Origin: Polyangiaceae bacterium
GTDB lineage: Bacteria > Myxococcota_A > Polyangia > Polyangiales > Polyangiaceae
Assembly: GCA_009781005.1 (NCBI GenBank)
Contig: WQYX01000014.1
Coordinates: 1,937 to 65,936, forward strand
Direction of reading: 5' to 3'
Length of the DNA stretch: 64,000 nucleotides
The notes below the pieces were generated by a model, which did no database searches, was not told the origin of the DNA, and worked only from the letters and a program-made list of their open reading frames with translations. The translations under genes and the position numbers were made by a program. Shown here in pieces: positions 1 through 64,000 of this stretch (positions are counted from its first letter, which is position 1; every line of letters starts with the position of its first letter).

Positions 1-1632
1 CGCGTTGTCCGTGACCGGTCCATACGAGTCGACGGCGATGGTCACCGGACCCATGCCGAGGAAGCCGAAGGCCACGAGACCGAAGGCGAAGACTGCCGAC
101 GGATCGAAACCGCCGATCATCATGATGTGCCCGACGCCGTCGCGCGAAACCAAGTAGGCAGTGCCCATCAGACCAATGAGGACGATGCCCATCCAGTATG
201 CGCTGAAGTTACCGGCCGTGAGGCCCGACAAGATGTTGAGCGACGCGCCGCCCTCCTTCGATGAAGTGACGACTTCGCGCACGTGACCGGACTCCACCGA
301 CGTGAAGACCTTGATGAGTTCGGGAATGATCGCACCCGCCGCAGTGCCGCAGGTGATGATCGCCGAGAGCTTCCACCAGAGAGAGCTGTCGCCGCCGATC
401 TCCGGAATGAGTTGGTGCGAGACCGCGAAGGTCAGAACGATCGAGACGAAGGACGTGAGGAAGACGAGCCACGTGAGCGGCTGCTCGAAGTTCATGGTGT
501 CGGCGTTCTGATGCTTGCTCTTCGCGATCATGTCGTTGATGAAGTACGAGACGACCGACGCGACCACCATGACGATGCGCATCACGAAGATCCAGACGAG
601 GAGCTGAACCTGCACTGTTGGATTCGTCACCGCGAGGAGGATGAAGGAGATGAGCGCGACGCCCGTGACGCCGTACGTCTCGAAGCCGTCCGCCGACGGA
701 CCCACCGAGTCACCCGCGTTGTCACCCGTGCAATCTGCAATGACACCCGGGTTGCGCGCGTCGTCTTCCTTGATCTTGAAGACGATCTTCATGAGGTCCG
801 ATCCGATGTCGGCGATCTTCGTGAAGATGCCTCCGGCGATACGCAACGCCGAGGCGCCGAGCGACTCGCCGATGGCAAATCCGATGAAGCAGGGACCGGC
901 GTACTCTCCGGGGATGAAGAGGAGGATGGCGAGCATCAAAATGAGCTCGACGGAGATGAGGAGCATGCCGATGCTCATGCCGGCCTTGAGCGGAATCGCG
1001 TAGGCGGGGAACGGCTTGCCTTTGAGAGCAGCGAACGCCGTGCGCGAGTTGGCGAACGTGTTCACGCGAATGCCGAACCACGCGACCGCGCACGAACCCG
1101 CGATGCCGATGAGACTGAAGAGCAGGATGATGGCGACCTGCGCGCCCCTGCCTTCGGCGAAGTAGTGCTGCGCAAAGCCGAAGTAGTAGACGATGATGGC
1201 GCCGATGAAGAGCTCAAGGATCAAAATGAACTTGAGCTGCGTGACGAGATACGTCTTGCAGGTGGCGTAAATGAGCTCGCTTATCTCGAGCATCGACTTG
1301 TGTACGGGCGCGTTTTTTAGCTGCCCGTAGATGACGAAGCCGAAGACCATGCCGAGCGCCGAGACGACGAGGCCGACATAGAGCAGCGACGAGCCTGCCG
1401 TTCCTCCCAAGAAACTGGCGAGATGTGTGTCGCCGAGGTTCGGAACGATCAGGTTGGCCTCGCCGCCGTGATGCGTCGGGGGTGCGCTGCCTGCCGCATG
1501 AGCCGCAGCGCTTGCCTCGTGCGCGAGCGGCGCTGCGAAAGCCGGTATGACGAACAAGAACGAAAACAAAAACCCGAAAGCTCGAAAGAACCAGCTCGGT
1601 GCCCACTTCGATGCATGGATACGAGACATCAT
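1..1632 (-). CDS. hppA: Membrane-bound ion-translocating pyrophosphatase (3' end runs off window)
   Basis: Own translation of the minus strand from ATGATG at 1632: hydrophobic helices and GGIFTKIADIGSDLMKIVFKIKEDDARNPGVIADCTGDNAGDSVGPSADGFETYG. Absent from the ORF track because it is truncated. Confidence 0.93.
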   Translation of the reverse strand, partial: MMSRIHASKWAPSWFFRAFGFLFSFLFVIPAFAAPLAHEASAAAHAAGSAPPTHHGGEANLIVPNLGDTHLASFLGGTAGSSLLYVGLVVSALGMVFGFVIYGQLKNAPVHKSMLEISELIYATCKTYLVTQLKFILILELFIGAIIVYYFGFAQHYFAEGRGAQVAIILLFSLIGIAGSCAVAWFGIRVNTFANSRTAFAALKGKPFPAYAIPLKAGMSIGMLLISVELILMLAILLFIPGEYAGPCFIGFAIGESLGASALRIAGGIFTKIADIGSDLMKIVFKIKEDDARNPGVIADCTGDNAGDSVGPSADGFETYGVTGVALISFILLAVTNPTVQVQLLVWIFVMRIVMVVASVVSYFINDMIAKSKHQNADTMNFEQPLTWLVFLTSFVSIVLTFAVSHQLIPEIGGDSSLWWKLSAIITCGTAAGAIIPELIKVFTSVESGHVREVVTSSKEGGASLNILSGLTAGNFSAYWMGIVLIGLMGTAYLVSRDGVGHIMMIGGFDPSAVFAFGLVAFGFLGMGPVTIAVDSYGPVTDNA

Positions 1633-1933
1633 GTGACCCATTCCTCTCCGAGGTTCAGCGAGGGGATCGGGGATGTGACGGTGTTCCCTCGACGCCCTGC
1701 GATCTTCTCGAGGGGTTGGCCGCCGTACGAAGAAGCCTCGGCGCTGGCTCACCAGCGGCGGACCAGACACTCGCTGCCTCCCACGTCGACGCTTCAGCGC
1801 GCCTCGCCTCACGCCGGTTTTGACAGCACCGCCATGAAGTGCGCGCGCTAATAGCACGACGGCATCGAGGGTCTACTTAATCGTTGCTTGGCCTTGCCAC
1901 GCTCGTTCTAATGGAACTGGAAGAAGGTGAGTT

Positions 1934-2584
1934 ATGAACGAGAGTAATAGGCCTCCCGCTTCTGCGCCTCCCGCCTCTGCTCAGCGCGCAATGGTACGCC
2001 TTCGCGAGGGCAACCGGCGTTTCGTTGAAAACGTACGAAGCGTCGAGTCCATGCTTTCGCTCTCGGCGCGCACGAAGCTCGCCGAGGGGCAACACCCTTT
2101 CGCGATCGTTCTCACGTGCTCGGACTCACGCGTGCCGGCCGAGATCATCTTCGACTGCGGCCTCGGCGATCTGTTCGTCGTGCGCGTGGCGGGCAACGTT
2201 GTCGCACCGTCTCTCGTCGGCAGCGTCGAGTACGCGGCCACCACGTTCGGCACCTCGCTCGTCGTCGTCATGGGTCACACCCATTGCGGCGCGATCAGAG
2301 CCACGCTCGACGTCTTGAGAAAGCGCGGCGCACCCGTCTCGGACAACGTGCGAGACCTGGTGGAGCGCGTGACACCCGCCGCTGCCGAGCTTGTAGCCGC
2401 GAATCTTCCCGAGGACGAAATCGTCAAGCGCGTGACGCGCGCGAACGTTCGCGTTTCGGTGAGCCACTTGCGTCACGGCAGCAGACTTCTCGAGTCCATG
2501 GTCAATGAAGGGAAGATTGCCATCGTTGGCGCGGAGGTTTCGCTCGAGACAGGCTTCGTCGACTTTTTCGACGGCGAATTCTGA
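1934..2584 (+). CDS. Beta-class carbonic anhydrase
   Basis: CSDSRVP and GHTHCGA zinc-ligand motifs; GDLFVVRVAGN. Confidence 0.95.
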   Translation: MNESNRPPASAPPASAQRAMVRLREGNRRFVENVRSVESMLSLSARTKLAEGQHPFAIVLTCSDSRVPAEIIFDCGLGDLFVVRVAGNVVAPSLVGSVEYAATTFGTSLVVVMGHTHCGAIRATLDVLRKRGAPVSDNVRDLVERVTPAAAELVAANLPEDEIVKRVTRANVRVSVSHLRHGSRLLESMVNEGKIAIVGAEVSLETGFVDFFDGEF

Positions 2585-2601
2585 AGTATCGTCCGCGGCC
2601 C

Positions 2602-5124
2602 ATGAAGCAGACGCCGCCCGGCGACGACGAAGGCAACTTCAGGAAGGGCCGCATCGCACCGATCGCCATCGTCCTTGGCGTGCTCGCCGCGGTCGGGATT
2701 GGTGCTGCCTTTCTTTTTGCCGGCACGAAGAGTGCCGAGCAGCTCTCGGCAAAACAGATCGCAGACGAACGAAAGAATGTCGCGGTCCTGCCCATTGACG
2801 AGGCGCTTCCGAGATGGCGCGCGTGGGCGAAGAACGGCGAAGTCCCCAAGCTTCAAGAAGAAGCCTTCGCGCAGCTTGCGTGGGCAAAGGATCCGCAGGG
2901 TCTCCCGCTCATCATCAAGGGCCTCGAATCGAACGATCATCGCGTCCGCGCCACGGCCGCGACGGCGCTTCTCGAGTATGGCTCGCCCGCCGCCGACGGC
3001 GCGAAGCCAGCCCTCCTCAGAGCTCTCAAAGAATCGACCGACGGCGACAGGCCACAAATTGCTTGGGCGCTCGCGGCGCTGCACGAAACCTCCGCGTTCG
3101 ACGACGTCATGGCGTCGTATCGCGTGGGTCACCTCGCGAAGGTCCAGTATCTCGACGGCCGTCCGGCGTTCGATCCCGAAGTCCTGGCCGCCATGGTGCC
3201 CATCGACAAACTCGCGAGTCTCGCCGGCGACCAGAGCGAAAGCGTTCGTCAGCTCGTTGCAGTCGCTCTATCTCAAAACGCAGATCCGAAGTTCACGGGC
3301 ACCCTCATCAAACTCGTGGAGGACAAATCCGTCGAGGTCGCGCGCGAAGCCGCGGTCGGACTCGGCAGAGTCGGTAGCGAGCAGGCAATGCAGCCGCTGC
3401 TCTCTGCACTCGAGAGAGCCGACAAAGACTCGCGCCAGAAGTTTCTCGAGGCGCTGCGCGACGGTGTGGGTGGCAGAGGCCTCGTGCTCGCCCTGCGTGG
3501 TGTCAACAAGAGCAACCGCGACGTCGAGAAATATCGGACGAAACAGATCTTCGAGATGTTGAGGGCGCTCGAAGATCCGCGCGCGGGAGATTTGCTTGTA
3601 GAATACATAAATACGGCGCAGAACCCGCACTGGAAGACCGAGGCCGCTCTGCGGCTCGCGGAGATCGGCGATCTGCGCGCGCTGCCCACGCTCGGCTGGC
3701 GCATGAAGCAAGATCCGCTGACCCTCTACAATAAGGATCTCGATCCCGAGTACCGTATGGATGATGGCGAGCGCGTCGTCTCCGCGCGCATGCTCGCGGA
3801 TCTCGCTGTCCTCTACCCAGACAAGCGCGCCGACATTCGTGCGGCCGCCTACGATGGCGTCTACTCGTGGCTCACCGAAAAGCCGCAGCCGCACGCCAAC
3901 GGCCTGCGCTTCATCGCGGCATCGGACGCGAAGGAGGCGCTGCCGAAGATGCGCGCGTGGGCGAACCCTTCATTGCCACTGCCAAAGGAGGGGCAGCAAG
4001 TGTCGCCGGACCCCGCGTGGGGCACCGCGCAGAGCGCGCTCCGCTACGGCGGTTGGATGCAGGATGCACAGATTTGGCCGATCCTCGATCGACAGCTTCG
4101 CCGCCGACCCGACAACGTCGATGCATCCCTGGAATCCCTGTTCCAGGGCGGCATAGCCGTTTTGGGGATGACGTTGCGCGCCCTCGGTTCTGGCGCCGCA
4201 GATGGCTTCGCGCAATGGGGCGACCCCAAGGCATATCCTTTACTTGTAAAGCACATTGAAGATCGGCGGAACAACGAGCAGTCGCGCATGCAGGCGTGCT
4301 TCTCGCTCGGCTGGGTCGCAACGAGCATTCAAATGAAGGAGGTCGTGAAGAAGGTTCACGACCTCGACAAGGCCGATCCAAAGACGCAGTTCACTCGTAG
4401 CTGCTACCTCGAGAGCTTGATCCGCCACCCGGTTCCCGAGGCAACCGCGGGGCTCGTCGATCTCCTCGACGACAGACTCGATCTCGAAGTCCGTCACCAG
4501 GCGGCGCGCGCCATCGGCTTCGGTGGTGTAACGAAGCAGATTCAATCCCAGCTCTTCGAGAGGCTTTCGGATCCATCGGTGCGCAACGACATCGCGCTTG
4601 CGCTCTTGCTCGGCGGCGACGAGGACACGGTGCGCCGCATGATGGGATCCTTCAACAACGTCGATCCGGCGGGGCTCGAAGAGCTCAAAGTCATTTACAA
4701 CCAGACCTTCGGCTACTGGAGCGATCGCAATTACGAGAACGGCGACGTCGCGCGTTGGATCCGCAACGCGAACGTTGCCTCGCGCGCGAGCGTGCGCGAG
4801 GTGCTCCAAGACTGGCCAAGACTCATCCTCGCGCGGGCCATGCAGGGCATCGACTACGATAACGGTCCTCACTCCGTCACGCGCGTGCAGATGCGCGTGC
4901 GCCTCTTGCGCGACGCACACGGCGCAGACGCGCAGAGGCGCGACGACGCGATCGCGATCCTGAAGTTCATGGGCGAGAAGGGCGTGCTCATGGCGCTCAA
5001 GAGCGAGCCCGGCCACGTCCAAGAGCAGGCGCAAAGGGCGCTCTTCGAACTCATGAACCCGAAGTCCTCGACCGAGGCGTTACCCGAGGCAACGGATGCG
5101 AAGACCAAGGGCACCGCGCACTGA
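2602..5124 (+). CDS. Single-TM HEAT-repeat protein
   Basis: N-terminal TM (IAIVLGVLAAVGIGAAFLF) followed by HEAT-like units (VRATAATAL, VRQLVAVAL, VAREAAVGLG, VRHQAARAIG). Confidence 0.8.
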   Translation: MKQTPPGDDEGNFRKGRIAPIAIVLGVLAAVGIGAAFLFAGTKSAEQLSAKQIADERKNVAVLPIDEALPRWRAWAKNGEVPKLQEEAFAQLAWAKDPQGLPLIIKGLESNDHRVRATAATALLEYGSPAADGAKPALLRALKESTDGDRPQIAWALAALHETSAFDDVMASYRVGHLAKVQYLDGRPAFDPEVLAAMVPIDKLASLAGDQSESVRQLVAVALSQNADPKFTGTLIKLVEDKSVEVAREAAVGLGRVGSEQAMQPLLSALERADKDSRQKFLEALRDGVGGRGLVLALRGVNKSNRDVEKYRTKQIFEMLRALEDPRAGDLLVEYINTAQNPHWKTEAALRLAEIGDLRALPTLGWRMKQDPLTLYNKDLDPEYRMDDGERVVSARMLADLAVLYPDKRADIRAAAYDGVYSWLTEKPQPHANGLRFIAASDAKEALPKMRAWANPSLPLPKEGQQVSPDPAWGTAQSALRYGGWMQDAQIWPILDRQLRRRPDNVDASLESLFQGGIAVLGMTLRALGSGAADGFAQWGDPKAYPLLVKHIEDRRNNEQSRMQACFSLGWVATSIQMKEVVKKVHDLDKADPKTQFTRSCYLESLIRHPVPEATAGLVDLLDDRLDLEVRHQAARAIGFGGVTKQIQSQLFERLSDPSVRNDIALALLLGGDEDTVRRMMGSFNNVDPAGLEELKVIYNQTFGYWSDRNYENGDVARWIRNANVASRASVREVLQDWPRLILARAMQGIDYDNGPHSVTRVQMRVRLLRDAHGADAQRRDDAIAILKFMGEKGVLMALKSEPGHVQEQAQRALFELMNPKSSTEALPEATDAKTKGTAH

Positions 5125-5701
5125 CGTCGGGCTGGTCGCGATAGCGGCCAGCATCCTTGGCTGCGGCGGTTCGTCTTATGTCGCAAAGGATCCGGGCGCT
5201 GGCCTCGTTGCAAAGAACGTCGCGGGACGAGACGGCACCGTCATCGCGGTCGCGTGCACGCCAACGGGCCCCGAGCTTTGCTTCAACGCGAACGACGACA
5301 ACTGCAACGGAGTCATCGACGAAGGTTGCGGTTCGGCCACGGGCGTCCTGCAATTCATGGCGGCATGGGGCGACAGCCCGGCCGACGTCGATCTCGTTGT
5401 CACCGATCCGGCGGGCAGCAAGATCACTCGATCCTCCCCCGAGACCGCCTCAGGCCTCAAACTCGATAAAAGCTGTCCTGAAGACTGTCACGGCCAGAAC
5501 ATCGAAAACGTGTATTTTGCAGGCAACGATCCTCCACGCGGTCGCTACGTCGTCGAGGTGAAGCTCGTTGACGCGCGCGGCGCGGAGCTGCCCGTGAAGG
5601 TGCACCTGTCGGCGCGCGTTGGCAGTCGCACGTTCTCGACCGATCTGACGCTGTCGCCGGACCAAGGTGAGGACAAGCGAGGCTTCACCTTCGAGTTGTG
5701 A
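5096..5701 (+). CDS. Lipoprotein with MopE-like Cys repeat and YfaP/DUF2135-like domain
   Basis: Lipobox ILGC; ELCFNANDDNCNGVIDEGC; WGDSPADVDLVVTDP and ENVYF motifs. Confidence 0.72.
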   Translation: MRRPRAPRTDVGLVAIAASILGCGGSSYVAKDPGAGLVAKNVAGRDGTVIAVACTPTGPELCFNANDDNCNGVIDEGCGSATGVLQFMAAWGDSPADVDLVVTDPAGSKITRSSPETASGLKLDKSCPEDCHGQNIENVYFAGNDPPRGRYVVEVKLVDARGAELPVKVHLSARVGSRTFSTDLTLSPDQGEDKRGFTFEL

Positions 5702-6755
5702 GCGGCGTCCCGCCGAATGGACTCGCCATCGGCAATGGCGAGAACGCGGGAGCGGGAGGCGGCGTCGTGATCGCGGGTGGCGCGATCCCCGGCGGTGCGG
5801 TTGCGGGCGGAGGGGTTACGCCAGTCGTCGTGACGTTCGGCGAGGTGGTGCGCGCCGCTTCGACTGTGCTCAAGTCGGCTTGCGTGCCGGCGCCACTGAC
5901 GCCGTAGAAGACGACACCCGGCGGGAGAGTGCGCTCCGTGGTGAAGTGGCCAGCGCCCATGGATGGATCGGGCGGACCCATCGACGAAGCGGACCAGAAC
6001 GGCGCTTCGGTCGTAAACTGCCCGGCACCCGATGAGAAGGATGGCGGCTCGGGGGTGAGCGTGGCGCTTGCGCGCTGCTCTTCTTCGCGTGTTGGCTCTT
6101 CGCGTGTTGGCCCGCCGGCACTCTCGGGCTGCGACTGCCCGCCGTCGGGCGACGCTTGCGCGGGTGACGGTTGCGGCGGCTCCTCTGCTGCGTGTTCTTC
6201 TTGTCGCCGCGCTTCTCGCTCGTCTTCGATCTGTGTCAGAGCCTTTGCGATTTCCGCGGCGAGCCCCTCTTGCGCCTCGGGTCGGTTGTTCGCGTCGTTG
6301 TTGGCGTGCGACGCGTGACCTGCAACCGGTGGCATGCGCGCCATCTGCGCATTGGCGTCCTCGAGGACGCTCGCGAGATCACGACCTTCCGGAACGGCAG
6401 CTTGGTCATCCGTAACCGGCGCGGGCTCCGCCGCTGGCGGCGCGTTGTTCATCGGCTCCTGCGGGAGCTCCGCTGACGTGAGGTTGGTGATTCCGATGGC
6501 ACCGGGATTCGTTGGCGGCTTTGCGGCTCCTTCGCTCGGGGACGCGCCTGCGTAGTTCGCGGCAACGGTCTCGGTGATTTCGAGCGACCTTGCACTCTGT
6601 GCATGATGCAGACGATCACGCTCGGCGCACGATCCGACCGCAAGTGCAGCGGAGCCAGCGGTGGCCGCTCCGGACACGAGAACAGTCAGCGCGGTGATAA
6701 CGTGTCCCCGCAGAAGCGATGAAGGCGAGGAAGCCATGCCGCAAGCGGGCTGCAT
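5685..6755 (-). CDS. Pro/Glu/Ala-rich membrane-anchored or secreted hypothetical protein
   Basis: 356-aa ORF, N-terminal hydrophobic segment, low-complexity body, internal repeats PTREE x2 and GAG(Q/H)FTTE x2. Confidence 0.55.
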   Translation of the reverse strand: MQPACGMASSPSSLLRGHVITALTVLVSGAATAGSAALAVGSCAERDRLHHAQSARSLEITETVAANYAGASPSEGAAKPPTNPGAIGITNLTSAELPQEPMNNAPPAAEPAPVTDDQAAVPEGRDLASVLEDANAQMARMPPVAGHASHANNDANNRPEAQEGLAAEIAKALTQIEDEREARRQEEHAAEEPPQPSPAQASPDGGQSQPESAGGPTREEPTREEEQRASATLTPEPPSFSSGAGQFTTEAPFWSASSMGPPDPSMGAGHFTTERTLPPGVVFYGVSGAGTQADLSTVEAARTTSPNVTTTGVTPPPATAPPGIAPPAITTPPPAPAFSPLPMASPFGGTPLTTRR

Positions 6756-6768
6756 CCCACATGCCTCT

Positions 6769-6891
6769 GACCGCTTTCGAGTTGACGCGAGATCGAGGCG
6801 GGGCCGAGGAGCGGACCGGAACAGCCTGCTTCGGCTTTGAGGACCGCACCGCAGGCCCTAACGACGAGATCGCGTCAAATCGAAAGCGGTC
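6769..6891 (-). mobile_element. 123-bp MITE-like palindromic element, copy 1
   Basis: Ends GACCGCTTTCGAGTTGACGCGA / CGCGTCAAATCGAAAGCGGTC; near-identical to the reverse complement of the copies at 23944, 49690 and 57677. Confidence 0.9.
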
Positions 6892-6930
6892 GCATTGACG
6901 GAGCAGAGCGACTCCTTCTAGGAGGGGGGT

Positions 6931-9258
6931 GTGAATCCGGCTGTCATGCTCATCCTCCTCGTCGGTGCCTTGGCCGTCTTTTTCTGGTCTGCACTGCGCC
7001 GCTGGCAGTTGTTGCGTGTGGGCAAATTCACGAATCGATTCGATCGGATTCCGGAGCGTATCTCGGCAGTCCTCCGCTACGCGTTCGTCCAAGAAAAGAT
7101 GGCGTATTACCAACCTGCGGGCTGGGCGCACAAACTGATATTCTTTGGATTTCTCATCCTTCTTTTACGCACGCTGGTGCTCTGGGGGCGCGGCTTCGAC
7201 CCGAGCTGGAACTTGTTCGTGCTCGGACCCACGCAGCCGCTCGGCAAGGTCTACGAGTTCGCGAAAGACGTCTTCGCCATTCTCGTTCTCATCGGCACGA
7301 GCGTCTTTTTCTACTACCGCCTCATCAAACCGCAGAAGCGGATGACCCTTAGCGGCGAGGCGCTGCTCATCCTCGGCATCATCGCGAGCATGATGATCGC
7401 CGACATCGTCTACGACGGCGCGACGCTCGCTCTCGCATCGAAGCAACCAGGGAGTTGCATCGCGGGAACGCCGGCATCTTTCGGGACACAATGCAGGGCG
7501 ATCGCCAAGCTCCTCGCGCCATTCGCGGCCAGCGCGGACGGTGCGCACGCCGCGGTCGCGAGCGGTCACCCCGGCCCTTCGTGGTTCCCGTCACCGGCCG
7601 GATCGCTCATGTCGCTCCTCTTGCACAGGCTTCCGCCGGGTGCGCTCATCGGCTTCGCGCACGCAGGATTCTGGGCGCACTCAGCGCTCGTCCTCCTCTT
7701 CTTGAACATTCTTCCGTACAGCAAACACTTCCACATCATCACGGCGATACCGAACGTCTTCTTCAAAGACCTCGAGCCGCGCGGACGTCTCGAACCCATG
7801 GGCACGGCCGAGCAGCTCGTCGACAAACTCACGGCTGCATCCGAGTTGCCTGATCCGACGAAGGCGCCCGTTGGCCTCGCGAAGGTCGAACACCTCACGT
7901 GGAAAGCCATTGTCGACTTTTACACGTGCACCGAGTGCGGTCGCTGTTCGGACAATTGCCCTGCGCACAAGACCGGCAAAATCCTCTCGCCGAAGCATCT
8001 CACGCTCGCACTGCGCGATCACTTGTACGAGCACCAACCGGAGTTCGCCGCGCAGGAGATGCAGTGGGGGCCGCGCGTGGACGACGCAGCAGCCGCAGGC
8101 GCCGACGTTGCCGCCAACGTCGAGCGCGCGGCCGACGAAGCGGAAGGCGCCAGGCGCCCGCTGCAATACAACCCCGTCGATCTCGTTCCCGAGATCCTTC
8201 ACCCCGACGTGCTCTGGGGCTGCACGACGTGCCGCGCATGCGAGGAGCAGTGCCCGGTGCTCATCTCGTACGTCGACAAGATCGTCAGCATGCGCCGAAA
8301 CCTCGTGATGATCAAAAACGAGTTTCCGCACGAACTCCAGAAGCCGTTCCAAGCCATGGAGGTCAATGGCAATCCGTGGAACCTCTCGCGCATGGATCGC
8401 GCGGCGTGGTCCGACGGCCTCGATATCCCCACGTTTGCCGACAAACCGACCGCCGAGGTTCTCTACTGGGTTGGTTGCGCGGCAAGTTACGACGACCGCG
8501 CGAAGAAGATCGCGCGCGCAACCGCGCGGTTGCTCAAGCAGGCGGGCGTCGATTTCGCGATCCTCGGTCAGGAGGAATGCTGCACGGGAGATCCCGCGCG
8601 GCGCGCCGGCAACGAGATGCTCTTCGCCATGCTCGCCGAGAGCAACGCCGCCGTCCTCAACTCGTACAAGGAGAAGGGCGGAATGAAGACCGTCGTGACA
8701 GCGTGCCCGCACTGTTTCAACACTCTGAAGAACGAGTATCCGGATTTTGGTGTGAAGCTCGAGATCGTTCACCACACGGATTTCTTGATGGGCCTCATCG
8801 CGTCGCGTCGCCTCGTGCCGAAGAGGCCCGTGGAGGGGCGCATCGTCTTCCACGACAGTTGCTACCTCGGTCGGTACAACGATGTATATGAGTCGCCGCG
8901 CGAGATCCTGCGCGCGATCCCCGGCGTCGAACTCGTCGAACCGGATTACTGGACGAAGACGCGCGGCCTCTGCTGCGGCGCGGGCGGCGCACAGATGTGG
9001 ATGGAAGAGCAGAACCAAAATCGAGTGAATGTAAAGCGCACGCTTCAACTCGTTGATACAGACGCCAAGACCGTTGCGAGCGCGTGCCCGTTCTGCATGA
9101 CGATGCTCACCGACGGCCTAAAGAGTCAGAACCTCGAGGATCGCATTCAACAGATGGACGTCGCAGAGCTGCTCGACCTGAGTTGCTCCGACGACAAGCC
9201 GACCTCACCTTCGGACGAAAATCCCCCACGAGTCGCCGACGCGGTCCCGGCGGAGTGA
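6931..9258 (+). CDS. Membrane Fe-S oxidoreductase (FadF / HdrD-GlpC-like; TM domain, two 4Fe-4S clusters, CCG domains)
   Basis: CTECGRCSDNC, CTTCRACEEQC, CCTGD, CCGAGG, ACPFC motifs. Confidence 0.9.
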   Translation: MNPAVMLILLVGALAVFFWSALRRWQLLRVGKFTNRFDRIPERISAVLRYAFVQEKMAYYQPAGWAHKLIFFGFLILLLRTLVLWGRGFDPSWNLFVLGPTQPLGKVYEFAKDVFAILVLIGTSVFFYYRLIKPQKRMTLSGEALLILGIIASMMIADIVYDGATLALASKQPGSCIAGTPASFGTQCRAIAKLLAPFAASADGAHAAVASGHPGPSWFPSPAGSLMSLLLHRLPPGALIGFAHAGFWAHSALVLLFLNILPYSKHFHIITAIPNVFFKDLEPRGRLEPMGTAEQLVDKLTAASELPDPTKAPVGLAKVEHLTWKAIVDFYTCTECGRCSDNCPAHKTGKILSPKHLTLALRDHLYEHQPEFAAQEMQWGPRVDDAAAAGADVAANVERAADEAEGARRPLQYNPVDLVPEILHPDVLWGCTTCRACEEQCPVLISYVDKIVSMRRNLVMIKNEFPHELQKPFQAMEVNGNPWNLSRMDRAAWSDGLDIPTFADKPTAEVLYWVGCAASYDDRAKKIARATARLLKQAGVDFAILGQEECCTGDPARRAGNEMLFAMLAESNAAVLNSYKEKGGMKTVVTACPHCFNTLKNEYPDFGVKLEIVHHTDFLMGLIASRRLVPKRPVEGRIVFHDSCYLGRYNDVYESPREILRAIPGVELVEPDYWTKTRGLCCGAGGAQMWMEEQNQNRVNVKRTLQLVDTDAKTVASACPFCMTMLTDGLKSQNLEDRIQQMDVAELLDLSCSDDKPTSPSDENPPRVADAVPAE

Positions 9259-9274
9259 TAAGCCTTTACGCGAG

Positions 9275-9466
9275 ATGGCATGTTGTCCGATTTGCAACGC
9301 CGACGCAAAAACACGAGAGAGCAACGCGGCATTCCCATTCTGCTCGCCTCGTTGCCGGACCATCGATCTCGGCAAGTGGTTGAACGAAGATTATCGCATG
9401 CCGGTGGAAGACGATGTGGCCGGTCCGGCCAGCGCGGCACCACCCGCCAATGATGATGAATCGTGA
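9275..9466 (+). CDS. yacG: DNA gyrase inhibitor YacG
   Basis: CPIC...FPFCSPRCRTIDLGKWLNEDYRMP. Confidence 0.92.
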   Translation: MACCPICNADAKTRESNAAFPFCSPRCRTIDLGKWLNEDYRMPVEDDVAGPASAAPPANDDES

Positions 9467-9500
9467 GAAAAACGCGTTTTTTGTGAGACACTGACAAGCC

Positions 9501-10298
9501 ATGTGTCGCTCGTTCGGATTGCTTGCGCCTCTCTTTGTTTCATCGCTGCTGTTCATCTCGTCGCAGGCTCGGGCGCAAGAGATCGCGCCGCCACCACCGA
9601 TCGATCCCGGGGTTCTCGGGGCGCCTGCGGGATCGGATGCACCATCACCGGGCACCGCAGCGACCATCGCGCAACTCGACGAAGCCGAGCGACGAGACTC
9701 GGGGCGCAAGCTCGAAGTGTTTTGGATCGATGGCGAGGTGGGTGGCTCTTACGTCAACATGGCGCAGCTCTCGTCGAAATCGCTCGGCATCGAGCAGACG
9801 AAGTCGGGTGGCCCCATGTTCGGCCTTGGCGCGGGTGCGCGGCTTCTCGCCTTCATCCTTGGCGCGCGCGTTCGTTACAACGCTCTCAGCGCTTTCAACA
9901 TGTGGCAACTCAATGGCGAAATTGGTTTCAAGATCCCGTTTCGCAAATTCGATTTCGGCATCACCGCGCACGGCGGTTACTCCTTCGTGGGCCAGCTCGG
10001 TGATGCGGACTTCGCCATGTCAACCCCCACGAACACCAGCGCCATCAAAGTTCGCGGGTTCAACGCAGGCCTCAATATCGTCCTCGACTACTACATCACG
10101 TCCATGTTCTCCGTCGGCGTCGTCGGCTTCGGCGACTTCCTTTATTTGAAGCGACCGCCGCTCGACGTGCCCGCTGGTCTCACACCCGCAGAGCAAGCGG
10201 AAATCGATAACAATCCTTCGCTCTACCAAAAATCCGGTACGACCGCGGGATTGCAATTCGGCGGTGCACTCCGCCTTGGACTGCACTTCGGGATCTAA
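9501..10298 (+). CDS. Exported protein, probable outer-membrane beta-barrel
   Basis: Signal peptide, amphipathic strands, C-terminal LRLGLHFGI. Confidence 0.6.
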   Translation: MCRSFGLLAPLFVSSLLFISSQARAQEIAPPPPIDPGVLGAPAGSDAPSPGTAATIAQLDEAERRDSGRKLEVFWIDGEVGGSYVNMAQLSSKSLGIEQTKSGGPMFGLGAGARLLAFILGARVRYNALSAFNMWQLNGEIGFKIPFRKFDFGITAHGGYSFVGQLGDADFAMSTPTNTSAIKVRGFNAGLNIVLDYYITSMFSVGVVGFGDFLYLKRPPLDVPAGLTPAEQAEIDNNPSLYQKSGTTAGLQFGGALRLGLHFGI

Positions 10299-11653
10299 AA
10301 GCGGAGGCTTGGTTTGGCGCGGCCGAGCCAGTGGCCCACGCGGAAAGCCATCTCCAGTGCCTGACGATAATTGAGACGCGGATCACAGACGCTGGCGTAA
10401 TTCCTGTCGAGATCTTCCTCGGTGAGCCCGCCACCGACGCACTCGGTGACGTCTTCGCCGGTGAGCTCGAAGTGAACGCCGCCGAGGAAGCTGCCGCTGT
10501 CGTGATGAATGGCGAAGGTCTGTTCGATTTCGAAGAGGATGTCATCGAAGCTTCGCGTCTTGAGACCATTCGCCGTCGGAATCGTATTGCCGTGCATCGG
10601 GTCGCACACCCAAAGGACCTTGCGTTTGGCGCGATGGATCCGATCGACGAGCGGCGGCAACGCGCGCTGCACGTGCGCCGCACCCATGCGTGTGATGAGC
10701 ACGAGTTTGCCGGCTTCGTTGTTCGGGTTCAGAAACTCGAGCAAGTTCAATGCATCGGCCGGATCGACGTTCGATCCGATCTTCACGCCCACCACGTTCT
10801 CGATCCCGCGGAAGAATTCGACATGAGCGCCGTCCACCGCGCGGGTGCGTTCGCCAATCCACGGAAGATGCGTCGTGAGCAAGTAGTGGCCCGTGCGCCG
10901 CGGAACCGTGCGCGTCTGCGCCGACTCGTAGTGAAGGTTCAGGCCCTCGTGGCTCGTGTAGAACTCGACGCTGGTGAGCTCGTCGACCGTTGTCTCACCG
11001 AGCGCCTCCATGAAGCGCAACGCTTCGGAGAGCCTGTGCGACGTTTGCGTGTATTCCTCACGCATCTCCGGAGGCAGATCCGCGCGAGAGAGAAACGCGA
11101 GATCCCAGTATTCGGGGTGGTGCAAATCGGCGAAGCCGCCGTCTGACAGCGAGCGCACGAAGTTGAGCGTGAGCGCCGCGTGGCCGTAGGCGTCGAGCAT
11201 GGCGCGCGGATCTGCGCGGCGCGCCTCCGGGGTGAAGTCCGGCCGATTGATGAGATCGCCGAAGTAGCTTGGCAGCACGACACCATCGCGCTCCTCGGTC
11301 AGTTTGCTGCGCGGCTTTGCGTATTGCCCAGCGAGCCGGCCGACGCGCACGACAGGAATCTTTCCGGCGTGCACGAGGACGAGCGACATCTGAAGGAGGA
11401 TCTTCAGCTTGCTCGTGATGATGTCCGGCTTGCAGTCTGCGAACATCTCGGCGCAGTCACCGCCCTGAAGCAAAAAGCGCTTGCCTGCCTGGGCTTCGGC
11501 GACGAGCTTCTTGAGGCGCTCGATCTCCCACGACGTCACGAGCGGCGGAAGCTGTCGAAGTTTCGTGACAACCGCATCGGCACCCGCGGTGTCCTCATAA
11601 TGGATTTCTTGCGCAAGAGGCCGCGCTTTCCAAGAATCAACGGACCAAGTCAC
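10295..11653 (-). CDS. Class II DAHP synthase
   Basis: FLLQGGDCAE, GRLAGQYAKPRS, CDPMHGNT, GGVHFELTGEDVTECVGG, CDPRLN. Confidence 0.96.
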   Translation of the reverse strand: MTWSVDSWKARPLAQEIHYEDTAGADAVVTKLRQLPPLVTSWEIERLKKLVAEAQAGKRFLLQGGDCAEMFADCKPDIITSKLKILLQMSLVLVHAGKIPVVRVGRLAGQYAKPRSKLTEERDGVVLPSYFGDLINRPDFTPEARRADPRAMLDAYGHAALTLNFVRSLSDGGFADLHHPEYWDLAFLSRADLPPEMREEYTQTSHRLSEALRFMEALGETTVDELTSVEFYTSHEGLNLHYESAQTRTVPRRTGHYLLTTHLPWIGERTRAVDGAHVEFFRGIENVVGVKIGSNVDPADALNLLEFLNPNNEAGKLVLITRMGAAHVQRALPPLVDRIHRAKRKVLWVCDPMHGNTIPTANGLKTRSFDDILFEIEQTFAIHHDSGSFLGGVHFELTGEDVTECVGGGLTEEDLDRNYASVCDPRLNYRQALEMAFRVGHWLGRAKPSLRF

Positions 11654-11921
11654 AGTGGACGCAGACTAGCGAGACGAGCCGCGTTTGTCGTCGTTAAGTG
11701 GACCCCACCGCGCCGCTCGCTGCGCTCGCCGCGCGCGCTCCCCTTGGCCTCGTGCTCGTCAGGCGCGAAGCGCGCCTTCCTGCGCGCGGAGCAGGGGAGC
11801 CCACAACTGCAGCATCATCGCAAGGATTATACTCTCATCGAGAGGACAACATCGTCACGTGTACCCCACAAGGGAGTACACATGTCTGGGGCTGCTCGAC
11901 GGAGCCAACACCTGTGAGCCT

Positions 11922-11978
11922 TCCCCATCCGTGCCTTCATGAGGGGAAGGCAGCGAAGCGAGATGGCGCGGATGGGGG
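11922..11978. repeat. REP-like hairpin just downstream of asd
   Basis: CCTTCCCC...GGGGAAGG stem plus the CCCC(C)ATCCG arm; single copy in this window. Confidence 0.45.
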
Positions 11979-11980
11979 CC

Positions 11981-12997
11981 TTAAATGAGGCGCTCGGCGA
12001 TCTGCACGGCGTTGAGCGCCGCGCCCTTTCGAAGGTTGTCGGCGACGACGAACATGTTGATCGCGCCCTTGACGGCGAGATCGTCGCGCACGCGTCCGAC
12101 GTAGACCGGATCGGTACCAGAAGCCTGCGCTGGTTGCGGGTGCTTGCCCGGCGCATACGGTTCGTCCATGAGCACGACGCCCTCGGCGTTGCGCAGAAGG
12201 TGCTTCGCTTTTTCGGCCGTCATGGGTTCGTGAAACTGCACGAAGACAGCTTCGGAGTGACCGTTGACGACCGGAACGCGCACGGTGGTGGGTGAGACGC
12301 CGATCGAATCATCGCCCATGATCTTGCGCGTCTCGTTCACCATTTTGAGTTCTTCTTCGGAGTAATCCATCTCGCCGGTCTTCCAGTCGCTCATGACGTT
12401 GAACGCCATCTGACCGGGGAAGACGCTCGGCGTGACGGGCTTGCCGTCGAGCACGGCACGCGCTTGCGCCAAGAGATCTTCGACGGCCGCGTGACCCTTG
12501 CCGCTCGTTGCCTGGTAGGTGGACACGACGATGTGTTTGATGTGTGCGGCGTCGTGCAGAGGCTTGAGCGCAACGACCATCTGGATGGTGGAGCAATTCG
12601 GGTTCGCGATGATCCCTTTCGGACGATGCTTCGCAGCGTCCATGTTCACCTCGGGCACGACGAGAGGAACCTCGGGATCCATGCGCCACGCGCTCGAATT
12701 GTCGATCACGATCGCGCCTGCCTTTGCGGCGATGGGACCGTACTCGCGCGAGACGCTCGCGCCCGCACTGAAGAGCGCGAAGTCCACGCCTGCAAACGAC
12801 TGCGGACCGAGCTCGGAGACGACGATCTCGCTCTTGCCGAACGCGAGAACTTTTCCTGCGCTGCGCTTGCTCGCGAGCGCCACGACGCGTGAAACTGGAA
12901 AGTTGCGTTGCTCGAGTGTGCGCAACATCTCGCGACCAACGGCGCCCGTGGCACCAACAACAGCAACAACGAATGATTTTCCGGCAGGATGAGTCAT
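11981..12997 (-). CDS. asd: Aspartate-semialdehyde dehydrogenase
   Basis: VVGATGAVG, IDNSSAWRM, IIANPNCST, DNLRKGAALNAVQIAE. Confidence 0.97.
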   Translation of the reverse strand: MTHPAGKSFVVAVVGATGAVGREMLRTLEQRNFPVSRVVALASKRSAGKVLAFGKSEIVVSELGPQSFAGVDFALFSAGASVSREYGPIAAKAGAIVIDNSSAWRMDPEVPLVVPEVNMDAAKHRPKGIIANPNCSTIQMVVALKPLHDAAHIKHIVVSTYQATSGKGHAAVEDLLAQARAVLDGKPVTPSVFPGQMAFNVMSDWKTGEMDYSEEELKMVNETRKIMGDDSIGVSPTTVRVPVVNGHSEAVFVQFHEPMTAEKAKHLLRNAEGVVLMDEPYAPGKHPQPAQASGTDPVYVGRVRDDLAVKGAINMFVVADNLRKGAALNAVQIAERLI

Positions 12998-13095
12998 GAG
13001 GCGCTCGACTTAGCGCGCTTTCGGCCGCGTCGCGAGCCTCATGCGTGAGATGATCGCCAAGGTCGAGTCTGCGCGCATGTTACGCTCCCCGTTCG

Positions 13096-16000
13096 ATGCG
13101 TCTTCGCAGAACGGGTTTGTTGCCGACACTCATCATGGCAGCGGCTTGCGTGAAGACCGGAGGCGCACCGCGCACTGTCGAGAGCGCTACGTTTCGCCAG
13201 GCGGGCGTCGGCTTGCATGTCGATCCAACCGTGCGGCCGGCGCGCCTCGTCCCGGAGGAGATCGACGAGACGCAAAGCTCCGGCGTCGATCCCAGTGGCG
13301 GCGTTCGGGGGATCGTCGCGGGCCTTCGCCTCGTGACGTTGCCACGCGGCGCGATCGCGACCGCCGAGGACAGATTCTCTTCGCAGCCGCACTCTGGGAT
13401 CGAGTTGCCCGCGCATCTGTCGGGCGGCTTTCTCTTCGTCGTCGGATCGAACATCTGGCGCGCAGAAACGTGGCTCGGGCGCGCCGCACCCATCTTCACC
13501 AGCGCGCAGCCAATCCAGGAAATCATCCCGGGGCTCGATCGCGTTTACTTGCGTATGACAAACGCCTACGTCGCCATCGACGGAAAAACAGGGCGCGTAC
13601 TCGATCTGGGACCGTTGCCGAAGAGTCCGACCATCGCGTCCTTTGCTGCGATCGATGCATGGAGCGCTGCGGCCGTGACCGATCTGCGCGGTGTGATGGC
13701 AACCTTCGACGCAGGCACCACCTGGCGTTCGCTCGACTTGCCGATGACTGCACGTCAGATCATCGCTCTGACTGGCCATCACCTCGCGATTGTCGGCGTC
13801 GAGGCGGGTCACGAGACGTGGTTCGATCTCGCCGCAGACGGAAGCCTGACACGCCTTCGTAAGGCTCCGCGCGAAGAGACTCCCTTCGTGCGTGTGCCGG
13901 CAACCGAGCGCGACGAAGTCTCTATGCGCATCTTCGGCAAGATCCCGCTCGTTGCCGCCATCGAAGATGGCTGGCCTCTCGCGGACGGCACGGCGGTCAT
14001 CGCACGCGACGGAGCGCTCGGTCGCGTGCGCTTGTCCGACGGGGCGCTCATCGACTTTGTGCAGAATGCATTCTCTCTCGAGCCCGCGCGCTGCCATCCG
14101 ATCGCGCTCGCACAAAGCGAAGAAGCCGCGGGATTCGGATTCGTCTGCGGCGAGCCGCACGGCGCGACGATCATCTATGCCTACGACGACAAGCGCGGGG
14201 GGCTCGTGCCCCTTCGACGGTTCAACGAGCCTCGTGTCGTGACGCCCTCGGGCAACGGCGCAATCGCCGTGCACGGTACGTGCGCGCCGAGCGCGGAGCC
14301 GCTGCCCGTCGACAAGACGGCTGCAATCGCGCAGCCCTTCTGCATTTTCGGCGTCGATCGCGTCTGGCGCGACGTCGTCATCCACAGCGACGCAGGCGAC
14401 GGCCGCGTGATCGTGCTCAGGGACGGCAAGATCGCCGTCGTGTCGCCGCCGCCCTCGCAAGACATTCCAGCGAGGCTCACGGTTTTGGATCACGGACGCG
14501 CCACGACGACGCCGATTGTCTTGCCGAAGGTGCCTCCCGATGTTGCAACCGTGTTGCATTTCGGCGTGTGGCTCGACGGTTTCGAGGAGCGCCGTCCCGG
14601 TGTGGTCGGCGGTTGGATCGAAGCCGGCGGCGCGATGCTCGGCATCGAGATCGATCTCACCGGCAACGTCACGTTGGGACAATACGTGCGTGATGCAGGT
14701 ATGCCGTTCGTCTCCGGTCGCTACGGCTTCGGTTGGACGGGCACGCGCGGTTACGAGACGACCGACGGCGGCATGAAGTGGACGTCGCTCGATCTGCCCG
14801 CCGCGCTCTTCAAGAAGGTTACGTCGCGCGCGTGCGGACCCATCGGATGCACAGCCGCCGGGTGGCTTCGCGTGGGATGGGGCGAGGGCAAGAAGGCCGA
14901 GCCCGTCAACGCTCCCGGAACCTATTGTCCGGCGACATCGGCGGCTCCGCCCGAGATCGATCTCGTCTGCACGTCGCTGGCTCCTGCCGCCCCGAAACCG
15001 CGCGCGCCGAAGCCCGCGAGGCCGTCGCGCACGCCGCCTCCTCTGGCCTCCGCAACGGTCAACGCCTCGACCGCGGTGCTCGCGCAGGGGTTCGCGGGCT
15101 TGACCGAGATGCCTGCATTCTACAATGAACCGGGCCCCGCGCTCCGCGATGCCGACCGCGGGCTGTCCTTCGAAGTGCAAGAGTTGCCCGAGCGAAGTTC
15201 GCGCGTCGGAAGTCTTGCACGCGTTTATGGTTGGGCGCCCAAGACGGGCGAATGGGACACGCTCGGCCAATGGCAGATCAAATGGCTCTCGCCGTTTTCC
15301 GGCTGGCCCGAGATCCGCGCGACTGCGCCGGCACCAACGCGTGCGGCAATCGCCGAGATCTTCAGGATGAGCGGCACCTACGGCATGACGAGTGGTTGGA
15401 AGATGGCGCCGGGCAACGATGCTGCGCACGCGATGCTCATCGGGCGCCGTGCGGACGCTTCGGAGACGTTGCTCTTCGAGCTCGAGGCCGATCGCGCTCC
15501 CGTCCCGGTGGCGCGCGCAGATGGCGAACCGTTCTCCGAGATCGAAGGCGTCGTGCGCACGGCCGGAAGCTGGTTCGTCGCAACCCCGAGCACGACGTCG
15601 CCCAGGGCGGCGACGATTGTCTCGCAAATCGACGGCGGCATTGCGCGAGAGATCGCCCGCATTCCGCGCCTGCAGATCGACGGTGGACGCTCTTCCTCAA
15701 CGAGGCTCGTGAGTCGCTCCGATGGGCGCGCAATCGGACTCGTCGTCGATGGTCAGGCCACCGCCGATCGCGCGACGCCAACGCGCTGGGTCCTTCCGAT
15801 CGATCTCGAGAGCGGTCAACTCGGTGAACCCACGTTGCTCGGTTACGCCGATCTCGGCGGTCGCGTGCTCAGCGCATGCACTGACGATTTCACCGGATGG
15901 GTCATCGACACGGGCCTTGCGCAAAGCGCGATTCGGCTGAACACGGTTCGCGGCAAAGGCGCACTTCGCAACGTCTATGCGCGCGTTCGTCTCACGAGCG

Positions 16001-16176
16001 CCGATGCATGCATCGAGCGCCTCTCGGGGGTCTTCTACGATGCGTCGGTCGGGCGCGCGTCCGCGCTGTCGCGACCCGATCTGCCCGCCCAGTCAACCCA
16101 GAAAGCCGGCAAGGTCATAGTGACCGCGATGGTCGAGCAATCTCGCGCTCCACTTGCTTGCACCATGAAGCAATGA
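13096..16176 (+). CDS. Large lipoprotein (1026 aa) with Asp-box-like motifs
   Basis: MAAAC lipobox-like; TFDAGTTW and TTDGGMKW; Pro-rich linker. Confidence 0.65.
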   Translation: MRLRRTGLLPTLIMAAACVKTGGAPRTVESATFRQAGVGLHVDPTVRPARLVPEEIDETQSSGVDPSGGVRGIVAGLRLVTLPRGAIATAEDRFSSQPHSGIELPAHLSGGFLFVVGSNIWRAETWLGRAAPIFTSAQPIQEIIPGLDRVYLRMTNAYVAIDGKTGRVLDLGPLPKSPTIASFAAIDAWSAAAVTDLRGVMATFDAGTTWRSLDLPMTARQIIALTGHHLAIVGVEAGHETWFDLAADGSLTRLRKAPREETPFVRVPATERDEVSMRIFGKIPLVAAIEDGWPLADGTAVIARDGALGRVRLSDGALIDFVQNAFSLEPARCHPIALAQSEEAAGFGFVCGEPHGATIIYAYDDKRGGLVPLRRFNEPRVVTPSGNGAIAVHGTCAPSAEPLPVDKTAAIAQPFCIFGVDRVWRDVVIHSDAGDGRVIVLRDGKIAVVSPPPSQDIPARLTVLDHGRATTTPIVLPKVPPDVATVLHFGVWLDGFEERRPGVVGGWIEAGGAMLGIEIDLTGNVTLGQYVRDAGMPFVSGRYGFGWTGTRGYETTDGGMKWTSLDLPAALFKKVTSRACGPIGCTAAGWLRVGWGEGKKAEPVNAPGTYCPATSAAPPEIDLVCTSLAPAAPKPRAPKPARPSRTPPPLASATVNASTAVLAQGFAGLTEMPAFYNEPGPALRDADRGLSFEVQELPERSSRVGSLARVYGWAPKTGEWDTLGQWQIKWLSPFSGWPEIRATAPAPTRAAIAEIFRMSGTYGMTSGWKMAPGNDAAHAMLIGRRADASETLLFELEADRAPVPVARADGEPFSEIEGVVRTAGSWFVATPSTTSPRAATIVSQIDGGIAREIARIPRLQIDGGRSSSTRLVSRSDGRAIGLVVDGQATADRATPTRWVLPIDLESGQLGEPTLLGYADLGGRVLSACTDDFTGWVIDTGLAQSAIRLNTVRGKGALRNVYARVRLTSADACIERLSGVFYDASVGRASALSRPDLPAQSTQKAGKVIVTAMVEQSRAPLACTMKQ

Positions 16177-16177
16177 A

Positions 16178-17317
16178 TCAGATACCCAAGAGCACGCGGC
16201 CAATACCGCGTTGATGGATCATTTCCATCGCCGTGTGCACGTTTTTGATATCGGTGTTCGGATCGATGCCAATGCGGAAATGCAATTGTCCCTCCGGTGT
16301 GCGTGAGGAGTGGATGGAATCGAGGTTGATTCGGAGCGTTTCGAAGACCGACAAGAGCGCACGCAGCGAGCCGGGTTCGTCGAGCGGCAGAAATACGCTG
16401 AGATGGGCCGGTATCGCAAGATCGCTCAGCAGATAGCGAAGTCGATCGAATTCATAACTCCCTTTTTGCAGCGAATCAGCATCGTAAAAGGTACGCGCTT
16501 GCTCGAGCAGGCGTACGCGCATCGCTCGTCGCGCGGCCTCGTCGTTGGCACGCACGCAATCGCGTAAAAATTCGATATGCGCGGCCAAGCGTTCGAGCAT
16601 GGTGCCGATATAAGGATTTTCGAATTGGATATCTTGATAGATGGCTGGGTTGCTTGCGAGCATACGGCGCGTCACCACACTGTCGAGTTCATAACCCACC
16701 GTACGAAATCGCTGGATGGCCTCGAGCCCACCAAGCGGAGGGGAACATTCGCGCAGCACCGCAGCCTGCGCCATGTGCGCGGCGTGCACCATGCCCTGCA
16801 CGAGGGCCATGATGCGGTCATGCTGGGCCGGATCCGCGGGAACGCAGTCGGCCTCTGTTCGAGCGAGAAATGGCGCCAACCAATCACGCCACTCCAAAAG
16901 GCGTGCTTCGCAGACCACCATGACACAACCCTTGAGGGTGGGGATCTTCGGTGGTGCCGTCATGGGATGCAAGCCCACCACTTCCGCCTGCGAACGCATT
17001 AATGCTGCCATGGGTGCGGTCTTGGTGGACGTGAGGTCCATCCACAACTTACCGCGCTCGCGGCCTGCGGCGATTTCTGTGTATTCGTCGATGAGGGCGG
17101 GCGTGATGCGAATAGGCGCGGTGAAGATGAGGATATCGGCTTCGACAATCAATTGTTCGGGCGTCCGCTCTACGTCGCCTGCCGGATCGCGTCCGATGAC
17201 GCGGAGCTTCATCTCCTGTTCGAAAAATTGGTGCAGCCATCGCCCGAATGCTCCCTGACTGCCAACGAGACCGACAACGGGAGATATCCTGTTGATACCG
17301 ACGCAAGGGGTAGCCAT
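16178..17317 (-). CDS. tyrA: Prephenate dehydrogenase with C-terminal ACT-like domain
   Basis: GLVGSQGAFG Rossmann motif, DLTSTK, GLHPM, HDRIMALVQG; C-terminal DEPGSLRALLSVF. Start placed at ATG 17317. Confidence 0.85.
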   Translation of the reverse strand: MATPCVGINRISPVVGLVGSQGAFGRWLHQFFEQEMKLRVIGRDPAGDVERTPEQLIVEADILIFTAPIRITPALIDEYTEIAAGRERGKLWMDLTSTKTAPMAALMRSQAEVVGLHPMTAPPKIPTLKGCVMVVCEARLLEWRDWLAPFLARTEADCVPADPAQHDRIMALVQGMVHAAHMAQAAVLRECSPPLGGLEAIQRFRTVGYELDSVVTRRMLASNPAIYQDIQFENPYIGTMLERLAAHIEFLRDCVRANDEAARRAMRVRLLEQARTFYDADSLQKGSYEFDRLRYLLSDLAIPAHLSVFLPLDEPGSLRALLSVFETLRINLDSIHSSRTPEGQLHFRIGIDPNTDIKNVHTAMEMIHQRGIGRVLLGI

Positions 17318-17331
17318 GGATCCGTACGCCT

Positions 17332-18123
17332 TCAACGACCGTTGAATTTGGGTCTGCGCTTCTCGGCAAAGGCGGCGAGTGCCTCGCGGCGATCCTCGCT
17401 CACGAGGACTTTGTCGTAACTGATTTTTTCGAGTTCGAGACCGATGTCGAGCGTGACACCGAAGGAACGATCGATCGCCTCGAGAGCCGCGGCCTGCGCG
17501 AGGGGCGCGCCGTTCACGACGGGCTCGATAAAAGCCATCGCCTCGTCGACGAGATTCGTACCCGCAGGGATCACGCGATGGACGAGACCCCACGCGAGAG
17601 CCTCCTCCGCGGAAAGCTTGCGACCAAGGAGAATCATTTCCTTGGCGCGCGCCTCACCCACGACTCGCGGAAGACGCTGCGTCCCGCCTGCCGCCGGGAT
17701 GATGCCGAGCGTCGTCTCCAGGAGAGCCACTTCTGCATGCGGCGCAGCAATACGCAAATCGCAGACGAGCGCGAGCTCGAGTCCGCCGCCAAACGCGACA
17801 CCGTTGAGCGCTGCAACGACGGGTTTTGGCGAGCGATCAATCGCGCCAAGCTCCGAACGATACAATTCGACTTGAACGCGAATATCGTTCTCCGTCATAT
17901 CCTTTCGCTCTTTGAGATCGGCGCCCGCGCAAAAGGCTTTGTCGCCCTTGCCCGTCAGCACGATGGCGCGAATGGACGGATTCGTGGCGGCCTCGCGCGC
18001 GAGCTTGCCAAGTGCAAAGAGGGTCGGACGCGAAAGGCTATTTCTGCGCATTTCGCGATCGATCGTCCAGATGACGACGTGACCACGCTGCTCGACCTCG
18101 ACTGGAAAAGATTCATCCGCCAT
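17332..18123 (-). CDS. Enoyl-CoA hydratase/isomerase family protein
   Basis: AFCAGADLKE, AFGGGLELAL, GIIPAAGGTQRLPR. Start placed at ATG 18123. Confidence 0.93.
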   Translation of the reverse strand: MADESFPVEVEQRGHVVIWTIDREMRRNSLSRPTLFALGKLAREAATNPSIRAIVLTGKGDKAFCAGADLKERKDMTENDIRVQVELYRSELGAIDRSPKPVVAALNGVAFGGGLELALVCDLRIAAPHAEVALLETTLGIIPAAGGTQRLPRVVGEARAKEMILLGRKLSAEEALAWGLVHRVIPAGTNLVDEAMAFIEPVVNGAPLAQAAALEAIDRSFGVTLDIGLELEKISYDKVLVSEDRREALAAFAEKRRPKFNGR

Positions 18124-18191
18124 GGCCCCGCCCGTTAGCACGCCAAACTCACGCTCTAAAGAATTCAAAACGCGAGGGCCAGACGGCGTGC

Positions 18192-18542
18192 TTACTGCGC
18201 TGCGCCTTCGAGGGCGATGAGGCGCGCCTCATGGTTGTCGAGCCTGACGTTGATGCGCTTCACCTCGTCAGCAACCTCCAAGACCGCAAGCTGGGTCAAC
18301 TTCACGTCATGTGCGACGTGGTCGATCCTGGCGCTCAGTTCCTCATGAACGTGGTCGATCTTGGCGTCGAGCCTGTCCATCCGCGTCTCGAGCCTGTCCA
18401 TCCGCGTCCCGAGTTCGTGAAATTGGTCCGCGACGGTCTGACGAAAATCTTGCACCTCGGACAAGACCTGCACCATCAGCCTCTCGAGTCTTTCGGCATC
18501 CACAACGATCACGCTAGCATGAGGGGGGGCACGCCGCGGCAA
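18192..18542 (-). CDS. Small coiled-coil heptad-repeat protein
   Basis: LGTRMDRLETRMDRLDAKIDHV; start uncertain. Confidence 0.6.
   Translation of the reverse strand: MPRRAPPHASVIVVDAERLERLMVQVLSEVQDFRQTVADQFHELGTRMDRLETRMDRLDAKIDHVHEELSARIDHVAHDVKLTQLAVLEVADEVKRINVRLDNHEARLIALEGAAQ
18367..18408. repeat. 21-bp perfect tandem repeat, two copies
   Basis: TCGAGCCTGTCCATCCGCGTC x2, encoding a heptad. Confidence 0.9.
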
Positions 18543-18554
18543 ATCGAAAGCGGT
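18535..18554 (-). mobile_element. End remnant of the 123-bp element
   Basis: CGCGGCAAATCGAAAGCGGT is identical to the end of the 28523 copy; it abuts the pilQ stop codon. Confidence 0.75.
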
Positions 18555-20579
18555 TCAGCGGCCGAGGGCTTCGGCGCGGTTGACGATGCGAGGCGTGAGA
18601 AAGATGACGAGCTCGTTGCGTGTGTCGCTCGCGCGGCGGCGCTGAAAGAGCACGCCCAGGATCGGGATGTCGCCGAAGAACGGAACTTGATCGAGGTTGC
18701 GGCCGGTGTTGCGCGTGTAGATGCCGCCGATGACCGCCGTGTGTCCGTCCATCACGAGCAAGTCCGTTTCCGCTTCGCGCTTGAGGATCGTCGGATCGCC
18801 GCGCGCCGAGGTTTGGTTGAAGTCCGGTTCGTCGCGGTTGATTTTAACGTGCATCGAGACCGAGCCGTCGGCCGTGACGTGCGGGCGAACGAGGAGCTGA
18901 AGTTTCGCTTCCTGGAACGTCGTCTGAACGCCCTGCGCGGAGATCTGTGAAAACGGAATGAGCGTTCCTTGGCTGATACGCGCGTCGCGGTTGTCGAGCG
19001 TGAGGATGCGCGGGCTCGACACGATGCGGAGCAGACCGCTCGACTCGGCCGCCGAAAGACGGATGCCGATGTTGAAGTTGTTGTCGATCGAACCGAGCGA
19101 GATGCCGAGCGCGCCGCCCGCGCCCGTGCCGGTGGCCGCCGGGAGGTTGACCGCGAAGTTCGGTTGCGGGACGTTGCCTTGGAACGCGGAGAGGCCGCGT
19201 GAGTTCGTGTTCTGGTCGTAGTTGCCGCCCGCAATGCCGATTTGGGACGGGAACGCGATGCCGGTGGGATTGCCCGTGGCCTCCGAGAACGTCGCGTCAC
19301 CACCCCACTGGATGCCGATGTCGCGCAAGTAGCGGCTCGTTGCTTCGACGATACGCGCCTCCACGAGCACCTGCGGCGTCTGCGTGTCGAGCGAGCGAAC
19401 GAGCTCCTCGATGTTGTTCAAGTTGCCCGAGATGTCGCGCGCGATGAGAACATTGGTGCGTTCGTCGACCGCGATGGAACCGCGCGGCGAGAGCATGTCT
19501 TTGGCGCGCGCTTGGAGCTCGTCGGCGCGCGCATAGCTTACCGGGATGAGGCGCGTCTCGAGCGGCGTGAGCTCGTATTCTTGCTTGGCCGCAGCGAGAC
19601 GGAGCTCGCGCTCTTTCTGAAGCGCCGCAAGGGGAGCAACGCGAATCAAATTGCCCGCGCGCACCATGCCGAGACCCTTGGCTTGGAGAACGACGTCGAG
19701 TGCTTGATCCCACGGGACGTTGTTCATCTTGATCGTGACGTTGCCGGAAACGTCGTCGGCCGTGACGATGTTCACGCGTCCGACGTCCGCGAGCAGCCGC
19801 AGGATGTTGTGGATATCGGCGTCTTTGAGATCGAGGTTGATCCGGCGGCCGTTGTAACGGCCCGCCGCCTGCGCGTTCAACGTGGCCGTGAAGCCGGCGG
19901 CAACGCTCGCTCCTTGAACCTCGACGGCCATGTCGGAATTGCCGCCGTGAATCGATGTCTCCACGCGCGGGCCGTTATCTTCGAATTTCTCGCGCGCGAC
20001 CGTGACCGACTTGCGCAAGGTCTTGACCGTCGGCGCGCCCTTGGAGCCGTCCACGCGCACGTCGATGGGCTTTGCATCTTCGGCGGCGTCTTTGGGCACC
20101 GTGGCAGCGGACGACGGGGCCAACGCCTCCTTCGCGATGTCCGTCGTTTGTGCCGGCGTGAGATCGACCTTGAGCGACGAGCCTTCGGCGCGCACGCGGT
20201 AGGAAGCCTGGCGCGTGAGATTGACCGAGAGACGCGTGGTCATGCCCGCGTCCGTTCGAAACCCTTGCGTCAGAATGCCACCGACCACCCCCACGGGTGT
20301 CGTGATGGCTTCTTTCACACCGGGCGCGTCTGCATTCGAGATGTCGACGAGCAGGCGCTTGCCACCGCTGTCGACGCGGACGCTCCAGACCGGCGGCGCG
20401 GTGCCGACAATCTCGATCTCGGTTGCGCCGGATCCTTGATCCGTGGCGCGAACCTTGACGTCGCGCACGTGGTTCGACGCGTCATCCGCCGCGCTCGCCG
20501 TCGCCAAAAAAGCGATGGCTTGCGCCGCGAGCACAGGCAGCACCTTCTTGTGAATCGAGCCTCTCATCCGCCGTTGCAT
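18555..20579 (-). CDS. pilQ: Type IV pilus secretin PilQ
   Basis: AMIN-like N-terminus; GRRINLDLKDADIHNILRLLA; NVPWDQALDVVL; secretin C-domain ending VPFFGDIPILGVLF...ELVIFLTPRIV. Start uncertain (ORF track extends to 20663). Confidence 0.93.
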   Translation of the reverse strand: MQRRMRGSIHKKVLPVLAAQAIAFLATASAADDASNHVRDVKVRATDQGSGATEIEIVGTAPPVWSVRVDSGGKRLLVDISNADAPGVKEAITTPVGVVGGILTQGFRTDAGMTTRLSVNLTRQASYRVRAEGSSLKVDLTPAQTTDIAKEALAPSSAATVPKDAAEDAKPIDVRVDGSKGAPTVKTLRKSVTVAREKFEDNGPRVETSIHGGNSDMAVEVQGASVAAGFTATLNAQAAGRYNGRRINLDLKDADIHNILRLLADVGRVNIVTADDVSGNVTIKMNNVPWDQALDVVLQAKGLGMVRAGNLIRVAPLAALQKERELRLAAAKQEYELTPLETRLIPVSYARADELQARAKDMLSPRGSIAVDERTNVLIARDISGNLNNIEELVRSLDTQTPQVLVEARIVEATSRYLRDIGIQWGGDATFSEATGNPTGIAFPSQIGIAGGNYDQNTNSRGLSAFQGNVPQPNFAVNLPAATGTGAGGALGISLGSIDNNFNIGIRLSAAESSGLLRIVSSPRILTLDNRDARISQGTLIPFSQISAQGVQTTFQEAKLQLLVRPHVTADGSVSMHVKINRDEPDFNQTSARGDPTILKREAETDLLVMDGHTAVIGGIYTRNTGRNLDQVPFFGDIPILGVLFQRRRASDTRNELVIFLTPRIVNRAEALGR

Positions 20580-20718
20580 GCCATCGGCTCCTCGCGCCGG
20601 CTTCGCACGTTGCGCACGACGCCGCGGATGAGACGGTAGAACGCAAGGACCCAAAGTTCCCAATTTGTGACCAATTTGAAGACGGTCTTGCAGGCGCCGG
20701 CATGGCTCCGAGCGGCGA

Positions 20719-21159
20719 TCAGATTCGTTCGCCTGTCAGGATCACGTCGCGCATGGCCTCGGGGATCCGCAAGGGTTTGTGATCGTCGCCGATGCATCCA
20801 AGGCGCGTTCCGCCCATGGCGAGCAACGTACCGTCTCGGACAATGCGGTAGGCGAAACGCATCGACACGGCGCGCGCCTCCGTCAGCGTCGTCTCCACTT
20901 CGATGAGATCGTCGAAGCGCGCAGGCCGAAGGTAGCGGGCGCTCACTTCGACGACCGCCAGGTGCCAGCCGCGCGCAGCCCAATCGGCGTAGCTTACGCC
21001 GCGCCTGCGAAGCCACTCGACCCGCCCGGCCTCGAAGTACGCGAAGTAGTTGCCGTGGTGGACGATGCCCATGAGATCGGTCTCGCAGAACCGGACACGC
21101 ATCGGCACGACGGTCGTGCACCTTGCCGGATCGATGGTGATAGAGGACGAAGCTTGCAT
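20719..21159 (-). CDS. Acyl-CoA thioesterase (4HBT/YbgC family)
   Basis: VRFCETDLMGIVHHGNYFAYFEAGR. Confidence 0.92.
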   Translation of the reverse strand: MQASSSITIDPARCTTVVPMRVRFCETDLMGIVHHGNYFAYFEAGRVEWLRRRGVSYADWAARGWHLAVVEVSARYLRPARFDDLIEVETTLTEARAVSMRFAYRIVRDGTLLAMGGTRLGCIGDDHKPLRIPEAMRDVILTGERI

Positions 21160-21231
21160 TGGGCTCGCCCCTTACCACCTCCGCGCGCCGCCTCGGAAAA
21201 GTCGCCGTCCCTCTAGGCTGCTACGCTCTCG

Positions 21232-21765
21232 GTGATGCCCGAGCGCCGTCATCTGCCCGTCCTGAAGCCGCCCGGGCCGCCACCCCAACGTGACGATGAC
21301 GACACCCGGCCCCCTTGGCACTGGATCGGCCTTGGCACCCTCACCATCTTCGCGGTGTGGCTACCGCTTGCGTACGCCGCGCAGGCTGTCCTTGCTCGCG
21401 TCGTCGAACGCGAGTTCGGCCACGACATGCCTCCCGAGACGATCGCCGCGAAGCTCGCCGCTTCTTCGTCGGCGGATCGCCTTCGCCTCACCGCGATCCT
21501 CGCGGTCCCGCATGCGCTCGCTTTTGCCGTTGCCTCGTTCGTCGGCGGTTTCGTCGTAGGTCGCTTCGGCGCGCGCGCCGGCGTTCGCGAGGCCGCCTTG
21601 TCGGGCGCGGTCACGGCGTTCTTCGCCATCGTGATCGCGTGGGAGACGTCGTTCGGCTACCTCTTCACGGCGGTTATCATCCTCAGCATCGGCATCGTCT
21701 TCGCGGCATGGGGAGGTCGCGTTGGAGCTCGCAAACGTCCAGGCCCTGATCGGCCGGCGTGCTAA
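21232..21765 (+). CDS. Small integral membrane protein
   Basis: About four hydrophobic segments. Confidence 0.65.
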   Translation: MMPERRHLPVLKPPGPPPQRDDDDTRPPWHWIGLGTLTIFAVWLPLAYAAQAVLARVVEREFGHDMPPETIAAKLAASSSADRLRLTAILAVPHALAFAVASFVGGFVVGRFGARAGVREAALSGAVTAFFAIVIAWETSFGYLFTAVIILSIGIVFAAWGGRVGARKRPGPDRPAC

Positions 21766-21804
21766 AAAGCGGGCGATGTTTCGTTTGATGCGCGCGGCGG
21801 GGCC

Positions 21805-23151
21805 ATGAACGATCCCGTCGATCTTTTGGCGCTCGACAGAGACGTCAGGCGCGCCCACGAGCGCGTGTTCGGCATGCGCGCGACGCTCGATACGGCCGAG
21901 GGGCGTCTGCGTGCACGGTCGTTCGATCCGTTTGAGGATCTCCGCCGCGTTGCGGGTCGAACGACTTTCTTTGCGCTGCGCGAGCGGGCGCCATCCGCGC
22001 ATGATGCTCCGCTTCGTGATGCGCTCGTGCGCTGGACGTACGAGCTTCTGCAGGCGCGCATCGACCAAGATCTCGCGATTGACGACGCCGACGCCGTTCA
22101 CGAGGGACTCGAGACGTACTTCAAGGCATGGCGAGCCATCCTCACCTCCGATACGCTCACGCGCGCTGCCCTCGCACTCGAGCGCGCCGGCGAACTCTCG
22201 ACGCGGGTGTCCGGAGTGCGCAACGAGCGACGCGCCCGGCGCTGGGAGATCGCGCGAAGGCTCGGGCTCACGCATCCTTCCGCGCTTGCAACCGCGCGGT
22301 TGCCATCCGATCTCTCAGGCTTTGCGCGCTCCCTTCTCGATCGCACCGATTTGCTTGCGGCCGACGTCTTGAAACAGGCGCGCCGTCGCGCCGACATCGG
22401 CTCGTCCGCACCGTCGGCGGCCTTTGCCATGCGTCTCGCGCTTGCGCGCGACGCGGGCATGGGCTGGCCCGCGCATCTGGGCGCGCGGTGGCTTTCGGAG
22501 GCATTCCGTGCACTCCACACGCATCCGATCGATCTCCGTACCGTTCCGAAATTGCCTTTGCCGCTCGGTGCCGCGAGCTTTCTCCGTGCAGCGTGTGCGT
22601 GGGGTTTTGCGGTGCGCACGTCGGCCCCGCCTCGCTCGCTGCCGTTCGCGCTCTCTCGCGATCCCTACCCCGCATCGGCGCACCGCTTTGGCTTCGCGTT
22701 CGCTTCCGCCGTGGCAGATCCCGTCTTTCAGCGCAAGGTCCTCGGTCTGCCCGCGCGCGTCGCCGCGTCGCAAGCGCGCTCGCTCACGATCTCGATGCTT
22801 TTGTTTGCGCGCACGCTCGCCGCAAGATGGCTTCTCTCCGTGAGTGAGCGCACCGACTGCGCGACGTTCGACGAGCTCGGTGAGCGTGTCTTCGGCGCTC
22901 CCCTGCCTCCTTCCTTGCATGGCGCGTGGCCTAAAGATCGTATCGACGAGCCGTCGCGCCTCTTCGCACTCCTTGGGACCCTCTCCTTCGTGCGAGATCT
23001 GCGCAATCGCTTCGACGAGGATTGGTTCTTCAATCCGCGCGCTGGCACCCACCTCATGAGCCTTGCATGCGCGCCGGCATGGGACGACGAGCCTATTGCG
23101 GAGAACGTTCCCGCACGGCTCGCGCAAGGCTTCGAGGAGGCACTCGGATGA
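21805..23151 (+). CDS. Hypothetical protein, possibly a degenerate M3 peptidase-like fold
   Basis: C-terminal LRNRFDEDWFFNPRAG resembles M3-like tails; no HEXXH present. Confidence 0.5.
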   Translation: MNDPVDLLALDRDVRRAHERVFGMRATLDTAEGRLRARSFDPFEDLRRVAGRTTFFALRERAPSAHDAPLRDALVRWTYELLQARIDQDLAIDDADAVHEGLETYFKAWRAILTSDTLTRAALALERAGELSTRVSGVRNERRARRWEIARRLGLTHPSALATARLPSDLSGFARSLLDRTDLLAADVLKQARRRADIGSSAPSAAFAMRLALARDAGMGWPAHLGARWLSEAFRALHTHPIDLRTVPKLPLPLGAASFLRAACAWGFAVRTSAPPRSLPFALSRDPYPASAHRFGFAFASAVADPVFQRKVLGLPARVAASQARSLTISMLLFARTLAARWLLSVSERTDCATFDELGERVFGAPLPPSLHGAWPKDRIDEPSRLFALLGTLSFVRDLRNRFDEDWFFNPRAGTHLMSLACAPAWDDEPIAENVPARLAQGFEEALG

Positions 23152-23945
23152 GAACAGCTATGAAGAGGACGGTCGCTTCTCTTGCGCTGTCTGCCGCGAC
23201 GCTTCTCGCGCCGGTTGCGCCTGCCCTCACGCCGAAGGCCGCGCCACTTGCTCCGTTGCCCATGCTCCCGAGCGTAGCCCGCGTGATCTTTTCGCTTGTC
23301 GGCGATGGGACGTCGTCCGCGAGGCAGGCCCTCGTCATCGAGGAAGTGAACTTGCCGCGTGGCGACTGGAAGGGTGAAGCGCTCGACTTCTACGTGGCCT
23401 ACGGCGCGCCAGGGGTTCCGCATGCCGTCGACGTGCGGCTCGTGCCGGTCGCGGACGGCTCGCTCGAAGCAGACGACCATGCGGCGGGGGTACCGGTGGC
23501 GATCGAGCGCGCGCCGCGACGACCTCCGAGCGCGCATCCTCTCCTCGGTCGTGACACGATGGCCGGCTTCGTCGTCCACCTCAAAAAGGAGCCCTTTGCG
23601 AAGGCGCTCGCCCAAGGCAACATGGCAACCTTGCGCATTCGCGCCGTCGTCGATCTCCGAGAGCCGCCCGCGCCGCAGCCGTACACGCTCGTCGTTCGCC
23701 TCGGAGCATCGCGCGGCAGTCCGCTCACACTCGGCCGGCTCGTCGTCGAAAACCGACCTGGGGCGGACGTCGTCGCGCGCGCGGAAGCTCGCCTTTGCGG
23801 CGCCGACGCCGATCCGCACCCGCTCGCGGTGGCGATCACGCCGAAGCCCGCAGAGGCGCTACCTCCATCCTTGGACAATGCACCGATCGCCCCCGTGCTC
23901 GCCGTGCGTCACGCCTCTGACGATCTCTGCGTGTCTCTCTGGTGA
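23148..23945 (+). CDS. Exported hypothetical protein
   Basis: ATGA overlap with the upstream stop; signal peptide; stop codon overlaps the element end. Confidence 0.65.
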   Translation: MRTAMKRTVASLALSAATLLAPVAPALTPKAAPLAPLPMLPSVARVIFSLVGDGTSSARQALVIEEVNLPRGDWKGEALDFYVAYGAPGVPHAVDVRLVPVADGSLEADDHAAGVPVAIERAPRRPPSAHPLLGRDTMAGFVVHLKKEPFAKALAQGNMATLRIRAVVDLREPPAPQPYTLVVRLGASRGSPLTLGRLVVENRPGADVVARAEARLCGADADPHPLAVAITPKPAEALPPSLDNAPIAPVLAVRHASDDLCVSLW

Positions 23946-24066
23946 CCGCTTTCGATTTGCCGCGATCTCATCGTTGGGGCCTGCGGTGCGGTCCTCAAAG
24001 CCACACAAGGCTGTTCCGGTCCGCTCCTTGGCCCCGCCTCGACCTCGCGTCAACTTGAAAGCGGTC
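23944..24066 (+). mobile_element. 123-bp MITE-like element, copy 2, between convergent genes
   Basis: GACCGCTTTCGATTTG...CAACTTGAAAGCGGTC fills the whole gap between the two stop codons. Confidence 0.92.
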
Positions 24067-25284
24067 TCAGAATGAGTCGGGTTGCGAGTCCTGGCCCGAA
24101 CCACCGAGGGCCGCCGCGTCGATGAAGATCCGGAGCCCTGCCGACATCATCGTGGCCGGGTGATCGCCGGCAACGTCGCGACGAGCGCTGATCTCGACGC
24201 TGAACCTACGATCGATGTATCCTACACCAAGACTCAGCGCCTGGGTTTTCGACCCAGCATCATAGCGGTAGCCCGCACGCAGCGGGACGCGGTCGATCAG
24301 CATGTACTCGGCACCGAACATCGTGCGCGGACGCGCAGTCGAGTACGTCGTGAAGTCGATCTGCACGTCGCCTTCGATGGTCACAATCTGGTTCGAGTAG
24401 CCGATGCCCGAGGCGAGCAAGAGCGGCGCAATGGACGTACCCGTGGCCGTGAGGTTGTGACCGCTGACTCCAAGGCGAAGGCCTTCTGCCAGGGTGACGG
24501 CGGCGCCCGCATCGAAGGTAAATTGGTTGAAGAGTGGCTGATCGCTCGTGCCATCGGAGGCAAGGCTGGCTCCAAGCGGGCCGGCGGAAGTCCGCTGCGT
24601 CACGCGCAGGTAGCGCCCCGTTGCACCAATGCTCAATCGATCGCCGAACGGGTATGCGAGCGTCAGTCGGAGATCGGTCCACGTGCGGTTGATCCCGTCC
24701 GGATCCATCTGGTTCCACGTGCCGCCGAAGCCGCCTGCGAAACGACTCGTCGACGAATCAACGACGGCGCCACCGTAACTTTGTCGCCGCGCCTCTGGGC
24801 TGAACGCCGCAAGTCCTTCGAGGTGGTAGACGCGAGCCAGCGGAAGGTTCGCGGGGTTATTGAAGACTGCAACTGTCGACCCGCCCCACGCTTCTTGCGC
24901 GCCTGCCATCGCGACCGAGCGAGGCTGCTGCACCTGTCCGAGATCGTAGCCTTGGTCGATCGTCGTCGACGATCGATCCGCGCGCGCAAACACCGACGAC
25001 GACGTGACAGCGAGGAAGGTCGTCGCGAACGGAAGCGATTTGCGCCAAAAGAGCCAAGGGGAGCGCACCAAGCCGACCCTAACAAGTGCGCTTTGCGCCG
25101 GACAACCTTTCGAGCCCGATGTCACGAAACCCCCTAAATTTACGGGGCTTCGTCGACTCTTGACAGCAGAAACGACGTTGTTGCTCGCGCTCCGCGCGCG
25201 CGTGGACCGCCGCCAAGCCCAGATTGCAGAGCGACCACGGGGACTTCTCTGCGTCGTCCAGAGCTGCATGTGCGTCACACGCAT
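24067..25284 (-). CDS. Outer-membrane beta-barrel protein (FadL/PorV-like N-terminal motif); true start probably near 25068
   Basis: AMAGAQEAWGGSTVAVFNNPANL; amphipathic strands. Confidence 0.6.
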   Translation of the reverse strand: MRVTHMQLWTTQRSPRGRSAIWAWRRSTRARSASNNVVSAVKSRRSPVNLGGFVTSGSKGCPAQSALVRVGLVRSPWLFWRKSLPFATTFLAVTSSSVFARADRSSTTIDQGYDLGQVQQPRSVAMAGAQEAWGGSTVAVFNNPANLPLARVYHLEGLAAFSPEARRQSYGGAVVDSSTSRFAGGFGGTWNQMDPDGINRTWTDLRLTLAYPFGDRLSIGATGRYLRVTQRTSAGPLGASLASDGTSDQPLFNQFTFDAGAAVTLAEGLRLGVSGHNLTATGTSIAPLLLASGIGYSNQIVTIEGDVQIDFTTYSTARPRTMFGAEYMLIDRVPLRAGYRYDAGSKTQALSLGVGYIDRRFSVEISARRDVAGDHPATMMSAGLRIFIDAAALGGSGQDSQPDSF

Positions 25285-25632
25285 TTCACAGGTGGTTTAC
25301 AAGGAATAAAACCAAGCAATATCGACAACTTACATCTGATTGAAACAATGGACATGACGACGGCAATTCGGCGGTGCTACCTCCCTCTTCTCGAGTCGCC
25401 GGGCGCTCGGCGGTGAGTGTTCAGGTAAGTGTTCAGGCGTGAATTTTGGTATTTCACCTATCTGGATTCTATTTAAAAGCCAGTCTGAAGGCCCCGTTTG
25501 AAAGAATAGGGCGGGGATGATTGTCAATAACGTCAAAGGTTTTTCTCCATAGTTTTGGAGAGACCAGGCATATCGGCGTGTGGCGAGGGGCTACGCGGCG
25601 AATTCTTCGTGGCGGGGATTTGTGTGTGTGGT

Positions 25633-25653
25633 CTTTCCACAGCCTGTGGAAAA
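25633..25653. promoter_or_regulatory. Inverted pair of DnaA boxes
   Basis: CTTTCCACA (one mismatch to TTWTNCACA) and TGTGGAAAA (perfect on the minus strand), 3 nt apart, about 45 bp upstream of dnaA. Confidence 0.7.
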
Positions 25654-25696
25654 TCTGTGTGTGTCGCTCGTCGGCATTCGCTGAAAACGGATAGAA

Positions 25697-27133
25697 ATGC
25701 AGCACGAAATGCTCTGGAACGAGGCCGTCGTCTTTACGCATGCCAAGTCACCGGCAAGCTTCGAACAGTGGTTTTCCGGCGTTCAGTTCGACGGAATCAC
25801 GGACGGCATCATCAGTCTCCGCGCGAGAGATGAGTTCGTGCGTGACTGGGTGGAACGGCACTTTCTGCCAACGCTCACCGACTACCTACGCAGTCAAACG
25901 GGCTGGAGCGTGCAAGTGGCGTGGAGCGTCGGTGGCGATCTCGAGCGTCCTGTTGCGTGCGGCATCTCTGAGCCCCCCGTGCGTCCGCGCGCTCTTGTTC
26001 CGTCGAGTGTCACGAATCGGTTGGCCGGGCGCATCTACGAGGAAAGCGCGACGAAGGCCCCAACCAGTGCTAGCGCCGGTGCGGCATCCGCGCGGCCCAA
26101 GCGGCTCGATGGGCTGAATCCGAAGTACACGTTCGCGAACTTCGTCGTGGGTCCGTCGAACCAGCTTGCTCATGCAGCAGCCATCGCGGCGGCTGGTGGC
26201 GGCGGCCCACGCTATAATCCGGTTTTCGTGTGCGGGGGCACTGGCCTCGGCAAGACGCATCTCGTGCAGGCCGTTGCCCATCGGTTTCGGTCAGAGCGAC
26301 CGAGCGCGCGCATCCTCTATGTGTCGGCCGAGCAGTTCGTCAACGAGTTCGTCCAGTCGCTGCAGGAAGGGCGAATGAGCGAGTTCCGCAATCGCTACCG
26401 CGGTCGATGCGATCTGCTCCTCGTCGACGACATCCAGTTCCTCGCCTCGAAGACGCAGACGCAAGAAGAGTTTTTTCACGCGTTCAACGTGCTTCACCAC
26501 GCCGACAAGCAGATCGTCGTCACGAGCGACAAGTATCCTCAGCAGCTCGAGCGAATGGAGGAGCGGCTCGTCTCGCGCTTCAAGTGGGGGCTCATCGCCG
26601 ACATCCAAGGCCCGGAGCTCGAGACGCGCGTGGCCATCCTCCGCAAGAAAGCCGAACTCGAACAGATCGAGCTCGAAAGCGATGTCATCCTCTTTCTCGC
26701 GCAGTCGATTCGCTCGAACGTGCGCGAGCTCGAAGGCACGCTGATCCGTCTCGCCGCGAAGTCATCGCTCCTTGGTCGATCCATCGATCTCGAGTTCGCC
26801 CGCCAGGAGCTCGCGGTCACCGTGAACCCGCGCCCGAACGAGGCAAGTGTGGACGACATTCAGCGCGTCGTCTGCCACCACTTCAAGCTCCGATCGAACG
26901 ATCTGCTTTCAAAGGACCGCCACAAGAGCGTTGCCTTCGCGCGCCACGTTGCGATGTATCTTTGCAAGCAGCGCCTCAAGTGCAGCTTTCCCGAGCTCGG
27001 TCGTGCCTTTGGCAACCGCGATCACACGACCGTGATGAGCGCCGTGCGCAAGGTCTGCAACCTCCGCACGAGCGATCCAGAAGTGCGTGCGCATCTCGAC
27101 GCCCTCGAACGGAAGCTCGGCACCACCGATTGA
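25697..27133 (+). CDS. dnaA: Chromosomal replication initiator DnaA
   Basis: LNPKYTFANFVVGPSNQLAH, GGTGLGKTHL, LLLVDDIQFL, SNVRELEG, FGNRDHTTVMSA. Confidence 0.97.
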   Translation: MQHEMLWNEAVVFTHAKSPASFEQWFSGVQFDGITDGIISLRARDEFVRDWVERHFLPTLTDYLRSQTGWSVQVAWSVGGDLERPVACGISEPPVRPRALVPSSVTNRLAGRIYEESATKAPTSASAGAASARPKRLDGLNPKYTFANFVVGPSNQLAHAAAIAAAGGGGPRYNPVFVCGGTGLGKTHLVQAVAHRFRSERPSARILYVSAEQFVNEFVQSLQEGRMSEFRNRYRGRCDLLLVDDIQFLASKTQTQEEFFHAFNVLHHADKQIVVTSDKYPQQLERMEERLVSRFKWGLIADIQGPELETRVAILRKKAELEQIELESDVILFLAQSIRSNVRELEGTLIRLAAKSSLLGRSIDLEFARQELAVTVNPRPNEASVDDIQRVVCHHFKLRSNDLLSKDRHKSVAFARHVAMYLCKQRLKCSFPELGRAFGNRDHTTVMSAVRKVCNLRTSDPEVRAHLDALERKLGTTD

Positions 27134-27189
27134 CCGCTTTCGATCCGCTCCTCGGCCCGCCTTGATCTCACGTCAACTTGAAAGCGGTC
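27132..27189 (+). mobile_element. Internally deleted (58-bp) copy of the element
   Basis: Both ends present (GACCGCTTTCGAT...CGTCAACTTGAAAGCGGTC); overlaps the dnaA TGA. Confidence 0.85.
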
Positions 27190-27272
27190 TTGGTTTAAAA
27201 CGAAGGGCCCGGCTTCGCGTGCTTGCGCATGAGCCTATTCGCATCGTGCAAGGGGCGGTACGCTAGGCAACG

Positions 27273-28523
27273 TTGCCGATGACTCGCTCAAAAAGGACAT
27301 TCGCCGTTGCGACCAACTTTGCATTCCTTCTCGTGTGCGCGTCGCCCGCGTGCGCGGTTCGCCTGACGGATAAAAATTCGCCTGCAGACAACGGCGCAGT
27401 CACCGGTGCACCGGTCGACTGCTTGCAGATTACACCGGTTGGAACCGGCGCACCCGGAACCGCTGCGGCGCTGAAGCTCGTCGGCCGCTACGACATGACC
27501 GATCCAGCAGGCGCGAAGTTCGACTGGTCCGGCAACTACATCACCGCGAGCTTCAACGGAACCGAGGTGAGCGCGGGCATCGAGGTACCAGAGGGCCAGG
27601 ACAACGACTTCGTGTTTACGGCGGTCGTCGACGATTTGCCGCCCATCAACTTCAGGGTCACGCCGCAACAGAAGTCGTACCTGATTGCCTCTGGTCTGCC
27701 TGCCGGCGATCACGAAGTCGTCGTCATGCGCAACAGCGAGGCGCTCAACGGCACGACGATCTACACGGGCTTCAATTTCGGAGCAGACGGCGTGCCCCTG
27801 CCCCCTACGGAGCGTCCACGACGTATCGAGTTCATTGGCGACGCCATTACGTGCGGCTATGGAATTTTGGGAACCAACGCGAGCTGCCCGGACGACATCG
27901 AGATCCGCGCAGCAACGGAAAACATCTACCTTGCTTACGGCTCGCAGACGGCGCGAACCCTCTCAGCGGACGTCGTTACAACGTGCTTCTCAGGAAAGGG
28001 CGTCGTCTTCAACTACCAAGAAAAACCGAATGATCTCGACGCAACGACGACGATCCCTCAGTACTACGAGCGGACGATCGCCACGCAGGCCGACCCGCCG
28101 TGGAGCTTCGCGGAACCGGAGCCCGATGTCGTCGTGATCAGCGCCGGAACGAGCGACTTCATGCGCGACGTAAACATGGACGGGATTGCGGATGGCATCG
28201 ATCTCGATGCGTTCCACGACGGCTACCTCGCCTTCGTGAAGTCCGTGCGTTCCCGCCGGCCGAACGCGCACATTTTCATGGCGGTCTCGCCCATGTTGAC
28301 CGACGAGTTTCCGCTCACCAATTCGCGCAGGGACATGCGCGACGTGCTCGGCCGCATCGCGAGTGAGATGGCGGATTCGGGCGACATGAAGGTTTACCGC
28401 ATCGAGTTCGTGGAGATGGGCGACCGTTACGGGTACGGGTGCGAATATTATCCGAACCTCGACGTGCATCGCATCATGGCCAACCAGCTCGTCGGCGCCA
28501 TCCGCCAGAAGACATGTTGGTAA
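27273..28523 (+). CDS. SGNH/GDSL family (CE2-like) protein with substituted catalytic residues
   Basis: FDWSGNYITASF N-domain; RIEFIGDAITCGYG; AGTSDF; YGCEYYP. Confidence 0.82.
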   Translation: MPMTRSKRTFAVATNFAFLLVCASPACAVRLTDKNSPADNGAVTGAPVDCLQITPVGTGAPGTAAALKLVGRYDMTDPAGAKFDWSGNYITASFNGTEVSAGIEVPEGQDNDFVFTAVVDDLPPINFRVTPQQKSYLIASGLPAGDHEVVVMRNSEALNGTTIYTGFNFGADGVPLPPTERPRRIEFIGDAITCGYGILGTNASCPDDIEIRAATENIYLAYGSQTARTLSADVVTTCFSGKGVVFNYQEKPNDLDATTTIPQYYERTIATQADPPWSFAEPEPDVVVISAGTSDFMRDVNMDGIADGIDLDAFHDGYLAFVKSVRSRRPNAHIFMAVSPMLTDEFPLTNSRRDMRDVLGRIASEMADSGDMKVYRIEFVEMGDRYGYGCEYYPNLDVHRIMANQLVGAIRQKTCW

Positions 28524-28645
28524 ACCGCTTTCAAGTTGACGCGAGGTCGAGGCGGGGCCGAGCAGCGGACCGGAATAGCCTTGTGTGGCTTTGAGGACCG
28601 CAGCGCAGGCCCCAACGATGAGATCGCGGCAAATCGAAAGCGGTC
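28523..28645 (-). mobile_element. 123-bp MITE-like element, copy 3
   Basis: (A)ACCGCTTTCAAGTTGACGCGA...CGCGGCAAATCGAAAGCGGTC; begins within the TAA stop. Confidence 0.92.
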
Positions 28646-28649
28646 GCGC

Positions 28650-29306
28650 ATGAAGTCGAGTCATGCGCGGGCAGTCGACGCAATCCGTCGCGAAGGGATC
28701 GTCCTCGTCTTTCCGATCCGGAACCGGAACGATCTTCCCTCGCTATGGCATGCGTTTCACCCGCGCAGCGAGATGCGTTGGGAGTGGGACGCCCACGGCG
28801 ACGGACGCGTCGTCGAACTCTGGCATCTTCGCATGCGCCTGGCCCGCTCGAGCGACGTTGCGTACGCAAAGTGGTTCCGAGGACGCGCGACGTTCTTCTC
28901 TCTGCCCGTGCTCCACGCGCTCCTTGGATCGTTCGCGTCGGCCGATGTCATGTACGGTTTGCCGCGCGAAGCCGTCGACATCCTCGAAGTGCTTCGCGAG
29001 AGCTCGCCGCGCTCCACCAAAGAGCTGCGCGCCGAAGTCGATCTGCGCGGCAAAGCATTCGAAGGGATCTTCCATCACGCGATGAAAGCGCTCTGGTCAC
29101 GACTGCTCATCGTGGGTGCGGGGGAAGTCGAAGACGGAGCCTTTCCATCGCTCGCCGTCGCTGCGACCGAGACGATGTTCGAAGATCTTTGGCTTGTACG
29201 ACATGAGGTGCCACCCGCAGCACAGAAGAAGCTCGCCGAGGTTCTCGCTGCCACACCAGCGTTCGCGCGAGAACTGTCGCGATGCAAAGCGAGTATCATC
29301 GGATGA
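28650..29306 (+). CDS. Winged-helix protein, AlkZ-related
   Basis: WHLRMRLARSSDVAYAKWFRGRATF then helix-turn-helix-like STKELRAEV. The ORF-track extension to 28536 is element sequence. Confidence 0.55.
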   Translation: MKSSHARAVDAIRREGIVLVFPIRNRNDLPSLWHAFHPRSEMRWEWDAHGDGRVVELWHLRMRLARSSDVAYAKWFRGRATFFSLPVLHALLGSFASADVMYGLPREAVDILEVLRESSPRSTKELRAEVDLRGKAFEGIFHHAMKALWSRLLIVGAGEVEDGAFPSLAVAATETMFEDLWLVRHEVPPAAQKKLAEVLAATPAFARELSRCKASIIG

Positions 29307-29311
29307 TTTCA

Positions 29312-30001
29312 TTACGCCCGCCGGGCCAACCGGATGGCCGCAAAGGCATAAACGATGAGCAGTAGGAAAAGGATGACGGAGCTCTGTCGCGTCGAAAGGC
29401 CCGCGCAAAGCGGTCCGCCAAGCAAGCTCGTCACGTGACCACGCGGGAAGATCCACGCGAGCGTGCTGCTCGACGAACCGGCGACCCAATCGAACGCGAG
29501 AAAGACTCCTCGCATCGATCCTTTGCCGATGGCCGCACCCGCTAGGAAGTACGCGGCGTACGCCGCTCCACCAAAGACACCAATGCCGAAGGATGCGGGC
29601 CCGTCGACCGCAAGTGGAGGATCGGTTGCGCCGTGCGCAAGGACGCAGATGCCAGCGGCAAGGATGCCGCAAAGAGCAGCCGACGAAACGACAGCGACCA
29701 ACGCCGTTGCGAGCGCAGACCGAGCTCGGGCCGCGCCGAGAGCGACGATGCCGCGAATGGCACGGCGCAGACCCATGCCGCCAAGCGAGCCACCGACGAG
29801 CGCGTACGCAACGAGCGGCAGGACGAAGAACGCGAACGATCCGCGCATGACGTGATTGGCCGTGCTCGTTGCACCCTGGGCCTTGTCAGCGAGCGCGCTC
29901 GCAACGGCAATCGACGCCAAACCGACGACGGAGATCCACGGACGCGGCGCACGACGAAGGCGCATGATCGAGACGCGTGCGAGGACGCGAAGTTCCGTCA
30001 C
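29312..30001 (-). CDS. ABC-2-type permease-like membrane protein
   Basis: About six TM segments; GTG start overlaps the stop of the upstream ATPase-like gene. Confidence 0.65.
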   Translation of the reverse strand: MTELRVLARVSIMRLRRAPRPWISVVGLASIAVASALADKAQGATSTANHVMRGSFAFFVLPLVAYALVGGSLGGMGLRRAIRGIVALGAARARSALATALVAVVSSAALCGILAAGICVLAHGATDPPLAVDGPASFGIGVFGGAAYAAYFLAGAAIGKGSMRGVFLAFDWVAGSSSSTLAWIFPRGHVTSLLGGPLCAGLSTRQSSVILFLLLIVYAFAAIRLARRA

Positions 30002-30954
30002 GATGACTCCTTCGGCGGTTCGTGCGGCGGAGGCGGAGGCGGTTTCATGCGCGGCGACGCCAGCGACGCGCACACTATCTCGATCGGCAAGACGACGGGC
30101 TCGATGACCTCGAGATCGACGCGCGTCCGCGCCGAGGCAGAAGCCACTGCCCGAGCGATCTCGAGAAGGTTCGGCCCGGCCACGACGAGCACGAAAGCTT
30201 TTTCCGTCACGGACGTCACGCCCGGTTCGTCTGCAAGGGCGCGCGCGAGATCGGAGAGTCCATCGCCTGCCACGACGACACGCAGGAACGCGCCAGCATG
30301 TCCAACGTGTGCAAGCGCCGGAGGCAGCGGCGCGAGCATACCGCGCGTGAGGAGCGAGAGTTGATCGGCGAGCTTCGTTGCGTCGCGCACCGATGCAGTC
30401 GTGATCATCATGCACGCCGATGCAGCGCGACTGCGAATGGTCATCGCCGCGCGCGCGGCCGCCTGCGCGGCGAGGCCGGAAAGGGGCTCGTCCAAGAGCA
30501 GCACGGAAGCGCTCTCCGATGTCAAGGCGAGCGCGAGAGCGACGGCCTTGGTCTCTTCGGGCGAGAGCGTGATGCTTCGTCGTTTCGCGAGCGACTCGAT
30601 GCCGAGTGGTGCGAGACGCTCACTCGCCGGTCGAACCGGTTCGCTGCGAAGGACCGCGGCGAGCTCGCAGATCTCTTCGACGCGAAGAGCATCGGGCAGG
30701 ATGGGATGACGCGGCACGTACGCAATGCGCGGACGCATGATGTCTGGAGAATACCCGAACACCGAGACGCGGCCCTCGGTGGCAGGCTCCACTCCTGCCG
30801 CCACGTCGACGAGAAGCGATGTGCCATCCGCCGGAGTGCCAATCACCACGAAGGCGCCGTGCCCCCAACAAGTTAGATTCACCTTACGCAGCATTGCGGG
30901 CGGCTTGCCGCGTGCGTGGCGGCCGCGCGCCGAGACTGCGGCGAAGGCGATCAT
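29998..30954 (-). CDS. ABC ATPase-like protein with degenerate motifs
   Basis: ABC fold order with GTPADGTS, YVPRHP, LSPEE, VLLLDEPLSGL. Confidence 0.75.
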   Translation of the reverse strand: MIAFAAVSARGRHARGKPPAMLRKVNLTCWGHGAFVVIGTPADGTSLLVDVAAGVEPATEGRVSVFGYSPDIMRPRIAYVPRHPILPDALRVEEICELAAVLRSEPVRPASERLAPLGIESLAKRRSITLSPEETKAVALALALTSESASVLLLDEPLSGLAAQAAARAAMTIRSRAASACMMITTASVRDATKLADQLSLLTRGMLAPLPPALAHVGHAGAFLRVVVAGDGLSDLARALADEPGVTSVTEKAFVLVVAGPNLLEIARAVASASARTRVDLEVIEPVVLPIEIVCASLASPRMKPPPPPPHEPPKESS

Positions 30955-31766
30955 TCGCCGATCTCCGGCCGCGTGACCAAGATCGCGTCGCGCCGGACGA
31001 GCGCCGTCGCGAACGCACCGTACGTCGCAAGCGCGACGAGCGCGCGCAGCGCTCGGGATATGTCGATATGGCCGGGCAAAAGGGCGGCGCGCAGCGTGCT
31101 GAGCGCCGCTGGGATGGCGGCCACCTCCGCGATGTCTTCCGAGAGTATGCTCGCGAACGCAAGCACGAGAACCTCGGGAAGCAGCACCACCGTCACTAGA
31201 AACATGTACCCGCCGATGCGTGAGCGTGCACCGAGTGCGGCGAATGCGACGGGGGCCATCACACCCGCGAAGGCGATGGCATATGCAATGGCCGCAAGCG
31301 TCGTCTGCATCGTGCGCGTCGCGACGGCGCCGCGCGCCAGGATCGCGAAGAGGCCACACACGAGCGTTCCGCCACCGGCGACGATCGCGAGAAGCGCCGC
31401 AAGCCCGCCGATGCGCGCGACGAGGTAGCCGCGCAGCGACGCAGATCGCGCCGTGAGCAGATCGCGCACACCGCTGTCACGATCCTTGCGCAATACACGC
31501 GTCGCGACCGCGAACGCGAGCAGAAAACCGCCGCCCCACGCGAGCGCGCTCGAAGCGAGGATCGGTAGATCGTAGACGGGCGCCGATCGACTGCGTGCTG
31601 CGAGCACGAAAGCGAAGACAGACATGCTCGCCACCGTGAAGAATGCGAGGACGAGCGCGAGGACCGCCACGAATCCCCGGCGCGAGAGTCTTACGCCGAG
31701 CGCGAGCAGCGCAACGAAACGCGCGCCTCGTCGTCCGGGCCGGAGAACTTGGTCGGCTTCGACCAT
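30951..31766 (-). CDS. ABC-2-type permease-like membrane protein
   Basis: Multiple TM segments; 4-bp overlap with the next gene. Confidence 0.65.
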   Translation of the reverse strand: MVEADQVLRPGRRGARFVALLALGVRLSRRGFVAVLALVLAFFTVASMSVFAFVLAARSRSAPVYDLPILASSALAWGGGFLLAFAVATRVLRKDRDSGVRDLLTARSASLRGYLVARIGGLAALLAIVAGGGTLVCGLFAILARGAVATRTMQTTLAAIAYAIAFAGVMAPVAFAALGARSRIGGYMFLVTVVLLPEVLVLAFASILSEDIAEVAAIPAALSTLRAALLPGHIDISRALRALVALATYGAFATALVRRDAILVTRPEIGE

Positions 31767-31821
31767 CTTCTCGAAAAGACCACAGCTTCGTGCCTTCCGC
31801 CAAGAGTGCTACGTGTGGGCC

Positions 31822-34176
31822 ATGTCCGCCGGACAACCGGAGGCAACGCGCACGCGCACGGGGCTCGCGTGGCGGCGCGCAGTCGTTCTGTCTTTGCCTG
31901 TTTTGTACATTGCTGGTTCCGCGGCGCGAGCGGGCGAGGCACATGCCGCATGGCTCGCTGTCACGCTCGGTCTCGGTGTCGCCGTCGTGGGCGCCATCGT
32001 TCCGGGGAGCGATCCGCCGCCCGTTGCGCGCGCTCGGCTATGGACGGCGGGAACTCTCGCCGTCGCGCTCGCTACCGCGGGACTGTTCGTGCGCCCGTGG
32101 GCCGTGCTCTTGCGTGATGTTGCTTCGCTCGGTGCGGGGCTCTTCGCGATTCGCGCGCTCTTCACCATGGAACCGGATCCGGGACTCGCCCCGCGCGCCA
32201 CCGAAGCCACGGCCCCGCGCGGCTTCGGCCTTCGTGAGCTCGAGCGATATGCACTCGTTTCGGTCGCCGTGGCTTGGGGATCGGCCGCTTTCGTCGACGC
32301 GCTCGCAGTCTTTCATGTTGGTTCCTCCCCCATGGCTCCCTTCGCAGCGACGACCAGCGGGATCGTCGCGCTCGCATCGATGGGCACGACTTCGCTTCTC
32401 GTCGCCGGTGCACGAAGATTCGAACTCGGCCCGCCACCGCGCGCCTTGGCGTGCGCGGCAGTCTCCGCGGCGGGTCTTCTGGGCGGCACCACGCTCGCTC
32501 TCGTCAGTCCCGTTCGCGTTGATGCGTCGATCGCGCTCGGCGCCGCAGCCGTCGCGGCTGCATTCGTCGCCGTCGCACAGGCAAACGATCCTCTGAGGCT
32601 CGCGCGCTGTGGCCGGCGCGCCATCGCGCTCATCGTATTCGGCGGCCCGCTCGTGGCCGTTGCCGCGATCGCTGCGAGAGCTTCGAGCCACCAAAGTTCG
32701 GGCCTCGTCGTGCTCTTTTTGGCACTCGGCGCGCTCCTCGTCGGGGTCTCGTCGCCCCGGCTCGAGAGACTCTTCTTGCCTGTCAAAGGCGCTCTCGTCG
32801 GCGCCCTCGAGCGGTCGCGGCACATCGCGCACGACCGCGATGCGCGCGCGGCCATCGCCGAGATACTCCTCACGCTGCGCGACGCCTCCGGCTACGTAGC
32901 TCGTGCCGATCACCCCGCTGTCTCGGCCGAACTCTGGATGTTGCATCCTGCACGCGTCTACATGGTCGACGCCGCGAGCTACTTGCACGAGCACGACGCC
33001 GAATTGCCTCCGTACTTGCTCGACGTCGCCAAGAACGAACCCAACTTCACCGTCCGCGTAGACGTCCTTCGGGCACTCGAAGTCCGACGCGCCGACCTAC
33101 GCCCGCTGCTTCGCTGGCTCGAAAGCCGCGGCGCGCTCTTCGCAACGCTCATCGCGGAAGAAGAAGAGGCGGAAGGCGTGCTTCTCGTGCCCGCCGGGAC
33201 GCGCGCCGTGCCGCTCGTCATCGACGAGATCCATCGCGCAAAGCTCCTCGCCGACACCTTCGTCGCGATCTGCCAGGCGCGCAACGCGCAAGCACGGCAC
33301 CTCGCCCGCGAGCGCGAACTCGTGGCGCGCGTCGAAGCGCTCGAAGACGACAACGCGCGCCTCCGCTACGCCGCGGAGCTCAACGCCGGTCGCAACGAGC
33401 TCGCCTCAGCGCATCTTGCGCGGCCCGCCGCCGTCGGCATTTACTCGGCTGCCTCGCGCATGGCGTACGACGCGATCGAGCAACGGCTTGCACGAGATGC
33501 ACCGGTCGTCGTGGTTGCGCGTGCGGGAGTGGATCCCGTACCAACCCTGGCGCGCGCGTACCTCGCCGGGCCGCGCAAAAACTCTCCGCTCGTCGTCGCC
33601 GACGGCACCTCGTCGAGCGAACACGACCGGTCGCACTGGGGCGACGCGCGTACCTCCCCGCTGGCGCTCGCGAACGGCGGCCTGCTCGTGCTCGCGGATG
33701 GCGCAGCGCTTCCGCATGAAGTGCAAGCCTTCATTGCGCGTGCGCTGACAGCGCGACGTGCACCATGGGACGCGTCTCTCGACATTGCCATCGCCCTCAC
33801 GACCGCAACCGCGCCCGAGCATCTCGTTGATGAGGGACGCCTCGCGCCGGAACTCTTCCGCCTCTTCGAAAGTGCACCAACCATCACGCTTCCCGGACTT
33901 CACGAGCGGTCCGAAGATCTCTTTTCGATCGTCGCCGACAGGCTCGCACGCGAGGGACTGCGCGTGCGCGGCCGACCCATCGGCATCGAAGCGGCTGCGT
34001 TCGCGCGTCTCGTGGAATATCCCTTCGACGGTGGTGACGCAGAGCTCACCGCCATCGTCACGCGTCTGGTCGCACACGTCGACGGTGACGTGGTGCGCGC
34101 CGCTGATATCGATATTTTGGGACTTCGTAATTCCCCTGCTCAATCGAACTCCCTTGCTCAATCGAACTTGGGGTGA
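31822..34176 (+). CDS. Multi-TM protein with C-terminal degenerate sigma54-activator-like AAA+ domain
   Basis: Hydrophobic N-terminal half; ANGGLLVLAD, LPGLHERSEDL, YPFDGGDAEL echo bEBP motifs. Start placed at ATG 31822. Confidence 0.7.
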   Translation: MSAGQPEATRTRTGLAWRRAVVLSLPVLYIAGSAARAGEAHAAWLAVTLGLGVAVVGAIVPGSDPPPVARARLWTAGTLAVALATAGLFVRPWAVLLRDVASLGAGLFAIRALFTMEPDPGLAPRATEATAPRGFGLRELERYALVSVAVAWGSAAFVDALAVFHVGSSPMAPFAATTSGIVALASMGTTSLLVAGARRFELGPPPRALACAAVSAAGLLGGTTLALVSPVRVDASIALGAAAVAAAFVAVAQANDPLRLARCGRRAIALIVFGGPLVAVAAIAARASSHQSSGLVVLFLALGALLVGVSSPRLERLFLPVKGALVGALERSRHIAHDRDARAAIAEILLTLRDASGYVARADHPAVSAELWMLHPARVYMVDAASYLHEHDAELPPYLLDVAKNEPNFTVRVDVLRALEVRRADLRPLLRWLESRGALFATLIAEEEEAEGVLLVPAGTRAVPLVIDEIHRAKLLADTFVAICQARNAQARHLARERELVARVEALEDDNARLRYAAELNAGRNELASAHLARPAAVGIYSAASRMAYDAIEQRLARDAPVVVVARAGVDPVPTLARAYLAGPRKNSPLVVADGTSSSEHDRSHWGDARTSPLALANGGLLVLADGAALPHEVQAFIARALTARRAPWDASLDIAIALTTATAPEHLVDEGRLAPELFRLFESAPTITLPGLHERSEDLFSIVADRLAREGLRVRGRPIGIEAAAFARLVEYPFDGGDAELTAIVTRLVAHVDGDVVRAADIDILGLRNSPAQSNSLAQSNLG

Positions 34177-34180
34177 CGAG

Positions 34181-35110
34181 TCAGCCTGCGGGCGGAGGGA
34201 ATGCTTCGCGATATTCGCGCATAGCCTCCACTTCGTCCGCTGCGTTTGAAAAGCCAGTAGCTTTGCGGAAAGCACTGTCGTCCACAATCACCGGATACTT
34301 GATGTGCTCGAGTGCCCCTGCCGGGAGCTTCGGCAGACCGAAGCGCCCGAGCGCCGCGTTGAGCAGAAACTCGGGCAGCGGCACGTTCGTTCGACCCGTT
34401 TCGCGGATGACGAGCGAGATCGGCACCGGTGGCGGCCCCGCGACGTTGAAGACGCCTCGCGGGCGCTTGTCCAGGGCGAGCATGAGCGCCGAAACAACGT
34501 CTTTTTCATGCATGAATTGAAAGAGTGGATCGTAACCGAGAATGGTCGGCACGCGCGCACCGCGGAGGAATGTGGCGAGCGTTCCATGACCCGTTGGGCC
34601 AAGCGTATAGACGAGCCGCAAGACGCTCGTGACGAAACTCGAATAACGCCAGAGTGCGGAGCCGGCGTAGAGATCGGCAGCGACGAGATCGGCGAGCTCG
34701 GGGAAGTGCGACAGCCCCATGGGCGGCTCGTCCTCGGTGTGAAAGAGCGGCGAATCGGGCGCGGCGCCGTAGTACGTGTGCCGGCCGTAGAACACGACGT
34801 GCTCGACGCCGTAGGCGTGCGAATGCTCGAAGACGGCGCGCGTTCCACCGAGATTGATGCGATAGCGATCTTCGCTCTGCACGATGAGATGCGTGACCGT
34901 TGCCATGTGAATCACGGCGTCGGGCCTCACGCGCCGGAAGACGTCTTCGGCGGCGCGTTTGCGAATGTCGACTTCGTGCATCTCGACACCCTCGGGCGCC
35001 TCGCGGAAGGGCCGGCGGTCCATGCCGATCACGTCGTGACCTGCGGCAAGGAGTTCGTCCGCGAGAAGCCTGCCGAGCCGGCCACTGATACCGGGAACGA
35101 GCACCTTCAC
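34181..35110 (-). CDS. NAD-dependent epimerase/dehydratase
   Basis: VKVLVPGISGRLG, AVIHMA, YRINLGGT; GTG start overlaps the upstream stop. Confidence 0.9.
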   Translation of the reverse strand: MKVLVPGISGRLGRLLADELLAAGHDVIGMDRRPFREAPEGVEMHEVDIRKRAAEDVFRRVRPDAVIHMATVTHLIVQSEDRYRINLGGTRAVFEHSHAYGVEHVVFYGRHTYYGAAPDSPLFHTEDEPPMGLSHFPELADLVAADLYAGSALWRYSSFVTSVLRLVYTLGPTGHGTLATFLRGARVPTILGYDPLFQFMHEKDVVSALMLALDKRPRGVFNVAGPPPVPISLVIRETGRTNVPLPEFLLNAALGRFGLPKLPAGALEHIKYPVIVDDSAFRKATGFSNAADEVEAMREYREAFPPPAG

Positions 35111-35970
35111 GGTTCGCCTCGGCGGCGTCTGCGACCGCGCTCGATGAGCCCGGAGATACGCTCTCTGACTTGTTCGACATAGCCGTGGACGACTTCGTCG
35201 TCTTCCGATCCATCGCCCTCGAAATGCATCGGCGCCGAGTAGCAGATCTCGAGCTTCGCGGGGATTGGCACCGCGAGCCCCCACGGTGTCACGGGAATGT
35301 ACGGCACTCCGAGGACGCGGCCGAGGGAGTAGGCATTGGCGATGGTGGGCAGAGCCTCGCCACCGCCGAGAAATGCGAGGGGCACGATGGGCGTCTTCAT
35401 CCTCATGGCGAGACGCATGAAGCCAGAGCCAAAGCCAACGAGCGAATAACGTTCTTTATAAAGTTTCGCCGTCCCTCGCGCGCCCTCCGGAAAAACCATG
35501 AGCAACCTATCGTCGGCGAGCAGGCGCTCAGCGTGCTCCGGGAGGCCCGTGAGGTGCCCTAACCGGTTGGTGATCTGCGAGGCAAAAGGCAACTTGTTAA
35601 GGAATTTTTCTGCCATGCCCTGCGCAAGCCGCGGCGGATTCATTTCAAAGAATTGACTCGCAATCACCATGGCGCCGTCAATGGCAAATCCTCCGGAATG
35701 ATTGCCAATGAGCATGGCGCGCCCGTGCGCAGGTACGTTCTCGATGCCCTGCGACTCCACGGAGAAGTAATGGCGGAAAAAGAATTTCAGCCCCTGAAAG
35801 AAGGGGCCCAGATACGCCTTCGAAATGCCGTACGGGTCCACCCCGAACTCATTGAACGGGATCTCGAGACGATCGAGACGATCGCGTACGTCGGCGTCCA
35901 CCGGAAAACGAAGCTCTGAAAAGTGCACTCGCTCTTCATACCGGATCGGAGTGGTGCGAGTTCGAACCAT
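35107..35970 (-). CDS. Lysophospholipid acyltransferase family protein
   Basis: LIGNHSGGFAID (HX4D), VFPEG. Confidence 0.9.
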   Translation of the reverse strand: MVRTRTTPIRYEERVHFSELRFPVDADVRDRLDRLEIPFNEFGVDPYGISKAYLGPFFQGLKFFFRHYFSVESQGIENVPAHGRAMLIGNHSGGFAIDGAMVIASQFFEMNPPRLAQGMAEKFLNKLPFASQITNRLGHLTGLPEHAERLLADDRLLMVFPEGARGTAKLYKERYSLVGFGSGFMRLAMRMKTPIVPLAFLGGGEALPTIANAYSLGRVLGVPYIPVTPWGLAVPIPAKLEICYSAPMHFEGDGSEDDEVVHGYVEQVRERISGLIERGRRRRRGEP

Positions 35971-36007
35971 TGACAGGATTGAGGCAAGCACGTCAAAACG
36001 CGACGCA

Positions 36008-38074
36008 ATGAAGCACGCTCATCTCCGTCGGATCCTGCCCTTGTCCACGGTTCTGTCGGTCGCCCTCGTAGCTGCCGCATGCGCAAAAAAAACCGAGGTG
36101 CATGGAGAGGCGCCATCCGCCCCTCTGACGACACTTCCGGCCGCAACGTTCGCCAAGATCCCGCGCGCCGATTTCAACCGGCTTGCCGTGGAGCTCGCTT
36201 TGCCCATCTTTTGGACCGAAGACAAGAACGAGAACGGCACTCTCGATCCCGACGAGCTCGCGGTTTATTGGGGCATGGTCCCCGGTGCAACGCTCGCTGA
36301 ATACGTCGATCGGAAGGACTTCACACCGAAATTCAAAGATGCCTACGACCTCCTTGCTCAGCGCAAGACGGGCGACGAGCTTCATGCGACGGGCGGCGCG
36401 AACTCGAGGATCGCCGCGATTGTCAAAGAGCTCGCGCAAGGCCGGATCACCCTTGTCGCAACGGATTTGTCGACGGTGAGCGAAGAGGAAAAGCGCTTCG
36501 TCTCGCACATCATGAAAGCGGCGGATCTCATCGAGAAACTCTATGCAAGGCAGAAGGGCGTGAGCGAGCTCGCGATGCAACTCAAGGAGAGTAGCGACCC
36601 TGAGAGCCGTGCCTTGTTCTTTCGCAATCAGGGTCCGGATTGCGTTGCTCCGCTGACGCAGGACAATCCGTATTGCTCCGCCATTCCGAATCTTCCGAAG
36701 GCGAAGCGCTCGGGTCTTTACCCGAAGGAGATGCTCTCCAATCCAAAGTTCTGCGAGATCCTCAGCAAGAAGGAGGAGGGCAAAAAAGAGAAGACTCTCA
36801 TGAGTCCGTTCACCGTCGTCACCGGCGAGAGTTCTGCGCCAGCGGCCGTGCCCTATCACGAGTTCTACAAGGACGACGTGAACGCGATCGCAGATCAGCT
36901 CAAAGCTGCCGCGGATGCACTCGGCACGAAAGAGCCTGCGCTCAGGGCATATCTGCTCGCGGACGCGCAGTCCTTCACCAAGGACGAGTGGTGGCCGGCC
37001 GACGAGGCATGGGCGAAAATGGACGCGAACAATTCGAAGTATTATCTGCGCATTGCCCCCGACGAGGTTTACGCAGAGCCGTGCAGCACGAAGGCTCTTT
37101 TTCACGTGAGCTTCGGGCTCATCAACCAAGGCTCGCTCAAGTGGCAGAGGAAGCTCGATCCGCTCAAAGGCAAAATGGAAAAAGCCATCGCCGGGTTGGC
37201 GGGAGCTCCCTACGTCGCGCGCAACGTCAGTTTCAAGCTGCCAGACTTTGTCGACATCGTGATCAACGCGGGCGATTCCCGTCCGCCATCAGGCGCGACC
37301 ATCGGTCAATCGCTCCCGAACTTCGGCCCCGTCGCGAATGAAGGTCGCGGGCGCACCGTCGCCATGACGAACTTCTACAAGGACCCCGACAGCATCGCGA
37401 CACTCCGCGAGACAACCAACTCGCTTTTTTGCAGAGAGGCGATGGCGAAGTACACGAGCGACCAAGAACCTCAACTCATGAGCACGGTCCTGCACGAGGC
37501 CACGCACAACCTTGGTCCGTCGCACCAATATATGGTCAACGGCAAGATCGATCGCGAGGCTTTCGGCGGTCCGCTCGCCAGCACGCTCGAGGAACTCAAG
37601 GCGCAAACGGGAGCTTTGTTTCTGACCGATTGGCTCGCGGAAAATAAGGAAATAACCCGCGACGACGCCGACAAGGCGCACGTACGCGACATCGTCTGGG
37701 CTTTCGGCCACATCTCGCGCGGGATGTACGACGACAACGAGCACCCGAAGAACTACAGCCAGCTTGCCGCCATTCAATTCGGCTGGCTCATGGATCGTGG
37801 CGTCGCTCTTTGGCACGCCGACGAAGTTGCAGCGAACGGTCGAGACAAGGGCTGCTTCGAAATTGTGCTCGACAAATTCCCAGAAGCGGCCAAGTCGCTC
37901 ATGATCGAAGTTCTAGGGATCAAGGCACGAGGCGACAGGACGCGCGCGGAGAAGTTGATCAAGGACTACGTGGACGTCGCGGCTGCGAGCGACAAGAAGA
38001 AAATCCACGGCATCATCACCGAGCGCGTCTTGCGCGCTCCGAAAGCGAGCTTCGTCTATTCCGTGAAACTCTAG
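36008..38074 (+). CDS. Peptidase M49 (dipeptidyl-peptidase III-like) lipoprotein
   Basis: Lipobox AAAC; IGQSLPN; VLHEATHNLGP; LEELKA. Confidence 0.78.
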   Translation: MKHAHLRRILPLSTVLSVALVAAACAKKTEVHGEAPSAPLTTLPAATFAKIPRADFNRLAVELALPIFWTEDKNENGTLDPDELAVYWGMVPGATLAEYVDRKDFTPKFKDAYDLLAQRKTGDELHATGGANSRIAAIVKELAQGRITLVATDLSTVSEEEKRFVSHIMKAADLIEKLYARQKGVSELAMQLKESSDPESRALFFRNQGPDCVAPLTQDNPYCSAIPNLPKAKRSGLYPKEMLSNPKFCEILSKKEEGKKEKTLMSPFTVVTGESSAPAAVPYHEFYKDDVNAIADQLKAAADALGTKEPALRAYLLADAQSFTKDEWWPADEAWAKMDANNSKYYLRIAPDEVYAEPCSTKALFHVSFGLINQGSLKWQRKLDPLKGKMEKAIAGLAGAPYVARNVSFKLPDFVDIVINAGDSRPPSGATIGQSLPNFGPVANEGRGRTVAMTNFYKDPDSIATLRETTNSLFCREAMAKYTSDQEPQLMSTVLHEATHNLGPSHQYMVNGKIDREAFGGPLASTLEELKAQTGALFLTDWLAENKEITRDDADKAHVRDIVWAFGHISRGMYDDNEHPKNYSQLAAIQFGWLMDRGVALWHADEVAANGRDKGCFEIVLDKFPEAAKSLMIEVLGIKARGDRTRAEKLIKDYVDVAAASDKKKIHGIITERVLRAPKASFVYSVKL

Positions 38075-38086
38075 TAGGACCTGTTC

Positions 38087-38791
38087 GTGCCGCGCGTTCC
38101 GTTTCCCCCCATCGAGCCGCCCCCGACTCGAGTAAAATTCCCCAATCCCGATCACCTGCCGAGCTCGTGGGACGTGGTCGCCGAAGGCTGCGATTTCAGC
38201 CCGGGAACACTCTTGCTCGCGTACCGGAGCGGCATCTTCCCGTGGCCGCAAGGTCACGCGCGCGACGTCTTATGGGTCTCACCAAACCCGCGCGAGATCT
38301 TTCCGCTCGAAAAACCACCTCACTGGTCACGCAGCTTGCGGCGCACCCTCCGCAAGCACCCGTACGAGGTGACGCTCGACGAAGACTTCATGAGCGTCAT
38401 GCGCATGTGTGGCGAGACGCGCGCGGACGATACGTGGATCATCCCCGAGCTCATCGAAGGCTACGCGCACCTCCACGCGCTCGGCTGGGCCCATAGCGTT
38501 GAGGTCTGGGAGAAGACACCGGGCGGCCGCGAGCTCGTGGGCGGGATCTACGGTGTGTCGGTGGGCAGCGCGTTCGCGGGGGAGTCCATGTTTCACACGC
38601 GCACGGACACTTCGAAGATTGCGTTCGCAACTCTCGTCAGCGCACTGCGGGATGCAGGGTACACGCTTTTTGACGCGCAGATCTGGACCTCGCACCTCGC
38701 CTCCCTCGGGTGCATCGAAACGACTCGAGACGTCTACCTCGCACAGCTCGCCGACGCGCTCACTCACACGCCGAAACTTCTTCTCCGTTGA
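38087..38791 (+). CDS. aat: Leucyl/phenylalanyl-tRNA--protein transferase
   Basis: LLLAYRSGIFPW, TWI, GWAHSVEVW, LVGGIYGV, FAGESMF. Confidence 0.95.
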   Translation: MPRVPFPPIEPPPTRVKFPNPDHLPSSWDVVAEGCDFSPGTLLLAYRSGIFPWPQGHARDVLWVSPNPREIFPLEKPPHWSRSLRRTLRKHPYEVTLDEDFMSVMRMCGETRADDTWIIPELIEGYAHLHALGWAHSVEVWEKTPGGRELVGGIYGVSVGSAFAGESMFHTRTDTSKIAFATLVSALRDAGYTLFDAQIWTSHLASLGCIETTRDVYLAQLADALTHTPKLLLR

Positions 38792-39132
38792 GCTCGATCA
38801 GGCCTGTTTTTCGAGGTAAAGCCGGCAACTCGGTGCTTGCTTGCTTACCATCCTTCGTTCTCTTAAACACACTCTACGGGCCGAAAGCGGCATGTCGCCA
38901 CGTTCCTCGCCTGTACGACAAGCGCCGACTTTGGCCGATTTTCGCGGAACGTGGCAAGCTTGTCAACGCCCACTGAGAAGCATGCTGGCTTTCGAAGGAA
39001 GCTTCGGAAGATCGGATGCGTTTTTCGTACGTGCTTTAGCCAATTGAATGTTCTTATTCGCGCCCGACTGCAAAGCGTGGTTGGCAGCCGGTGCGGTGAC
39101 TCCAAAGGTTCCACGCGAAGCCGAGCGTACCC

Positions 39133-40464
39133 TTGAAGAAATCCTCCTCTTCTCTGTCCATTGCCCCCATGCCGAAAACGCCCGCTTCTCCGTCGCCCGA
39201 GGCCGAAGAAGCAGTCGACATGTATTTCCGAAAGATGGCGCAGGTGTCTTTGCTCACTCGCGAGGGAGAGGTGGAGCTCGCCAAGCAGATTGAGCAAGGC
39301 GAGCGAAGGATCATCGAAGCCATCATTGACTCCGCATTCGCGGCGGCCGAACTCGACCACATCAGTCGCATGCTCTACAAGGGCCGCTTCAAAGTCCGTG
39401 ACGTCATGCGCAACGTCGACGACGAGGACGCCTTCGACGAAGCCACCATGCTGAAAATCGTGCGCTTGCTCGAACGTCCCCTGAAGGAGCTGCACGCGCC
39501 GAAAACCGGCAAAGGCGAAGCTTCTCCAAAGACCAAAACGAAGAGCGGCAAAAAGACAAAGGCGGAGCTCGCGCGCGACGAGATCATCCGAGAGCTCGAA
39601 GAGCTGCGCCTCGATCGCTCGATGATCGATCGCGTGGAGAAGAAGCTCCGCGTCATTGCGCGCGAGATGCCCACCGCAACCACCAGGAAGACGACGGCGG
39701 TCGCCATTTCCGAGATCACGGCGGGTCGCCGCGTCGCCGATCGCGCGAAGTCGGCGCTCGTCGAAGCAAACTTGCGTCTCGTCGTGTCGCTCGCGAAAAA
39801 GCACGTCAACCGCGGGCTTCAGCTCCTCGATCTCATTCAAGAGGGCAACATCGGATTGATGCGCGCCGTGGACAAGTTCGACTACAAGCGCGGATACAAG
39901 TTTTCGACCTACGCAACCTGGTGGGTTCGTCAATCGATCTCGCGCGCCATCGCCGATCAGGGCCGCACCATCCGCGTCCCCGTACACATGTACGAAAGCC
40001 TTCAGAAGCTTACGCGGACGAGCCGTTCGCTCCTGCAAGAGTACGGTCGCGAGCCAACGCCCGAAGAGTTGGCAGATTCAACGGGCATCCCAGTGGAGAA
40101 GGTGCGCGCCGTCATGAAAATCGCGCGCGAGCCGATCAGCCTCGAGACGCCTGTTGGGAGTGACGGCGAATCGCACGTTGGCGAGTTCATCCCGGACGAA
40201 TCCGGTCTGCCGCCCGACGAAGCCTACGCGCAGATGCGCTTCAACGACCAGACGCGTCAGCTTCTCAAAACGCTCTCCCCGCGCGAGGAAAAGATCCTGC
40301 GCATGCGTTTTGGAATCGACGAAGCGCGTGATCACACGCTCGAAGAAGTGGGCGAGAGCTTCTCGCTCACACGCGAACGAATCCGGCAGATTGAGACGAA
40401 GGCTCTGCGGAAACTCCGCCTCCCGTCGCAACACCGCAAGATGAAGACGTACATCAGCGGCTGA
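39133..40464 (+). CDS. RpoD-like sigma70 factor without region 1.1
   Basis: [66 protein letters not shown]; start uncertain. Confidence 0.92.
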
Positions 40465-40470
40465 CCGCGG

Positions 40471-41308
40471 TTACTCGGGAAGCCCATCGAGTAGATCTCG
40501 AACGGCACCCCAGGTGTCAGCTTGGGCGGCATCGTTTGGTTTGCCGTAAAGGAATTCGGCCGCGCGCAATGGACCGACGTGGCGCGCTGATTCGAAATCA
40601 TCCATTAGGTAGCGTCTGGCCTCCAAGACCTCGGGGGCCTTTGCAAAAGGCTTCAGTCGAGCCGCCACGGTGGCTGGTCCCTCCCCGAAGTTCCGCAGAA
40701 CATAGCCGAGATCGTACGCATCCTTGTTCTCGCCGCGAATATGGAATGCAAGCGCCTTCATGATCACAAATGCACCGGCTCCGCACACCCTCACTTTGCG
40801 CCGCGCATGCTCCGCCCGAATCGTTAGACCGTCCAACGTGACCTTCACGCAGTCGAGAAACGCAAGCCGAAGTCCTGGTGCGATGATCGCTGCGAAGTCG
40901 TTCTCGATATCGCGCAGTTGACCTGCCTGATCGCTATCCGTGCTCGGCGGGATCAGAAAATCGAGCGTGACCTTCGGTGGGCCGTCGATCTTCCAGCGCT
41001 GTCGCGTGATGTTGCCGTTGTCATTCGTATCCGGCCCAAACCCTGCTGCGCGAAGTCGCTCCGTCAATTTTGCGTATCGCTCGTTGTCGAGCGATTGCGA
41101 CCTGCATCCCAATATCGAGGTCGAGCGTCCCCACGTGCTTCTCGACGCCATCTTGCGATTGGTCGATGAGCAATGTTGGCACGAGCCCGCCCACGATCAC
41201 GAGTTCGTCGAGAAGATCTCCGACCTTCGTTGCGAGATACAAACAAGCCGCGCGCACGTTGGCCACCTGGTTGCTGGCATAACCAGCCGCTGTCGTTGGT
41301 TTCGGCAT
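40471..41308 (-). pseudogene. Frameshifted nucleotidyltransferase (AbiEii/type IV toxin-like)
   Basis: N-half IVGGLVP...GTLDLDIG and C-half KALAF...KDAYDL lie in different frames. The span is 3n+1; removing one base near 41092 gives AILDNERY. Confidence 0.75.
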
Positions 41309-42342
41309 CACGATCTCCACTTTAGAAGGCGGGACCTAAGCTCGGTTGCAGCTTCACGCGCTCGCTCGGGGTGCCCGAGAAGATCAACGTAGGTTTGCAC
41401 GGGATGCACGCACGCAATACCCTCGACTTCCTTCGACCCATCAAAAACCCCCTCCTCATTGGGAACCACGAGCCAGGCGTTGGCTCCCTCCGGTTCTTCT
41501 CGAAAGCCAGCCTCCTTAAGGAGCAGGGCATCAGGCTTCGAGACGACGAAAAGGGTCACAATCCGAAAGCCCGCAAACGCCGTTTGAAGCCATGCCGCTG
41601 CCAATCCGGTTGCAGCGTGGCGGAGTTTGTTTCTCTGAAAAACCTTCGCCAGTCTTCTCAGCAGATCCTCACTGCTACGCGCGGTCACGTGACCACGCAC
41701 GATCGAGTGCTTCTCGAAGGAATAGATCTCGGCCCAAGCGTCGAGCATCAAGTCAGGATCACGGACCCGGATTGCCCCCACCCTGTCACGCTCGATCAAT
41801 GCATCGTGTTCGAGGCGGCGCACGATCTTGCTAGTAAAACCGTCATCGAGCCCAACTTCACGTGCGAGTTCTTGCTGGCGAAACCAACGGCGAGGTTCGA
41901 TCAGCAAGTGACGAGCGATACGCGCACTCTTGGGCGCGAAAGCCGACGAGGGGCGGCCACGCCGTACGAACTTGTTTGGCTTGCCCTCGATGAGGATGCG
42001 CAGCCCTGGCGCCACGATGTCGGCGTTCCCCGAAAGGTCGAACCAGCAAACGCCTGCATCCGCACAGAGACGCCTGCCCGCTTCGCCCATGAACAAGGTG
42101 GCGACCACCGGTATGGCATGATGGCCCATTGCCGTCGCGTATGCCTTCATCTGTTTGGCTGCAGCACCAACGCTTGCAGCGTTGAAGATCGCCTTCACCT
42201 CGACGAGTAAGCGAGTCTTGCCCAGATCCACCTCGAAGTCGGGGCCGCCCTTTGCTTTAGAAGTGACCCGGAAACGGGGGTTGTCGAGCCACGAGGTGAG
42301 CAGACGACGAGCTTCGTCTTCAAGCTGGTGTTCGCGCGTCAC
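41308..42342 (-). CDS. AbiEi-family type IV antitoxin-like regulator
   Basis: PDFEV...VEVK domain, wHTH FRQQELAREVGLDDGFTSKIV, C-terminal VHPVQTYVDL; TGATG coupling to the NTase gene. Confidence 0.75.
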   Translation of the reverse strand: MTREHQLEDEARRLLTSWLDNPRFRVTSKAKGGPDFEVDLGKTRLLVEVKAIFNAASVGAAAKQMKAYATAMGHHAIPVVATLFMGEAGRRLCADAGVCWFDLSGNADIVAPGLRILIEGKPNKFVRRGRPSSAFAPKSARIARHLLIEPRRWFRQQELAREVGLDDGFTSKIVRRLEHDALIERDRVGAIRVRDPDLMLDAWAEIYSFEKHSIVRGHVTARSSEDLLRRLAKVFQRNKLRHAATGLAAAWLQTAFAGFRIVTLFVVSKPDALLLKEAGFREEPEGANAWLVVPNEEGVFDGSKEVEGIACVHPVQTYVDLLGHPERAREAATELRSRLLKWRS

Positions 42343-42351
42343 CTGACTATA

Positions 42352-42378
42352 TTATCCATCCTGAACGATGGTTCAACC
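42352..42378 (-). promoter_or_regulatory. Putative sigma70 promoter overlapped by a TGAAC-N4-GTTCA operator
   Basis: Minus strand TTGAAC-16nt-TAATAT; inverted repeat at 42362-42375. Confidence 0.4.
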
Positions 42379-42453
42379 TAACTTATTTAGGCAGGAATCT
42401 TGTGGAAACTGGCGCGGCAAGCCCAAAGGGAGACACTGCGCAGATGGGGCCAC

Positions 42454-43284
42454 CTAAATGAAGTAGTCGGGAAAGAGATCTTCGTCCTTCATGCCGGGGG
42501 TGACGGCGTAGTGCGATAAATCGGATATGCCGGCGCTCCGCAGAACGTCTTCGTCAATCATGAAGTGCCCGGTGAACTCGGAGGACTTCCTCGTGAGGAT
42601 GGTGTGCGCTGCATCGGCCATGATCTCGGGCTTGCGACAACCGCGGATAGCCGCATCGCCTCCGAGCAAGTTCTGAACGGCGGCAGTGGCGATCGCCGTG
42701 CGCGGCCAGAGTGCATTGACGGCGATGCCTTTGGACTTGAGTTCGTCGGCCATCCCGAGCACGCACATGCTCATGCCAAACTTGGCCATGGTGTAGGCGA
42801 CGTGAGGGGAAAACCAGCGCGCCTCCATATTCAGCGGCGGAGATATATTCAAAATGTGCGGATTGTCTGAATTCGACAAATAAGGAATGCATGCTTGCGA
42901 ACACGCGAACGTGCCGCGCACGTTGACGCCGTGCATAAGGTCGAAACGCTTCATTGGCGTTTCAAGAGTGCCGGTAAGGCTGATGGCGCTCGCGTTGTTC
43001 ACGAGGATGTCGATGCCGCCGAAGGTGGACACCGCATTCTCTACGGCGGCGTGAATCTGATCCTCCATCCGCACGTCGACGATGCACGCGAGGGCTTTGC
43101 CGCCAGCAGCCTCGATCTCCTCTTTCGCGCTGAAAATGGTGCCGGGGAGCTTTGGATTCGGCTCCGCGGTCTTCGCAGCGATGACGACGTTCGCGCCATC
43201 TCGAGCGGCGCGAAGCGCGATGGCTTTGCCGATACCGCGACTCGCGCCAGTGATGAAGAGCGTCTTGCCTTCGAGCGTCGTCAT
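42454..43284 (-). CDS. Short-chain dehydrogenase (HSDL2-like)
   Basis: ITGASRGIG, LVNNASAI, YTMAK, NALWP. Confidence 0.92.
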   Translation of the reverse strand: MTTLEGKTLFITGASRGIGKAIALRAARDGANVVIAAKTAEPNPKLPGTIFSAKEEIEAAGGKALACIVDVRMEDQIHAAVENAVSTFGGIDILVNNASAISLTGTLETPMKRFDLMHGVNVRGTFACSQACIPYLSNSDNPHILNISPPLNMEARWFSPHVAYTMAKFGMSMCVLGMADELKSKGIAVNALWPRTAIATAAVQNLLGGDAAIRGCRKPEIMADAAHTILTRKSSEFTGHFMIDEDVLRSAGISDLSHYAVTPGMKDEDLFPDYFI

Positions 43285-43314
43285 GCGTTCATTCTCCTTC
43301 GTGCGAATGTGGCG

Positions 43315-44040
43315 TCAGCGTCGACGCTTGCGGAATGCGATGACGCCTCCCATGGGCTCGGGTTCGGGATCGAGCGGCGGCAACGCGAGCACGAGCCGTT
43401 CGATGCGCGCCAGAGACTCGTGTGCTGCGCGCTCCGCGCGAAGCTCGTCGAAGGGTGCGTCGAAGACGAGGCAGAGCAGGTAGATGGCCGAAAATGAGAG
43501 CACGAGATAATAGGGGCCCTCTGCCTCCGCTCGGCGGAAATGACGCCCCTTGTGGAGTTGATCGAGCTCCGACAAACCGCGAATCGCCCCGAGCGTATGG
43601 TTCGTGAGCGCGAGGTGCTCGGGCGCGAACTCGCTCTGCACGTGCGGGCGCGCGTGCACCGACGCAGAGGCCCAGATCACCGGCGAATCGACATCGATCA
43701 CGACGACGTCGTTCGCGCGCGCGCGTGCCGCAAGAGCCTGCAATTCTTCGTGCAACGCAAACGTGATCGGAGGACGTGATCGAGCGCGCTCGCGCGGCGC
43801 GTCTTCGAGCGCATCGACGAACGTGTTTGCAAGCATCGTCATCCTTCGCATCACGACTTCGGTGTCGATCGGCGGCTCTGCGAAGGTCGCAATGACATGG
43901 CGAGCATCGGGCAGACGAACGACGACGATGTTTGGTGCAGCCGGCGGCAGCTCGGCCGGCGCGAGCAAGCGGATATCGTCCGCCTGAAGTTCGCGTTTGG
44001 CCAACGCGACAAAGCGCTCGAACACCGAATCTTCATCCAT
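43315..44040 (-). CDS. Hypothetical protein
   Basis: ORF with host-like codon use; start placed at ATG 44040. Confidence 0.6.
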   Translation of the reverse strand: MDEDSVFERFVALAKRELQADDIRLLAPAELPPAAPNIVVVRLPDARHVIATFAEPPIDTEVVMRRMTMLANTFVDALEDAPRERARSRPPITFALHEELQALAARARANDVVVIDVDSPVIWASASVHARPHVQSEFAPEHLALTNHTLGAIRGLSELDQLHKGRHFRRAEAEGPYYLVLSFSAIYLLCLVFDAPFDELRAERAAHESLARIERLVLALPPLDPEPEPMGGVIAFRKRRR

Positions 44041-44108
44041 GGAAGATGCAAGAGATATCACGGCCCCCTACGGGACGCGATGACCTCACAGCACGCTGCG
44101 TGCCTGCG

Positions 44109-44630
44109 TCACGTTATCTCGTTCGGCGCCCGGGACACGACGACGGTTCCGTCGTTCCCCTCCTCTTCGACGACGACCGACTCCCCTTCCCGGATCGCCT
44201 CGTTTGCCGACGCGACGAAATCTTGCGCGCTCCCCTTGATCTCGACGCGGATCCTACCATGCACCCCCTTTTCGATAGGAACGAGAACCCGGCCAACACG
44301 ACCGACGGTGTCCGCCGAGGTGGCGTGGCTGCTCGGGCTCGAGCTGCGAAGCCAGCGAAGCAACACCGTGGTCGCGAGCCCTGAGGCCACGCCCATGATC
44401 GTTGCGAGTACGCCCGTCGTTATCGGACTCGTGAGCTGGAGAAGGGTGAGCGCCGTTCCCACGAACCCGAACGCGAGCAATCCGAAGGACCAGAACCGCA
44501 CGCTCACGAGGAGCGACCACGAGCTCGTGCCATGTAGATCATGACTGCCATCGTGATCCGCACCGTGGGTGAGCTGGACGACGAAAATGCCGACCGAAGC
44601 GAGGAGCAGGCAGAGATAGGCCGCGAGCAT
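44109..44630 (-). CDS. NfeD-like membrane protein
   Basis: Three TM segments then VGRVGRVLVPI...GRIRVEI...GESVVV OB-fold. Confidence 0.8.
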   Translation of the reverse strand: MLAAYLCLLLASVGIFVVQLTHGADHDGSHDLHGTSSWSLLVSVRFWSFGLLAFGFVGTALTLLQLTSPITTGVLATIMGVASGLATTVLLRWLRSSSPSSHATSADTVGRVGRVLVPIEKGVHGRIRVEIKGSAQDFVASANEAIREGESVVVEEEGNDGTVVVSRAPNEIT

Positions 44631-44921
44631 GGAGGAAGCATAAACCCCTTTCGATGCCACCAATGGATGTTGTCATCATGCAACTTTTTGGTTGCCTGAT
44701 GGGAGTGGTCTCACCGGTGCGCCTCGCCTCCTTTGCCATGGTACGAATGAGCCCCCTTGCGCGACAGCACCACGACCCGAAAGACTCCTTCGATAAATGT
44801 GCTGCGATGGATGGATGCAACGAATGGGTGTGGTCCTCGTCATCCTTGGCGTCACGGCCCAAGCCGTGGTGGATGGGGCTTATTAATATCTTCGTCACAC
44901 CGTTCTCTGTATCTTCGTCGC

Positions 44922-46285
44922 ATGACTCCGACAATGTCAGCAATCGATCCGTCGATCATAGCTCCCGAGACATTTGCGACGGTGGTTGGTCTCGCATTCG
45001 GCGCGATCTTCTTGTTCATCGTGATCGCGGCCGTGAGCAAGAACCTCCTCTTCATCTGCGCACCGAACGAGATCCTCGTTTTCTCGGGCCGCAAGCGACG
45101 CCTCGCGGACGGAACCGTCTTGGGTTTCAAAGTGATTCACGGAGGTCGTGCGTTCCGCATCCCGCTGCTCGAGACGGTGGCGCGGATGGACGTGCGCCTC
45201 TACGGGATTGAACTCACGGTGTCGAACGCGTTCTCGAAGGGAGGCATCCCGCTCAATGTCCACGCGATCGCGAACGTCAAAGTGTCGACCGATCGGCGTT
45301 TCGTTCATCACGCCGTCGAGCGCTTTCTCGGTGTGCCGCCCGCACAGATCCTCACGGTTGCGCGACAGACCCTCGAGGGTGTCCTGCGCGAGGTCCTGAG
45401 CCAGCTCACCCCCGAGGAGGTGAACCAGGATCGCCTCAAGTTCGCCCAGACGCTGATGAACAACACGAAAGACGACTTCGACAAGTTGGGGCTCGAGCTC
45501 GACGTGCTCAAAATCCAGAACGTGTCCGACGATCAGAAGTACCTCGCCAACTTGGGGCGCGGCCAGATCGCGAACATGCTGCGCGACGCCGAGAACGCGG
45601 AGAACGCAGCGGCGCAAGAGCAGGCGCAGGCGCAGGCGCAGGCACGCCAGCTCGCCGAGTCGGCGGCCCAGCAGGCCGAGGCGCAGGTGCTACAGAAACA
45701 GAACGCGTTCCGTGCCGAGATCGCCAAGCTCGAGGCGCAAGCGAAATCGATCGAGAACGAGGCCGAGATCGCCGCCCAGACAGCGCAGGCGACAGCGGAG
45801 CAGGATCTTCAGGCGCTGCGCGCCGAGCTCGCGAAACTGACTCTTCACGTCGACGCCGTGCTTCCGGCGGAAGCCAATGCGCGCGCGAGTGCAGCCCGAG
45901 CCCGTGGCGAAGCTGCTCCCACGATCGAGAACGGCAAAGCGGCGGCGGAGGCACTGAGTCTCGTTGCGAACGAATGGACGAACGCCGGAGCCGCTGGCCG
46001 TGACGTCTACGTTCTCCAACAGCTCGACACGATCGTTGCAGCAGCGATCCAGCGCGTCCGCGATCTCCGTATCGACGCGCTGGAGGTGGTCGACGGCGGC
46101 GACGCCGAGAGCGTCGCATCGGTCCTCGCGATGTTTCCGCGCAGCGTGACACGTGTCCTCGAAGAGATCAGCGGGGCGATCGGTGTCGACGTTCGCTCCC
46201 TCGTCGCGGCACGCGCGCCGATCGACCGCGGAGGCGTACGCCCGACAATGCGTCCTGCCAGCCCTGATTCGAACAAGGAGGCAAC

Positions 46286-46289
<4 letters not shown>
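44922..46289 (+). CDS. Flotillin/SPFH domain protein
   Basis: CAPNEILVFSG, SKGGIPLNV, TLEGVLREVLSQLTPEEVNQD; Ala/Gln coiled coil. Confidence 0.9.
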
Positions 46290-47530
<1,241 letters not shown>

Positions 47531-47544
47531 CGTCCATTCGATCG

Positions 47545-49080
47545 ATGGCATCCCGACGCGTTGCGCATCCGTGTGTGCCGTCGATCCTTCTCGTTCTTGC
47601 ATCCTACACGTATCGGTTGCCGCCGCTGCTCAACGCGCGCTCGACCAACTCGGACGCGGCTGTCGTCGGGCTGCAGGCGACGCACATCCTGCGAGGCGAG
47701 TTCGCGCCGTTCTTGTGGGGTAGCGGCTACCAAACAGCAGCGGACTCGTTCGTCGCAGCGGCATGGTTCGCGGTGCTCGGCCCATCGCCGCTCGCGCTGA
47801 TGCTCTCAGCGCTCTCGCTCCACGTTCTTTCGACGTGGCTCGTGTTCGCAACGCTCCGTCGCCACCTCGCGCCTTGGGTAGCGCTGCTCGTGACGATGCC
47901 GCTCATCGTTGCGCCAAGCTCGGTGCATAGTTACGCGCTCTATCCGCCGCGGCAGGCATCGCTCACGCTTGCTATCGCAGCGTTTTGGGCCATCAACGCC
48001 GCGGCGCTCACGACCACCGAGCGGCGCGTGCGCCTCTGGCTCGCCGCAGGCGGATTCTTCGCAACACTCGCGGTGTCGGCCGATCCGTATCCTTTGCTCC
48101 TTCTGCCCATCGCCGGTCTCTTCGCGCTCTTCATCGCGTGGCGCACCGTACCCCGCACGCGCGTCATCCGCACGATCGGCTTCGCTGCGGGCGCATCGAT
48201 CGGGCTCGTGCCGTTCTACGTTCTGCATCGCCTCGCCGGCTCGAAGAGCGGCCCCATGACGTTCACCACGTCGATGCTCGATCATCACTTTCGGCTCTTG
48301 TGGAACGAGTGCCTCCCATGGGCACTCAGTTACAAGGTGTATTATGCACATCACGTGATGGACTACCTGCCGTGGGACGCGCCGCTCGCGTTCCGCGTCG
48401 TGGGAGCCGTCGGCGCCGTCATGCTCGGTGCACTCGTCCTCTTCGGCCTCGCCGCCATCTTCTTGCGAAGTATACGCACGATCCCGCTCTCCCTTCGCCA
48501 GCTCGGATTTTCAGGTGCACTCGCGTTCCCCGTGACGATCTGCGGTTTTCTCGTGTCGGTCATGGTCATGGACCATTTCTCGATGCGCTACCTCGCGATG
48601 CTCACGCTCATGACGCCGTTCGCGGTGGCACCGGCCGCTGCAGCGCTCGGCACGCGCCGCTTCGCCATCGCGTTCGCGCCGCATCTCCTCGCCTCCGCCA
48701 TCGCGGGATGGGTCGGCTACGGACCTTTCGTGCGCGGCGTTTGGCCGGTCGTCGAGACGCCGGAGCTCCGCGACGACGTCGCGTTCCTCAATCTGCTCCG
48801 CGAGCGCGGGATTACGTACGCCGAAGCGGATTACTGGGCCGCATATCGGCTCACGCTCCTGTCGAAGGAGAGCATCGTCGTCGTTCCCACGAACGCGGTT
48901 GAAGATCGCTACGCGCCCTACCGGCGCGCCTTCGAACGAGCACCGGTCTTCGCGTACCTCTTCGATCCAGCGCGCTCGCGCGAGAACTTCGCAGAGATCG
49001 AACGAACTCTGGTCGCGACAAACGCTCGCGTGGACGGCTATCGCGTCGGTCATCTGACGGCCTTGCTCGTCACCCGCTGA
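47545..49080 (+). CDS. GT-C-like membrane glycosyltransferase
   Basis: NSDAAVVGLQATHILRGEF loop, more than 10 TM segments, ADYWAAY. Confidence 0.65.
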   Translation: MASRRVAHPCVPSILLVLASYTYRLPPLLNARSTNSDAAVVGLQATHILRGEFAPFLWGSGYQTAADSFVAAAWFAVLGPSPLALMLSALSLHVLSTWLVFATLRRHLAPWVALLVTMPLIVAPSSVHSYALYPPRQASLTLAIAAFWAINAAALTTTERRVRLWLAAGGFFATLAVSADPYPLLLLPIAGLFALFIAWRTVPRTRVIRTIGFAAGASIGLVPFYVLHRLAGSKSGPMTFTTSMLDHHFRLLWNECLPWALSYKVYYAHHVMDYLPWDAPLAFRVVGAVGAVMLGALVLFGLAAIFLRSIRTIPLSLRQLGFSGALAFPVTICGFLVSVMVMDHFSMRYLAMLTLMTPFAVAPAAAALGTRRFAIAFAPHLLASAIAGWVGYGPFVRGVWPVVETPELRDDVAFLNLLRERGITYAEADYWAAYRLTLLSKESIVVVPTNAVEDRYAPYRRAFERAPVFAYLFDPARSRENFAEIERTLVATNARVDGYRVGHLTALLVTR

Positions 49081-49113
49081 CCACACGGCGAATTAGATTC
49101 GTCGCTGTTCGCG

Positions 49114-50712
49114 ATGTCGAGGCTCACCGATTATCGGCGCAAGCGTCGAGCGGAGGCAACCAATGAACCGTTCGACGAGACCGAGCCGCGCTCACAGAGA
49201 GACGCGGAGGGCAAGACGCTCTCGGGCGCCTTCGTCGTTCACTTGCATCATGCAAGGAGACGCCACTACGACGTTCGATTGCAGATCGGATCCGTGCTTG
49301 CGAGCTTTGCCGTGCCGCGCGGGCCAAGTCTCGATCCGAAGAACAAGCACCTTGCGATTCACACCGAAGATCACCCGCTCGACTACCTCGAATTCGAAGG
49401 CATCATTCCCGAGCATCAGTACGGCGCAGGCCCGATGATCGCGTGGGACCGCGGGATCGTGCGCTACCTCGACGGCCCGGCGGAAGAAGGCATCGAGAAG
49501 GGAAAGCTCCATGTCGAGCTCGAAGGCATGAAGCTTCACGGGCAATGGATTTTCGTGAAGCTCGCCAAGAGCAACAAAGGCAACGAGTGGCTCTTCATCA
49601 AGAAGCAAGACGAGCACGCAAGTCATGAACGCATCCTCGTCGATGAGCTCCCACGTTCGATCTACTCAGGGCTGACCATCGACGAACTAGACCGCTTTCG
49701 ATTTGACGCGATCTCATCGTTGGGGCCTGCGCTGCGGTCCTCAAAGCCAAGAGGCTGTTCCGGTCCGCTGCTCGGCCCCGCCTCGACCTCGCGTCAACTT
49801 GAAAGCGGTCTCGAACTCGCGTCCGAACGCGCCCCATCGAGCCACCGTTCGAAAATCTTCTGGCCCGAGGAAGGCATCACGAAGAGCGATCTTTGCGACT
49901 ATTACGAAGCGATCGCGACCGCGATTCTCCCGTATCTCGAGGACCGCCCCGTCCTCCTCGTGCGCTCTCCAGACGGCATCGCGGGCAAGAGCTTCTTCCA
50001 GTGGAACGTGCCGCCTGGGATGCCCGCGTGGGTGCGCACGCTGCCGCTCGAAGACGACGAAGGCAGACCGCGGCGGGGTTTTCTCGTGAGCGACCGCGAG
50101 ACGCTCCTCTACATCGCGAATCTTGCGGCGATCGCGCTTCATATCCTCGCCTACCGCATGCCGAAGGTCGACGAGGCGAACTTTCTGACGATCGACTTCG
50201 ACGTGAAGCAATCAAACTTGCATAACGCAATCATTCTCGCAAACGCGCTGCGCGAGATCCTCGAAGCGATCGATCTGCCGGGCTTTGTGAAGACGTCGGG
50301 GCAGTCCGGCCTGCACGTGCTCGTGCCGCTCGGCAAAGGTCAGAGCTTCGACACCGCGCGTACGCTCGCTCATCTCCTCGGGTGTCTGCTCGTCGAAGAG
50401 TGGCCCGATATCGCCACCATGGAGCGACATGTAGAGAAGCGCGGCGAGCGCGTTTATATCGACACCGGGCAGACCGGGGCAAGCCGCGCGATCGTCGCAC
50501 CGTACTCCGTGCGCGCCGTTCCCGGCGCCACGATCTCGACACCCGTCGGCTGGGAGGAGCTTTCCGGGGATTTCGATCCGCGCGCCTTCACGATGAAGAC
50601 CGTTCCCGATCGCATCGCGAAGATAGGTGATCCGATGAAGGCCATGCTCGTTGCCAAGCCCGATGTTGCCGCCGCCGTCGCCGCGCTCTCGTCGCTGTGT
50701 ACGAAAGTATGA
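49114..50712 (+). CDS. ligD: LigD-type protein: 3'-phosphoesterase plus primase-polymerase domains, no ligase domain, with an in-frame element
   Basis: PE motifs HHARRRHYDVRL and HTEDHPLDY; POL motifs KIFWPEEGITKSDL, IDFD, KTSGQSGLHV, VYIDT. Confidence 0.88.
   Translation: MSRLTDYRRKRRAEATNEPFDETEPRSQRDAEGKTLSGAFVVHLHHARRRHYDVRLQIGSVLASFAVPRGPSLDPKNKHLAIHTEDHPLDYLEFEGIIPEHQYGAGPMIAWDRGIVRYLDGPAEEGIEKGKLHVELEGMKLHGQWIFVKLAKSNKGNEWLFIKKQDEHASHERILVDELPRSIYSGLTIDELDRFRFDAISSLGPALRSSKPRGCSGPLLGPASTSRQLESGLELASERAPSSHRSKIFWPEEGITKSDLCDYYEAIATAILPYLEDRPVLLVRSPDGIAGKSFFQWNVPPGMPAWVRTLPLEDDEGRPRRGFLVSDRETLLYIANLAAIALHILAYRMPKVDEANFLTIDFDVKQSNLHNAIILANALREILEAIDLPGFVKTSGQSGLHVLVPLGKGQSFDTARTLAHLLGCLLVEEWPDIATMERHVEKRGERVYIDTGQTGASRAIVAPYSVRAVPGATISTPVGWEELSGDFDPRAFTMKTVPDRIAKIGDPMKAMLVAKPDVAAAVAALSSLCTKV
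49690..49810 (+). mobile_element. 121-bp copy of the element, in frame inside ligD
   Basis: Both TIRs intact; 2-bp internal deletion relative to the other copies; ORF stays open. Confidence 0.93.
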
Positions 50713-50780
50713 AAAATATGAAAAGTATGAACGCGTCCGCGGCTTGACGCGCCTCTCGAGCCACGTCATCAGGAAGCGCT

Positions 50781-51443
50781 GTGGCAGCCAGCTATTTCGA
50801 TGTGGACGGGACCATGGTTCGAACGAACCTGATCCACCCAACGCTCTATTACCTAATGCATCAGCGCACGCCGGTGCGCAGCCTGCAAAAGCTCGCCTTC
50901 GCGGCGCTTCGCTCGCCCGTCTTGGCCTGGGCCGAGATGCAGGACCGTCGATTGTTCAACGAGATGCTCTTTTTGGCATATGAAGGGATCTCGCAAGACC
51001 GGTTGCAGATCCTTGCCGACGACGCTTTCGAGAGCGTGCTGAAAAAAGCCATTTTCCCCCATGCACGAGATCTCGTGGCGCGCTGCCGCAACGAAGGCCA
51101 CGACGTCGTGCTCATCTCGGGCGCGCTGGATTTTTTGATGACGCGCCTGGCCGATCACCTTGGCGCCACGCACGTCATCGCGAACCGCCTCGAGATCAAA
51201 GACGGCTATGCAACCGGACGGTTGCTTCGGCCCATCGTTGCCGGTCCGGAGAAGGCGCGCCTCGTGCGCGAGCACGCGCGAGAACGCGGTCATGATCTCA
51301 ATCAGTGTTTTGGATATTCTGACAGCTATTCGGATGTGCCGATGTTGAGTGTGGTCGGCCATCCCGCGGCCGTGAATCCGGATAGCAAACTCAAACGCCT
51401 CGCACGCACCTATGGCTGGCCGGTGATTACACTCGACAGCTGA
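50781..51443 (+). CDS. HAD-IB family hydrolase
   Basis: FDVDGT, LISGA, K, YSDSYSDVPML. Confidence 0.93.
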   Translation: MAASYFDVDGTMVRTNLIHPTLYYLMHQRTPVRSLQKLAFAALRSPVLAWAEMQDRRLFNEMLFLAYEGISQDRLQILADDAFESVLKKAIFPHARDLVARCRNEGHDVVLISGALDFLMTRLADHLGATHVIANRLEIKDGYATGRLLRPIVAGPEKARLVREHARERGHDLNQCFGYSDSYSDVPMLSVVGHPAAVNPDSKLKRLARTYGWPVITLDS

Positions 51444-51446
51444 CAG

Positions 51447-51516
51447 AGGGCGGCCACGGGGGGCCGCCCCTACGAATGCGTTGTCAACTGTAGGGGCAGG
51501 CCTCCGTGCCTGCCCT
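51447..51516. repeat. Inverted pair of 27-nt GTAG-type REP sequences
   Basis: GTAGGGGCGGCCCCCCGTGGCCGCCCT (minus, 51447-51473) and GTAGGGGCAGGCCTCCGTGCCTGCCCT (plus, 51490-51516). Confidence 0.8.
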
Positions 51517-51571
51517 GCATCGCGTGCCTTCCCAACGTAAAGGCGCGATTCATCGCACCCCCGGGGGCCCC

Positions 51572-52615
51572 TCAATCCAGGCGGTCGTCGTCGGGGATGT
51601 TCGAAGATGGCGGCTTCTCTTGCTTTTTCGCCGGCGGAGGCGCGGCCTTGGGTGGCTCGTCCTTCGGCAGATCCCGATGCCCCTCCCCCGCCTTGATGAG
51701 TACGCGCTGCTCACCAATACCCAGAGCAACGATCTCTCGTTCACCAAAATTCCAACGCTTCCTGGCATCCTCCAGTCGACGGAGGGGTTCGCCTGGATCG
51801 CTGTCCCCACTGACGAACGTGCTGTGATGGATGGGCACCATCCAGCGTGCACCGAGATCGAAGAAGGCCTGGATGGCGTCTTGCCCATCCATGTGAACGG
51901 CGCGCATCCGATCCGCTGGCTCGACAGGACCAATGGGCAAGAGTGCCAGGTCAATACCGGGGAAGCGCTGCTGGGTTTCGATGAATTTCCTCGGATTGTA
52001 TGCCGTGTCGCCGCCGAAATAAACGGTGAGTCCGTGGTACTCGACCAGGTAACCGGTGAAGCTATCTGTCATCCATGCGGAGTCGATGCCGTAGCGGTAG
52101 CCCGTGTGATCGACCGGGACAGCAGTAACGCGGAGACCATCCTTTTCCCACCCTTGCCACGTCCGAAGCTCAATGGCGGGGAAACGGAAATCCGTAAGGT
52201 ACGTAACGCCTCCGCGCGGCATCACGAGCTCTCGCACCTTCTTTTCGATCATTGAAAGGCTGCCAAGCGACAAATGATCGAAATGCAGGTGCGAAATGAG
52301 CACGACGTCAATGGGTGGCAGCGCATTCGGTTCGAGCCCTGGCTCGACGAGGCGCTTCGAGAGCTGACCCACCGTTGCGGTGAAAACGGGATCGGTCAAG
52401 ATGAACTTGTCATCGATTTGGATAAGGGCCGTTGCATGGCCAATCCAAAGCACGGCGAGGCGCGCATCCTTGCGGACGGGATCTTGGATCGTGGTGGCCT
52501 TGCGGGGTGACGAGAAGAAAGCATGAAGCATGCGGCCGTTCATGCCGGAACAGCCCGCTAGAACTGCAGAGAGCGCGCATGCAAACGCAACGAAGGACCT
52601 TCGCAGGCGAATCAC
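51572..52615 (-). CDS. MBL-fold metallo-hydrolase lipoprotein (NAPE-PLD-like)
   Basis: LWIGHAT, LTDPVF, SHLHFDH, FGGDT, PIHH. Confidence 0.9.
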   Translation of the reverse strand: MIRLRRSFVAFACALSAVLAGCSGMNGRMLHAFFSSPRKATTIQDPVRKDARLAVLWIGHATALIQIDDKFILTDPVFTATVGQLSKRLVEPGLEPNALPPIDVVLISHLHFDHLSLGSLSMIEKKVRELVMPRGGVTYLTDFRFPAIELRTWQGWEKDGLRVTAVPVDHTGYRYGIDSAWMTDSFTGYLVEYHGLTVYFGGDTAYNPRKFIETQQRFPGIDLALLPIGPVEPADRMRAVHMDGQDAIQAFFDLGARWMVPIHHSTFVSGDSDPGEPLRRLEDARKRWNFGEREIVALGIGEQRVLIKAGEGHRDLPKDEPPKAAPPPAKKQEKPPSSNIPDDDRLD

Positions 52616-53070
52616 GGCGAAGTCCAGTCTTTGTTGTCAGTGACCCCACCCATCATGGCCTGGATGCGCAGGGGCACACCCACAGGAATGTCCGTGCGGT
52701 TCGAGACGAGACGGAAGGTGCGATGGTCGCCGTCGCGAAGCGGATCCACACCGTCACCGACGGTGCACTGAAGGACAGAATCCAGGGTGCGGGAGTCGCC
52801 GCTGTAGCTGCTTGCAACAGGCACGAACGTGAGCTCGGTGCCGGGGGAGAACCAGGTAGCGGACACGCAGAAGTCTCCAACGGCGCGACCGCCTCCCTCG
52901 GAGCCGATGACTTCCATATCGACGGAGACCCTGCCATCAGCCGTTCGAGAGGCCGAGAAATCCCCGAAGACGATGTCGGCACCGTTGTTGTTGCATCCGG
53001 CCGCAAGCACGGCATGCGAGATTGCGGCAGCGAATGTGAAATGAACCAAGGGGCGGCGCATGGCATTCAC
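52612..53070 (-). CDS. Hypothetical lipoprotein
   Basis: Lipobox LAAGC; overlaps the next gene by 4 bp. Confidence 0.6.
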   Translation of the reverse strand: MNAMRRPLVHFTFAAAISHAVLAAGCNNNGADIVFGDFSASRTADGRVSVDMEVIGSEGGGRAVGDFCVSATWFSPGTELTFVPVASSYSGDSRTLDSVLQCTVGDGVDPLRDGDHRTFRLVSNRTDIPVGVPLRIQAMMGGVTDNKDWTSP

Positions 53071-53071
53071 G

Positions 53072-53743
53072 TCAGAAATACCGGATGCGGAAGGTGGCCA
53101 TGGTCTTGAGCGGTTCGTGGGCAGGTGCGAGCGTGAGCTCTACGCCGAAGAGTCCGAATAAAAAATACGTGCCGACGGTGTAAGCCACGCGCGGGATAGC
53201 ATCGTACGTGTAAACCGAAGTGCCTAAGGACGCCGACCAATACTCGCCTCGCTGGAGAAGTGGAAATGTTGCATGCACTCCCGGGCGAACCAGCATGCGG
53301 CTGACGTCGCCACCCAGATACTCGAGGGCGAGGTCGGCTTCGATGGACCCGGAATGGCGCGCGATGGGATCGACCACGACGAAGCGCCACGGCGAGATCG
53401 TCCTGTACGTGCCCCACGAGTAGAGCACCGGCGTCACCTGCCAGCGCAGGCCGAACGTGACCTCGAGATCGTTCTTCGCGTGGCCGTCGACATCGATGCG
53501 CCGGATGCGTCCGAAGGCGAGCTCTGGACTCGGGACGAGCTGCGCAGCAATCCATGCGTAAGAAGGATATTCGAGCGAACCCGCATAACCATAACTCGTG
53601 TCCGGCGGAGAAACGAAGCGCGGGGAACGCAACGGCTTGGCCGCAGGATCGGCGGATGCGGACGATTTGTCCGCCTTTGCGTCGTCCGCGCATGCAGCAC
53701 GGGCGAAAAGAAGGAGCGCGATAGAGAGCGCAAGCGCCTTCAC
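53072..53743 (-). CDS. Exported hypothetical protein (beta-rich, probable outer membrane)
   Basis: GTG start overlapping the thrB stop, signal peptide, terminal FRIRYF. Confidence 0.6.
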   Translation of the reverse strand: MKALALSIALLLFARAACADDAKADKSSASADPAAKPLRSPRFVSPPDTSYGYAGSLEYPSYAWIAAQLVPSPELAFGRIRRIDVDGHAKNDLEVTFGLRWQVTPVLYSWGTYRTISPWRFVVVDPIARHSGSIEADLALEYLGGDVSRMLVRPGVHATFPLLQRGEYWSASLGTSVYTYDAIPRVAYTVGTYFLFGLFGVELTLAPAHEPLKTMATFRIRYF

Positions 53744-54696
53744 AGCCCGAGCACCTCGCAAAGGCCGCGAGGCCCAAGCTGCTCGAGCGCCTCGCGTCGG
53801 GCGACGAAACGCTGCCAACGCTTGCCGACGCGAATGGTGTCGTCGACGATTCGCGTGATCGTGAACCTCAACGTCGCGAGGATAGCTTCGTCGAAGAGGC
53901 CTTCGCGCTCCGCTTGCGACAGATCGCGCTCTTCGCGATAACCCTCGACCATTGCGCGCGCGATCTCAGGCAAGAGCACGTCACCGAAGGACCACGAGAG
54001 GATTGTCACTGCAAGGTCATAAACAAAGGGGCCAACGCACGCGCTCTCGAAATCGAGGAGCGCCGCAATCCTACCTTCTTGCCAGAGAACATTGTCGCGA
54101 AAGAGATCGCCGTGGACGAGGCCAGCAGGCAAGGTTTCGTTGCGGCGACGCGCGACGTTCGCCACGGCATGGCGCAGAGTACCGGCCTGCGCGCGCGCAT
54201 CGGGATCGATCGAATTCAAGATGCGCTCGCAGCGAACAATGAGATCGCACGGGCCGAAGCGACCGTGACCGAGTGCACGTGCAATGTCGGCCGGGCAGCC
54301 CGCCGCATGAATTCGGGCAAGCGCGTTGCCAATGGCACGGGCGGCCGCAGGTGTTACCGCACGCTGACAGAGCATCTTGCCTTCGACCCAGGGAAAGAGC
54401 GCCGCCGGTTTGCCGGCGAGAGTGCGGACGAACGCACCGGAAACGGCTGCAACGGGCATCGGCGTCGACACCCCGGAAGCCGCGAGGTGTCGCAGGAGCG
54501 CCACCTCGCGCGCGGCGCCTTCGGGACCTTGCTCTTCATAAAGGCGAAGGAAATAGCGGCCTGTGCCGAGCGTCATGGCGTAACTGGTGTTCACCGTGCC
54601 TGCTTCGATCCCGCAGACGTTGGAAGGGGATCCAAGACCGAAATCACGCAGAAAAGACTCGAGTTCGGAAGCGTTGAGGACTGTTCGAATGGCCAT
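53740..54696 (-). CDS. thrB: Homoserine kinase type II (APH-like)
   Basis: GIEAGTVNTSY, YFLRLYE, VHGDLFRDNVLW, LLDF. Confidence 0.88.
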   Translation of the reverse strand: MAIRTVLNASELESFLRDFGLGSPSNVCGIEAGTVNTSYAMTLGTGRYFLRLYEEQGPEGAAREVALLRHLAASGVSTPMPVAAVSGAFVRTLAGKPAALFPWVEGKMLCQRAVTPAAARAIGNALARIHAAGCPADIARALGHGRFGPCDLIVRCERILNSIDPDARAQAGTLRHAVANVARRRNETLPAGLVHGDLFRDNVLWQEGRIAALLDFESACVGPFVYDLAVTILSWSFGDVLLPEIARAMVEGYREERDLSQAEREGLFDEAILATLRFTITRIVDDTIRVGKRWQRFVARREALEQLGPRGLCEVLGL

Positions 54697-54870
54697 TGGG
54701 AACAGAAAAAAAGGTGAACGCGGATGTGCGCCAAGATGCGCAAAAAACAAAGTCCTAAAGTGAAGATAAGCCTCGAAATACTCGTCCTATTGTCGACAAG
54801 CGCCGCACTTTGTTTGTAGACGAAGACCAAAATCAGGTGGTATGCGGGGCCACCGACGACCTTCTTAAAG

Positions 54871-55530
54871 ATGGCGATGAAGATGGCGACTAAGAAAGCT
54901 GCTGCAAAGGGGAAAGCGGATAGCGTCAAATCCGGCAAGCACGGGTCGAAGGCCACAAAGGGGGGCAAGGACGCGAAGGGGAGCAAGGACGCGAAGCGCA
55001 AGATGGGGCTTCGCGGCGCCGCCCCATGGGCCGCACGTCATGCGGCAAAACACGCAGCAGAGGCACGGGCTCGGGCGGCCGAGCCGCCCTTGCCCGGAAG
55101 CGCACGCTCCACCATTCGCACGCCGGTCGCAGCAGAAGACATCAAGCAACGGATTGCCGATCTTCATAACGCACTCCAACAGATCAAAGGGTTCCGGAAG
55201 AACCTGAACAAGGGATTCTTCGATGTTGGTGTCGTGTTGCGCGACATCCAAGCCAAACGCCTCTACGAAGCCAAAGGCTTTGGCACCTTCGAAGCCTTTT
55301 TGGAGCGCGAGACCGCGGAGCTCGGCAAGACAACGGCGCTGCGTCTCGTGCGTATTGCGGGCCTGTTCCAAAAAGACGGCGCCCTCGAACTCGGAATGGA
55401 TCGCATCTTCATGGCACTCATGTCGATTGAAGCGGGGGATGGGATTCCGGATGGACGCCAAGGAGGAAAGGTAGCCCCGCCGCCACCACTATCTTCGTCG
55501 GTTTTGCCCCTCAAGCCTCCAGGTCGTTAG
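54871..55530 (+). CDS. Basic protein with Lys/Ala-rich N-tail and DUF3102-like helical core
   Basis: KKAAAKGK... tail; FDVGVVLRDIQAKRLYEAKGFGTFEAFL. Confidence 0.6.
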   Translation: MAMKMATKKAAAKGKADSVKSGKHGSKATKGGKDAKGSKDAKRKMGLRGAAPWAARHAAKHAAEARARAAEPPLPGSARSTIRTPVAAEDIKQRIADLHNALQQIKGFRKNLNKGFFDVGVVLRDIQAKRLYEAKGFGTFEAFLERETAELGKTTALRLVRIAGLFQKDGALELGMDRIFMALMSIEAGDGIPDGRQGGKVAPPPPLSSSVLPLKPPGR

Positions 55531-56194
55531 CCGCGGGCGGGCGGGTCGCGATGACGATCAAGTTGCTGAAGGGGGTGCCTTGCCAACAGGGTGCGAAGGT
55601 GCATGGGAGGCCCCGCGCTTCGAGGGGCGGCACGAGCTCCCGTCGTACGTCGCGCAGCACGATGCGCTCGCCCACGTTGAATCTCAGAGCTTGTGAGATG
55701 CGCTCGACAGCGAGCGTGAAAATCGAACGCGCACCGCACGCCGAGCTCGCCTCGCGCACGATGAGACGGCCTCCCGGTCGAACGCACGTTGCGGCGCGCG
55801 CGAGCAGCGCATCCTGCTTGTCGATCGCGAAGTAGTGCAAGACATCGACGAGCAGCACCGTGTCGGCTGGCGGAAACGCTGCTGCGGCGACGTCCGCAGT
55901 CTCGAACGTTGCTGCAAGTCCTGATGCAGCGCGATTTGCAAGCGCAACTTTCTCAGCATCCCAATCGACGCCGAATGCACGGCGCGCGAGTCCTGCCTCG
56001 AGCAAGAAGATCGCAAGCTGGCCTCGACCGCAACCAATGTCGAGCACGTGGCCGAACGGCCCGAGCTCGGCGAGCGCACGCGTGACGGGATCGCATCGAA
56101 GTTTGTTGCGCGTGAAGTACCGATCGACGGGGCGCGCCGTTGCGCGTACGTAGCGCGCGGCCGTGCGCGATATAGCCAAATCGATCGTTGTCAT
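55511..56194 (-). CDS. Class I SAM-dependent methyltransferase
   Basis: VLDIGCGRG, DVLHY, RPGGRLIV. Confidence 0.88.
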   Translation of the reverse strand: MTTIDLAISRTAARYVRATARPVDRYFTRNKLRCDPVTRALAELGPFGHVLDIGCGRGQLAIFLLEAGLARRAFGVDWDAEKVALANRAASGLAATFETADVAAAAFPPADTVLLVDVLHYFAIDKQDALLARAATCVRPGGRLIVREASSACGARSIFTLAVERISQALRFNVGERIVLRDVRRELVPPLEARGLPCTFAPCWQGTPFSNLIVIATRPPAANDLEA

Positions 56195-56198
56195 CGGT

Positions 56199-57662
56199 TC
56201 ACTTCGTCGTGCCGAGCAGCCGCTCGAGCATGGCGTTGACGAGCTCAGGGTTTGCGCTCCCCTTGGTCGCCTTCATGATCTGCCCAACGAAGAAGCCGAA
56301 GAGCTGCTTCTTTCCCGCCTTTAGATCCGCCGCCTGTTTCGGATGATCGGCAATGACCTTTGCGCACACCTGCTCGATGGCTTTTGGATCGATCACTTGG
56401 CTCATCCCGAGCTCGGACATCGTCGCTCTAGGATCGCCGTCGGTCCATTTGACTTTTGCGTAAAGCTCCTTGGCTTGTTTGCCGCTGATCTCTCCGCTTC
56501 GGACCAGATCGAGAATTTTCGCTAGCTGCGTAGCCGAAATGGCAAATTTTGCTTTCAATCCTTGTGTCGTGACATCTCGCAGAACTTCGCTCTGGATGAA
56601 GTTTGCGACCTTGATGGTGTCGCCGAAGAGCGTCGCGGCCTCTTCGAAGAACGCCGCGATTCGCGGGTGTTGCGTGAGTACGGAAGCTGCCTGCGCGGTC
56701 AATCCGAGCTCCTGGACGAAGCGCGCGCGCTTGTCTCGCGGCGACTCGCCAACCTCCGCGTGCACACGATCGACGAACGCATCTTCCAGGACGAGCAGCG
56801 GCAAATCGGGCTCCGGAAAATAGCGATAGTCCTGCGCCGTCTCTTTGCTGCGAAGCGAGTACGTCGTGCCGGTCTTCTCGTCCCAACCGCGCGTTTCGGC
56901 AACCACGCGACCGCCGGTTTCGAGCACGTCTTTCTGCCGCTCAATCTCGGAGGCGATCGCCTTCTCGACGAAGCGAAACGAGTTGATGTTTTTGAGCTCG
57001 ACGCGCGTGCCGAGCGTGCTGTCGCCGGCGCGCCGGATCGACACGTTGACGTCGCAGCGAAGCGATCCCTCTTCGAGATTCCCGTCGTTGATGCCGAGAA
57101 AAACGAGCTCGTCGCGCAGCGCACGAAGGTACTCGGTCGCCTCCTTTGCGCTGCGCAAATCGGGCTCGCCGACGATCTCGATGAGCGGAGTGCCCGCGCG
57201 ATTGAGATCGACGACAGAACCACCGCCGAAATCATGCAGGTTCTTGCCCGCATCCTCTTCCATGTGAATGCGCGTGAGGCGAGCGACCTTGGTGCAGGGC
57301 TCGCCGCCCTCGTGCGCGGGCGGCAGCGTGATCGTGACGGCGCCACCTTTGCAGAACGGCTCGTCGTATTGGCTTATTTGGTAGCCCTTCGGGAGATCGG
57401 GATAGAAGTAGTTTTTGCGCGCGAAGCGGCTTTTTTCCTGAACCTCACCGCCGAGAGCGAGTGCAGCCTTGACGGCCATCCGCACGGCCTCCGCGTTGAG
57501 AGTTGGCAACGCCCCCGGCAAGCCAAGACACGTGGGGCAGACGTGCGTGTTCGGCGGTGCGCCGAAGGTCACATCGCACGCGCAAAAGAGTTTGCTCCGC
57601 GTGAGAAGTTGAGCGTGAACTTCGAGACCGATAACGGCTTCCCAAGATGCGCCTTCGAGCAT
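56199..57662 (-). CDS. gatB: Asp/Glu-tRNA amidotransferase subunit B
   Basis: VIGLEVHAQL, RKNYFYPDLPKGYQISQ, RIHMEEDAGK, YRYFPEPDL. The ORF-track extension to 57731 is element sequence. Confidence 0.97.
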   Translation of the reverse strand: MLEGASWEAVIGLEVHAQLLTRSKLFCACDVTFGAPPNTHVCPTCLGLPGALPTLNAEAVRMAVKAALALGGEVQEKSRFARKNYFYPDLPKGYQISQYDEPFCKGGAVTITLPPAHEGGEPCTKVARLTRIHMEEDAGKNLHDFGGGSVVDLNRAGTPLIEIVGEPDLRSAKEATEYLRALRDELVFLGINDGNLEEGSLRCDVNVSIRRAGDSTLGTRVELKNINSFRFVEKAIASEIERQKDVLETGGRVVAETRGWDEKTGTTYSLRSKETAQDYRYFPEPDLPLLVLEDAFVDRVHAEVGESPRDKRARFVQELGLTAQAASVLTQHPRIAAFFEEAATLFGDTIKVANFIQSEVLRDVTTQGLKAKFAISATQLAKILDLVRSGEISGKQAKELYAKVKWTDGDPRATMSELGMSQVIDPKAIEQVCAKVIADHPKQAADLKAGKKQLFGFFVGQIMKATKGSANPELVNAMLERLLGTTK

Positions 57663-57676
57663 GGGCGCGCAGACTA

Positions 57677-57799
57677 GACCGCTTTCGATTTGACGTGATC
57701 TCATCGTTGGGGCCTGCGGTGCGGTCCTCAAAGCCGAACAAGGCTGTTCCGGTCCGCTCCTCGGTCCCGCCTCGACCTCACGTCAACTTGAAAGCGGTC
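57677..57799 (+). mobile_element. 123-bp MITE-like element flanked by TA on both sides
   Basis: TA-GACCGCTTTC...GAAAGCGGTC-TA (TA at 57675-76 and 57800-01). Confidence 0.93.
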
Positions 57800-57883
57800 T
57801 AATTTCTGACCGCATTTGCGCGCAACGCCGCGAAACTTGGTCCTGGCCGCCGCGGCCAACTAGTCTCTCGAAGCTCACGAACG

Positions 57884-58174
57884 ATGCCCTCCGAGACATG
57901 GCTCCGCGGTCTGCCACTCGCCGTCCTGACGATGTCCGTCGTGGCCGTGCCGGTGCTCTTGCTCGAGCCGCAGGGGCTGCCGCGCATGCGGAGTTTGGAG
58001 AACGAGCTTCGCAACGTAGAAGACGAAAACGCCGAGCTCCGTCGCAACGTTGCAAAGCTCCGCGTGGACGTGAAAGATCTGCGGGAGAATCCGGAAGCCG
58101 TTGAGCGCATTGCCCGCGAACAACTCGGTCTCGTGCGCAAGAGCGAAGTTGTCTTCCAGTTCGACCGAAAATGA
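57884..58174 (+). CDS. ftsB: Septum formation initiator (FtsB/DivIC)
   Basis: TM, coiled coil, PEAVERIAREQLGLVRKSEVVF. Confidence 0.88.
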   Translation: MPSETWLRGLPLAVLTMSVVAVPVLLLEPQGLPRMRSLENELRNVEDENAELRRNVAKLRVDVKDLRENPEAVERIAREQLGLVRKSEVVFQFDRK

Positions 58175-58340
58175 GAGCGTGTAGGGCAGCCGTCGCGAGC
58201 GAATCGAGGCTAGGGCGGAGCGCGAGCACCGGGCGGAACAGGCTTTGAGGCCTTTGAGCACGGAGCGCAGCGCCCAACCGACGAATCGATTCGCGCAGCA
58301 GGCTGTCGAACACGCTCTGAGATGCGAGTATATTGATGCG

Positions 58341-59684
58341 GTGTCCGACGAGTTGGCGTACACCCTCCTGCACGAAGAGGCCGTTGCGGAGCATGCTGTC
58401 GCTGAAGCCCTCTTCGCATCGGTGACGACCGGCGCGCCACTGGTCCATGCGCTCGTTGAAACCGGCGCGATCACGAATGCAACGCTCTCGCGCTATCTTG
58501 CCCGTGGAGCCGCACCGGAGCTGCTCCGGGTCCATCCAGCAACGGATCTCATCGATCGACTGCCGGCAGGACTGCCAGCGCGGCTCTTCGCGATCCCAGT
58601 GCGGCGGGATGCCATCACCGGCACTGTCGATGTCGCTGTTGCCGACACGACCGATCCTCACCCTGGCAACGAAATCGCGTTCCATCTGAGCGCCCCAGTG
58701 CGGCTCGTGCGCGCCCCTCTCGACGCGATCGAAGACGCGCTCTCGCACATGCGGAGCCACGGGCAGACGCTCGCTTCGCACGATGCGCACACGAAACCGC
58801 TCGAGCCGCTCGAACGCGAACACGAACGACTGCACGATGAGACGCGTCGTCACCGGATCGACACGCCATCGTGGGGTACGCCCGTGCATTCTGCAAATAT
58901 CCAAGCCAACCCGAGTGAGGCCCAACGTGATCTCGAATCGGAGATTCCGATTCCGCTCACGCGCCGGACATCTGCGGGCGGGACCGGACAGGCCCCATTG
59001 CCGCTCGACGAAGGCTATGCCGTCGACCCGTCCGCCGTGCGCGCCGTCGTGGAAATCCACACCGAGCGTGATCGCAAAGGCAGCGAGCGCCTTCCCGATC
59101 CCAACGCGTGGCTCATCGCGCGGATCCCGCCGCCGCCGCCAATGCCCTCCAACACGGGCGCTTACAAAACCTATGTTGCAGCTCCCGAGCGAACTAGGCG
59201 CGCTTCTCAGAGCGATGAGCATAGAGCCGCCACGCGGAGCGACGTCATCACCATGCTCCGCTCGGCAACTTCACGTCATGCCATCTTCGATCTCGTGCTC
59301 GAGGGCGCGCGCTCGCTTTCGCCGCGCGCTGCAATCTTCATTGCAAGGCGCGGCGGTTTCCGCGGCTGGTCGTGCACGCCACAATTCGGTGATCGTAGCG
59401 CGCTCGCCGAACTCTTCGTCGACGCCGGTGCACCAAGCATTTTCGATGAGGCCGCGCGCACTGGCTTTTACGTTGGTCCCGTACAAGACGACGAGGTTCA
59501 CGCGCCGCTGCTCGACGTGATGGGCGGCTCGTCGCGCGACGTCACCGTCGTCGCCGTACGCATCCGCGGCAGGGCCGCCGTCATGATCGTCACCGACGCC
59601 GGCAACGCGAAGGTGGCAGCGCACAGACTCGGCGAGCTCGCGCAAGCCGCAGGCCACGCGCTATCCCGCGTCCTTCATCGCTGA
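58341..59684 (+). CDS. T2SSE_N (GspE N-terminal-like) domain protein with C-terminal GAF-like domain
   Basis: RLFAIPVRR...VDVAVADTTD...IAFHLSAPVR; Pro-rich linker; start uncertain. Confidence 0.65.
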   Translation: MSDELAYTLLHEEAVAEHAVAEALFASVTTGAPLVHALVETGAITNATLSRYLARGAAPELLRVHPATDLIDRLPAGLPARLFAIPVRRDAITGTVDVAVADTTDPHPGNEIAFHLSAPVRLVRAPLDAIEDALSHMRSHGQTLASHDAHTKPLEPLEREHERLHDETRRHRIDTPSWGTPVHSANIQANPSEAQRDLESEIPIPLTRRTSAGGTGQAPLPLDEGYAVDPSAVRAVVEIHTERDRKGSERLPDPNAWLIARIPPPPPMPSNTGAYKTYVAAPERTRRASQSDEHRAATRSDVITMLRSATSRHAIFDLVLEGARSLSPRAAIFIARRGGFRGWSCTPQFGDRSALAELFVDAGAPSIFDEAARTGFYVGPVQDDEVHAPLLDVMGGSSRDVTVVAVRIRGRAAVMIVTDAGNAKVAAHRLGELAQAAGHALSRVLHR

Positions 59685-59864
59685 CGCAACCACGGGGTTG
59701 CACCCGCGACAAGCAGCAGACTGCAGGCACTGCGACGGAGTCCTGCGCGGTTCGACGCAGCATTGCCAAATTCCGTGGCGCGGAGTCGATTCGTAATTAC
59801 TGTCCCGCGCGCAGAAATAGATCGCGGAGCAATACCGCTTTCTTGTCGTGAATGGGGAGGGACA

Positions 59865-61751
59865 ATGAAAAGTTTTATGGGGGTTGTTTCGATGGCATTC
59901 GTCCTTTGGACGGCTTCGCCGGCAAACGCTGCGTCGATCACGAAGGTCACCAACACCGCCACGGCCATTCCGGTCACCCAGTTGAAGGGCGGTCCAAACG
60001 ATGGAGAAGTGCTCGGTCTAGACCTAAGCGATCCAACGAAAAGCTATCTCTTCGATCCGATCGCGAACGCATGGTCGGATGGACCAACGAATGCGCAACT
60101 GCCATCGGGCGAATATCCCGTGATAATGACCGATGGGACGTACGTTGCGATCGCGAACGGCTGCGGGGCGAATGCCTCTCCCAACATCTGGGATCCCATG
60201 ACGATGTCGTTTCACACCGGAGCGCCAGCGCCGTATTCGATAAACAATCCTTTCGCCGCCATTTGGGCGGAAAGCGCAGACTCCGTCGCGATTCTCGCGA
60301 ACGATTGCACCAATACGCCTCGGTTCTTCGCGTACTCCATCAGCACGAATACATGGACAACTCGCTCCTTGCCGCCCGTTTCAACCACCAGCCTGCTGGG
60401 GTCGGCGTACCCCCTGTTACTCCCCTTGCTTACTATACCGCGGACCTCATCAGTGTTCGAGACGATGGTCGTCGGGGGCCGCACCTTCTTTTTCTCGACA
60501 TCTGCTAGCTATAGGTCCGCATACGCTTACGATCCAAATACGGATACGTGGGCTACGTACGCAAATGTGCTGCCAGGCGCGTTTCCGAGTGTCTATAGCT
60601 ATACCCTTACGATATTCCAAGGAAGTACGAAGGTGGCCTTCGTCGACGAGTCGACGGGATTCGTATATTTGTATGACACGAGCACGCCAGCCACCCCCGC
60701 TAGGAGACTGCCCGATCAACCGACGCCTCCGCTCCCCTGGGCAGCACAGCAGACCACCCAGCTCGCTAAGTATTTCTTCATCGAGGGATCGAAGAGTTAT
60801 TGTTTTGCCCTTGCGCGCACTGACATGGGGCTCGCGCCTATGCCGGTTATCTGGGACGAGGCTACCGAATCGTTCCTCCCGATGCCATGCTCGGTCACGC
60901 AAAATAACCCCCAATCTCCAGTCTTCGCATTCAATCGATACACCTTCCAGCTCGCCGACGGTCGTTTTTTGAGTGGATATGGAACAGCTTCAATCGCAAA
61001 TAGTGGAAGATTCGCGAGTCCAGAGTGGTGGATCTACGATCCGCCGGGAGAGACGGCGCTCGGGGAATCGTGCGCGTGCACGAACGATTGCCTGAGTGGC
61101 GTATGCGCTCTGGATTCGTCGGACGCGGCGAACACGTGTGTTGAATGTGCCCACGACGACAACTGCGCCGGCAATCCCAACGGTCCCATTTGCGATCCCC
61201 AAAAACATGTTTGCGGGTCATGTTCGGCCATCAACGATACCCAATGCCCCGCGAACGCAGCATTTTGCGATACGAGTGGCGCTCTCAACCAATGCGTTGG
61301 ATGCGATGGCAATCTTGGTAGCAACACACCTTTCGCGTGTTCGAATCCAAATCAACCCGTGTGCGGCACGAGCGGAGCGGCTCAGGGGATGTGCGTCGAA
61401 TGCACATCGAACCAATTCTGTGGTGCAACGGCTCCTGTTTGCGATCCGCAGACATTCCGTTGTGTCCCCGCGTGCTCAGCCTGCTCGGACGGCGGTGGCG
61501 GTGACGGCGGGGATGCCGGTGACGGCGGAACGACGGACAACGCCGAAGCTAGCGCGGATGACAACACCGGTGGAAACCCAATCCATGGCGACGTGCTCGC
61601 CAGCGGCGACGGAGGCTGCTCGGCCATGCCCAGAGGCCAGACAGGTGCATCCACGGACGCGTTCGTCCTCGGAATGATCTCCGCTTGCCTCGCTTTCGCG
61701 CGGCGACGGGTTACGTGCCCGCGAGGACGCGCAACGCATCGGTTGCTGTGA
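59865..61751 (+). CDS. Secreted protein: beta-propeller-like N-domain, Cys-rich repeats, MYXO-CTERM-like tail
   Basis: Signal peptide; FDPIANAWS and YDPNTDTW; many CxxC; GGCS...hydrophobic...RRR end. Confidence 0.75.
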   Translation: MKSFMGVVSMAFVLWTASPANAASITKVTNTATAIPVTQLKGGPNDGEVLGLDLSDPTKSYLFDPIANAWSDGPTNAQLPSGEYPVIMTDGTYVAIANGCGANASPNIWDPMTMSFHTGAPAPYSINNPFAAIWAESADSVAILANDCTNTPRFFAYSISTNTWTTRSLPPVSTTSLLGSAYPLLLPLLTIPRTSSVFETMVVGGRTFFFSTSASYRSAYAYDPNTDTWATYANVLPGAFPSVYSYTLTIFQGSTKVAFVDESTGFVYLYDTSTPATPARRLPDQPTPPLPWAAQQTTQLAKYFFIEGSKSYCFALARTDMGLAPMPVIWDEATESFLPMPCSVTQNNPQSPVFAFNRYTFQLADGRFLSGYGTASIANSGRFASPEWWIYDPPGETALGESCACTNDCLSGVCALDSSDAANTCVECAHDDNCAGNPNGPICDPQKHVCGSCSAINDTQCPANAAFCDTSGALNQCVGCDGNLGSNTPFACSNPNQPVCGTSGAAQGMCVECTSNQFCGATAPVCDPQTFRCVPACSACSDGGGGDGGDAGDGGTTDNAEASADDNTGGNPIHGDVLASGDGGCSAMPRGQTGASTDAFVLGMISACLAFARRRVTCPRGRATHRLL

Positions 61752-62208
61752 AAATTCCGATGACGCGACCGCGCTCCATCACGACCGCGCACCCGTACTT
61801 GTGCGCGGCCATCTCCTTCGCGACCTCTTCGAGCGTCGCGTCTGGCGAGACCGCGTAAGCATCCGTGCTCATCGCATCATCGACTTTGTCCGCGTCGAGA
61901 TCTGCGCCTGCGATGGTTTCGAGGAAGTAGAGATCGCGCTGCGTGACGACCCCCACGAGATCTCCTCGCTCGAGCACCGGCAGGTGACGGCAGTGATGCT
62001 CACGCATCATCTCATGCGCAGTCGACAGCGACTGCTCGCGTCCCACCGTGACGGGCTGCTCCGTCATGACGTCGCTCATAGTGAGCCTCGCTCGCTTGGG
62101 ATGTGCGTGCACAGCGTCGCTCGCGACGGTTTGCACACTCGCCCTAGTGGATGGCGCTTTGCGTGGGTTGCGACTGGTCATCGGTGGCATTGGGATCCAA
62201 CCTTTCAC
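61711..62208 (-). CDS. CBS domain pair protein
   Basis: HHCRHLPVLERGDLVGVVT, VIGIFTATD; start probably later than the ORF call. Confidence 0.85.
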   Translation of the reverse strand: MKGWIPMPPMTSRNPRKAPSTRASVQTVASDAVHAHPKRARLTMSDVMTEQPVTVGREQSLSTAHEMMREHHCRHLPVLERGDLVGVVTQRDLYFLETIAGADLDADKVDDAMSTDAYAVSPDATLEEVAKEMAAHKYGCAVVMERGRVIGIFTATDALRVLAGT

Positions 62209-62621
62209 GGCGGCACCACGCCGGGAAGCTGCGACGGCGGTCCCTCAGCAAGCGCTCGGAGCGCGTCGACAGCGGTGAAAACACCTACCACGTTTCCGCG
62301 ATCCACGATGACAGCCGCGCCAAATCGGCAACGTACCATCTCAGCGGCAACCTCGGCGAGCGGTGTCGACGGCAGCGCGAGGAACGGATCGGGCGACATG
62401 ACGTCGCCCACGACGACCTTGGACGGGTCGGCAATGCGCTCAGCAACCGCGAGTTCGCGCTCGTAGAGGATCCCGACGAGATCGGGACCGTCGAGCACCG
62501 GCAAGTGACGCACGCCGTAGCGCTGCATCGACGCACGTGCGTCAGCGAGCACCGCATCACGTTGGATGGTCTGCGGGCTCGGTGTCATGTACCGATAAAC
62601 TTCCGCGCAGCTCATCGACAT
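62205..62621 (-). CDS. CBS domain pair protein
   Basis: YMTPSP, VRHLPVLDGPDLVGIL, VVGVFTAVDAL. Confidence 0.87.
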   Translation of the reverse strand: MSMSCAEVYRYMTPSPQTIQRDAVLADARASMQRYGVRHLPVLDGPDLVGILYERELAVAERIADPSKVVVGDVMSPDPFLALPSTPLAEVAAEMVRCRFGAAVIVDRGNVVGVFTAVDALRALAEGPPSQLPGVVPP

Positions 62622-62749
62622 GCTCCTCGCGAGACGCGATGCCACGCGTGACACCACGCTACTGACCGGACGACGATCTCGTGATGGGCACGTCGTTGCA
62701 TTCACGACGAGCCGAAGCCAGAGGCATGCCGGGCTTCATCATCACATCC

Positions 62750-64000
62750 ATGCACACGCCCATCGACATCCGCGATGATCTGACGCGCCCGTCGGCCTAC
62801 CCGCCTCCTCACCCAGATCGCATCGAGCTCCGCGAGACACATGCGTCATACACGTTTCTGACCGAGCGCGACGTGTACAAGGTGAAGAAGCCCGTCGACC
62901 TCGGCTTTCTCGACTTTTCCTCGATCGCCGCTCGCCAACGCGCGTGCGAAACAGAAGTTGTCCTCAACGCGCGGCTTGCTCCGGCCGTCTACCTCGGTGT
63001 CGTCCCGGTGCGACGCGGTGGTGACGGCGCGCACCTGCATTCGGATGATGGCGAGATCGTCGACTGGGCGGTGCACATGCGCCGTCTGCCCGACGCGCTT
63101 CGCGCCGACGTGCGACTCTTGCATGGAACGCTCGCGCCGTCGCATTTCGAGATCCTCGCCGAACACGTCGCCGATTTCCACGCGCGCTGTGCAACGAACA
63201 ACGTCATCGCGTCGTACGGATCACCAGAACGGATCGCGCGAAACGTCCGCGACAACTTCGTCGCCACGCGCGGGGAGATCGATCATTCTCTGTCGACGGA
63301 CGAGGCACGCGAGATCGAGCGCTGGCAAACCGACTTTCTCGACGCGAAGATGCCCCTCCTGGCGGAACGATGCGCGCACGGGTTCGTTCGCGACGGCCAC
63401 GGCGATCTGAGACTCGATCACGTCTACTTCGACGACGGGAGCAATGCGCACTCACGCATCACGATCCTCGATTGCATCGAGTTCTCCAGTCGACTGCGCG
63501 CCGGCGACGTGTGCGCGGACATCGCATTTCTGTCGATGGACCTGGCGGCCCACGGACGCCGGGATCTTGCCGAGCATTTTCTTGCTCGTTACGCGCGTAG
63601 GACAAACGACTACGATCTCTATGCGCTCGTCGATTTCTATGAAAGTTATCGTGCGACCGTTCGCGCCAAGGTCTCGATGCTCCTCGCGCAGACGGGATCG
63701 GATGGCGTGGCGCGCGCGCATGCACGAGCCGAGGCACGGCGGCACTTCGTCCTCGCGCTCGCATGTGCTCGCCGTTCGATACTAACCCCGGCGGTGGTCG
63801 CCGTGGGCGGCGCCATCGCGTCGGGCAAGAGCACGATCGCCGATGCACTGGCAGAGTGCATGTCCGCCCCCGTCGTCGACACGGACCGCGCACGCAAGGC
63901 CATGCTCGGCGTTGGGGCCAGAGAGCCGGTGCACGCGCCGCCGTTCCAAGGATCCTATGACCATGAAGCCACCGCCAAGACGTATGCGGAAACCCTACGT
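62750..64000 (+). CDS. APH-like kinase fused to a P-loop (AAA_33) domain, Rv2004c-type (3' end off window)
   Basis: Own translation from ATG 62750: ETHASYTFL...YKVKKPVDLGFLDFS, RDGHGDLRL, LDCIEF, GAIASGKST. Not in the ORF track. Confidence 0.9.
   Translation, partial: MHTPIDIRDDLTRPSAYPPPHPDRIELRETHASYTFLTERDVYKVKKPVDLGFLDFSSIAARQRACETEVVLNARLAPAVYLGVVPVRRGGDGAHLHSDDGEIVDWAVHMRRLPDALRADVRLLHGTLAPSHFEILAEHVADFHARCATNNVIASYGSPERIARNVRDNFVATRGEIDHSLSTDEAREIERWQTDFLDAKMPLLAERCAHGFVRDGHGDLRLDHVYFDDGSNAHSRITILDCIEFSSRLRAGDVCADIAFLSMDLAAHGRRDLAEHFLARYARRTNDYDLYALVDFYESYRATVRAKVSMLLAQTGSDGVARAHARAEARRHFVLALACARRSILTPAVVAVGGAIASGKSTIADALAECMSAPVVDTDRARKAMLGVGAREPVHAPPFQGSYDHEATAKTYAETLR

Follow-up and report, generated by a model that had tools for sequence, protein, structure and literature searches.

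The 64,000-nt stretch of Polyangiaceae DNA analysed here (the window), which comes from a 68-kb contig of a termite-gut metagenome, carries at several places a near-identical palindromic sequence of about 123 bp, here called F1. The locus raises the question of how such a family spreads: by a transposase of the classical kind, by an enzyme that handles hairpins of single-stranded DNA, or as a structure kept mainly for the benefit of the host.

A preliminary description had reported a dispersed, non-coding palindromic family with many copies in either orientation, and its seven loci are all recovered where it had placed them, with a chance expectation of zero. The 22-mer GACCGCTTTCGATTTGACGCGA, with 3 or fewer mismatches allowed, has 12 matches in the window against 0.00 expected (100 shuffles). 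Five of the loci are full copies (121-123 bp); of the other two, one is a deletion derivative of 58 bp and one a remnant of an end. Four are on the + strand (23944, 27132, 49690 and 57677) and three on the - strand (6769, 28523 and 18534), so that both orientations are represented. Five of the seven are oriented as expected if the strand changes at dnaA, a pattern that bears on the lagging-strand insertion bias of IS200/IS605 elements but falls short of significance. The two ends are always distinct, in all copies of both genomes in which the family was studied, L being GACCGCTTTCGATTTG and R being GACCGCTTTCAAGTTG.

The full copy at 6769..6891 (123 bp, - strand) lies in the 190-bp gap that separates two divergent genes, one of 356 aa (5685-6755, -), whose ATG at 6755 is 13 nt from the R end, the other for an Fe-S/CCG oxidoreductase (6946-9258, +). 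At 18534..18555 (-) there is a solo L-end remnant with 3 mismatches, the first base of which is the A of the TGA stop of the secretin gene (18555-18557); from a weak HMM match, a decayed copy may reach beyond it to 18476. The full copy at 23944..24066 (+) occupies the entire gap of two convergent genes. The stop of the first (23148-23945, +) reads T|GA, with GA the first two bases of the copy, and the stop of the second (24067-25125, -) immediately adjoins its last base. The 58-bp copy at 27132..27189 (+) has an internal deletion that fuses L-end positions 1-13 to ~78-123, and the dnaA stop TGA (27131-27133) is formed by a T plus the GA of this copy. The full copy at 28523..28645 (-) occupies the gap between a CE2/GDSL esterase gene, whose stop TAA (28521-28523) borrows its first base, and an AlkZ-related gene that starts at 28650, 4 nt past it; dnaA and these two genes are all on the + strand. 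The divergent genes gatB (start 57662, -) and divIC/ftsB (start 57884, +) are 221 bp apart, and the full copy in their gap, 57677..57799 (+), is the sole copy in the window with TA on both flanks, as had been noted before.

The remaining copy, 49690..49810 (+ strand; 121 bp, with 2 nt missing in the loop), lies inside a called 532-aa LigD gene (49114-50712) and is read in frame there as 41 aa. The phosphoesterase and primase-polymerase domains of LigD lie on either side of it, at a point that in homologs is taken up by a ligase domain of ~260 aa, and by this comparison the copy marks loss of the ligase domain and not a simple insertion. A 6-bp repeat, CGAACT, flanking this copy was considered as a duplication and rejected, one chance match being expected from 41 copies and 81 offset combinations.

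Copies of F1 lie in short stretches of higher AT content at the borders of genes. Five genes of the window have a stop codon touching or overlapping F1, and about half of 41 copies have an ORF of 230 codons or more that ends between -11 and +14 from an F1 end. Because an end begins with GA, or with G after a flanking TA, F1 frequently provides or rebuilds the stop codon, as T|GA, as TA|G or by a TGA of its own at +15. The family rewrites the final codons and stops of housekeeping genes, dnaA included, and it also lies directly upstream of starts, e.g. that of gatB. On one strand a single frame is fully open, 123 nt being 41 codons.

The ends of F1 had been described as imperfect terminal inverted repeats. 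Their similarity is confirmed, and it extends beyond 22 bp at each end: the whole 123 bp forms one long imperfect hairpin. Folding of the RNA, which had been proposed as a check, gives a hairpin with minimum free energies of -63 to -74 kcal/mol and z-scores of -5.7 to -9.6. The arms folded alone reach z of only -0.6 to +1.3 and are not palindromes themselves. Across 36 copies, 98.3% of the cells in the 40 pairs of the stem are paired, against 31-44% in slid controls, and 7 pairs show double (compensatory) changes; 0 of 500 shuffles attain this. Compensatory changes could also come about without selection, via template switching in a palindrome. Mismatches and bulges of the stem are likewise conserved.

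In two sequencing runs that contain the window, the summed contig depth on F1 is ~4,000-13,700, compared with ~36-41 for unique sequence. The earlier suggestion was possibly hundreds of copies per genome; by this depth, in which more than one organism may be pooled, a copy number of around a hundred or higher is plausible. The same family is abundant in a related Polyangiaceae MAG, WQZB01 (JGI Ga0123357). A scan of genome contigs with a 17-nt pattern holding 3 ambiguity codes gave mostly chance matches among those listed, with real F1 copies only in MAG WQZB01 and a solo 21-nt F1 end in a soil Polyangia MAG; among the matches listed in all scans, F1 occurs only in that first MAG and in the JGI metagenomes Ga0123357 and Ga0209628. 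The element had not been recognised as a named family, and database searches agree: Rfam 15 at gathering thresholds gives 0 matches over the whole window, Rfam at E-value thresholds gives only chance-level matches for one F1 copy (E 2.8-9.9), PLSDB has no match to F1 in near or distant mode, and IMG/VR has none. A comparable element was not found described for this uncultured Myxococcota lineage in the literature searched. As far as these searches reach, F1 is an undescribed family of a general kind already known. It is apparently lineage-specific and occurs in two related Polyangiaceae-like genomes from termite guts. Retron msDNA, CRISPR and attC sites were considered and rejected, because F1 forms no array, has neither a reverse transcriptase nor an integrase beside it and is scattered in many copies.

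That F1 has moved can be read from the relative. One orthologous region, around dnaA, is available in locus L007, which corresponds to window positions 23230-27616 with genes 71-80% identical. The sites of 23944..24066 and 27132..27189 are both without an element in L007, so that the unfilled orthologous sites sought in a relative exist; at the position of the first, L007 has a spacer of ~22 bp. Upstream of dnaA, L007 has two solo R ends that the window does not have. F1 copies from different genomes are 88.8% identical, those from the same genome 91-93%. Since the occupied sites differ, and since F1 is ~89% identical where orthologous genes are 71-80% identical, F1 moved after the lineages split. 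The boundaries and target of F1 are statistical, because the intergenic DNA of L007 is too diverged for an exact unoccupied site. Among Logan contigs of the two runs none skips exactly one F1 copy, and joined F1 flanks (virtual empty sites) have no other match in the collected DNA. Decayed, truncated and nested copies of F1 are common.

Insertion of F1 makes no target-site duplication. No direct repeat of 2-6 bp recurs consistently at any boundary offset from -4 to +4 in the 41 full copies that have flanks. The hairpin, the differing sites, the polarity of the flanks and this lack of duplication are best brought together, with moderate confidence, by reading F1 as a small, non-coding, non-autonomous mobile family that would be moved in trans as a hairpin of single-stranded DNA. 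The enzyme would be encoded elsewhere and would insert the hairpin without staggered cuts; the candidate is an HUH tyrosine transposase of RAYT or IS200/IS605 type, and a rolling-circle or IS110-type enzyme would be less likely. F1 fills gaps within and between operons and is, judged from gene layout, probably co-transcribed; as a side effect its RNA hairpin may influence mRNA stability or translation. A search for RNA sequencing runs that contain the region gave none. Consistent with the earlier statement that the window holds no cognate transposase, no transposase domain is present in the called genes of 1-15124, 15697-37133 and 39114-60712, where many genes have no Pfam hit. A tblastn search with an approximate E. 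coli RayT sequence against ~0.6 Mb found nothing at E < 1; the test is weak and the sample small.

Related hairpins occur in the same genomes. F2, a hairpin of 149 nt at 58172..58320 (+), begins at the divIC stop codon; its ends differ from those of F1, its interior (58203-58288) matches F1 profile positions 20-100, and it is high-copy in the same runs. F4, a hairpin of 49 nt, lies within F1 in two places, nested there, and as its excision gives back the exact F1 consensus, F4 insertion took place without duplication. F3 consists of REP-like doublets with GTAG heads. A tentative and rather doubtful extension is that F1, F2 and F4 together may represent an undescribed, duplication-free movement of long single hairpins, in which the site of insertion would be such that the first bases of the element rebuild the stop of the receiving gene, and the enzyme would be neither a RAYT nor a classical IS200/IS605 TnpA.

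An unlikely alternative is that F1 is mainly a host-selected structure, either an RNA hairpin, intercistronic or at the 3' end, acting in mRNA stability or processing, or a DNA cruciform bound by protein, with its spread incidental or driven by recombination. The stem preserved by compensatory changes, mismatches and bulges included, fits this, as do the greater identity of F1 than of genes across the genomes and the placement of copies at gene ends, in operons and just upstream of starts, where transcription is, from gene layout, almost certain. However, the occupied sites of the dnaA region are not common to both genomes, decayed, truncated and nested copies are frequent, and both orientations occur, neither end being favoured next to the upstream gene (roughly 13 versus 11, read by eye). 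Nor do the copies have an attached terminator-like or promoter-like consensus: a test for intrinsic terminators found no terminator-like site on any copy within 23000-29500, and the T content of right-flank positions +4 to +9 shows a mild rise (35% versus 20%).

Quite unlikely, too, is movement by another enzyme that leaves no duplication, such as an IS110/IS1111 recombinase or an IS91/ISCR-like rolling-circle enzyme, that recognises a hairpin or a specific core and sometimes takes flanking bases along. Apart from the enzyme, this does not differ from the single-stranded hairpin reading, and the absent duplication fits it. The flanks offer it some material. On the right, 30 of the 41 copies have T at +1 (p = 2e-13), 23 have A at the next position and 29 have G or A after that (a T-A-R signal); on the left, where the signal is weaker, 30 of the 41 have A or T at -1. 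One flank is the more conserved, and the right flank TAGCTT recurs in L123, L135 and L144, like co-mobilised bases. Recurring flank motifs are few, however, and no gene for such an enzyme was seen.

The preliminary description had proposed TA duplication, as made by IS630/Tc1-mariner or IS5-group elements, and the corresponding explanation, a classical MITE of a DDE transposase at TA or CTAG whose duplications have eroded while the element was conserved, now appears distinctly improbable. In its favour, the inverted-repeat ends are at least 22 bp long, the flanks have a consensus of cTA|...|TAg, and TA is enriched on both: 8 of the 41 copies have it to the left, 18 to the right and 4 on both sides (20% and 44% for left and right, against a background of 1.7%). 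But left and right TA are statistically independent (Fisher p = 0.71), no 2-6 bp duplication exists at any offset, and the copies nearest the consensus, which are the least diverged (L111, L112, L117, L145 and L104_9293), have TA on neither flank. Right-flank TA is moreover tied to one subfamily, in which 7 of 8 copies have it, as if it were carried with F1. A transposase bounded by the same terminal repeats had been suggested as a further check, and the search turned up ordinary genes instead. An insertion sequence with F1 ends was not found in the called genes of the window or in ~60 related loci (~0.55 Mb), and the genes enclosed by paired L and R ends, none of them transposase-like, include what we take, by eye, to be a Crp-type regulator, ribosomal protein S16 and a nucleotidyltransferase-like protein.

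It is hardly credible that the pattern, the short LigD gene above all, is an assembly artefact of repeat collapse, for although Logan contigs of both runs end inside every F1 copy, and a stretch between two copies might in principle be lost in metagenome assembly, F1 is present in two independent data sets (the window's contig at ENA, and the contigs of the relative at JGI and NCBI), its copies are not identical, the synteny on either side of LigD agrees with L154, and the k141_ contig name suggests, as a name only, an assembly with 141-mers, which would span F1 plus flanks. F1 does break short-read assemblies of this lineage, and annotation and MAG quality in these organisms hinge on recognising it.

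Several known systems resemble F1 in part. The ERIC/IRU elements of enterobacteria and the Correia/NEMIS elements of Neisseria are imperfect palindromes, ~100-160 bp long, of intergenic DNA that is transcribed. Their insertion duplicates TA, and IHF sites and parts of promoters are present in Correia elements. Like F1 they occur in both orientations, with internally deleted variants and RNA hairpins within mRNAs. F1 differs from ERIC and Correia elements in making no duplication, in having no sequence similarity to them and in its host, a member of the Myxococcota. Rickettsia palindromic elements (RPE) are palindromic repeats readable in frame within protein genes, and F1 is similar in its open frame, which is read through in LigD; unlike RPE, only one of the seven copies in the window is intragenic, and that one marks domain loss rather than a simple insertion. 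With MITEs of the IS630/Tc1-mariner type F1 shares terminal inverted repeats, small size, the lack of an ORF, many copies and TA-enriched ends, but the defining TA duplication is absent, there being no TA or 2-4 bp CTAG duplication per copy.

Two systems without duplication come closer. PATEs derived from IS200/IS605 are like F1 in their lack of duplication, their asymmetric ends, a conserved short sequence at one end only and their reliance on DNA secondary structure (PMC7290912, PMC3119063). The ends of IS200/IS605 carry separate small subterminal hairpins and the target is 4-5 nt, whereas F1 has no distinct subterminal hairpins at L and R; it forms one spanning hairpin, flanked by T-A-(G/A). 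REPINs are paired REPs that RAYT transposases mobilise (Bertels and Rainey 2011, PMC3116915; PMC3337134). Like F1 they are non-coding, ~100-120 bp long and present in tens to hundreds of copies (PMC3116915; PMC3337134), mostly extragenic, with a near-identical population persisting in a lineage, and the entire unit, made of inverted halves, is one long hairpin kept by compensatory change and inserted without duplication. F1 departs from REPINs in that its halves are not palindromes of their own with GTAG-like heads, the symmetric heads being replaced by a one-sided T-A-R flank, in that no RAYT was found near any copy, and in its frequent overlap with stop codons and the one copy inside an ORF. 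F1 is a well-defined, high-density set of hairpin repeats from uncultured Myxococcota, with two distinct ends, covariation and sister families, and it offers a good test case for duplication-free hairpin spread beyond the REPIN model of Pseudomonas and the enterobacteria.

Twelve matches to the terminal 22-mer of F1, the dispersed 123-bp hairpin repeat, are found in the window at up to 3 mismatches, compared with 0 in 100 dinucleotide-preserving shuffles. Paired matches delimit five full copies, at 6769-6891, 23944-24066, 28523-28645, 49690-49810 (121 bp) and 57677-57799, and further matches mark an internally deleted copy of 58 bp at 27132-27189 and a solo end at 18534-18555; the seven loci claimed in the preliminary description are thus all present. 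A profile search of the window extends the solo end weakly to 18476 and yields nothing else above noise except the interior of another hairpin repeat, F2. Throughout all copies in both genomes, that of the window's organism and that of an F1-bearing Polyangiaceae relative (MAG WQZB01), the L end reads GACCGCTTTCGATTTG and the R end, on the opposite strand, GACCGCTTTCAAGTTG. These ends, previously called imperfect TIRs, are indeed similar, but they are not mere imperfect copies of each other: L and R are constantly distinct, so the polarity of F1 is fixed. Some copies have lost 46, 58 or 90 bp from the interior, others survive as a solo L or R half, and ~170-bp forms have a 49-nt mini hairpin, F4, nested in them. 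In the two runs holding the window, contig depth is ~36-41 for unique sequence and sums to ~4,000-13,700 for F1-containing bins, equivalent to some one hundred to a few hundred copies. The suggestion of hundreds of copies per genome is thus plausible in magnitude, with the sum possibly shared by the window's organism and the relative.

The window is part of a 68,098-bp contig from an ENA termite-gut metagenome assembly, and 98% of its sampled words are present in two public termite-gut runs. Among the matches listed from public collections, F1 occurs only in the MAG 'Polyangiaceae bacterium Emb289P4bin44' (WQZB01), in the JGI metagenome Ga0123357 from which that MAG derives, and in a second metagenome, Ga0209628. 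In the MAG name, Emb289 denotes Embiratermes neotenicus, a humus-feeding termite (PMC7024585). At the syntenic LigD locus of a third relative, richer in GC, 16 kb are free of F1. Searches of Rfam, PLSDB and IMG/VR gave no match to F1, and a literature search found no account of F1-like repeats in Myxococcota. A solo, exact 21-nt R end, ACCGCTTTCAAGTTGACGCGA, lies in a soil Polyangia MAG (DATBHU010000644, L077:1300-1330) a few bases past a TAG stop codon, with the rest of F1 absent there; it may be what is left of a copy, or else a shared host motif.

The hairpin of F1 is kept. On RNA folding each full copy forms one long, end-to-end imperfect hairpin (minimum free energy -63 to -74 kcal/mol; z-scores -5.7 to -9.6), in keeping with its first description as palindromic; for one copy, DNA parameters yield -32 to -35 kcal/mol (z ~ -4.5 to -4.9), and arms folded alone are unstructured. 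In an alignment of 36 full copies, with a mean column identity of 94%, 40 base pairs are 98.3% paired, and seven of them show two-sided changes (38 cells); pair 17-108 is A-T, C-G or G-C depending on subfamily. These pairing values were attained by 0 of 500 shuffles, and pairing falls to 31-44% once the partner is shifted by 1-3 columns. Bulges and two G-T positions are likewise conserved, and the fold of one strand is better by a mean of 2.3 kcal/mol.

Other hairpin repeats share the window. F2 (58172-58320, 149 nt; ends AGAGCGTGT...ACACGCTCT; RNA minimum free energy -79.8 kcal/mol) begins at the divIC/ftsB stop codon and occupies the gap up to the next gene. Its contig depth sums to ~10,600 against ~36 for unique sequence, its interior (58203-58288) matches the F1 profile (E 8e-5), and its relatives in the other genome differ at the apex. 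F3 (51446-51520) is a REP-like doublet whose two GC-rich hairpins are inverted relative to one another and each bear a GTAG/CTAC head; the related genome has copies in 10 or more loci. Such an inverted doublet of GTAG-headed hairpins is a classic signature of RAYT-associated repeats.

The family is real and multi-copy, and the sites it occupies differ between the two genomes. A locus of the relative, L007, is orthologous to window 23230-27616, with four genes at 59-80% protein and 71-78% DNA identity, and has no counterpart of the copies at 23944 and 27132; the unfilled orthologous sites sought in relatives therefore exist. Conversely, upstream of dnaA L007 has two solo R ends that are absent from the window, and subfamily GGCGGC...GCCGCC has expanded in the relative only. 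Outside F1, the intergenic DNA of window and relative can hardly be aligned, yet identity among F1 copies is 88.8% across genomes, with 92.8% inside the window and 91.5% inside the relative, which implies copies younger than the split, tightly constrained, or both. In the same region, window 25264-25421 is unusually conserved with L007:5309-5465 (85% by megablast; 79% over 211 bp by blastn); it spans the start of an outer-membrane-protein-like gene, part inside and part upstream, and its contig depth is mildly raised (56 vs 36). Just upstream of dnaA, at ~25630-25660, a DnaA-box-like inverted pair, TTTCCACAGCCTGTGGAAAA, is conserved in the relative (L007 ~6040-6075) and is possibly a dnaA autoregulation site or part of an origin. 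In the window dnaA is not succeeded by dnaN.

F1 makes no duplication, and its flanks are polar. No consistent direct repeat of 2-6 bp is found at any boundary offset from -4 to +4 in 41 full copies with flanks. TA stands on the left in 8/41, on the right in 18/41 and on both sides in 4/41 (background 1.7%), the two sides being independent (Fisher p = 0.71). Copies closest to the consensus have TA on neither flank, and right-flank TA is linked to one subfamily (7/8 of its copies), as if it had travelled along with the element. On the right, T predominates at +1 (30/41), A at +2 (23/41) and G or A at +3 (29/41), and T is mildly enriched beyond; position -1 on the left is A or T in 30/41. The TA duplication proposed in the preliminary description, with its IS630/Tc1-mariner or IS5-group mechanism, is contradicted by these data and is ruled out as it stands. 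The flanks, with no duplication and with independent TA sides, point instead to insertion without staggered cuts. F4, CTGACGGAGCCGTGCGACGGCGTGTGCGTGTGCTATCCAGCACACGCAC, was found at six loci of related contigs (L147:2313-2361, L092:594-642, L104:11157-11205, L128:8692-8739, L068:7784-7828 and L109:142-186), some of its copies lying within F1, at two different positions, and others elsewhere. At both sites within F1, excising it in silico leaves a perfect F1 consensus, so F4 too inserts without duplication.

According to gene calls stored with the contig, copies of F1 contact stop codons. In five window genes the stop overlaps or touches an F1 end: the gene at 23148-23945 and dnaA (each with stop T/GA shared with F1, the slash marking the boundary), a CE2/GDSL esterase gene (TA/A shared), a secretin gene (TG/A shared) and the gene at 24067-25125, whose TGA lies directly outside. 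The copy at 23944 is the whole gap between two convergent genes, and that at 28523 the whole gap between two co-directional genes, the next start codon lying 4 nt further. Copies 6769 and 57677 make up most of two divergent intergenic regions and end 13-14 nt from a start codon, so that F1 must there be part of a 5' leader or itself hold the promoter. About half of the 41 copies have an ORF of 230 codons or more whose end falls between -11 and +14 relative to an F1 end, without preference for L or R, and some of these ORFs are shadow frames; often the stop in question is the TGA that F1 itself carries at positions 15-17. The copies have no associated consensus resembling a promoter or a terminator. 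At L113:5139-5290 and L129:4996-5140 a partial L end, TTCGATTTGACG, stands 7 nt beyond an F1 copy and includes a -35-like TTGACG; in both loci this arrangement precedes a tRNA gene by ~55-70 nt.

Within a called 532-aa LigD homolog (49114-50712), the copy at 49690 (121 bp) supplies 41 residues, read in the element's only fully open frame. This protein has the phosphoesterase (residues 43-149) and primase-polymerase domains (residues 256-508; ~65-70% identical to homologs). It lacks the ligase domain of ~260 aa that is present in 119/119 other best homologs (712-817 aa), and the position of that domain is exactly the position of F1, which thus marks the loss of a domain. The syntenic LigD locus of a relative is intact. 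The short protein could also reflect a collapsed assembly; against this speak the synteny and the name of the contig, from which an assembly with 141-mers is likely, whose single words would span F1.

Neither coding capacity nor a linked mobilisation gene was found for F1 in the window and related loci, in agreement with the reported lack of a cognate transposase, and F1 would for this reason move in trans. RAYT and IS200/IS605 TnpA use a known chemistry that depends on DNA secondary structure, makes no duplication and goes with a flank signal on one side only. Because it combines these three F1-like traits, the mover may likewise handle F1 as a single-strand hairpin; F3 would indicate that a REP-like kind of repeat lives in the same genomes. 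The arms of F1, however, are not REPs, its ends have no separate hairpins, and no enzyme for it was found in these loci. The overall picture of F1, including movement in trans by such a single-strand hairpin mover, is given roughly even chances. The remainder is split among four alternatives: an eroded TA-duplicating MITE, which has the TA excess on its side and the TA-less near-consensus copies against it; a structural element selected by the host, with the kept hairpin for it and the differing occupied sites against; another TSD-less recombinase, which shares the lack of duplication and likewise has no linked gene; and an assembly artefact, against which the synteny at LigD speaks.

Among known systems, F1 as moved by a single-strand hairpin mover works most like REPINs and IS200/IS605-derived palindromic elements, but it has neither the REP sub-palindromes of the former nor the subterminal hairpins of the latter. 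It looks most like ERIC and Correia elements, but makes no TA duplication. F1 thus departs from each of these in a defining feature and is filed as a new family within a known general kind, the small palindromic non-autonomous repeats.

Follow-up and report, generated by a model that had tools for sequence, protein, structure and literature searches.

Rickettsia and a few other lineages supply the best-known examples of palindromic repeats that lie in frame within genes. Other palindromes, the REPs, are about 20–40 nt, G+C-rich, and associated with RAYT transposases. Rickettsia palindromic elements (RPEs) are about 100–150 bp in length, with many in-frame insertions in unrelated genes (Ogata et al., 2000, 2002; PMC10969869); their conserved peptide occupies fold-compatible positions, and copies are also found outside genes (PMC10969869). 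QMITE1/2 of Coxiella burnetii form in-frame fusions or C-terminal extensions (PMC5896051), and ERIC, BOX, and the Anabaena MITEs are bacterial MITEs with occasional in-frame insertion or stop-codon supply (PMC10969869). [quoted passage not shown]

The window (the whole 64 kb stretch of DNA that was analysed), from an uncultured termite-gut member of the Polyangiaceae, contains a palindromic MITE-like repeat of 121 bp within a ligD gene (49690–49810, forward strand). This copy is read in phase 0 (GAC CGC TTT …) and encodes DRFRFDAISSLGPALRSSKPRGCSGPLLGPASTSRQLESG; the junction peptides at the edges of the insert are …TIDELDRFRFDAISS… and …SRQLESGLELASER…, and the LigD insert is about 41–43 residues long, for an inserted length of 123 or 129 nt, and rich in Ser, Pro, Gly, and Arg. 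The arms (GACCGCTTTCGATTTGACGCG and CGCGTCAACTTGAAAGCGGTC) make the repeat a near-perfect palindrome, which as single-stranded DNA is predicted to fold into a single long hairpin (-40.8 kcal/mol, z = -5.97). Relative to the 123-bp copies in the window, it has 2 nt fewer in the central loop (AAAGCC AA--GAGGCT). The preliminary description had reported an in-frame repeat inside ligD, as the sole intragenic copy in the window, and this was borne out: the remaining copies in the window are intergenic.

The host ORF (49114–50712, forward strand; 532 codons plus stop) is intact and, by the gene order membrane protein–LigD–HAD that Labilithrix/Polyangiaceae genomes share, is the positional orthologue of a three-domain LigD. 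It encodes a LigD 3'-phosphoesterase domain (PF13298, residues 43–149, Pfam E = 1.5e-36; 49240–49560, forward strand) and a LigD primase-polymerase domain (PF21686, residues 256–508, Pfam E = 1.4e-72; 49879–50637, forward strand), both modelled by AF2 with high pLDDT. The ligase domain is missing. There is no Pfam match to an ATP-dependent ligase domain (PF01068 plus OB fold) in the ORF and no remnant of one in the window, and by comparison with orthologues the entire domain of ~254 residues is gone (nothing in the window corresponds to residues 197–450 of P0018). All close syntenic orthologues have the three-domain PE-Lig-Pol architecture, and the 119 homologues with 60–72% identity are 712–817 aa long, nearly all with a Pfam ligase-domain match. 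Thus, the gene is not the complete ligD that had been assumed as host; the insert does lie between PE and Pol, but this is not a simple insertion between the two, because close orthologues hold the ~254-aa ligase domain there. The junction left by the loss falls at approximately 49818–49848 (forward strand), between …ELAS and …SHRSKIFWP, on the 3' side of the repeat, from which it is distinct, and within about 10–35 nt of it.

The AF2 model built from 119 sequences has a mean pLDDT of 82.6 (a first run with nine sequences, at pLDDT 42.9, was uninformative), and its sole long stretch below 50 is residues 196–236, the insert, for which low values are expected in any case because no homologue carries it. 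The insert is probably a tolerated, disordered linker. A search of RNA runs for the ligD gene found none with it.

The repeat is bracketed by a 6-bp direct repeat, CGAACT, of which the left copy (49683–49688, forward strand) ends one base from the left end of the repeat, and the right copy (49812–49817, forward strand) is followed by native E-L-A-S. On the left the window sequence reads GACGAACT-A up to the repeat, and on the right T-CGAACTCGCG from it onward, whereas at this site the orthologues have GAC GAG CTC GCG (D-E-L-A) unbroken; native sequence resumes 3' of the repeat, and the two flanks are thus those of a single insertion. Among 61 copies, about 0.3 would be expected to have a 6-bp repeat in their flanks; the ligD copy alone does. 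A 2-nt target duplication, as had been proposed, could not be upheld: the flanks of the ligD copy are TA and TC, TA in the family stands mostly on one side (on both sides in 4/61 copies), and direct repeats in the flanks of 61 copies, searched with flexible boundaries, occur at no higher frequency than shuffling of the flanks gives. This family-wide search being negative, the additional 2 nt are deduced from the in-gene length classes only.

Twelve sites in the window match the arm pattern, where chance would give 0.01, and the family is represented there by five full and two partial copies (about one copy per 10 kb). Besides the ligD copy, 123-bp copies are located at 6769–6891 (intergenic), at 23944–24066 (first two bases overlapped by the stop codon TGA of the upstream gene, 23943–23945), at 28523–28645 (first base overlapped by the upstream stop TAA, 28521–28523), and at 57677–57799 (TA/TA flanks; first base overlapped by the upstream stop TAG, 57675–57677). 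An internally deleted copy (27131–27189) overlaps the dnaA stop codon, and a solo arm is present at 18535–18555 (reverse strand); many solo arms of the family are present. By depth, the family amounts to about 1,200 copy-equivalents in the metagenome (single copy = 1).

Most copies are 121–124 bp and without transposase-coding capacity, and the many copies are dispersed over unrelated sites; each unit has conserved 21-nt arms and forms one hairpin in its entirety. Rfam contains no family matching the repeat, and a profile of the repeat-encoded peptide gave no significant match among 5.8 billion proteins, returning 12 word-sharing candidates only. An arm-pair scan of the fetched loci found two long pairs (334 bp and 2,731 bp), and no arm pair around a transposase-sized element, such as an autonomous partner would present, was identified in about 0.5 Mb of these loci. 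The repeat is described here as a very abundant, probably non-autonomous, MITE-like family, typically of 123 bp, in uncultured termite-gut Polyangiaceae. It resembles the bacterial MITEs in being probably non-autonomous, with inverted-repeat ends and many, mostly intergenic, copies, but differs in that target-site duplications are not detectable among the 61 copies, no autonomous partner was found in the same 0.5 Mb, and the unit is one entire hairpin rather than terminal inverted repeats around a core. It is also like REP/BIME sequences, as an abundant palindrome without target-site duplication that stands just after stop codons and has many solo arms; unlike them, its unit is 121–124 nt with 21-nt conserved termini, and it enters genes.

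Copy length and reading phase distinguish the copies within genes. In a census of 64 distinct full copies, drawn from the window and about 0.5 Mb of the sister MAG, five lie in Pfam-supported genes, with lengths of 121 bp (window ligD), 124 bp (L010, L021, and L034), and 139 bp (L127). All five lengths are 1 mod 3, and all five copies are read in phase 0, so the rule put forward in the preliminary description, by which repeat length plus 2 is a multiple of 3, holds throughout. Copies with a length of 1 mod 3 are in genes in 5 of 15 cases, compared with 0 of 49 for other lengths (Fisher p about 4e-4, by our own arithmetic). In two of the three phases a stop codon follows at once, a TA|G formed at the boundary or a TGA in bases 15–17 of the repeat; phase 0 alone stays open across the repeat, in either orientation. 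With one open phase and the need for a length of 1 mod 3, purifying selection would therefore clear 123-bp copies from genes. ORFs that span seven other copies (L019, L024, L026, L033, L141, L144, and L146) were not accepted as genes, being without Pfam support; most of their translations are Arg-rich.

The five host genes encode an Rsm22-like methyltransferase, an Eco57I-type methylase, a UvrD-like helicase, an MFS transporter, and LigD. These insertions are distributed over two genomes and both orientations, and the peptide DRF(R/Q)(F/V)DA…SRQ(L/I)ESGL is encoded in all. In the MFS transporter the insert is in the central loop and is missing in homologues of 70–75% identity; the insert that one relative carries there is shorter, pointing to decay and not to conservation. 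The analogy with RPEs that had been drawn for the segment between PE and Pol is supported, and the insertion recurs in five unrelated, otherwise intact genes: both families are short palindromes in frame in unrelated genes, and the likeness is one of insertion mode. The families differ in host (Polyangiaceae vs. obligate intracellular Alphaproteobacteria) and in that in-gene copies of the Polyangiaceae family are 5/64, come from rare length classes, and follow an explicit one-phase, 1-mod-3 rule.

The 121-bp type is not private to ligD. It is the sole full-type copy of that length within the window, as first described, but not beyond it: in the source metagenome, Logan unitigs with an exact match across the short centre reach a depth of 159–252, 4–6 times single-copy, vs. 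38–41 for the ligD flanks; the short-centre k-mers are present in run X3, from which the ligD flanks are absent; and a Logan contig of 9,980 bp (depth 38) aligns over all 121 nt without gaps. These other 121-type copies are known from k-mer depth and the one gapless contig match alone; exact-pattern scans gave no match for the ligD left flank or the short centre in JGI metagenome contigs, and none for the short centre in genome contigs, and yielded neither an empty-site allele nor a second assembly of the ligD locus. In the sister MAG, nine of nine 124-bp copies have the same extra nucleotide, three of them in genes and six outside that gene set. Because the short centre occurs elsewhere and the extra base is shared by nine copies, the length variants pre-exist and are filtered.

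The explanation that we consider probable is that a pre-existing 121-bp variant inserted in a ligD gene already devoid of its ligase domain and passed a filter of purifying selection on length variants. On this explanation, ligD would first have lost the whole ligase domain (~254 residues) by a separate in-frame deletion, and a 121-bp copy from a pre-existing length class would then have inserted into the short tether left behind. The host frame would be regained only for a repeat length of 1 mod 3, and selection would let through the rare 121-, 124-, and 139-bp variants where these fall in phase 0 within a loop or linker. For LigD, the outcome would be a segment of about 41–43 residues, tolerated as a tether that joins two folded domains, both intact, and we infer that the protein may have remained in use.

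An unlikely, though serious, alternative is that ligD is a dying remnant: NHEJ would be dispensable in the gut clade, the repeat would be tolerated in an unselected gene, and the open frame would reflect luck and ascertainment. The loss of the ligase domain is consistent with this, as is the situation in the nearest related (sister) genome. There, ligD is gone from the syntenic site, and a single repeat copy, abutting the neighbouring genes, is all that lies between the same flanking genes. Additionally, the window LigD is the most deviant of 120 homologues, with 29 deviations at 258 conserved columns vs. a median of 3 (about 24 after exclusion of five insert/linker columns that are probable alignment artefacts), a comparison biased by the position of the query as outgroup to its own match list; as a test for relaxed selection it is likewise biased by sequence choice, and is treated as a hint only. 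The substitutions include D46H, T48R, and E57Q, which adjoin the PE active-site histidines. The window ligD gene may be decaying, and 'domesticated', the word first used for the insertion, ill suits a host gene that lacks the ligase domain, is the most deviant of 120, and has no counterpart at the syntenic site of the closest genome. Against a dying remnant, however, the 532 codons are free of stops and frameshifts, and the deletion and the insertion are both in frame, for which the chance is roughly 1/3 x about 0.08 (our estimate from family length and phase frequencies). Furthermore, the motifs HLH..HYD.R, DFD, and KTSGQSGLH, invariant across the 119-sequence alignment, are kept, and both domains retain 60–72% identity and are modelled at high confidence. 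Two-domain PE-Pol proteins without a ligase domain also occur naturally, in Acidobacteriota (L073, 538 aa) and Ignavibacteriales (L048, 505 aa); the two-domain state of the window LigD differs from these in its derivation, by deletion from a syntenic three-domain orthologue.

We regard it as doubtful that the repeat itself caused the loss of the ligase domain, through recombination between flanking copies or a transposition-associated adjacent deletion, leaving the present copy as a scar. The family is extremely abundant, the repeat lies within about 10–35 nt of the deletion junction, and the replacement of ligD by a single copy in the sister genome is what such a process might produce. However, native E-L-A-S (DNA CTCGCG) follows the repeat and matches the orthologues after D-E-L, and CGAACT brackets the copy; therefore, the repeat is in intact native sequence and not on the junction. 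In addition, a frame set by deletion endpoints gives no reason for a length of 1 mod 3, for which the prior is about 15/64.

It is similarly hard to credit, though conceivable, that the repeat evolved a 'translatable' design for the colonisation of coding sequence, and that the LigD insert is adaptive, having extended a tether of about 20 residues to about 60. Such a design would consist of a sequence that is stop-free in one phase in both orientations, a flexible peptide, and 1-mod-3 subfamilies; if true, an RPE-like strategy suited to a gene-dense genome would have arisen independently in Myxococcota. The native PE-Pol tether of the window LigD is about 20 aa, compared with 50–80 aa in natural PE-Pol proteins, and the adaptive tether, if real, would have restored a length of about 60 residues, as in those proteins, after the ligase domain was lost.

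The compensatory deletion of the preliminary description, in which a 123-bp copy with a 2-bp duplication frameshifted ligD and the frame was recovered when 2 bp were subsequently lost from the loop, with domestication of the segment as a linker, is now highly improbable. It had in its favour that no other copy in the window is 121 bp long, that the missing 2 nt fall in the hairpin loop (the most variable part of the repeat), and that a 123-bp copy would shift the ligD frame. A frame-restoring deletion after insertion is contradicted by the short centre in several other copies, at 4–6 times single-copy depth and in a run without ligD, and by the second gapless 121-nt copy on a contig of the same depth as ligD. 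The in-gene 124-bp copies of the sister MAG are also members of a subfamily of nine that have one indel in common, six of the nine being outside those genes; the family is without detectable target-site duplication, and a function of the peptide has no support. Least credible of all is an assembly artefact, in which the contig was mis-joined through the repeat, with two copies collapsed or two loci joined: the source is a short-read termite-gut metagenome assembly (ERZ27257292, runs X1/X2), and Logan k=31 contigs end 25–27 nt inside each arm, none spanning the repeat, which leaves the join dependent on the MEGAHIT k141 contig and on the 6-bp repeat that the flanks have in common, but both flanks come from ligD and agree in orientation, frame, and depth (41.5 and 38.4), they share that direct repeat and together rebuild the orthologous D-E-L-A, the 121-bp repeat is shorter than the final assembler k of 141 (taken from the contig name k141_219565), and the ligase-loss junction is within a single unique Logan contig (49786–50813).

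The Polyangiaceae family adds an unrelated in-frame palindrome family, from uncultured termite-gut bacteria, to those described. It also offers an unusually clean view of the filter that acts on such insertions, in which selection on pre-existing variants can be told apart from compensatory repair. For annotation, repeat-derived peptides can be mistaken for novel linkers, and the window 'LigD' would, judging from the absence of the ligase domain in its sequence, be unable to ligate. The locus appears to record the stepwise erosion of ligD, and with it NHEJ, in a gut clade, the window genome being without the ligase domain and its relative without the gene altogether; repeat copies are present at both ligD scars.

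The copy of the palindromic repeat in ligD is 121 bp long (49690–49810), has 21-nt inverted termini (GACCGCTTTCGATTTGACGCG ... CGCGTCAACTTGAAAGCGGTC), and as single-stranded DNA forms one long hairpin (-40.8 kcal/mol, z = -5.97). The window has 12 matches to the arm pattern, where chance predicts 0.01. Four other full copies, all of 123 bp (6769–6891, 23944–24066, 28523–28645, and 57677–57799), exceed the central loop of the ligD copy by 2 bases, and there is also one internally deleted copy (27131–27189) and one solo arm (18535–18555); all window copies other than the ligD copy are intergenic. The dnaA gene (478 aa) ends inside the internally deleted copy (both within 25697–27189), so the window probably takes in the region of the chromosomal origin. 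In a scan of GTDB species representatives, the arms are almost confined to a single genome, that of the termite-gut MAG Polyangiaceae bacterium Emb289P4bin44, which is also the closest relative at the ligD locus (HAD hydrolase, 91% aa identity).

The repeat-bearing ORF (49114–50712, 532 aa) has Pfam domains on both sides of the repeat, LigD_N (aa 43–149) and LigD_Prim-Pol (aa 256–508), confirming that the repeat, translated as DRFRFDAISSLGPALRSSKPRGCSGPLLGPASTSRQLESG, lies in frame inside ligD. That a complete ligD simply received the insertion, as first proposed, is wrong or unproven: of the 119 best homologues (from Labilithrix and Polyangiaceae; 712–817 aa, 60–72% identity over aligned parts), almost all have a Pfam ligase domain separating the phosphoesterase (PE) and polymerase (Pol) domains, and in the window protein ~260 alignment columns, from ...SGLTVEEL to ...NRxKIFWP, are empty, with the repeat peptide within this gap. 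By tblastn, residues 7–196 and 451–725 of a homologue (P0018) match either side of the repeat, and residues 197–450 have no match anywhere in the window. The genes flanking three-domain ligD are retained in many relatives (upstream membrane protein, 58–63% identity; downstream HAD hydrolase, 79–85%); judged by these shared neighbours, the window gene is their positional orthologue, minus the ligase domain. Two-domain PE-Pol proteins with tethers of 50–80 residues occur in Acidobacteriota and Ignavibacteriales (35–39% identity), and LigD domain combinations vary (PMC7719229), so that by analogy a ligase-less architecture could plausibly work as a protein.

In the AlphaFold prediction (119 sequences), both LigD domains are confident (mean pLDDT 82.6) and pLDDT falls below 50 at residues 196–236, the repeat insert; this would fit a flexible tether, although low pLDDT is equally expected for a segment without homologues. 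Domestication of the insert is not borne out. In the sister MAG ligD has been lost: the interval syntenic to 49040–50800 (L148:7780–8020, contig WQZB01000047.1) has no ligD between the membrane-protein and HAD genes, only a 123-bp repeat copy within a ~160-bp spacer. Non-homologous end joining (NHEJ) thus seems dispensable in the clade. This loss gives a hint that the window ligD, too, is a purely decaying gene, as does its count of 29 departures from consensus in 258 highly conserved columns (median 3, next-highest 18). The comparison is biased, the query being an outgroup to the homologues it is set against; roughly five of these columns are in the insert or linker, where misalignment is the probable cause, and even without them no other sequence departs as often. 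Pure decay is opposed by an unbroken ORF, by a deletion and an insertion that are both in frame, and by retention of the motifs invariant in the 119-sequence alignment. Downstream of ligD, GCGGCTTGACGCGCCTCTC (50736–50760) looks like the repeat arm TTTGACGCGATCTC and aligns with the end of the sister genome's copy (GCGGTC/TTGAC); this could be either a leftover arm or a coincidental match. Two tandem Band_7/SPFH genes (44757–47530), which share a 54-nt stretch at 81% identity (45044–45097 and 46360–46413), are missing where the sister MAG is syntenic.

At the insertion site, orthologues read continuously GAC GAG CTC GCG (D-E-L-A...); the window has GAC GAA CT-A at the end of the left flank and T-C GAA CTC GCG TCC at the start of the right. 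A 6-bp direct repeat, CGAACT, hence stands one base beyond each end, with native E-L-A-S next; it is found only at the ligD copy among 61 family copies, and with shuffled flank pairings a repeat of at least 6 bp is expected in ~0.3 of 61. The flanks are consistent with 123 + 6 = 129 nt added to ...DELAS..., and also with 121 + 2 = 123 nt added to ...DELELAS.... Under either reconstruction the repeat sits within native sequence, with the deletion junction a few codons downstream (~49818–49848); insertion of the repeat and deletion of the ligase domain are separate events.

The contig (k141_219565, 68,098 bp; ENA assembly ERZ27257292) has 98% of its locus k-mers in two termite-gut metagenome runs, whose Logan contigs are identical in length and almost identical in depth, so that one data set was probably deposited under both and the runs do not provide independent support. 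An assembly artefact at the repeat is very improbable: Logan contigs break inside it (left flank up to 49716, depth 41.5; right flank from 49786, depth 38.4), leaving its central 70 nt unspanned, but the two junctions between flank and arm, like the deletion junction, were assembled independently, and the CGAACT common to the two flanks speaks for a single insertion rather than two collapsed copies.

The 121-bp form is not special to ligD. Exact unitigs across the short centre have depths of 252 (49722–49756), 159 (49727–49762), and 187 (49733–49781) in one of these runs, against ~40 for the flanks; unitigs spanning this centre exactly are also present in a run from a different sample, where the ligD flanks are absent, and a Logan contig of 9,980 bp (depth 38) aligns without gaps to all 121 nt. 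The preliminary description's unique 121-bp copy is thus unique within the window only, and these findings match, at least in part, the outcome (a 121-bp variant common among intergenic copies) that it had named as counting against its reading.

In-frame insertions of MITEs or palindromes are established for Rickettsia palindromic elements (RPEs), Coxiella QMITEs, and others (PMC10969869, PMC5896051); in the literature searched, nothing tied MITEs to Myxococcota in this sense. The family has most features of MITEs, with no detectable target site duplication in the family and no autonomous partner identified, and behaves like RPEs, a likeness of behaviour and not demonstrated kinship. The window and 64 blocks of the sister MAG together contain 64 distinct full copies, of which 37 measure 123 bp and nine 124 bp; the other lengths are represented by one or two copies each. 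With Pfam support on both sides of the copy as the criterion, five lie in genes: the window LigD (121 bp), an Rsm22-like methyltransferase (L010, 124 bp), an Eco57I/N6 DNA methylase (L021, 124 bp, opposite orientation), a UvrD-like helicase (L034, 124 bp), and an MFS transporter (L127:4031–4169, 139 bp, within the transporter's central loop). Seven further copy-spanning ORFs lacked family support and were dropped; most of their translations are Arg-rich. Dozens of solo arms occur in the MAG loci, and another short palindrome (e.g., GTAGGGGCGTATGGCCATACGCCCCTAC) is nested beside single arms at L001, L017, L020, L027, L028, L133, L137, and L141, giving composite variants of 131–173 bp.

All five in-gene copies have a length of 1 mod 3, start at codon position 1, and share the peptide DRF(R/Q)(F/V)DA...SRQ(L/I)ESGL, which sustains the proposed RPE analogy; the proposed mod-3 logic also holds, with 5 of 15 copies of 1 mod 3 in genes vs. 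0 of 49 others (Fisher p ~4e-4). The extra base is identical in all nine 124-bp copies (CTCGCC-G[A/G]-CCGCC), six of them outside the in-gene set, so this length class has been passed on by transposition and did not arise at each site. With this inherited indel and the short centre in other copies, a compensatory 2-bp deletion in ligD is wrong or unproven, and the earlier interpretation is right only in part.

The phase rule arises because a stop closes each of two phases, one (TA/G) at the boundary of the repeat and the other (TGA) in its bases 15–17. In keeping with this, three copies in the window and the one at L148 start exactly at the end of the upstream gene's stop codon: TGA 23943–23945, TAA 28521–28523, and TAG 57675–57677 overlap their first base(s), and at L148 the membrane-protein TAG is flank TA plus the first G of the repeat. 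The repeat thus seems to insert at, or create, stop codons, meaning that C-terminal truncations are tolerated or that TA in stop codons is preferred. Homologues at 70–75% identity lack the MFS insert. A JGI relative at 88% identity (P0122; L147:930–1000) carries, at that site, an insert of ~60 nt that may be a decayed remnant; if so, copies read in frame survive speciation and become shorter.
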